21,909 nucleotides of DNA from Elusimicrobiota bacterium (GTDB taxonomy: Bacteria > Elusimicrobiota > Elusimicrobia > F11), in NCBI GenBank assembly GCA_046153645.1, contig JBJXGI010000048.1, forward strand, positions 1 through 21,909, written 5' to 3'. The first letter of the stretch is position 1. Every line of letters starts with the position of its first letter. The position numbers and the translations under genes were made by a program. Below the pieces are notes generated by a model. It had not been told where the DNA came from and searched no databases. It saw nothing but the letters and a program-made list of their open reading frames with translations. Positions 1-21,909 of the stretch are shown one piece after another.

Positions 1-126
1 CCCAACCCCTCGCGCTATTCCTCTTTCTCTCCATAGGCTCATCTCCATCGAATGACTCAATATCACATCATTCATTAAAATGAGCAACGCTAGGCTGCTG
101 GCTACGATCGCTTTTTTGGGCTTCAT
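1..126 (-). CDS. 5' fragment of a third giant-protein paralog (runs off the left edge of the window)
   Basis: Manual translation from ATG at 126: MKPKKAIVASSLALLILMNDVILSHSMEMSLWRERGIARGVG, open to base 1. SD-like GAGAGGA lies just upstream. The leader matches those of the two downstream paralogs (FFAHSYETSIWKER; INDTAFLSLSQASVWEER). Confidence 0.8.
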   Translation of the reverse strand, partial: MKPKKAIVASSLALLILMNDVILSHSMEMSLWRERGIARGVG

Positions 127-250
127 AATATTCCTCTCTGTAGAATCATCACAATTTAAAGTAAATATATTTTGTCATGATTTTTAAAATTTACCACCGA
201 AGAAACAGTTAAATTCTAATGACAAGTAGTTGACGGTTGTTACAACTTTG

Positions 251-3200
251 TTACGCATTTGTACTTCCAACCACTGCAATATCAACAATAAAATCCAAAT
301 CAGTAATTCTTAAAGGTAAAGATTGCCGCAATTCATCAATTAAACTCATCCTTCCTCGAAAATTATTGAAAACAGGATTCGCAGATATATAACCTTTAGG
401 GCCGTTAAACAATTGGCAGGGAATCTCGAGGTGATAACCCATCTCTTCATTACTGAGTTGTGAAAGCCCTTCAGCCAAAGGAACCACATTTAAAACTCTT
501 CCTTTAACATGATGAGAATAAAGAGAATTATTGGATTGAACGAGGTGAATTCTGTTTTTATATTTTTTATTGATGCCATCAAATATTTTTTGGGCGTCTT
601 TATCTTTATCACCTATGATCAGAACCAGTTTTTCATTAGGAAATTCCACGAGGAAATGTTCAATAAAATTTTTATCCTCAAATGACACTGGTAAAATTCG
701 CCCTGATGGTGTCAATTTGGGAATCGAAATATCAACCGGATGAACTAAAAAGGCCAATAATGACTTTTGTAAATCATAAGAGTCCAAATGTCCTATTCCC
801 CTTGACTGCGACAATCTGGCGATGGCTTGTTCTAAAATAAAGCGATCACTTTTATTTTCAACGTTTAAATAACCGCGGTCCATACTTCCCACGCCGAGAG
901 ACTGTTCTTTTTTTAAAATTAAATTGATCGCCTTTAAATCCAACTCATTGTTATTAGATTTATCAATAAACTTGACCAACAGAGATGAAACTTCATTAAT
1001 TTTAATTTGAATGTCCAGATCAATGATCCCAGATGACTTTCCTGAAAGATTCATTTGATCAATACCCTTTTTAATGTATTCAAAATTATCTTTAAAAGTT
1101 AAAGGCGAATAAAATACTTCCGATGCCCGTGCCGCAGAAAAAGGAAAAGACAACAAAATAAAAACGATAAAAATTTTCCAGAATCTTTTTAAAAAAATGA
1201 GACTCGTTACGAACAGGACAATCGATAAAACCAGAATTGACTTATTAGAAGTTAAAAAAGAAGAACGAAGAATCATAAAAGATCCAAAACCAACGCTCAT
1301 GAAGAAAAAGGTTTTTTTCCACATTTTTTTATCTTGATGAGGTACGGGGGGTATTGTGTTTACATTTTGTTCTAACTGTGGTGATGCTTGAATATTGTCA
1401 ACAGGATCCTCATCCTGATCATCAACTGAATCTTGATAATCGACCGTTTCAACTTCTAAATTATAATTTTCAACCTTTTCTTCTCCTGCCAATGATCCAT
1501 CAGGATGAAGGCGCCAGGATCGCTCATAAAGAAGAGGTCGAGCCAAAGGATTTTTTGAATCTATTGATTTTCCATAACCTCGTTCTGAAAAGGGATGCAT
1601 ATGAGACTCGATCAATGCGCTCTTTAATTCGTCGATCGAATACCCCTTAAACTCATCGCGCCAAAAAGAAGGAGCTCCCATAATTGGCAATTTATAGACA
1701 GTTTCAACTGACTCAATACCGAGATTATCAGAAGGATAAGTAATAAAAGTCACAAATCCCACGACTTGATTAAGTTCCATGGTTGGGTTAAACATCATTT
1801 GGTTTGTTTCAACTATCCAACCATCACGACCCAACAAATCAGAACCGCCATAGTAAATTTCTTCCAGCCCTTTATCCAATGCATCTATTTTTCTTACTGA
1901 TCTATTCAACACTCTTCGAAAAAATGAGTGATCATTAGTGCGCGCTTCTATATTGCCGACAAAAGAGGGAGAGGTATCTCGGTTTATTAATTCATAAGGA
2001 CTAAATTTCTCGCCATCAATATCTTGAGGAGAGTAAACATGAAATTGAACTATACCTTGAACTGGTTCGAAAATTCGAACAATCGCTAACAAATCTTGCT
2101 CACTGTTAGGGGTTCGTCTAGGCCAAATGAATAACCGGTACATTTCACCATGAACATTTGAAGATTCGAATCGCCCGACAATGGAACTCTTTTTTCTTTC
2201 AACTCTCGCCACTATCCTTCCCGATTTGTCTTTTTCAACTCGAAATGAAACTTTTGATATTTCTCCTGTCCTAAAATCCATCCTGGTTACTGTAACTCTC
2301 CGCACGAGTCCAGCGTATGGATTATTAGGCCCATGGTATTGAAACTGAACATGTTTTTCATAACCCTCTGGAAAATTTAAATAAATAATTTTTTCAATTC
2401 GAGATGCCTCGCCTGGAACGGTCTTAGCAACGACTTTTACACCAAATGGATATTGATGGTTAGCTGTCTGCGAATCATTATTTTCATGGGCAGTACCTGC
2501 ACCTGGTTCTTTTAATGCTTCAGAGACAGGAGATAATGCCGAAACGGGAAAAAGATCTGGAGAAAAATTATATTTGTATTTTCTTTTGGGCAATAAATCC
2601 AAAAGCTGAAGATAAATATAATACCCAAGAAAAGAAATAATAAAGGCGATTATAGCTTTAAACAAAAAATCAACTGACCCAACAGGAATTTTTAAAGCGT
2701 AAACGATCCAAAACACGATCGCCGAAAAAATTGAGAGCATTAAACCCCGCGCAAAAATTTCTGTACCATTTTTCTGAAGAAGTTCCCAATGACCTTTTGA
2801 CTTTTCGTTGTCTGGCAATTTATTCTGCAGTTGCGGTTGCTCCAGAACTTTTTTTTGATTTTCAATTTTTTCTTTTACTAATGGAAAAATGACATTGAGC
2901 CAAAAAAGATAGAAAAATATTCCCGTCAAATAGGGCGCAGATTTTTTAATGAATTCAAGAAAACCATCAAGAAAAACAGCGACCTCTTCATCGACTCTGA
3001 TGCTCAATTGAGAAGTTGAGACTTCTTGTTGTGAAGGAATCGGAGGTTCAACCATGAAAACTTCAAAAGGAGCAAGTACTTCAATACGAGGAACCAATTC
3101 TAAATGTAAGCGCGGCAACTGAATCTCCGGTATTTTTAAAGAAGAGAGAATTTTTTGAAGACGGGACATAAAGTCAATCAATTTCAGAAATAACTCAACG

Positions 3201-6200
3201 GTGACACGATCATTCGATGAGGGAAGGCTATACAGAAAAAAACCTCCCCCAGGATTTACCCTTACAATCTTCCCATCGACAAGCGGAAGCGGGACAATCC
3301 CACCAGCACCAAGCTTAGAACTGTCACCAATATTCCCGCTCTTATATGTAGATGCACCCCCTAAATCTACATCAGAAAAAGTCCTGTCGAAACTACCACT
3401 AAATGGTTTTATTTCAATCGCAAGTCGAAATACATCAATGGGTTCACCTCGTTTGTTAAAAATAAACGTTTGGATTTCAATGGGGACTCGGGCTTCAGGG
3501 TTTAAAACCCCTGAGTTTAGGTAAGTGCGAATTTCAGTTGGGGAAAAATTTTTCTCAATCAATTCATAAGGCCTAATAAGATTCCCATTGATCAAACGAG
3601 GTCGAAAAATAAGTTCTCGAATGAGCACTTCGTTACCTGAGCGGTCGTTATCCCTATAAGAAATCTGAATTAACTCAATAACTTCATCACCTTGAGCATT
3701 TCTTATCTCAAGAAAAGTAGGGCGACCCAGTTGATCACGACCAGAAAACAATCCTTTAATTTCAATATCTTTTCCGTTTTCAAACCGATGTCCGTCAAAA
3801 CCAATAAGTTGCCCGTTTATGTATTTGTAATAGATGATTTCATGAAATATTTTTTCACCTGATTTGGCAAAAAGAGTGGTTACTTTTGAAAAAAGTTGTT
3901 GAAAAGAATCATATACGAATTGGACTCTGGTTGTTAACTTGGTGTTCGGATCATTAAAACTGTAACCGTACAAAAAGCCTCTATTTCTATCTATTGATCC
4001 CCTGGTTTCTCTCGGACTTGTCGGGATCGGCGAGATGGATATGACTTCCGGAATCCGGAGATCTTGATCTGGAGAAAGAACAGCAAAATCATCATCCGAA
4101 AGACCAAACGTTCCTTTATTGACCAGATACATATTCCCCTTCGCATCCACCGCAAGCGCTGAAGCGCGGGTAATCCGGCCGGGCAACTTCATCGGTTCAC
4201 CTACTTCTTTTGGATGAGTCGGATCTTGAAGATTTAATTCATGAATAAACCCATCTGCCGTTAGAACAAACAGAGTCCCTTGGTCTTGATGACGATCTGA
4301 AAGTCCCGGCGCATAAAGAATATCAGTGGGGTTTGTTATTCCCAAACTGGATAAACTCACTCGATTAAGTTCAATAAGATCTGATAAACCATAAATGATT
4401 TTAAATTTAAATACCTGCGCCTCTGGATTATTAAGAGAAGGTTCCGTTACCACATAAAACACATTTTCATCACCAGAATAAGTCACCCCCACAGGGTTTC
4501 CAGATATGGGGTAGGTTTGAGCAGGGTTAAGTGGCACCGTAATATTATTTTTGCCTTTGGGAATATCCAAAAGAGTTAAGGTAGCACTTGCACCTTTTTC
4601 TTTGGTCACAATTGCTATTCGGTCACTTCCGTTATTCTCTCCCATGAAAATAATACCTTCTGGGTTTGTTAAGCCAAAAATATTAATGATTCGAATTAAT
4701 ATCCCATCTGGGTTGATTTCATAAATGACGTTGGTTTGCCCATCGGTTGCATATAAAGTCCCACGTCCTGTGGATGTAATACTTGAAAGGCTACCAATGC
4801 TATTTTTAAAGGGAAGATTCAAACCTAATTGTTGCGTATAGGTCACCCCAGACAACTCTCCTCTAAACTGCTCCCCGGGGATCGGCGCTCCTACGGGAGT
4901 TTGAGGAATTTGTAGCGGTCGATCGGGACGGTATACCGTAAATCCGTCGTCACCCAATCCAAAGGTGCCTTTATTCGATAGGTATAGATTTCCCGCTTCA
5001 TCTATCGCCACGCCCGCTGGTTTTGTTACTCGAGTCGGCAATGTCATCTCTCCCACCAATTTCGGATTCGCCGGATCCAAGAGATTTAATTCCCAGATCG
5101 ATTGATCTGCGGCTCGGACCACGTAGAGCCTCTGATGGTCTCGGTTATCCGCAGAAAGCCCCGGCGCATAAAGAATGTCGGCTGGGTCACTGATCCCCAA
5201 ACTTGATAAATTCACTCGCGTTAGAACCAACGCCGGTCGAACCCCGTCGATTATTTTTATCTTCAATACCTGCGCATCTGGATTATTAACAGAGGGTTCT
5301 GTTACGATATAGAAAACATCTTCTGTTTTTGAATACGCTACTCCCACGGGGTTTCCAGGAACCGTATATAGGGATGTCAAAGAAACGGTTATATCCTCTA
5401 CTCCCATTGGAATGTTCACCATCACCAACGTCGCTTCCACTCCCTTTTCTTTGGTCACAATCGCTATTCGATCTGCTCCATTTTGACTGCCCATTACCAC
5501 AATCCCTTGTGGGTTCACAAGTCCCGGAATCGTTATCACGCGTCTCAATGTCCCATCTCTATTTAGTTCCAGCACACGCCCTGTCTGACCGTCGGTGGCA
5601 TACAATGTTCCTCGCGTCGTTGCCGCCAATCCAGATACACTGGCTGTATAGGGATAATCATTTACTTCTGTGAATAGGCCTCCTATTTTGACCCCGATAG
5701 GATTCCCAGTAATTCCTTTAACTTGAGTTGTGTCCAACGATATCGTAGTAGAGCCCGTCCCTCTCGGGATCTCTATCCGCGCTAACTTTGCTGGTACAGC
5801 GGGTACTGCTCCGTTGGCTGCTTGTCCTTTTATCACCACACTGATAAATTCCACTCCATTTATTTCGCTGATCCCCACCACTCCTTGCGCATCAACCAGA
5901 CCATTCACCTGAATCGTCCGAATGACTCCTCCGCTCGCATCCAATTCAAGAATCCTTTCTCCGTCCATCGCATACACCGTCCCTCTCGACGTTGTCACTT
6001 TCCCTGGAACTGTTCGAATCTCAACCGGGAAATCGGTTCCTATCACTTGGCTATACCCCACCCCAGACAACTCTCCTCTAAACTGCTCCCCGGGGATCGG
6101 CGCTCCTACCGCAGGTTGAGGAATAGCTAAGTTTCGATCGGGTGACAAAACTGAAAAATCATCATCGGTAAGCCCTAATGTCCCTTTATTTACGAGATAA

Positions 6201-9200
6201 ATATTTCCTCTCGTATCAACTGCCAGTCCGGAAGCACGGGTGATCCGACTTGGTAATTTCATAGGCTGCCCTATTTCTTTTAGGTTATTGAGGTCTTGAA
6301 GATTCAATTCATGGATAAACCCATCCGAAGTGAGGATAAAGAGTGTTTGTTGATCTTGATTATTACTGGAAAGTCCCGGTGCATAAAGAATGTCTGCTGG
6401 GTTGACAATGCCCAATTGAGCTAAATTTACTTGATTAAGTTGTAACAGGCGAGGTGCCCCGGGAACAACTTTTAGTTTAATCACCCGCGCATCTGGATTG
6501 TTCCGAGACGGTTCAGTCACGACATAAAATACGTCTTCATCGATAGAATAAGTAATCCCAACCGGATTTCCTGAAACTCCATAGGTCTGCCCAGGATTTA
6601 CGGAAACAATAATATTTTCATTTCCTAAAGGAATATCAATAATCGTTAAAAGGGCACTTACTCCCTTTTCTTTTGTGACAATGGCAACTCGGTCTATTCC
6701 ATTTTCACTTCCCATCACCACAATCCCTTGTGGATCAATTAAGCCAGGAATATGAATGGTTCGAATAAGCGTGCCATCTGGATTCATTTCATAAAGAACA
6801 TTGGTTTGGCCATCGGTGGCATATAACGTTCCTCTTCCTGTTGTGGCCACACTGGAAAGATTACCGATAATAGATTTAAATAGTAAGTCACCACCTAGTT
6901 TTTGTGTGTAATGGATGCCGGAGAGAACACCTGAAAAAAACCGCACCTGAACAGGGAGTTCTTGAGTTTCATCTGTTTGTTCAATTCCATCAGAATCAGT
7001 CGAAATAATTTTTAACTTTAATTGGTGAACCCCTACACCATTCAAAGTTAAAGTGGGAGGCGGAATTGTTCCTCGATATATTTCGATATTGTTATCGGTC
7101 CAAACATAAAGAGCATTTTCACCTGCGGGAATAAAAGTACCGTCATAATTATTAATCGTGACCACCGCTCTTCCATTCACATTGGCTTCAACAAAAGAAG
7201 GAATAGAAACCCTGGCAATAGGCGGAGGGTTACTGGCTAAATCTTTAACCCGGACTATAGTAACCGCTTCGTTAGAACCGCCATTTCCCCGAACTGAAAG
7301 TCGAACAGATGTTTCGCCTATTGGAAAATTAAAAGGTGCTTTTAAACTAACTCCAGGCTCTCCAATGCCTTGATCAACAAGTTGCCCCCCCACATAAATT
7401 GACCACTCTAATAAAGCCCCATAAGGATCATAAGTGTTGTTTGTATTCAGTGAAACAGGTTCAACACGATTATCGTCTCGATCCAAAGCCACATAGGGAC
7501 CACCTAAATTAGCTACCGGAGGTGTCAAAGGAATAATGGGATCTGGCGCAAAAACATTAAAATCATTTTCCTGAACGCCTCCGCCCACTGTTTTGCCTAA
7601 AATATACATTCGACCATCAATGCCAAATGTAAGAGCAGAAGGGTCGGGAATCCCTCTGTCAGCCAGAGAAAATTCACTAAAAACGATTGGGGCAAGGCCA
7701 GGGTTGATTTCTTTCACAGATAAATTTGTGAGAACGAATAGGTGCGGTGACAAAAGAGGGAAATAAGCAACGGCTTTCACTCTTTCACCAAGTTGCATGA
7801 GGGCACTGATATCAATTTCAGCTAATTTCTCGGAAATAAGAGAATTGGAGTTAAGTTTTATCTCAAATATTTTTTGTTTGGTTCCATCACTCACATAATA
7901 AAAAGTGTTCTTGGATGAAATATAAGTAAGCCCAACAGGATCCCCTTCCAATGAATAAACTATAGCGTCCGAGCGCGAAATAGATACTGATTCGGAACCT
8001 GGAGGAATTTTGAAAACAGCCAATTCTTTCCCTTGATTGAGAACCACCGCATAAGTATCGCCATACATCCAAATAATATCTTCGGGATCGGCTCGAGTAA
8101 TAAGAGGATCATTTCTCTTAAGTCCCGAAACATTAATTTCACGCAATAAATTACCATTGGTATCAATTTGTAAAATTTTATCAGCCCGACTTTCAGTTAT
8201 AAAAAATGTGTTATTGATTCGATTATTTGTCAGACCAGAGTATTTTCCAAAGTTGGAAGTCTGTGTAAAGGGGAAATCTTTCCCAATTTCTTGATTAAAA
8301 ATATGCCCAGCCAATGTATTTTCGGGAGAATTTAATAATAGGTGAGTACTCGATTCAACAGTGGGAACAGAAGGAAAAAGATTTAGTTGCGAAACCAAGG
8401 CCACATTTTCAATGCCTAAATGAACCATCTGAGGAAGTCCCGTAACGGCAGGAGAACCTGACAGAGCAGTGCGAACTTCCAATTCAACAACATTTAAAGG
8501 TGGAAGTAGATTTTTCGGAAACGTAATTGCTGATATTTTTTTCTTAAGAAGTTTGAACCACTTCCCAATAGTATTAAAACCAAAATAGCTTGATGTAACG
8601 GGCTGTGGAGTAGGCGTTACAATAATGTCTTCCAGATACAGACTATGGCCCAAATCGAATTCAGGAAACTTTCGGTTTGCAAATTCGACTGGTGACAAAC
8701 CAGTACCAGAACCATCTACTATTATTTCTTTAACACTCTCACTTCTAAACTTTTTTAAAAAAAGTATAAACCAATCATAAAGGGTTTTTTTCTCGGCTAC
8801 CGAGCTTTCCATCGACTTAATTTTTGGAGCAGGTTCTCCCAAATTAAGAGGCTTTATATTATTTTTTCGTTTTACCGCTCTCTCTAGCTGAACTTCAGCG
8901 ATAATGCCCTCACCAGAATTCGCTTGAAGAATACTTTTAAGTAAAAGTAATTGTGATTCTGGTTCCTTTTTAAATTGAGCACGGGCCTTTTCAACTATTT
9001 TAGACAAGAAAGCCACCAATCCAAGCCCTTGAGAAGGATTGGGCGCGAGAAAGAGTTTTTCTCCCATCACTAATTTCTCAAGTGGCGTTTTTTCTTGTGT
9101 GAAGACACTTAAATAATCATGCCCAGTCATATCGTTAACTTTTGTTATTTTTGGAACAAATGAAACAGTAGAAATACCCGCTTGTGCTAAGCGCGCCTTA

Positions 9201-10654
9201 ATAGCAGTCGCGTGGAATCCCCCCACCACAAAAACACCGATACCCGAAGACTGTGTTTGATTGATTTTCTTGAGATAGTTTTCAACCATCACATTATCTC
9301 GTTTTCGCGCGGTCGAATAAAAAGATTCAAATGAATTCAAATGTTCACAAACAGAAAGGATGCTCAATTTTTTAAGATGAAGATAATCATCCCACTCATC
9401 AGATGAAAGAGAAAAAGTCAAAAGTTTTTTTCCGTAACGAATGAGTTTTAACTGGTTTATTATTTTCTCATCCTTGGGAGAGCGGCTTAAATGGAGATAA
9501 ATTCTTTCTTCAATTGATTTAATTTCTTTAAAGATAACTTCCCCATCAATAGCATCAGATAAATTAATGTACTCAATATATTCTGTTAAAGCGGGATATT
9601 GATCCATCCGAACACCCTGACGTGAAACAACATGAGAAAGAGTGGAATAAAAATCTTGAATTCGAATCATTGACATTCGATAAGCCCATGCTTTTTCAAC
9701 TAAAGATTGCGTTTCAACAGGAGTTAGTTTTGAAGACAAAATATTAATTAATGAAGCTCGTTCTTGTTCCACACGCTTAAAATTAATTGATTTTTCCAAT
9801 TGAACCGCCCGCAGAAATAACTTTAATGGAGAAGAGAGTCCCTTATACTGAGAAAGCTTATTAAGGTAAGTTTCCAATTGAACTTTTTTCTGGTCGTATT
9901 CTCGGACCAACGAATCAAATGCAACCAATTCTGGACTTAAGGTATTCTGAGCTATTTGCATCGTTTCTATTTCTTGCTTCAAAAGATGGGCTTGATTCGA
10001 ATGAACAAAAGACTCTGAAGCACGGTAGGCATTAATATTTTCTAAATAAAGATCGGGCTCTTCAACACCAAAAATAAGAGGAGGAGTCGAGACATTAATT
10101 AAAGAAGAGTGAACAGCACCAGAAATTTTATTTGTTTCTAGCAGAAAATGGGCGACACTCTCAAGAGTATCAGGAAGTATATTGTTTCTATAAGATTCCA
10201 ATTGAATTGTACCGGATAAACCTTCCATGGCAACGTAATCCAATTTCTGTTTTCTATAAAGATGAGTTAACAAAGCCGAAATATTAGATTGTGCTTCTTG
10301 ATTCATATGAATATCATGAACAAGAATGACCATTTTTTTCGGATTGATTTTGAGAGGCGCAACAGCTCTTATTGAACCCAAACGAGCAGGTAAATTGTTA
10401 ATAATGTCTAGGGTCGAATTTTTATTCTTTGAAGACTTAGATTCAAAAGGATTCAAAAAAATACTGGATTGAACTCGATCAGAAAGACGCACATCTGCAG
10501 AAGTGGGAAGTTGAGGAAGAAGAGAGACCAATTGCGTTGACTTTTGTCTCTCTTTCCAAATACTTGTTTCATATGAATGTGCAAAAAAGCTATTCGTTGT
10601 TAGAATAGAAACACAAATCATCCACGAAATAGTTTTTTTAAAATGGAGACGCAT
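251..10654 (-). CDS. Giant 3467-aa multidomain exported/membrane protein: conserved N-terminal domain, SdiA-regulated/YjiK-like beta-propeller repeats, PKD/Ig-like domains, TM segments
   Basis: Uninterrupted 10.4-kb ORF with an N-terminal basic+hydrophobic leader. aa 108-537 are colinear with the neighbouring 1618-aa ORF. Repeats such as SGLT...ILQIDTNGNLLREINVSG...DPEDI and GTLYATDGQT...NPDG.LIR.I.I.GL..P.GI are present, as are several hydrophobic stretches near the C-terminus. Confidence 0.9.
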   Translation of the reverse strand: MRLHFKKTISWMICVSILTTNSFFAHSYETSIWKERQKSTQLVSLLPQLPTSADVRLSDRVQSSIFLNPFESKSSKNKNSTLDIINNLPARLGSIRAVAPLKINPKKMVILVHDIHMNQEAQSNISALLTHLYRKQKLDYVAMEGLSGTIQLESYRNNILPDTLESVAHFLLETNKISGAVHSSLINVSTPPLIFGVEEPDLYLENINAYRASESFVHSNQAHLLKQEIETMQIAQNTLSPELVAFDSLVREYDQKKVQLETYLNKLSQYKGLSSPLKLFLRAVQLEKSINFKRVEQERASLINILSSKLTPVETQSLVEKAWAYRMSMIRIQDFYSTLSHVVSRQGVRMDQYPALTEYIEYINLSDAIDGEVIFKEIKSIEERIYLHLSRSPKDEKIINQLKLIRYGKKLLTFSLSSDEWDDYLHLKKLSILSVCEHLNSFESFYSTARKRDNVMVENYLKKINQTQSSGIGVFVVGGFHATAIKARLAQAGISTVSFVPKITKVNDMTGHDYLSVFTQEKTPLEKLVMGEKLFLAPNPSQGLGLVAFLSKIVEKARAQFKKEPESQLLLLKSILQANSGEGIIAEVQLERAVKRKNNIKPLNLGEPAPKIKSMESSVAEKKTLYDWFILFLKKFRSESVKEIIVDGSGTGLSPVEFANRKFPEFDLGHSLYLEDIIVTPTPQPVTSSYFGFNTIGKWFKLLKKKISAITFPKNLLPPLNVVELEVRTALSGSPAVTGLPQMVHLGIENVALVSQLNLFPSVPTVESSTHLLLNSPENTLAGHIFNQEIGKDFPFTQTSNFGKYSGLTNNRINNTFFITESRADKILQIDTNGNLLREINVSGLKRNDPLITRADPEDIIWMYGDTYAVVLNQGKELAVFKIPPGSESVSISRSDAIVYSLEGDPVGLTYISSKNTFYYVSDGTKQKIFEIKLNSNSLISEKLAEIDISALMQLGERVKAVAYFPLLSPHLFVLTNLSVKEINPGLAPIVFSEFSLADRGIPDPSALTFGIDGRMYILGKTVGGGVQENDFNVFAPDPIIPLTPPVANLGGPYVALDRDDNRVEPVSLNTNNTYDPYGALLEWSIYVGGQLVDQGIGEPGVSLKAPFNFPIGETSVRLSVRGNGGSNEAVTIVRVKDLASNPPPIARVSIPSFVEANVNGRAVVTINNYDGTFIPAGENALYVWTDNNIEIYRGTIPPPTLTLNGVGVHQLKLKIISTDSDGIEQTDETQELPVQVRFFSGVLSGIHYTQKLGGDLLFKSIIGNLSSVATTGRGTLYATDGQTNVLYEMNPDGTLIRTIHIPGLIDPQGIVVMGSENGIDRVAIVTKEKGVSALLTIIDIPLGNENIIVSVNPGQTYGVSGNPVGITYSIDEDVFYVVTEPSRNNPDARVIKLKVVPGAPRLLQLNQVNLAQLGIVNPADILYAPGLSSNNQDQQTLFILTSDGFIHELNLQDLNNLKEIGQPMKLPSRITRASGLAVDTRGNIYLVNKGTLGLTDDDFSVLSPDRNLAIPQPAVGAPIPGEQFRGELSGVGYSQVIGTDFPVEIRTVPGKVTTSRGTVYAMDGERILELDASGGVIRTIQVNGLVDAQGVVGISEINGVEFISVVIKGQAANGAVPAVPAKLARIEIPRGTGSTTISLDTTQVKGITGNPIGVKIGGLFTEVNDYPYTASVSGLAATTRGTLYATDGQTGRVLELNRDGTLRRVITIPGLVNPQGIVVMGSQNGADRIAIVTKEKGVEATLVMVNIPMGVEDITVSLTSLYTVPGNPVGVAYSKTEDVFYIVTEPSVNNPDAQVLKIKIIDGVRPALVLTRVNLSSLGISDPADILYAPGLSADNRDHQRLYVVRAADQSIWELNLLDPANPKLVGEMTLPTRVTKPAGVAIDEAGNLYLSNKGTFGLGDDGFTVYRPDRPLQIPQTPVGAPIPGEQFRGELSGVTYTQQLGLNLPFKNSIGSLSSITSTGRGTLYATDGQTNVIYEINPDGILIRIINIFGLTNPEGIIFMGENNGSDRIAIVTKEKGASATLTLLDIPKGKNNITVPLNPAQTYPISGNPVGVTYSGDENVFYVVTEPSLNNPEAQVFKFKIIYGLSDLIELNRVSLSSLGITNPTDILYAPGLSDRHQDQGTLFVLTADGFIHELNLQDPTHPKEVGEPMKLPGRITRASALAVDAKGNMYLVNKGTFGLSDDDFAVLSPDQDLRIPEVISISPIPTSPRETRGSIDRNRGFLYGYSFNDPNTKLTTRVQFVYDSFQQLFSKVTTLFAKSGEKIFHEIIYYKYINGQLIGFDGHRFENGKDIEIKGLFSGRDQLGRPTFLEIRNAQGDEVIELIQISYRDNDRSGNEVLIRELIFRPRLINGNLIRPYELIEKNFSPTEIRTYLNSGVLNPEARVPIEIQTFIFNKRGEPIDVFRLAIEIKPFSGSFDRTFSDVDLGGASTYKSGNIGDSSKLGAGGIVPLPLVDGKIVRVNPGGGFFLYSLPSSNDRVTVELFLKLIDFMSRLQKILSSLKIPEIQLPRLHLELVPRIEVLAPFEVFMVEPPIPSQQEVSTSQLSIRVDEEVAVFLDGFLEFIKKSAPYLTGIFFYLFWLNVIFPLVKEKIENQKKVLEQPQLQNKLPDNEKSKGHWELLQKNGTEIFARGLMLSIFSAIVFWIVYALKIPVGSVDFLFKAIIAFIISFLGYYIYLQLLDLLPKRKYKYNFSPDLFPVSALSPVSEALKEPGAGTAHENNDSQTANHQYPFGVKVVAKTVPGEASRIEKIIYLNFPEGYEKHVQFQYHGPNNPYAGLVRRVTVTRMDFRTGEISKVSFRVEKDKSGRIVARVERKKSSIVGRFESSNVHGEMYRLFIWPRRTPNSEQDLLAIVRIFEPVQGIVQFHVYSPQDIDGEKFSPYELINRDTSPSFVGNIEARTNDHSFFRRVLNRSVRKIDALDKGLEEIYYGGSDLLGRDGWIVETNQMMFNPTMELNQVVGFVTFITYPSDNLGIESVETVYKLPIMGAPSFWRDEFKGYSIDELKSALIESHMHPFSERGYGKSIDSKNPLARPLLYERSWRLHPDGSLAGEEKVENYNLEVETVDYQDSVDDQDEDPVDNIQASPQLEQNVNTIPPVPHQDKKMWKKTFFFMSVGFGSFMILRSSFLTSNKSILVLSIVLFVTSLIFLKRFWKIFIVFILLSFPFSAARASEVFYSPLTFKDNFEYIKKGIDQMNLSGKSSGIIDLDIQIKINEVSSLLVKFIDKSNNNELDLKAINLILKKEQSLGVGSMDRGYLNVENKSDRFILEQAIARLSQSRGIGHLDSYDLQKSLLAFLVHPVDISIPKLTPSGRILPVSFEDKNFIEHFLVEFPNEKLVLIIGDKDKDAQKIFDGINKKYKNRIHLVQSNNSLYSHHVKGRVLNVVPLAEGLSQLSNEEMGYHLEIPCQLFNGPKGYISANPVFNNFRGRMSLIDELRQSLPLRITDLDFIVDIAVVGSTNA
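4844..4894. repeat. 51-bp perfect direct repeat, copy 1 (encodes VGAPIPGEQFRGELSGV)
   Basis: caccccagacaactctcctctaaactgctccccggggatcggcgctcctac, identical to 6059-6109. Confidence 0.9.
6059..6109. repeat. 51-bp perfect direct repeat, copy 2
   Basis: Identical to 4844-4894. Confidence 0.9.
6950..7525 (-). other. Two PKD/Ig-like domains within the giant protein
   Basis: PPVANLGGPY...VSLNTNNTYDPYG.L.EW...FPIGETSVRLSV and PPIARVSIP...YVWTDN...GVGVHQLKLKI follow the PKD-type pattern (PVA.AG, SxDPDG, YxW, GxHxVxLxV). Confidence 0.6.
7530..8310 (-). other. Divergent SdiA-regulated/YjiK-like beta-propeller domain within the giant protein
   Basis: YSGLTNNRINNTFFITE...ILQIDTNGNLLREINVSG...DPEDIIWMYGDTYAVV...DPSALTFGIDGRMYIL resembles the YjiK/SdiA-regulated family pattern. 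Confidence 0.65.
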
Positions 10655-10745
10655 AATAAAACATTTTACTGAAACGACCTTAACTTTCCCTTAAGATCAT
10701 GTAAAAAGTAAAAGTGGTTGTTTACACAATTGTTACAACCTCGTT

Positions 10746-13700
10746 TTAAGCACTTTGGTGAACCCGCTTCATATGGTTTAAACGCCCTCTTAGAACATTT
10801 AAAAACGTTTTAATTGCTTCAAATTGCTCATTTAATGCGATCAATTGCCCTAACTGGAGGTTTGGGGCACCACTCCAATCCACAGGTAGGCCTTCTCTTT
10901 TGACCAGGACAATCTGATGATCTTCATACCCTTGTTTTTTAAGAATTGTCTCAATAGCACCCATAACCAATGTTGTTTCACCCGATTTTGAGGTTGATAA
11001 CGGAACGGTATCGAAAATGATGCCGCCCGGTGAAGTAAACCACCATTGAATATTTTTGTTAAGATTTTCTTCCTTGAGAACAACAAGAACGGGGGTTTTC
11101 CCGGCCAATTTTGTAACCCGAAAAAGATTTTTAAGAGAGGAAATATCTTCAGTGGGATCTAACTTCTTATCAACCACAACCACAAAAACTTTTTTCTCAG
11201 TCAAAGACTCAATATCCTGGTTTAGGGGCATGGAATGCCAAATTGGTGGCATCAATTGAGGAGGCTGAAAATAACGTTTGCCTGGGGGTTTTCGAAAATG
11301 AAAAGCCACCCGGCGAAGAAAATTCAGCGCAGCGATGACAGTGTAATCTCTTCGATCATGAATACTGTTGTTTAATTCTTTTCCCAAACGGTCAACCTCT
11401 TCAGAAATCAACCAGAAATTGGGATTGGGAAACAATGAAAGCATATAAAGAATCAAATCTCCTGGACTGGAGCGGGCACCACGTTTATCACGTGACCAGG
11501 TATGAAATTTAACAGAATGCCAACCTGCCTTATCGTCATTTTTATTGCCTCTCCAAATGGGAAACCGACGCCGAATGCGCTTCCACGCTTCTAGAAACGC
11601 GTTGAGGCCAGGACCATTGCGATCAACATTTTCAATAACATGATGCTTATCTTCTTTACCGCGGTTCCAAACAAAGCCAGCACCCGCCGATTGAAGGAGA
11701 TGCTGTATATCAGACTCAGGAGTATCCATTCGCGAAAGGTAAGGCTCAACATCCAACGGAAAACGAATAATAAAAACACCCCGTGTTTTTCCGGATTCCT
11801 TTAATAACTTCTCGTCCTGGTTTGGAACACGCTGAACATAAGCCTGCCCCGTGGCTTCTCCAACGATTTGATGCGCGATAGAAAGACCAAATCCACTTGA
11901 ATCTCCTCCACTCACATTGGAGAGCCAAAGTGAATCGGCTTCATCGGGATCATCAGAAAGAAGCGTTGATTTAAATCCTTCACCGTCATCTTCAACGGTA
12001 ATGACACACTCAAGACCAACCCTTTCTATCGTTACCTTCACTTTTGTATTGACCCGAGCTCCATGTTTCTGCGCGTTTCGAAACAAATTGTCGAAGACGC
12101 GTAACAAATGGTCATAGTCGCCAATAATAATAGAGGAACCCTCGACTGGCGGAACAATCGTGATTTCTGGAAATCCCCCTAAAAACCGCGCTTTGGCAAA
12201 ATGAATCAACTCAACAATATCAACCGGTTCTGGAACGCCACGGTATGTGCCGTTGAAAATAAATTTTTCTATTGATGCCGCCATGCTCTGACAAAAACGG
12301 AAATTTACCTGAGCCATGTCAAGACTCTCTTTCAACTTGGCCATGTCGTCTATAGGAAAATTTCCTTCTTTTATTGACTCTTCATACCACGCGTAAAGAG
12401 CCGCAATTTGCTTGGAAATATCAGGGTTCTGTAACGCTTCATTTACTTGAATTAATCCATCAGCCATCCTCCCGGCTACGAGCGGAAAATTTGGATGTTT
12501 TTTCTTTACCGCATTCTGAAGGTGGGAAGGAATGCTAAACGCCCTTTCGGCGGCTTGTCGCATTCTGTCAAAATGATCGTTAAGCGCACTTGCGATACTC
12601 ACAATTTCTAGCGGCGCATTAAAATCCTCAAGAATATAAATAATCAATTCGGCCTTAGACAAACACACAGCAATAGGTGTTTTTATGTCATGTTCCATCT
12701 GTTTTCGGTAACGCACTTGACGCACCATTCGATCAGGACTTAAAAGAGCACGAATGAAGTGAAGAAGTTTCTGTTCAGAAGAAAAAACCTTTGGATGCGC
12801 GTGCACACGCATCGGCTCAGAAGGGAATTGCTGTTCAAAAGAATTTTGATGGCCTTTCAATTCGCGGTTTACAATTGTGTCAATATAGGTTTCCCGAGAT
12901 TCAGTTGGGATTGCCAACAATCCTTGTAGCAAAATTCTGTGCACATAAAAAACCGCGGTTCCACCCTCATTGGTGAAAAAAGGAGCCAAGATAAATAAAT
13001 CGGGAGTTGAGATAAGAGATTGCCCGCCAAAAATTTTAACCTCAACATCGGTAAGACCAGAAAGTGGTTTTTCCTTTAACTGAGTTCTAAATGCCTCTTG
13101 AATCTCCTCAACCAATAACTCCAAATCCGCTGTCGTGGTTTTTCCGGTTTTTTTGAGAAGGCCGCTTTTCAGAAGAACTTCCAGTAAAACTATTGGAGTA
13201 ACCCAATCCCACTTGGCTACACTCGTTGAGATATAGGCATTTATTTTTTTCTCATTAATCTTATCTTTAATCTTTCCTTTCAAATTCACAAAAAAAGTTT
13301 TCACTCGTTTCTTTATTTTTCTGGTGAAAGAGTCTCCCAATTGGTACTTAAGCTCTTTTAAAACCGATTTTTTCCTATAAGCAGAAGACTTAAACACCAA
13401 GATAATAAGATCATGGATAGAACCATAATGTAATGCGCCTACCAGCGTCATCCGAGAAAGCCCTGTGGCATTCCAAAGCCGATGAATGGCAGCAGTTAGT
13501 AAAATATCACCGGAAAAAACTGCACCAACATTAAAAAGAATCGTCGCTATAACTCTCTCTATTGTTTCCCTGCGCGTTTGACTGGCATGCCTTTTAATAT
13601 AAGCAATCTGGGCTCGAATAACGATGAGACTGAGCATCGCGATAGCAAAAACAGAAAATGCCATTACAAAAATGGAAAAACTTTCATGCCATTTAACCAG

Positions 13701-15602
13701 ACTCGAAATGGCCGCCGCGATAATAATAGCGGGAACTCGACCTTGCATGAACGAATCCCACCATCCACGACCTTTGGATTTCCATCCAATTTCCTCAGCC
13801 AAAGCATGAAGCCATTCAAGCGGCGCAAAAAACAAACGAACCTTACCAATGGCTCGATCCACTGTAAAAGTGACAACAATGACGGCAAAGCCAATCCCCA
13901 CAAACACCTGCTTCCCAAAATGAAACGTCCATACAGAACGCTTTTGCCTCGTTGTCGGAAGCAGGCGGTTAAATATTTGAGCTGCACCATTCATCCCATT
14001 TTTCGCTTCTATCGCCGTGGCTAAGGAAGGAGCTTTTCCATTGGCAACCACTTCGGAAAACGGCGCCCCCGCTAAAAACAAGCGATCACCTTCAAACAAA
14101 CGGTCAAGAGGTGCTTTCTCTTGGCAAAAGGCACTCAAGTAGGCGGTGCCATTTTCAGTTTCGACTTTCGTTATTTTTGGAACATAAGTAATAGTCGTTA
14201 CTCCAGCCTCCGCCAAGCGCCGATTAATTCCATCAGAGTGGAAACCACCAGTGACAAGAATAACCGTTGATTGTTGGCCCTCAATGAGCCTTAATACATT
14301 ACTTGCCATGGCAACATCACGCGCTTCGGCTTTTCTGTAAAAATCTTCAAACGATGACAAATTGAAACCCTGACTTATTGACAATGTTTTATCTATTTCT
14401 ATTTTGTATTTTGCCCACTCTTGACTGGTTAATGAAAAATCTAATAATTTTCCAATCAAATACAATTGTTCGTTTTCTTGAGCGAGCTGACGTTCTTCCT
14501 TATTTTTAATGAGCGCTGTATAAGCCCGCGCTTGTACACTTTCAATTTCGTCAAAAATTTCTCCAGCATCAACCAATCCAACCAAACCGACATATCGAAA
14601 ATAATCTCGCAGCACAGGGCTCATTTTTTGATTCGCACCTGTTCTCTCAGCTATTTTTTGGACATGGGCATAAAAATTCGCGATGGATAGCTCACCACGA
14701 GAATACGCAACATTCATGGTCATAAACCGCTTGTTTTCTACGGAATCTAACGCTGTAAGCAAACGTACAAAAAAAACATCGCGTTCTTTTTGTACCGCTG
14801 AAAAATCGAGAGTACGTTCTAATTCAATCGCCTCTTTAAACCGTTCCAGTGGGAGAGAATGAGACTTTGTGAAAACCAACAAAAGCGAAACAAAATCGCC
14901 TAATTTCAATTCATTACGGCGATAAGCTTGAACTTTTTGATCTAATTCAAGAAGTTTCGAATTAAAAACAATCAATTTTCGTTTTAAATTTTCATTAAAT
15001 TTCCGCGAGAGATTTTTCTTAATATCTGCGCTCAATAAAATAGAACGACGGTAAGCCTCTATATTAGCTTCATAATTTTTTTCATCATCCACGCCAACAA
15101 CAGGTGGTGTGGGATGAGAATGAGTCAATGCCGCATGAATAGGACCGGAAATATCGTTTATGTTAAGTAGATAATCAGCCATAGAACGTATCGTTTCCGG
15201 GCGCAAGAATTTTTTAAACCGTGAAAGATCGATTTCGTGAAAAGCGCCTTCTAGAGCAATAGCACTGATTCTTTGATGACGAATCATTTCTTGAATGGCG
15301 GCGGCAATATTTTTTTGCGCTTCAAGATTTCGGTGAATGTCTTGAATATGAATGACAACAGGCGCAGACGTGTTTGTTTCTAGGTATTTACTCTTTTTCA
15401 TTCTGACAAAAGCGGAGGATAAAAGTTCAGGATCGACAATCGAGCGAACTGGTGGCAATAAGGGAAGAGCTTGCCTGGTTTGTATTAACTCTCGACGTTC
15501 TTCCCACACGCTGGCCTGTGATAAAGATAGAAATGCCGTGTCATTAATAAAAACATTAACAACCAAAATAGCAGCAACAAATTTTCGAAAATAAAAATAC
15601 AT
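10746..15602 (-). CDS. 1618-aa multidomain protein: conserved N-terminal domain, TM/CPBP-like module, HisKA + HATPase_c histidine kinase
   Basis: Signal-like leader, and aa 82-511 are paralogous to the 3467-aa ORF. Kinase boxes: H-box EHDIKTPI, N-box LLRVFDNLFRNAQKH, G1 VEDDGEGF, G2 SGFGLSIAHQIV. Confidence 0.88.
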   Translation of the reverse strand: MYFYFRKFVAAILVVNVFINDTAFLSLSQASVWEERRELIQTRQALPLLPPVRSIVDPELLSSAFVRMKKSKYLETNTSAPVVIHIQDIHRNLEAQKNIAAAIQEMIRHQRISAIALEGAFHEIDLSRFKKFLRPETIRSMADYLLNINDISGPIHAALTHSHPTPPVVGVDDEKNYEANIEAYRRSILLSADIKKNLSRKFNENLKRKLIVFNSKLLELDQKVQAYRRNELKLGDFVSLLLVFTKSHSLPLERFKEAIELERTLDFSAVQKERDVFFVRLLTALDSVENKRFMTMNVAYSRGELSIANFYAHVQKIAERTGANQKMSPVLRDYFRYVGLVGLVDAGEIFDEIESVQARAYTALIKNKEERQLAQENEQLYLIGKLLDFSLTSQEWAKYKIEIDKTLSISQGFNLSSFEDFYRKAEARDVAMASNVLRLIEGQQSTVILVTGGFHSDGINRRLAEAGVTTITYVPKITKVETENGTAYLSAFCQEKAPLDRLFEGDRLFLAGAPFSEVVANGKAPSLATAIEAKNGMNGAAQIFNRLLPTTRQKRSVWTFHFGKQVFVGIGFAVIVVTFTVDRAIGKVRLFFAPLEWLHALAEEIGWKSKGRGWWDSFMQGRVPAIIIAAAISSLVKWHESFSIFVMAFSVFAIAMLSLIVIRAQIAYIKRHASQTRRETIERVIATILFNVGAVFSGDILLTAAIHRLWNATGLSRMTLVGALHYGSIHDLIILVFKSSAYRKKSVLKELKYQLGDSFTRKIKKRVKTFFVNLKGKIKDKINEKKINAYISTSVAKWDWVTPIVLLEVLLKSGLLKKTGKTTTADLELLVEEIQEAFRTQLKEKPLSGLTDVEVKIFGGQSLISTPDLFILAPFFTNEGGTAVFYVHRILLQGLLAIPTESRETYIDTIVNRELKGHQNSFEQQFPSEPMRVHAHPKVFSSEQKLLHFIRALLSPDRMVRQVRYRKQMEHDIKTPIAVCLSKAELIIYILEDFNAPLEIVSIASALNDHFDRMRQAAERAFSIPSHLQNAVKKKHPNFPLVAGRMADGLIQVNEALQNPDISKQIAALYAWYEESIKEGNFPIDDMAKLKESLDMAQVNFRFCQSMAASIEKFIFNGTYRGVPEPVDIVELIHFAKARFLGGFPEITIVPPVEGSSIIIGDYDHLLRVFDNLFRNAQKHGARVNTKVKVTIERVGLECVITVEDDGEGFKSTLLSDDPDEADSLWLSNVSGGDSSGFGLSIAHQIVGEATGQAYVQRVPNQDEKLLKESGKTRGVFIIRFPLDVEPYLSRMDTPESDIQHLLQSAGAGFVWNRGKEDKHHVIENVDRNGPGLNAFLEAWKRIRRRFPIWRGNKNDDKAGWHSVKFHTWSRDKRGARSSPGDLILYMLSLFPNPNFWLISEEVDRLGKELNNSIHDRRDYTVIAALNFLRRVAFHFRKPPGKRYFQPPQLMPPIWHSMPLNQDIESLTEKKVFVVVVDKKLDPTEDISSLKNLFRVTKLAGKTPVLVVLKEENLNKNIQWWFTSPGGIIFDTVPLSTSKSGETTLVMGAIETILKKQGYEDHQIVLVKREGLPVDWSGAPNLQLGQLIALNEQFEAIKTFLNVLRGRLNHMKRVHQSA

Positions 15603-15712
15603 TTGAAAAATATTTTAATTGTGCCACATTGCCGCGCTGTGACATTTGAGTTATCTTTTACGGTAATTTTGTAAACGAGATGTAAAAAGTGTTTTTAGGA
15701 CTTTTCGGAAAT

Positions 15713-16543
15713 TTAAAACCGACCGCGAAGCCGTTCTTTTCCAGGCAGGATTTCCAGACAGGTGGTCCACCACCCCGTGGTGATGGTATCAATAAATTCT
15801 TGAGGAAGTTTTTCGTCTCGCATTTCTTGAGCTAAAACTGACCAATCATAATCAACCTTTAAAAGTTCAATCTGAGGCACATTATTTAATATTGAAATCT
15901 CAGAGTACCAAACATTTTGGTTTCCATCGTTGGCAGGGCGCCCAATAGCACCAATATTAACAACCCATTTTCGAGGTGCTACTTCGCGCTTCCAGGGAAT
16001 GCCGGTATGAGTGCAGCATAAAATATCGCATTCAAGTTCATCCATCATTCTCAGTAAAAATGCATTAGACGTAGTCGTGTCCCATAAAAACTCATTTATC
16101 CTTCTGGGAGAACCATGACACAAATGAACGACGAAAGACCCTAAGTGAAACTGAACTTGTTTTGGAAAATTTTTTAGTAGAGAACGATTTTCATCAGAAA
16201 TATTTTTATCTGTATAATCATAAGACATCGCCGCATAATAATTATCTTTGGGGTGAGAATAACCACAACCACAATCAGCCGCTTGAGTAATTAATGATTC
16301 TTCATAATTACCTTGAATACATTGAACGTTAAACTGTTTTAAAATTGGAAATACTTCATTGGGATAAGGGCCAAACCCTCCCAAATCTCCCAATTGAAAA
16401 ATTTTTTCCATTCCATGATGAGTGGCCATTTCGCACGCTTTTTGAAGGGCCACATGATTATTATAAACCCCACCCAAAAGACCCACTTTCTGATAAGTGG
16501 TATTGAGCTTTTCAATGGAGGGGGCACAGCCTACGTACGACAC
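15713..16543 (-). CDS. Atypical metallophosphoesterase (calcineurin-like) family protein
   Basis: Motifs LGDLGGFGP, IQGNYE, CHGSP, CTHTG and VNIGAIG. The start is uncertain: the ORF track gives 16573, which overlaps the radical SAM gene by 43 nt, and the in-frame GTG at 16543 gives a smaller overlap. Confidence 0.82.
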   Translation of the reverse strand: MSYVGCAPSIEKLNTTYQKVGLLGGVYNNHVALQKACEMATHHGMEKIFQLGDLGGFGPYPNEVFPILKQFNVQCIQGNYEESLITQAADCGCGYSHPKDNYYAAMSYDYTDKNISDENRSLLKNFPKQVQFHLGSFVVHLCHGSPRRINEFLWDTTTSNAFLLRMMDELECDILCCTHTGIPWKREVAPRKWVVNIGAIGRPANDGNQNVWYSEISILNNVPQIELLKVDYDWSVLAQEMRDEKLPQEFIDTITTGWWTTCLEILPGKERLRGRF

Positions 16544-17439
16544 GTCACACCAAATGCGTGGCAGGTATAACAAGCACCACGATCAAGCTCAAAAGAAACC
16601 AATGATTCTGTTATCGTATTTCCCATTCGAGCCAAAGGGTCATTGATAAGAATAGGACACACCCACACCCCTTCATGAGTAACAATGCGAGAAGAAGTGC
16701 ATTGCAGTTTTAATAATTCATCTTCAGATAAATGAAGCCCTTGAAGCGTTTCGTTTTTTTTATACCCACAAGAACGGGATTCTTCTTCACCAATATGAAA
16801 TAAACTGAGAATCTTCATTCGAGGTTGTTTAAGACCCAAGGATTGCATGAGTTCAAAAAATTTTTCACGCCCTTTTTTCCCTTCTTTGGAAAGTTCTGGG
16901 GAGGCTTCAGTTACCGTAATAACAGGGTTTAAACCCGCATGAGCGAGATTTTGAATCCCTTTTAGGATCCGTTCAAAGGTTCCTTCTCCTCTAATAGGGT
17001 CATTGGTTTCTTTGGTGGTGCCATCTAAACTAATTCGAAGTTCTAAAGCATAATGACTTGAATCACTTAAAACTTTTAGTTTTTGCGCTAAGGCTTCATT
17101 AAGAAAGGTACCATTGGTTAAAACATTAGCAGGGCCTATTTTAAGAGTCTCCGTCAAAATCGCCAACATATCCCGATTCATGAAGGGTTCCCCGCCCGTA
17201 AAGTAAAATTCTTTTACTCCGAGCTTTTCGGCCTCAAGCAAATGCTGTTTAACTTCTTCTAAACTCATCATTTGGTGATTATTATTGGTGGGATTGGCGC
17301 TTACCAAACAATGCTCGCACCACAAATTACAAATGGTACCCGCTACTTGAAACCAAAGAGTTTCAATGTAATAAAGAGGCGCTGAGGGAAAAACTTCTTT
17401 TTTATTTATAGAGTTCTCTGAAATAATTGTAGATGACAT
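16531..17439 (-). CDS. Radical SAM protein (related to the ArsS-type arsenosugar-cluster radical SAM enzymes)
   Basis: CNLWCEHC (CxxxCxxC), FTGGEPF, LTNG, ISLDG...D.IRGEGTF. Extra C-terminal cysteines are present (CTSSR, VCP, CYTC...C). Confidence 0.9.
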   Translation of the reverse strand: MSSTIISENSINKKEVFPSAPLYYIETLWFQVAGTICNLWCEHCLVSANPTNNNHQMMSLEEVKQHLLEAEKLGVKEFYFTGGEPFMNRDMLAILTETLKIGPANVLTNGTFLNEALAQKLKVLSDSSHYALELRISLDGTTKETNDPIRGEGTFERILKGIQNLAHAGLNPVITVTEASPELSKEGKKGREKFFELMQSLGLKQPRMKILSLFHIGEEESRSCGYKKNETLQGLHLSEDELLKLQCTSSRIVTHEGVWVCPILINDPLARMGNTITESLVSFELDRGACYTCHAFGVTCRT

Positions 17440-17498
17440 AATTAATAAGAAAGAATTATGCCATTTTTAAGGCGGAAAGAAGATAAAACAGTTCTTGA

Positions 17499-17547
17499 TT
17501 GACAGAAATAACATTGGGAATGTATACTCATTGTATAAACAAAGGAG
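17499..17547 (+). promoter_or_regulatory. mazEF sigma70 promoter, overlapping palindromic operator, and RBS
   Basis: TTGACA 17499-17504, 18-bp spacer, TATACT 17523-17528. Inverted repeat TATAC-tcatt-GTATA overlaps the -10. AAGGAG at 17542-17547 precedes ATG 17555. Confidence 0.75.
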
Positions 17548-17554
17548 TCATCAG

Positions 17555-17797
17555 ATGAAAACACGTGTAAAAAAATGGGGCAATAGTCTTGGGCTAAGAA
17601 TTCCAAAATTATTCGCAACCGAGTCTCATATTGAAAACAATACAATTGTTGAAATGTTTGTTTCAGAGGGGAAAATTATTATTTCTCCTATTAAAAAACC
17701 GGCCATTCAACTTAATGACTTACTTTCGAAAATCAATAAAAAAAATATTCATCATGAAATAAAAACAGGGCCTGCTACAGGGCAAGAAATCTGGTAA
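17555..17797 (+). CDS. mazE: AbrB/MazE family antitoxin (80 aa)
   Basis: MKTRVKKWGNSLGLRIP...L.DLL..I...N.H.EI.TG...GQEIW is the MazE signature. Start reassigned to ATG 17555 based on the RBS and promoter. Confidence 0.93.
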   Translation: MKTRVKKWGNSLGLRIPKLFATESHIENNTIVEMFVSEGKIIISPIKKPAIQLNDLLSKINKKNIHHEIKTGPATGQEIW

Positions 17798-17801
17798 AAA
17801 C

Positions 17802-18143
17802 ATGCCTTACATTCCAGAAAGAGGAGACGCCGTTTGGCTCGAATTTAATCCACAAACCGGCCACGAACAAGCTGGGCACCGACCGGCTTTTGTCATCTCT
17901 CCATCGCATTATAATCGAAAAGTGGGTTTAGCTCTTTTTTGCCCAATTACTTCTCAAGTAAAAGGATATCCCTTTGAGGTTTTGATTCCACAAGGACTAA
18001 AATTAACCGGTGCCATTCTTTCAGATCAAATAAAGAGTTTTAACTGGAAAGCACGTAAAGTTAAATTTATTTGCACCTTACCAGCCGCAACCACAAGAGA
18101 TGTCATCTTAAGACTTGAAGTGCTCATTAAAAATCACATCTAA
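17802..18143 (+). CDS. mazF: MazF/PemK family endoribonuclease toxin
   Basis: YIPERGDAVWLEFNPQTGHEQAGHRPAFVISP..YN...CPITSQVKGYPFEV...DQIKS is the canonical MazF pattern. Starts 4 nt after mazE. Confidence 0.95.
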   Translation: MPYIPERGDAVWLEFNPQTGHEQAGHRPAFVISPSHYNRKVGLALFCPITSQVKGYPFEVLIPQGLKLTGAILSDQIKSFNWKARKVKFICTLPAATTRDVILRLEVLIKNHI

Positions 18144-18174
18144 CTGCTGGAGTTCTAAACGAAGTAAAAACTTA
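18128..18174. repeat. Diverged 47-bp duplicate of the flavin monooxygenase 3' end (copy 1)
   Basis: 41/47 identical to 19457-19503 without gaps (manual alignment). Confidence 0.85.
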
Positions 18175-19389
18175 AGGCAAAGAGCTCAGCCAACGAGAAG
18201 CAGAAATAATGAGAATTTTTTGTTTTTCATTGGACACCAAACGAGACACGCCCGTTTTATTGACAAGCTGAACGGCAGGAATTTTAAGTATGTTTTGGAA
18301 TTTGACCAAATCTTTCGATAAAACGTCATCTGATAATTTAGTTTCGACCAAAAGAAAAGGAACTCGATTATTGACAATGAGAAAATCTACCTCTTGCTGT
18401 TCTTTATTGCGAATATAATGAAGAGAAAAATCCCCCAAACCTAAGTCTGTCCAATTCGAAACTGCTCTCAAAAGTTCAAGCGCCACCATATTCTCAAATC
18501 GAACTCCAGGGTCTGAAACAGAAACATAATCATAAAAATACAGTTTTTGTCCTTTCGTAATAGCGCGTGATACTTTTTTAGTCCAAGGAGACAAGCGAAA
18601 CGTCAAAAAAAATGAATCGAAAACTTCAAGCCAATTGCGAATACTATTAAAAGAAACTTGAATATCTCTTGCCAAACTATCCATAGATAACGGACTCCCC
18701 ACTTTAGAGGGAAGGAGAGAATAAAGATGTTCTATTTCATCAATCCGTTTCATTTCTGTCATATTCCGAATGTCTTCACGAATAAGTTGCTGCCGATATG
18801 TGCGAGACCAACGACGGTAAGTTGATTCACTTTGAGATAGATAAGGTTCCGGAAACCCACTTAACAATGATAATCGGTCCCAAATTTTTTGATCATGGTT
18901 GTCTTCTGCGGGAATACAGAGGGGATCTTTTAAAAAAAAGTCAAAAGGACGGCGTTTTTCTCTTAACTCTGCCAACGTCAATGGCCACAAATTGAAAAGG
19001 AAATAACGTCCTGCCAATGAATCTCCTCCTTTTTGATAAACATTCAATCGACCACTTCCTAAAACGAGGAATTTGTATTGAATAGAAAATCGGTCATAAA
19101 TGCCTTTTAAATAGTTCTTCCAGCGACGATATTTGTGAATTTCGTCTAAAATAACCAAAGGTGGGGAAGAATCTTTTCTTTCCAGTGCTTCAAAAAAGAG
19201 AGGGTTTGATAACAACATTTTTCGATCGGTATCTAAGTCCCAATTAAAATAAAGAGTGTTTTTAAACTCAGAAGCGATAAGACGTGAAAAGGTGGTTTTC
19301 CCTGCTTGCCTAGGGCCTGCCAAAAAAACCATGGCTTTCCCATGAGCCAATTCATTCCAAATATCGTGATAAAGTTTGCGCTTTTCCAT
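18172..19389 (-). CDS. AAA+ ATPase (AAA_14 + DUF4143-type, C-terminal PD-(D/E)xK-like motif)
   Basis: Walker A GPRQAGKTT, Walker B ILDEIH, LGSG...GGDSLAGR, SGFPEP, KLYFYD, FENMV, EVDFL...VETK. Confidence 0.9.
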   Translation of the reverse strand: MEKRKLYHDIWNELAHGKAMVFLAGPRQAGKTTFSRLIASEFKNTLYFNWDLDTDRKMLLSNPLFFEALERKDSSPPLVILDEIHKYRRWKNYLKGIYDRFSIQYKFLVLGSGRLNVYQKGGDSLAGRYFLFNLWPLTLAELREKRRPFDFFLKDPLCIPAEDNHDQKIWDRLSLLSGFPEPYLSQSESTYRRWSRTYRQQLIREDIRNMTEMKRIDEIEHLYSLLPSKVGSPLSMDSLARDIQVSFNSIRNWLEVFDSFFLTFRLSPWTKKVSRAITKGQKLYFYDYVSVSDPGVRFENMVALELLRAVSNWTDLGLGDFSLHYIRNKEQQEVDFLIVNNRVPFLLVETKLSDDVLSKDLVKFQNILKIPAVQLVNKTGVSRLVSNEKQKILIISASRWLSSLP

Positions 19390-19395
19390 CTGACT

Positions 19396-19454
19396 ATATT
19401 ACCTGGCAAAGTGAAAAAGTCAAGACAAAACCGCAGCAGATGGTGAAAAAGTCA
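19396..19454 (-). promoter_or_regulatory. Putative leaderless promoter of the ATPase, with 12-bp direct repeats
   Basis: Minus strand: TTGACT (19423-19418), 16 bp, TAATAT (19401-19396), 6 nt, ATG, with no SD. GTGAAAAAGTCA (plus strand) occurs at 19411-19422 and 19443-19454. Confidence 0.5.
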
Positions 19455-20615
19455 GCTAAAAATTAAATCTAACTGCTGAAGCCCTGAACGAAGTAAAAAC
19501 TTATTAAGACGCCCATAACTCTTGTGCCCAATAAAATAAAAACCATGTTCACCCGATTGTAACTGCTCAGGTTTAACAACAACTGGAGATAAACAATCTT
19601 TAATATCCATAAGTGCCTTAGATAAACCTGCCGCGCCATTGGTCACAAATGAATTCATACATTGCAACTCAGACACCATTTCCAAATCAGGCTTATATCC
19701 AACCATCGATAAAATATGATCAACTCTTATTTTAGAATCACCCTGAGTTCCTGACACAGTGACTTCAAAACCATCGGTCAATTTTTCCATTTGAGTGAAC
19801 GCCTGTTTTCGATAAACCTTCCAGCCTGCGGGCGGGTTTTGAGCGGCATTATTGGCCTCTTCAACAATTTTTTTTCTTTCTGGAAGAGGATCATTGGGTG
19901 CTTCTTCACATGGACGAGAACGATCATGAGATACCACCCAATAAAGTTCTGTTTGAGGATTTTCTTTATTTAATTTAAGGGCCCAATAAACTGCTGTTGC
20001 AGCCGAATGTCCACCGCCGACAAGAAGAATTTTTTTTCCGAGCCATTTTTTTTTGTCTTTCCCCAGCATATCAGGCAAATGCCGAACGATGTGAGATGAA
20101 TAAAATTTCTCTCCTCTAGCGGGAATACCAGATTCACCGGTCCACAAAGGTTGGCCAAAAACGCCAGAAGCGTCAAAAACAAGATCGGCATCTAAATATT
20201 CTTCTCGCCCATTATTATTAATCAACAAACGAAAAGGACGTTCCTGTCGGATAGGGTGCCCCGGCAATTGAGATTTCAGTAGTCTTCTTTTGGCAACAGA
20301 TATAACTTTTGAATTTTCGCGAATCTTTCCTTTCAATAATTCATGTTGAGATAATGGCAATAAAACTTGGTCAACGAATTGCTGTCCTGATAAATAACTT
20401 TCGGGATCGGGTTTTTCTGTTAAGAAATTCAAAGCGAAAGAAGAGACATTATCTTTCATAGGAGAGAAAAGGTGCACATGACCCCATTGGCGCAAATGAT
20501 TTCCTACCTGACCTTGTTCTAGAACAGTCGTATCCCACCCTTTATGAACTGCTCTTAAAGCAGTTTCAATTCCTATGGGGCCGGCACCAATGACAACACA
20601 CGTTTTTTTTGACAT
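19452..20615 (-). CDS. FAD/NAD(P)-dependent flavin monooxygenase/oxidoreductase (type often found in ars clusters)
   Basis: FAD-binding VIGAGPIG, WGHVHLFSP, DASG, NAD(P)-binding LVGGGHSA, VGYKPD, C-terminal FYFIGHKSYGR..FLL. Confidence 0.85.
   Translation of the reverse strand: MSKKTCVVIGAGPIGIETALRAVHKGWDTTVLEQGQVGNHLRQWGHVHLFSPMKDNVSSFALNFLTEKPDPESYLSGQQFVDQVLLPLSQHELLKGKIRENSKVISVAKRRLLKSQLPGHPIRQERPFRLLINNNGREEYLDADLVFDASGVFGQPLWTGESGIPARGEKFYSSHIVRHLPDMLGKDKKKWLGKKILLVGGGHSAATAVYWALKLNKENPQTELYWVVSHDRSRPCEEAPNDPLPERKKIVEEANNAAQNPPAGWKVYRKQAFTQMEKLTDGFEVTVSGTQGDSKIRVDHILSMVGYKPDLEMVSELQCMNSFVTNGAAGLSKALMDIKDCLSPVVVKPEQLQSGEHGFYFIGHKSYGRLNKFLLRSGLQQLDLIFS
19457..19503. repeat. 47-bp repeat copy 2 (native 3' end of the monooxygenase)
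   Basis: 41/47 identical to 18128-18174. Confidence 0.85.
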
Positions 20616-20624
20616 GAACTGAAA

Positions 20625-20951
20625 TTATTCTCTGTTTAGTGTATTAATCGCCTGGACATTATGAACCAAAGAGGAGCCTGCGCGAATGGCAGAGGCCACA
20701 TGGACAGCCTCTGTCATTTGCTCTGGTGTGATTCCCTCCGCTTGATTAGCACTGGCATAAGCGTCAATACAATAGGCACACTGAATGGCATGCGCTACCG
20801 CAAAAGCAATAAGCTTTTTTGTTTTTACGTCCAAAGCGCCTGGTGCCATAGCCGAACCATACCACTTATTAAATTCCTCAAAAAGTTTGGGGGCCGCTTT
20901 TCCAACTTCGGCAAAACGAGGCAAATCTTCACTCACATAATAACTAGACAT
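20625..20951 (-). CDS. AhpD/carboxymuconolactone decarboxylase family protein (arsenosugar-biosynthesis-associated peroxidase-like type)
   Basis: YY..EDL.RF...APKLF..F...GALDVKTKKLIAFAVAHAIQCAYCID...EAVHVASAIRAG..LVH, with a CxxC motif. RBS AAGGAG upstream. Confidence 0.88.
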   Translation of the reverse strand: MSSYYVSEDLPRFAEVGKAAPKLFEEFNKWYGSAMAPGALDVKTKKLIAFAVAHAIQCAYCIDAYASANQAEGITPEQMTEAVHVASAIRAGSSLVHNVQAINTLNRE

Positions 20952-20963
20952 TCATTTCTCCTT

Positions 20964-21725
20964 TTATCCGCGAACACCATTAACATATGCAAATGTACAC
21001 TCGTGTTTTGGTTGTTCAAAAATTTTTTTGGTTGAACCCGATTCTATCAATTGCCCCACACCATCCATCATCCAAAACATGGCCACTTGATCTGAAATTC
21101 GTTCTGCTTGAGCGAGGTTATGTGTGACTGCAACCACAGTAAACCGATTTTTAAATGAACGAATGAGATCTTCAACAATCCCACTTGAAATGGGGTCTAG
21201 TGCGCTACAAGGTTCATCTAACAATAAGACTTCTGGTGATAATGCGAGGGCTCTGGCAATACAAAGCCTCTGTTGTTGCCCCCCCGATAAAGCCAATGCC
21301 GATTGATTCAATCGATCTTTTACTTCACCCCATAAACCAACATCTCGAAGAGAAGTTTCAATTTTATTTTCTAATACCGCTTTATCTTTAACACCATGTT
21401 CACGAAGTGGTATTTCGATATTTTTTTGAATCGACAAAGGGAAAGGGTTGGGCTTTTGAAAAATCATTCCAATTTTTCTTCGAAGAAAAACCAAATCAAT
21501 ATTCTTTTTAAGGATTGAAATGTCATTAAATTGAATATCACCAGAAACTTGGCACCCCGGAATAAGATCTGTTAACCGATTAATAGCCATAAGCACGCTG
21601 GATTTTCCACAACCAGAAGGCCCAATGATTCCTGTGATACTCCCCTTATTAAATGAAAGATTTACATTTTGAACGACTGTCTTTTTTAAATAGGAAACAT
21701 TTAAATTCGATAAATGAATTGTCAT
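20964..21725 (-). CDS. pstB: Phosphate ABC transporter ATP-binding protein
   Basis: GPSGCGKS, GMIFQKPNPFP.SI, LWGEVKDRL...A..LSGGQQQRLCIARAL, LLDEPCSALDP, VTHNLAQA.RISD. Confidence 0.93.
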   Translation of the reverse strand: MTIHLSNLNVSYLKKTVVQNVNLSFNKGSITGIIGPSGCGKSSVLMAINRLTDLIPGCQVSGDIQFNDISILKKNIDLVFLRRKIGMIFQKPNPFPLSIQKNIEIPLREHGVKDKAVLENKIETSLRDVGLWGEVKDRLNQSALALSGGQQQRLCIARALALSPEVLLLDEPCSALDPISSGIVEDLIRSFKNRFTVVAVTHNLAQAERISDQVAMFWMMDGVGQLIESGSTKKIFEQPKHECTFAYVNGVRG

Positions 21726-21909
21726 AGGGGTTTAATTCCTTTATGTAAAAAACGCATAGAAACCCATGCGGCCAATCGATTAATAATAAACAACAAAAAA
21801 ACCAACACAAACGCTGAACGATAAGCGTTCGCATTACCCCCCGGAACGTTCATAGCCAAATCATAAATATGAAGAGATAAAACACGACCTGAATCCATTA
21901 AAGAAGAGG
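21722..21909 (-). CDS. pstA: Phosphate ABC transporter permease, 3' fragment (runs off the right edge)
   Basis: Manual translation from 21907: SSLMDSGRVLSLHIYDLAMNVPGGNANAYRSAFVLVFLLFIINRLAAWVSMRFLHKGIKPL*. This is a PstA-like C-terminus whose TGA overlaps the pstB ATG (ATGA). Confidence 0.8.
   Translation of the reverse strand, partial: SSLMDSGRVLSLHIYDLAMNVPGGNANAYRSAFVLVFLLFIINRLAAWVSMRFLHKGIKPL

Follow-up and report, generated by a model that had tools for sequence, protein, structure and literature searches.

With moderate confidence, we assign three adjacent genes of an Elusimicrobiota genome to a single, very large and fast-diversifying family of giant, modular proteins of the cell envelope in that phylum. 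Each family protein opens with a signal-peptide-like leader followed by a head of ~480 residues. As far as sequence can tell, this head is not an inert or passive carrier: where the original prediction placed a 'carrier' domain, we find what looks like a TIKI-type hydrolase-like domain with invariant catalytic-type residues. The genes lie in a stretch of 21,909 nucleotides, referred to below as the window.

The three family genes and their common head

The three genes are co-oriented and have a common leader, as had been predicted. A hydrophobic signal-like stretch precedes ETSIWKERQ, QASVWEERR, and EMSLWRERG in the three leaders, which have the motif [ST]-x-W-x-E-R in common. The third gene runs off the window; its remainder lies on contig C33 of this assembly (1444 aa in total), and the first bases of the window overlap exactly, over 127 nt, the ends of two contigs of the assembly, C33 and C17. 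The intergenic gaps measure 91 nt (P0002 to P0001) and 124 nt (P0001 to the third gene). Neither P0002 nor P0001 is followed by a small immunity-like ORF, the next gene being a family member each time, and within the window we found no immunity-like gene, toxin domain, dedicated secretion gene, or response regulator.

Table 1. Features of the three family genes in the window (positions counted from its first nucleotide)
Feature	Position	Strand	Length	Basis
P0001	251..10654	-	3467 aa	ORF scan
P0001 upstream element	10663..10736	-		sequence read
P0001 leader and head (residues 1-536); catalytic-type D114, H116, E144, R452, H481	9047..10654	-		
P0001 junction motif (residues 514-536), YLSVFTQEKTPLEKLVMGEKLFL; last, best-conserved part of the head	9047..9115	-		
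P0001 five SdiA-regulated-type beta-propeller units	4022..8314	-		PF06977 and unit comparison
P0001 first transmembrane cluster (residues ~2575-2688)	2591..2932	-		hydropathy scan
P0001 second hydrophobic (transmembrane) cluster (residues ~3108-3176)	1127..1333	-		hydropathy scan (crude)
P0001 C-terminal tail (last 22 residues), ...PLRITDLDFIVDIAVVGSTNA; position-fixed amphipathic motif, terminal Ala	254..319	-		
P0002	10746..15602	-	1618 aa	ORF scan
P0002 upstream direct repeat, TTTACA-N4-GTTTACAA	15669..15686	-		sequence read
P0002 leader and head (residues 1-510); catalytic-type D88, H90, E118, R428, H455	14073..15602	-		
P0002 junction motif (residues 488-510), YLSAFCQEKAPLDRLFEGDRLFL	14073..14141	-		
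P0002 transmembrane cluster, four hydrophobic stretches (residues ~559-706)	13485..13928	-		hydropathy scan
P0002 candidate phospho-acceptor H-box EHDIKTP (residues 970-976)	12675..12695	-		sequence pattern only
P0002 HATPase_c (residues 1161-1283)	11754..12122	-		Pfam, 47 bits (cut-off 26.4)
Third family gene, 5' end, signal-like leader with EMSLWRER	1..126	-	42 codons	ORF
Third gene, upstream direct repeat GTAACAA-N4-GTAACAA	237..254	-		sequence read

BLASTP of P0001 against P0002 gave a single significant match (residues 1-540 versus 1-514, 32% identity, E 4e-77), all other segments having E >= 4.8. The predicted equal-length blocks of 430 residues within it (108-537 of P0001 and 82-511 of P0002) are indeed equally long but not free of gaps, two one-residue gaps being offset by one two-residue gap. 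Searching the same genome (a MAG of 2,626,138 bases) with an HMM built from the two blocks, we identified 48 open frames with E from 0 to 1.7e-16. The head is N-terminal in all 48, and the frames total 106,760 aa, equal to 12.2% of the bases of the genome; of the 53 ORFs that reach at least 1500 aa, 35 carry the head. Family genes form tandem arrays, paralogs number dozens per genome, and the longest proteins reach 10,189 aa. Judged by eye, the family leaders are signal peptides, with a basic N-terminus, a hydrophobic core, and an A-x-A-like end, and 36 of the 45 family ORFs with an intact 5' end contain W-x-[EDK]-R.

In public data the profile matched 9141 clusters (50% identity) at E <= 0.001; among the 150 public matches listed, which are proteins of 553-6142 aa, the match ends by residue 640. 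Within the phylum, 79 of 301 genomes have the head architecture, complete single-contig genomes among them, and stand-alone relatives of the head are commonest in Omnitrophota, in partial agreement with the original prediction of similar giants in Elusimicrobiota and Omnitrophota. Our literature search returned no published description or functional characterization of the family, as had also been anticipated.

The Pfam model PF04187 (ChaN, Tiki superfamily) matched 9 of 13 heads at E <= 1, the head of P0001 not being among the nine, and PF05139 and PF01963 each matched one head of the 13 (E 0.1 and 0.39, respectively). The P0002 head scored 25.7 bits against PF04187, below the cut-off of 27.7; no Pfam model reached its cut-off for the heads of the window's proteins, and no NCBIfam model matched the head. 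In a search of the whole genome, all 9 matches to PF04187 fell into family ORFs, two of them above the curated cut-off (28.1 and 30 bits). We compared a second AlphaFold model of the P0002 head (pLDDT 86.6, pTM 0.85) with 48,161 chains. Only four of these reached Z >= 8, a Z of ~9 being moderate: ChaN (2g5g; Z 9.2, rmsd 4.6, 171 aligned), 2qgm (Z 9.1, rmsd 3.9, 169 aligned), EreC (6xcq; Z 9.0, rmsd 4.6, 204 aligned, spanning model residues 25-491), and BcR135 (2rad; Z 8.6, rmsd 5.0, 176 aligned). The next matches, below Z 8, were HopBA1 (7.7), PMT (6.7), and RRSP (5.9). A first AlphaFold model returned the matches in the same order, and Foldseek with the head model found nothing at E <= 0.001. 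The models show the head as a putative hydrolase-like domain, a divergent member of the TIKI superfamily (Tiki/ChaN/erythromycin-esterase), with a helical insertion of ~260 residues (residues ~174-440 in P0002). The head is bounded by two conserved segments, W-x-E-R at one end and KTPL..LF.G.KLFL at the other, which are unstructured in the models. On the profile results the head appears to be a family of its own, which is unnamed.

All 92 heads compared, Omnitrophota stand-alone forms included, share D88, H90, E118, R428, G452, G453, and H455 (P0002 numbering) without exception, giving the motif set D-x-H, E, R, GGFH (D88-x-H90, E118, R428, G452-G-F-H455). RRSP has its 2His/2Glu plus Arg residues in the same order (E3900, H3902, E3930, R4001, and H4030; PMC6254334), and the spacing from His to Glu is 28 in both, with Asp in the head versus Glu in RRSP as the first acidic residue. 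Because ChaN binds haem and does not act as an enzyme, and PMT retains the fold without the catalytic residues (PMC6254334), the fold alone is no proof of catalysis.

A fixed junction, variable middles, and constant ends

The similarity of P0001 and P0002 stops between ...MGEKLFL and APNP versus ...EGDRLFL and AGAP, that is, after G-x-[KR]-LFL. In 32 paralogs the mean pairwise identity is 0.64 over the last 10 residues of the head, 0.11 over the next 10, and 0.06-0.08 beyond, and the drop falls within about 20 residues at one fixed point. The end of similarity is as abrupt, and the cargo behind it as unrelated, as predicted from the two genes, and among the frames found with the HMM the cargo varies at one consistent junction. 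Only 23 paralog pairs show cargo similarity at E < 1e-5. The Pfam content of the cargos differs in kind from paralog to paralog (sigma-70 regions, helicases, AAA+ ATPases, and methyltransferases occur in other paralogs), and 25 of 41 further cargos have no Pfam match at all. An ORF on contig C17 and the third gene, as completed from contig C33, agree over 41 residues at 97.6% and over the last 222 at 58%, and their middles are unrelated. These alignments show a modular family, with one fixed, sharp junction and non-homologous parts after it.

The P0002 cargo had no match in 5 genomes of the same taxonomic family. Eight giants from two related genera are 40-46% identical to paralogs of this genome over the head, and farther than about 200 residues behind the junction the matches are limited to small modules. 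It may be noted that a sharp junction could instead mirror unequal constraint on its two sides, and not exchange; contigs from four metagenome runs (one study, low depth) agreed fully across both junctions and revealed no alternative joints.

The variable part makes up about 65-95% of each protein, usually opens with transmembrane helices, and is closed by a conserved Ala-ended tail, a layout at odds with the C-terminal cargo of the original prediction. A crude hydropathy window places the first transmembrane cluster 60-180 residues past the head in nearly all paralogs, with P0001 as an exception. The variable part also includes cytoplasm-type modules (sigma factors, a kinase, and helicases). 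Because most members carry membrane bundles, they look like giant membrane proteins and not like secreted toxins.

The predicted cargo labels were confirmed, in that P0001 has propellers and P0002 a hydrophobic cluster plus HATPase_c. P0001 is arranged as signal peptide, hydrolase-like head, linker, five propeller units plus an Ig-like stretch, transmembrane bundles, and Ala-ended tail. PF06977 matched it in 4 stretches (120.7 bits, 7.6e-35); the propeller units (residues 781-1038, 1240-1530, 1525-1655 (partial), 1656-1935, and 1930-2211) are 26-67% identical among themselves, with a non-repeated stretch at 1045-1225. A crude hydropathy scan predicted no transmembrane helix in the ~2000 residues between the head and residue ~2575. 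P0002 is arranged as signal peptide, hydrolase-like head, transmembrane cluster, histidine-kinase core, a C-terminal part of ~330 residues that matches no recognized family, and terminal Ala. Its transmembrane cluster begins about 50 residues past the head, and EHDIKTP lies 185 residues ahead of HATPase_c; P0002 has no HisKA Pfam match, and the NCBIfam histidine-kinase models all stayed far below their cut-offs.

Position by position, the C-termini show nearly all family members ending in a predicted amphipathic tail of fixed register with Ala as the last residue. Ala is terminal in 30 of 32 complete family ORFs versus 123 of 1799 other ORFs in the genome, and all four Ala codons occur at this position. 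In leave-one-out scoring, 23 of 32 tails exceeded the 99th percentile of the background (21 of 32 without the last residue). The P0001 tail scored 20.6 versus a 99th percentile of 1.2 and that of the third gene -2.7; the P0002 tail fits the pattern poorly (-10.7), the terminal Ala alone fitting. Selection on the catalytic-type residues and on the tail appears evident.

Pairs of half-sites of the GTAACAA or TTAAK kind are found upstream of 27 of 43 family ORFs versus 46 of 1763 others (Fisher p = 2e-29), 16 of the 43 having no upstream repeat as defined. Upstream of P0001 we read a direct repeat, GTAACAA-N4-GTAAACAA (10736-10718), a second repeat, CTTAAG-N6-TTAAGG (10695-10678), and a -10-like TAAAAT (10668-10663) 8 nt ahead of the ATG, and saw no Shine-Dalgarno-like stretch. 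In the repeat ahead of the third gene, the first GTAACAA half-site overlaps with the P0001 stop codon.

Possible roles of the family

We propose that Sec would export the head and that in the periplasm it would work as a hydrolase, either a peptidase or an esterase, or as a derivative of such an enzyme that binds the substrate. The giant proteins themselves would remain fixed in the inner membrane by multiple passes and would not be released as effectors. Head, tail, and upstream element may form a constant frame for a common machinery of export, maturation or turnover, and regulation, and recombination between the constant ends may swap the middles or build them anew. Our best guess is that the head cuts or trims an extracytoplasmic peptide; candidate substrates are the family's own N-terminal (W-x-E-R) and junction (KTPL..LF.G.KLFL) segments, which are apparently unstructured. 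Such a cut would mature the variable part or release it on a signal, and is the weakest step of the explanation.

An extended form of this proposal, which we hold to be unlikely, sees head, tail, and upstream repeat as the handles of one cell-wide system of proteolysis-gated switches. One regulon would cover the dozens of giant membrane proteins, whose mRNAs may be leaderless; the proteins would be exported head-first, matured or released by their own periplasmic TIKI-type protease heads, and cleared via the Ala-ended tail; new switches would arise by swapping middles between constant ends, as the C17/C33 pair suggests. If so, each protein would be a self-contained switch whose action could set a sigma factor, kinase, or ATPase free.

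The proteins might instead be ligand-sensing receptors, a reading that we judge possible, if somewhat unlikely. A non-catalytic, ChaN-like head in the periplasm would bind a small ligand (haem or another envelope compound), and one chain across the membrane would turn this one signal into varied outputs through a kinase, a sigma factor, a cNMP-binding module, or an ATPase. ChaN is both the top structural match and the subject of the matching Pfam model, signaling-type outputs lie past the transmembrane cluster (HATPase_c in P0002 and, in Pfam scans, sigma-70 regions in three paralogs and cNMP_binding in one), and the succession of head, membrane, and output is the layout of an ordinary sensor kinase. 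However, the invariant D-x-H/E/R/GGFH set is the enzyme pattern of the superfamily and not a binding-only one (PMC6254334), 48 receptors for one signal are hard to rationalize in a 2.6-Mb genome, the ~2000 extracytoplasmic residues past the head in P0001 and others are not an output, and many of the further cargos (25 of 41) have no recognizable domain.

We consider it quite improbable that the giant ORFs are polyprotein precursors, which the head or embedded proteases would split into several independent proteins, co-expressed and co-localized in this way. The superfamily of the head does include site-specific endopeptidases (RRSP and Tiki; PMC6254334), complete functional units such as sigma-70 r2, r3, and r4 occur inside the chains, and C39 or S8 N-terminal peptidases were suggested to cut giant Omnitrophota genes (bioRxiv 10.1101/2023.11.21.568195). 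An exported head, however, would be out of reach of cytoplasmic domain borders, and a repeated cleavage-site-like motif between modules was not seen. Intramembrane-protease-like modules just past the head would suit such precursors but are exceptional, being present in 4 of 43 proteins (Rce1-like in three, one of these over the cut-off, and M50 in one).

The original prediction compared the genes with polymorphic toxins, and the layout, though nothing else, supports this comparison: the N-terminus is conserved, a conserved motif stands exactly at the border, unrelated sequence follows, and the genes form tandem arrays. Border motifs separate constant and variable parts in CdiA and Rhs toxins as well, and several TIKI-fold relatives (RRSP, PMT, and HopBA1) are domains of injected toxins or effectors. 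An export/effector system, with the head as trafficking module and the variable part as cargo sent outside or into neighbors, is nonetheless very improbable. Conservation ends at residue ~510-536 in proteins of 1618 and 3467 aa, which leaves most of the chain variable and no variable C-terminal tip, and the extreme C-terminus is conserved; the variable part usually begins in the membrane and has more transmembrane clusters inside; Pfam scans detected no toxin family in 43 cargos (41 further ones plus the two window proteins); and the window holds neither an immunity-like ORF nor a secretion-system gene. Toxins of unrecognized fold could have escaped these scans, 25 of the 41 further cargos being without any Pfam match. 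In the suggested test of co-occurrence with T2SS/T4P, the ATPase family did not track the head, because it is nearly universal in the phylum and also present in families in which no head was found.

That the giant frames are mis-assemblies or unexpressed relics in decaying DNA has virtually no chance of being correct: 14 of the 48 frames reach the end of a contig, contig C23 has one gene broken into two frames, and a search for RNA data sets came back empty, to which we give no weight, but open frames of 1000-10,189 codons are impossible by chance in a genome of 38-40% GC, and the recurrence of the architecture across the phylum, the metagenome contigs (from four runs of one study, at low depth, identical across both junctions and with no alternative joints), and the invariant residues, which like the tail appear to be under evident selection, effectively refute it.

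Comparison with known systems

Like the polymorphic toxins CdiA, Rhs, and MAFB, the family combines a conserved N-terminal part, a border motif, unrelated sequence after it, and gene arrays. It differs from them in that the variable part is most of the protein, is membrane-embedded, and is followed by a conserved tail, and in having no toxin domains (43 cargos, Pfam) and, in the window, no immunity genes. P0002 alone resembles sensor histidine kinases, with an exported N-terminal domain, a transmembrane cluster, a candidate H-box, and HATPase_c; it departs from them in having no HisKA match, in a periplasmic domain that is the family head and not a usual sensor fold, in the ~330 extra residues after the kinase core, and in the lack of a response regulator in the window.

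The giant genes of Omnitrophota have, in the preprint by West-Roberts et al. (bioRxiv 10.1101/2023.11.21.568195), an N-terminal signal, many transmembrane segments, and both extracellular- and cytoplasm-type domains (HATPase_c, AAA_5). The present family resembles them: its giant ORFs also come from uncultivated bacteria and encode an N-terminal signal, transmembrane segments, and mixed domains. In contrast to the TIKI-type head, the N-terminal peptidases there are C39 and S8; the text available to us deals with single genes of > 10,000 aa and describes no many-paralog family with a common head, tail, and upstream element (bioRxiv 10.1101/2023.11.21.568195).

Within the TIKI superfamily, our comparison covered ChaN/Cofac_haem_bdg (PF04187), EreA-C and BcR135/136 (PF05139), TraB/PrgY/GumN (PF01963), and Tiki1/2, together with the toxin and effector domains RRSP, PMT-C2, and HopBA1. 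The head resembles these proteins in its alpha/beta core, a parallel beta-sheet flanked by helices (top Z 8.6-9.2, with weak, repeated Pfam matches), and in the common order [DE]-x-H, E, R, G-x-x-H with a His-to-Glu spacing of 28; as in the Ere and BcR135 enzymes, the core is interrupted by a helical domain. Tiki, TraB/PrgY, and ChaN also have an extracytoplasmic location, and in TraB/PrgY and Tiki the domain is followed by membrane helices. The succession of a predicted exported TIKI domain and membrane helices recurs in P0002 and nearly all paralogs, but not in P0001, as judged by crude hydropathy. Unlike the other superfamily members, the head has a much longer helical insertion (~260 aa), carries conserved W-x-E-R and KTPL..LF.G.KLFL end segments, and serves as the N-terminal module of proteins of up to 10,189 aa, dozens of them per genome.

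A giant protein family and its distribution

Two complete giant genes, P0001 and P0002, lie beside a third that leaves the contig. Each has a leader with a basic start, a hydrophobic core, and the motif [ST]-[ILV]-W-x-E-R, so that the common leader reported earlier is present in all three genes (TSIWKER, ASVWEER, and MSLWRER). The shared block of P0001 and P0002 was recovered by BLASTP as one significant alignment (residues 1-540 versus 1-514, 32% identity, E = 4e-77); the 430-residue blocks are equal in length, as originally noted, though via small gaps that offset each other. The similarity stops abruptly at GEKLFL in P0001 and GDRLFL in P0002, and elsewhere BLASTP never gave E < 4.8. The observation behind the original prediction was therefore confirmed; its interpretation, an export or effector system of carrier domains with swappable cargo, is supported in part.

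Features of the window
Feature	Position	Strand	Remark
Third giant family gene	begins at 126	-	runs off contig
P0001, giant open frame	251-10654	-	3467 aa
P0002, giant open frame	10746-15602	-	1618 aa
Radical-SAM and metallophosphoesterase genes	15713-17439	-	frames overlap 16531-16573; directly 5' of P0002
MazE-antitoxin/PemK(MazF)-toxin pair	17495-18143	+	PF04014 3.5e-10; PF02452 5.8e-24

The genes 5' of the giants on the same strand encode a metallophosphoesterase, a radical-SAM protein, an AAA_14/DUF4143 ATPase, a flavin oxidoreductase, a CMD-family protein, and an ABC ATPase. On the opposite strand, the MazE/MazF pair separates the radical-SAM gene from that of the AAA_14/DUF4143 ATPase. 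At 5001-6000, within the propeller repeats of P0001, the G+C content rises to 0.488 (0.35-0.43 elsewhere in the window) and the GC skew is strongly negative.

Run against the genome to which the window belongs (2.63 Mb, 105 contigs, 99.7% complete), an HMM built from the two blocks returned 48 open frames; a single broken gene accounts for two of these, and several are truncated by contig ends. The shared block, hereafter the head, is always N-terminal. The family amounts to 106,760 codons or 12.2% of the genome, contributes 35 of the 53 frames of at least 1500 codons, and includes a chain of 10,189 residues.

Against 1.84 billion representative proteins the head profile matched 9141 clusters at E ≤ 0.001 and 5504 at E ≤ 1e-30; among the matches listed (150 of the 9141 clusters), all 150 fell within the first 640 residues of proteins of 553-6142 aa. 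All 79 loci returned from species-representative genomes belonged to Elusimicrobia/Elusimicrobiota MAGs, including Candidatus Obscuribacterium magneticum. Within the phylum, the head was found in 79 of 301 sampled genomes, on open frames of up to 11,814 codons, and its spread by taxonomic family (our codes) is patchy: 0/88 in f2, 0/22 in f3, 0/27 in f8, 48/89 in f14, and 5/5 in f4. The suggested co-occurrence with T2SS/T4P gave no signal. The ATPase PF00437 occurs in 274 of the 301 genomes, also throughout taxonomic families that yielded no head (f2 88/88, f3 22/22, f8 27/27), and therefore does not discriminate.

Stand-alone forms in Omnitrophota, about 550 aa long, comprise signal and head and end just past the KTP motif, and mark the natural boundaries of the head. 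In two further genomes of the phylum, the genes next to stand-alone heads pointed to no clear partner; they encode mostly unknown proteins, one Cache-HAMP-PAS kinase, and a LysM/FecR protein. There is no Pfam or NCBIfam model specific to the family, and neither the head nor P0001 has an NCBIfam match. Full-text literature searches found no published account; the accessible portion of PMC11573180 names Elusimicrobia only in a list of phyla with many huge proteins. We conclude that the family is real, very large, and undescribed, and that its design of a constant frame with a variable middle is unusual. A single family without a name fills an eighth of a near-complete bacterial genome and has thousands of metagenome relatives.

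The head as a putative TIKI-type hydrolase domain

PF04187 (ChaN, 'Tiki superfamily') weakly matched 9 of 13 heads, and in a search of the whole genome its nine matches all lay within family genes, two of them passing the curated cut-off. An AlphaFold model of the head, based on 92 sequences (pLDDT 86.6, pTM 0.85), was compared with 48,161 solved chains. Only four reached Z ≥ 8, namely ChaN (9.2), EreC (9.0), and the erythromycin-esterase-like BcR136 (9.1) and BcR135 (8.6), followed by HopBA1 (7.7), the PMT C-terminal region (6.7), and RRSP (5.9). All seven fall in one superfamily, TIKI, and a first, shallower model gave the same order. Foldseek with both models returned nothing at E ≤ 0.001 from the PDB, its weak rows being led by EreC (top, E = 0.055) and BcR135; a PDB sequence search with the head profile yielded nothing credible (best, a 76-aa fragment at E = 0.0036).

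Residues D88, H90, E118, R428, and G452-G-F-H455 (P0002 numbering) are invariant in 92/92 heads. For active TIKI enzymes, the available sections of the RRSP paper (PMC6254334) give the catalytic set E3900-x-H3902, E3930, and H4030 together with R4001; judged by these, the head has the same residue order and shares the His-to-Glu spacing of 28. The stretch from E118 to R428 includes a helical insertion of about 260 residues, analogous to the helical domain of Ere enzymes but longer. The best-conserved linear stretches, the W-x-E-R segment that immediately follows the signal peptide and the final ~35 residues (YLSxFxQEKTPLxKLFxGxKLFL), are also the sole parts without confident structure in both models.

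Based on the fold matches, the PF04187 matches, and the invariant residues, we read the head as a probable new family that fold and motif place in the TIKI superfamily, as yet unnamed, and that would keep an enzyme-type active site and work like other members. An inert carrier is at odds with enzyme-type residues that are invariant in 92/92 heads and with the predicted TIKI-type fold. A ChaN-like head serving as a non-catalytic sensor would suit the place of ChaN at the top of the structural matches and would leave the invariance of the enzyme-type residues to be accounted for; we regard it as unlikely, though the most probable of the alternatives considered. Its compact size and confident model make the head amenable to biochemical work, and knowing what it cuts or binds would explain much of environmental Elusimicrobiota biology.

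Variable middles between constant ends

In 32 paralogs anchored without gaps on the G-x-x-LFL motif, mean pairwise identity was 0.59 at positions -20 to -11 and 0.64 at -10 to -1, versus 0.11 at 0 to +9 and 0.06-0.08 thereafter. Conservation therefore peaks exactly where it ends. The DNA of the last 30 head codons is 57.5% identical, with longest exact runs of 20 nt. That unrelated cargo follows one consistent junction, as had been proposed, held across the genome: similarity past the junction (E < 1e-5) was found in just 23 paralog pairs, and the shared pieces are short modules of 72-435 residues, in some cases at differing positions; in six pairs the similarity simply runs on beyond the junction. 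Eight giants of two related genera share 40-46% identity with these paralogs over the head. One of their alignments extends about 200 residues past the junction, and farther on only two short modules are shared. A search of five genomes from the same taxonomic family did not recover the cargo of P0002, which across the class gave small modules and generic kinase matches only. Among sequencing runs, no RNA run was listed as containing the stretch; four DNA runs from one study, of low depth, yielded identical contigs over it without alternative joints and are uninformative on swapping.

P0001 carries five SdiA-regulated-type propeller units and P0002 a kinase core. Among 41 further cargos, 16 had Pfam matches (E ≤ 1e-4) and 25 had none. 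The matches comprise sigma-70 regions (three proteins), an SNF2-type and an SF1-type helicase, AAA_5 (three, one with vWA), methyltransferases, a metallophosphatase, cNMP-binding, UDPGP, M50, and Rce1-like modules, and some weak propeller matches. In nearly all paralogs, among them P0002, a crude hydropathy scan placed the first transmembrane (TM) cluster 60-180 residues past the head; in P0001 the first TM segment comes at about residue 2575, after some 2000 residues of extracytoplasmic type. This layout is consistent with an exported head on proteins that stay in the membrane. An intramembrane protease as the rule behind the head was considered and rejected (Rce1-like in 3/43, one above the cut-off; M50 in 1/43; none in P0002).

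Several members deserve separate mention. The 10,189-aa protein (contig C86:11315-41881; L054, L055) has AAA_5 and vWA matches, and its second half repeats a TM-bearing module about eight times, every ~400-720 residues. Sigma-70 regions 2, 3, and 4 occur in the members at C31:7197-14609 (L025) and C71:4302-9788 (L036), region 4 three to four times, and the former has four repeats of a TM-bearing module of ~120 residues; both look like membrane-tethered sigma factors. In another genome of the phylum (G003), a frame of >2271 aa (contig C79, L150:1-6813, minus strand) matches class-II fructose-bisphosphate aldolase, triosephosphate isomerase, and a 2-hydroxyacid dehydrogenase NAD domain, which would make its product a giant built with modules of metabolic enzymes.

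Contigs C33 and C17 each have an end identical to the first 127 bases of the window. This places the remainder of the third gene on C33 (1444 aa for the whole protein) and makes the assembly graph fork there, between contigs C56, C17, and C33. The C17 frame matches residues 555-595 of the C33 protein (41 residues at 97.6%), and over the last 222 residues of the C17 frame the two C-termini are 58% identical; the middles, of about 1090 and 630 residues, are unrelated. The pair, which rests on contig ends, suggests that the middle part was swapped recently and is the clearest sign of middles exchanged between constant ends.

At the C-terminus, Ala is the final residue of 30/32 complete family frames (123/1799 other frames), with all four Ala codons in use and variable DNA downstream. 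Over the last ~22 residues there is an amphipathic pattern fixed in register, with hydrophobic residues at -15, -11, -8, -5, and -4 and a basic one at -7. Leave-one-out scores for this tail exceeded the 99th percentile of other frames in 23/32 cases, and in 21/32 when the last residue was left out; 18 other frames also lie above that percentile, nine of them 5'-cut contig-edge fragments. P0001 scored 20.6, P0002 -10.7, and the third gene -2.7. The tail is detectable only as a position-specific pattern: jackhmmer with the last 200 residues of P0001 found no further ORF, and phmmer among the tails linked four triplets only, leaving 20/32 as singletons. The genome's tmRNA (C20:56038-56386) encodes the tag ADQELALAA. 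Of the tails, 9/32 end in AA, too few to call them degrons of this kind; most end in N/Q/H/G/S-A, and the likeness is loose.

The third constant mark is a direct repeat in the DNA upstream. A stricter regular expression (5/43 family frames versus 16/1763 others) was replaced by a count of half-site pairs within 200 nt upstream, T-W-A-C-M 10-12 nt apart or TTAA-K 10-13 nt apart, which occur at 27/43 family frames versus 46/1763 others (Fisher p = 2e-29). The two kinds can be written GTWACAA-N4-GTWWACAA and CTTAAG-N6-TTAAG. The first kind precedes all three window genes, and P0001 also has the second. On an unquantified reading, many family genes have a TATAAT-like hexamer 8-14 nt before the ATG (10663-10668 for P0001) and no Shine-Dalgarno stretch; the third gene differs in that GAGAGGA precedes its ATG. 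This arrangement would fit, and suggests, leaderless or nearly leaderless mRNAs for many members. A 6624-aa frame without a head (C87:10609-30481) resembles the family in its leader and has both repeat kinds, as do only two other ORFs outside the family.

Proposed mechanism and comparison with known systems

We propose that the head is exported by Sec, with the rest of the protein anchored in the membrane, and that it has a hydrolytic or substrate-binding role in the periplasm. The head, tail, and promoter element would serve as a common frame around exchangeable middles. As a guess, and the weakest step of the scheme, the head might trim or cut the family's own conserved terminal or junction peptides, by which the variable part would be matured or released.

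Cleavage of the chains as polyproteins is improbable in our view. The polymorphic-toxin-like export system of the original prediction has the consistent junction in its favor and is more improbable still: the variable part is most of the protein, is membrane-embedded, and showed no toxin domain when cargos were scanned with Pfam; the C-terminus is conserved; no immunity gene lies behind the window giants, and no secretion or immunity gene was found among the other window genes. An artefact, for which one might point to broken and truncated frames, is hardly credible for a head recovered in 79 genomes.

Under the proposed scheme, three constant marks (head, tail, and upstream repeat) surround freely rebuilt middles, and a putatively exported hydrolase-type domain is joined to complete cytoplasmic regulators and motors within single chains. 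The family may reveal a new way to build membrane signalling or surface proteins. Omnitrophota giant genes (West-Roberts et al., bioRxiv 10.1101/2023.11.21.568195) likewise mix domains and TM segments; the accessible part of that preprint gives their N-termini as C39 or S8, unlike the head, and describes no paralog family with a common head and tail. Polymorphic toxins resemble the family in one respect only, the conserved border motif.

Follow-up and report, generated by a model that had tools for sequence, protein, structure and literature searches.

A Tiki/EreA/ChaN-superfamily head domain of giant proteins in Elusimicrobiota: a candidate for their maturation enzyme

Autoprocessing polyprotein leaders, such as the CPD of MARTX toxins and the MPTase of polyvalent proteins, combine a constant protease module with variable cargo, which is also the layout of the proteins described here; the folds differ, however, and here the module comes with a Sec-type signal, membrane segments, an Ala-ended tail, and a form that would act in trans. 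Closer in fold is RRSP, the Ras/Rap1 endopeptidase of MARTX toxins and a TIKI family member, which according to PMC6254334 requires E3900, H3902, E3930, R4001, and H4030, is metal-independent, and cuts a peptide bond. The erythromycin esterase EreC, with the residues E47, H50, E78, R261, and H289, is likewise termed metal-independent in PMC7979712.

For the giant proteins of Omnitrophota, the main text of 10.1101/2023.11.21.568195 describes N-terminal C39 and S8 peptidases, proteases lying beside the signal peptide that are proposed to process the chain; their fold is unrelated to that of the head domain studied here. The same text finds most N-terminal regions of giant proteins to be without identifiable domains, points out glycolytic domains predicted to be extracellular, and states as an open question whether, by what, and where the giants are cut, the missing cleavage points having blocked analysis. 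The word Tiki is absent from that main text, and the accessible part of 10.64898/2026.06.07.730766 mentions neither Tiki nor cleavage. In a comparison that also spanned the accessible parts of PMC12419801, 10.1101/765248, PMC12057145, and PMC6411480, and whose scope was main texts, leaving aside most subscription journals and all supplements with their possible domain tables, we found no paper assigning a Tiki/EreA/ChaN fold to these giant proteins.

The flagged gene and the fold of its head domain

The window, that is, the whole stretch of 21,909 nucleotides analysed, contains the 3467-aa giant open reading frame P0001 (251..10654, minus strand), which comprises a signal peptide, a Tiki-like head, beta-propeller repeats, late membrane segments, and an Ala-ended tail. 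The stretch 9044-10333 (minus strand) that an earlier note had flagged corresponds to residues 108-537 of P0001 and lies within the head as we modelled it (residues 82-546; 9017..10411, minus strand). The signal-peptide-like leader (residues 1-25; 10580..10654, minus strand) was read from the sequence in a comparison of 45 paralog starts and is followed by the W-x-x-R motif of the head family (10547-10558, minus strand). The next gene upstream, P0002 (10746..15602, minus strand; 1618 aa), is a paralog with a signal peptide, a head (14043..15437, minus strand), membrane segments, histidine-kinase-like cargo with a HATPase_c domain (11754..12122, minus strand; E 4e-12), and an Ala-ended tail. 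The two heads share 34% identity across 432 columns (E 2e-78). A tandem TTACA..TTTAC element of the family precedes P0002 (15603..15712, minus strand), and a looser copy precedes P0001 (10655-10745).

We modelled residues 82-546 of P0001 with AlphaFold2 from a 92-row alignment. The model (mean pLDDT 90, pTM 0.87) has an alpha/beta core broken by about 230 helical residues (200-430; 9365..10057, minus strand, by DSSP of the model), which divide the two halves of the catalytic core. The helical-looking stretch of about 250 residues noticed earlier was confirmed by this, as G196 and R452 are 256 residues apart and model residues 119-349 are all helix. The five best matches among 48,161 PDB chains, ChaN (Z 9.4), HopBA1 (8.7), 2QGM (8.5), EreC (8.4), and BcR135 (8.3), aligned over 161-187 residues with an rmsd of 3.7-5.5 and all belong to one superfamily; PMT ranked eighth (Z 6.9), the first unrelated chain scored Z 7.7, and a second search gave the same order. 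A Z of 8-9 is moderate, barely above the 7-8 usual for unrelated models. Foldseek returned no match to the head model below E 0.001 (EreC, E 0.096, probability 0.54), and RRSP was absent among the structural matches listed in the fold searches of the head. In a structure search of the Atlas with a stand-alone relative, its own family was followed by clusters with members of DUF5694, PF04187, and PF01963 at TM 0.26-0.31.

Sequence profiles gave a consistent but fainter picture. Of 62 members, 34 matched PF04187 weakly, at best with E 4.6e-7, while neither PF01963 (Tiki/TraB) nor PF05139 (erythromycin esterase) matched any of the 62 at E 0.05. The curated ChaN cut-off was missed, P0002 scoring 23.5 versus 27.7 bits (at residues 359-457, E 6e-5) and P0001 showing no match. 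Protein and profile searches of PDB sequences yielded nothing significant, and NCBIfam held no model for the head. The head is a member of the Tiki/EreA/ChaN superfamily, as the earlier note had proposed and as the model and structural ranking bear out, and it forms an uncatalogued family that by Pfam cut-offs lies outside ChaN, Ere, and TraB.

The putative catalytic residues agree with this assignment. All the motifs described earlier were found in both paralogs in the order given: HDIHMNQEAQSNI in P0001 and QDIHRNLEAQKNI in P0002, and then AMEG/ALEG, GVEE/GVDD, RDNVMVEN/RDVAMASN, and VVGGFH/VTGGFH. In P0001, D114-x-H116 (10307..10315, minus strand) is the counterpart of RRSP E3900-x-H3902 and EreC E47/H50; E144 (10223..10225, minus strand) lies 28 residues after H116, as E3930 and E78 do in RRSP and EreC; R452 (9299..9301, minus strand) corresponds to R4001 and R261; and H481 of GGFH (9212..9214, minus strand) follows at +29, as against +29 for H4030 and +28 for H289. 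The His-to-Glu (28) and Arg-to-His (29) distances of P0001 are therefore those of RRSP, the first acid being Asp instead of Glu. The P0002 set is D88, H90, E118, R428, and H455. Only 14 columns are invariant among the 42 complete paralogs of this genome, whose mean pairwise identity is 32%, and five of them are D114, H116, E144, R452, and H481; since these positions are kept in 42 of 42 diverged paralogs, the motif agreement is not due to chance. The D/H/E/R/H set was present in all 211 ungapped proteins from searches with the fused form, some of them from this same genome (17 gapped or partial rows were set aside), and H/E/R/H in all 101 from the stand-alone search (one gapped row set aside), with Asp in 98. 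The proposed retention of the catalytic set thus held, with invariance across paralogs and RRSP-type spacing. The modelled positions, at the strand ends 27-33, 57-62, and 391-397 and on helix 359-385, would be compatible with a single pocket.

The head nevertheless differs from each described relative. The erythromycin esterases (EreC, 6XCQ/6XCS; BcR135/136, 2RAD, 3B55, and 2QGM; PF05139) share its core fold (Z 8.2-8.5), its residue order (E47/H50/E78/R261/H289 against D114/H116/E144/R452/H481), and a helical lobe inserted in the core, but identity to the EreC family is only 9-12%, the Glu-to-Arg distance is 308 residues in P0001 as opposed to 183, there is no PF05139 match, and the head, an exported domain, comes with giant cargo, either joined to it in one chain or paired with it. 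RRSP, with its acid-x-His, Glu at +28, Arg, and His at +29, is an effector that is delivered, and its Glu and Arg are 71 residues apart, whereas the P0001 domain is an invariant N-terminal head. ChaN (Cofac_haem_bdg, PF04187, PDB 2G5G), the best structural match (Z 9.4, rmsd 5.5, 186 residues aligned), is without the helical lobe and binds haem. The suggested metallo character of the peptidase found no support, since RRSP and EreC, sharing this residue set, are reported to be metal-independent and only Tiki to be metal-dependent.

With ChaN as top match and its Pfam family as the only recurring superfamily match, the head might instead be without catalytic activity and serve, as ChaN or PMT C2 do, as a receptor, chaperone, or ligand-binding domain, binding the tag described below or a metal and escorting cargo. 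We regard this as very unlikely, as PMT is inactive and without the 2His/2Glu set, whereas the head family keeps all five residues in more than 300 proteins.

The remainder of the window is described here for completeness. The P0001 cargo consists of repeated beta-propellers (SdiA-regulated, four stretches; 3995..8287, limits approximate, minus strand), with DNA repeats 2070 nt apart. Residues ~3130-3195 (~1060-1270, minus strand), just before the tail, contain hydrophobic segments and an A-x-A site (...FSAARA-SEVF) and look like an internal signal peptide, judging by sequence; a similar segment occurs near the end of C15:11816-18859. A mazEF toxin-antitoxin pair (17495-18143, plus strand) runs opposite in direction to its flanking genes, and a 47-nt repeat at 18128 and 19457 surrounds an AAA-type ORF. 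The minus-strand genes at 15713-17439 and 19452-21725 encode a radical SAM protein, an FAD oxidoreductase, an arsenosugar-associated peroxidase-like protein, a PstB-like ATPase, and a protein that we take, by its motifs, to be metallophosphoesterase-like; the group is possibly an arsenic or phosphonate cluster. The window gave no Rfam match.

The head family in this genome and its relatives

The earlier note had recognised two paralogs; the shared domain it saw is real, but the family turned out to comprise about 45 copies in this genome and thousands elsewhere. Forty-eight ORFs carry the head, 42 of them complete, together making up 12% of the assembly, and about 45 giant proteins start with it. 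Their common layout is a signal peptide, the head, unrelated cargo, and a shared tail ending in Ala; in the 45 starts compared, the signal-like leader is usually followed by W-x-x-R. A hydrophobic or membrane segment occurs no more than 260 residues after the head in 39 of 42 paralogs, P0001 being an exception in which beta-propellers come first. The cargo is mostly unrelated from paralog to paralog, and Pfam matches were obtained in 13 of the 40 cargo pieces scanned: sigma-70, SNF2 and other helicases, dynein-related AAA, methyltransferases, cNMP-binding, phosphoesterase, and Rce1-like and M50-like membrane proteases. Cysteine is scarce in family proteins (0.18%, versus 0.72% in other ORFs). 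Two upstream DNA patterns were commoner in the 39 family promoters (15 and 22 of them) than in 590 controls (1 and 11), counts that are flattered because the patterns were derived from the same sequences.

The tail is as regular as the head. Ala is the last residue in 30 of 32 complete family members, as against 75 of the 968 remaining ORFs; among relatives, 36 of 38 proteins end in it (2 of 40 stretches, having no stop, were left out). An iterated tail profile matched 136 of 177 tails and none of 177 shuffles. It also picked up 12 of the 968 ORFs outside the family, ten of which resemble headless fragments or continuations of family genes and two of which are false; a first profile, seeded from relatives, recruited no tails of this genome. 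The P0001 tail, an alpha/beta domain at 254..778 (minus strand), matched at E 1.5e-8 as a member of the profile. That of P0002 (10749..11228, minus strand; AlphaFold2 pLDDT 76) is a Rossmann-like alpha/beta domain with a 28-residue terminal helix ending in Ala, and its fold gave generic Rossmann-like matches only (best Z 7.0).

Several observations concern single copies. L065 (57-157 aa), L098 (72-368 aa), and the C19, C20, and C71 paralogs have, after the head, a membrane module similar to intramembrane proteases (Rce1-like, M50), which may possibly provide a second processing step. A 6624-aa ORF (G000:C87:10610-30481) has a family-like leader without a head domain, and its end overlaps in sequence with the Ala-tail-bearing C62:245-6274; it is possibly a headless cargo of this genome. 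G000:C23:17491-20204 and G023:C37:1803-3238 are family copies broken across several ORFs by stops or frameshifts. A search for a dedicated SecA paralog gave a single SecA match in this genome, and in another Elusimicrobiota genome a SecA_DEAD-like piece lies within a 9030-aa ORF (G060:C1:1754411-1755058), as has been reported for giants of Omnitrophota. No RNA data set was listed as containing the sequence, and the four DNA runs that share it come from a single study, with identical pieces and nothing independent.

We then determined the distribution of the head. The genome is assigned to Elusimicrobiota because close matches with names bear that label and because G023, a genome listed under this phylum, encodes a protein labelled in the same way. 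At E 0.001 it matched 6164 representatives at 50% identity. All 11 genomes of the same family contain it, with 18-49 matches each, and in a sample of the phylum it occurs patchily, in 71 of 201 genomes: one family has it in 45 of 60 and another in 0 of 61. Omnitrophota account for most of the nearest Atlas clusters, and neither 50,697 phage records nor viral contigs contained a relative. A short head match in a contig labelled as a Methanolobus MAG (L001) is perhaps mis-binned DNA.

Stand-alone heads and tagged cargo

In three genomes (G023, G024, and G028), the head occurs in one to three copies only, G023 also carrying one split copy; the five copies read consist of a signal peptide and the domain, with no cargo. 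A search with a stand-alone query returned 103 proteins, mostly of 480-560 aa, and nine of the 11 labelled with an organism are from Omnitrophota. The roughly 100 stand-alone relatives have a signal-like start and span 476-699 aa, typically about 510 residues, and an alignment of the fused profile with the stand-alone one covers 444 columns at a probability of 100. In metagenome loci (the best 80 of 438 confirmed), 68 of the 74 3'-complete heads stand alone, at less than 700 aa.

The genes following these heads were scored for a hydrophobic leader and then L-[RK]-[PQ]-x(1-2)-[AS], using the 56 distinct heads whose loci extend far enough downstream. Leader and tag were both present in the following gene at 28 of these 56, compared with 15 of 988 control ORFs of this genome, although the locus counts overstate independence because the loci are related genomes. 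The tagged neighbours are headless, are exported by predicted signal, and have the L-R-P/Q tag right behind the signal peptide. The 28 misses include one followed by a second head and several near-miss tags, and in five the next gene is presumably glmS-like, by its motif. Of 55 long ORFs that lack a head and begin with a hydrophobic stretch, 42 carry a looser tag. Among four tagged representatives and seven other neighbours scanned, the tagged ones include the multi-enzyme fusions FBA-GPI-PFK-PPDK, TIM-FBPase, and PGK-TIM. In G023, which has stand-alone heads only, five of 24 LRPPA-type codon matches fall in long ORFs, four of the five directly behind a signal peptide, while in G017, where the head is absent, none of 17 falls in a long ORF. 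The bare genome-wide count is not enriched (24 in G023 versus 22 in the reversed control), so only the in-frame position is informative. One G028 match, which we take to be a glycosyltransferase motif, was left uncounted. At five loci (L214, L251, L203, L236, and L225), stand-alone heads belong to an operon that recurs: GH94 phosphorylase, ROK, and PilZ genes lie close by, and signal-tagged glycolytic enzyme fusions follow downstream.

The stand-alone layout points to the cargo, and not to a foreign protein, as the partner of the head, the tag marking where. It thereby bears on the idea of an RRSP-like effector protease whose target would be a host, prey, or competitor protein. RRSP and HopBA1, effectors of the same fold, are precedents for this idea, which would also suit the link of sister-phylum giant proteins to predation drawn in the main text of 10.1101/2023.11.21.568195. 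Yet the head is constant and the cargo variable, stand-alone copies lead operons of metabolic cargo, and no adjacent immunity-type gene is evident within the window, so that we consider this the least probable of the readings, and a highly improbable one.

Some fused heads end in the same tag. In the metagenome loci, four of nine (three distinct) run straight into L-R-P/Q/S and a fifth into L-A-P. The heads of this lineage end in a conserved G-E-K-L-F-L-[AS]-x-x-P, and their junction is only loosely tag-like: 19 of 42 match by a loose pattern, and the residue after the junction L is most commonly A (91 of 178), not R. In P0001, the conserved junction segment T523-P540 (TPLEKL..GEKLF-L-A-P-N-P; 9035..9088, minus strand) contains, near L536, a candidate cis processing site, where model pLDDT is 55-66. 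A complex prediction that paired a stand-alone head (P0232 residues 78-545, from a 101-row alignment) with the first 45 residues of its neighbour, tag included, scored 0.00 and carries no weight here. A different junction, R-S-E-x-R, was rejected, as it occurred 0 times in 81,182 cargo residues of this genome and once in 231,370 from 137 relatives.

No internal cleavage motif is repeated in the 81,182 cargo residues of this genome, which leaves the earlier suggestion that the head might cleave the polyprotein unsupported as far as a cut into domains is concerned. The same null result weighs on another reading, in which the head is a cargo peptidase cutting elsewhere, at internal junctions, a signal-peptide remnant, or the Ala-ended tail, with the tag being read by another protein. 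The tail is indeed as universal as the head, with its final Ala in this genome and in relatives, and the predicted signal-peptidase site of several cargos coincides with the start of the tag, which would then be exposed with no further cut; the membrane segment that follows most heads, on the other hand, may separate head from tail. We rate a cut elsewhere as distinctly unlikely.

Proposed maturation role

What was computed, namely, the fold, the intact residue set, the architecture, the two genetic layouts, and the tag enrichment, led us to propose that the head is a dedicated maturation peptidase of large exported cargo, acting at the junction in cis or in trans; on sequence and models, we give this an even chance. 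From the signal peptide we infer export of the cargo by Sec. An active hydrolase of the Tiki/EreA/ChaN superfamily would then recognise a short junction where the cargo begins. For headless cargo this would be L-[RK]-[PQ]-x-[AS]-[AT], and for the fused cargo of this lineage probably L-[AS]-x-x-P. The enzyme would most likely cleave there, freeing or exposing the cargo N-terminus. Catalysis, the peptide nature of the substrate, the cut site, and the action in cis all belong to this conditional part. In some lineages, one to three stand-alone heads would act in trans, and in this one a copy fused to each cargo (about 45) would act in cis. A trans-acting enzyme needs just one good copy, so 42 undecayed copies argue for action on the own chain; the conservation of five residues in all of them at a mean identity of 32% suggests that each copy acts on the chain that carries it. 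The autoprocessing surmised earlier is in this way supported indirectly, by invariance in every copy and by the stand-alone heads beside tagged cargo.

The composition of the superfamily, which also includes esterases (EreC) and non-catalytic members (ChaN, PMT C2), counts by analogy against a peptidase. The head could accordingly be an active hydrolase or acyl-transferase of a non-peptide bond, in an ester, a lipid anchor, or an envelope polymer, that aids the passage or anchoring of tagged cargo: among full-length structural matches that have a helical second lobe, the esterases EreC and BcR135/136 come closest, and operon coupling would suit any accessory enzyme. A small-molecule or polymer hydrolase, however, needs no intact copy on each of 42 chains, and the tag directly behind fused heads would be left unexplained; we view this alternative as unlikely, if somewhat less so than the others. 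The maturation peptidase remains our preferred reading. Since an intact-looking domain heads about 45 giants and in relatives forms a separate gene beside short-tagged proteins, we regard the head as a good, if unproven, candidate for their maturation enzyme.

More tentatively, and less likely than not, the head could be the maturation protease of an undescribed export pathway of Elusimicrobiota and Omnitrophota, in which a second, signal-peptidase-like step would read the L-R-P-type tag behind the Sec signal and commit giants with cytoplasm-type enzymes (sigma factors, helicases, kinases, and glycolytic fusions) and an Ala-ended tail to the outside of the producer's cytoplasm, lineages switching between a few trans copies and one cis copy per cargo. 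Any new specific Tiki-fold protease would in addition be a possible tool. With the stand-alone form of about 510 residues and the six-residue tag, the question comes down to a small assay of one enzyme and a peptide, and the head family, with 6164 clusters, 12% of one genome, and no curated model, provides a concrete candidate for the cleavage of giant proteins in uncultured phyla.
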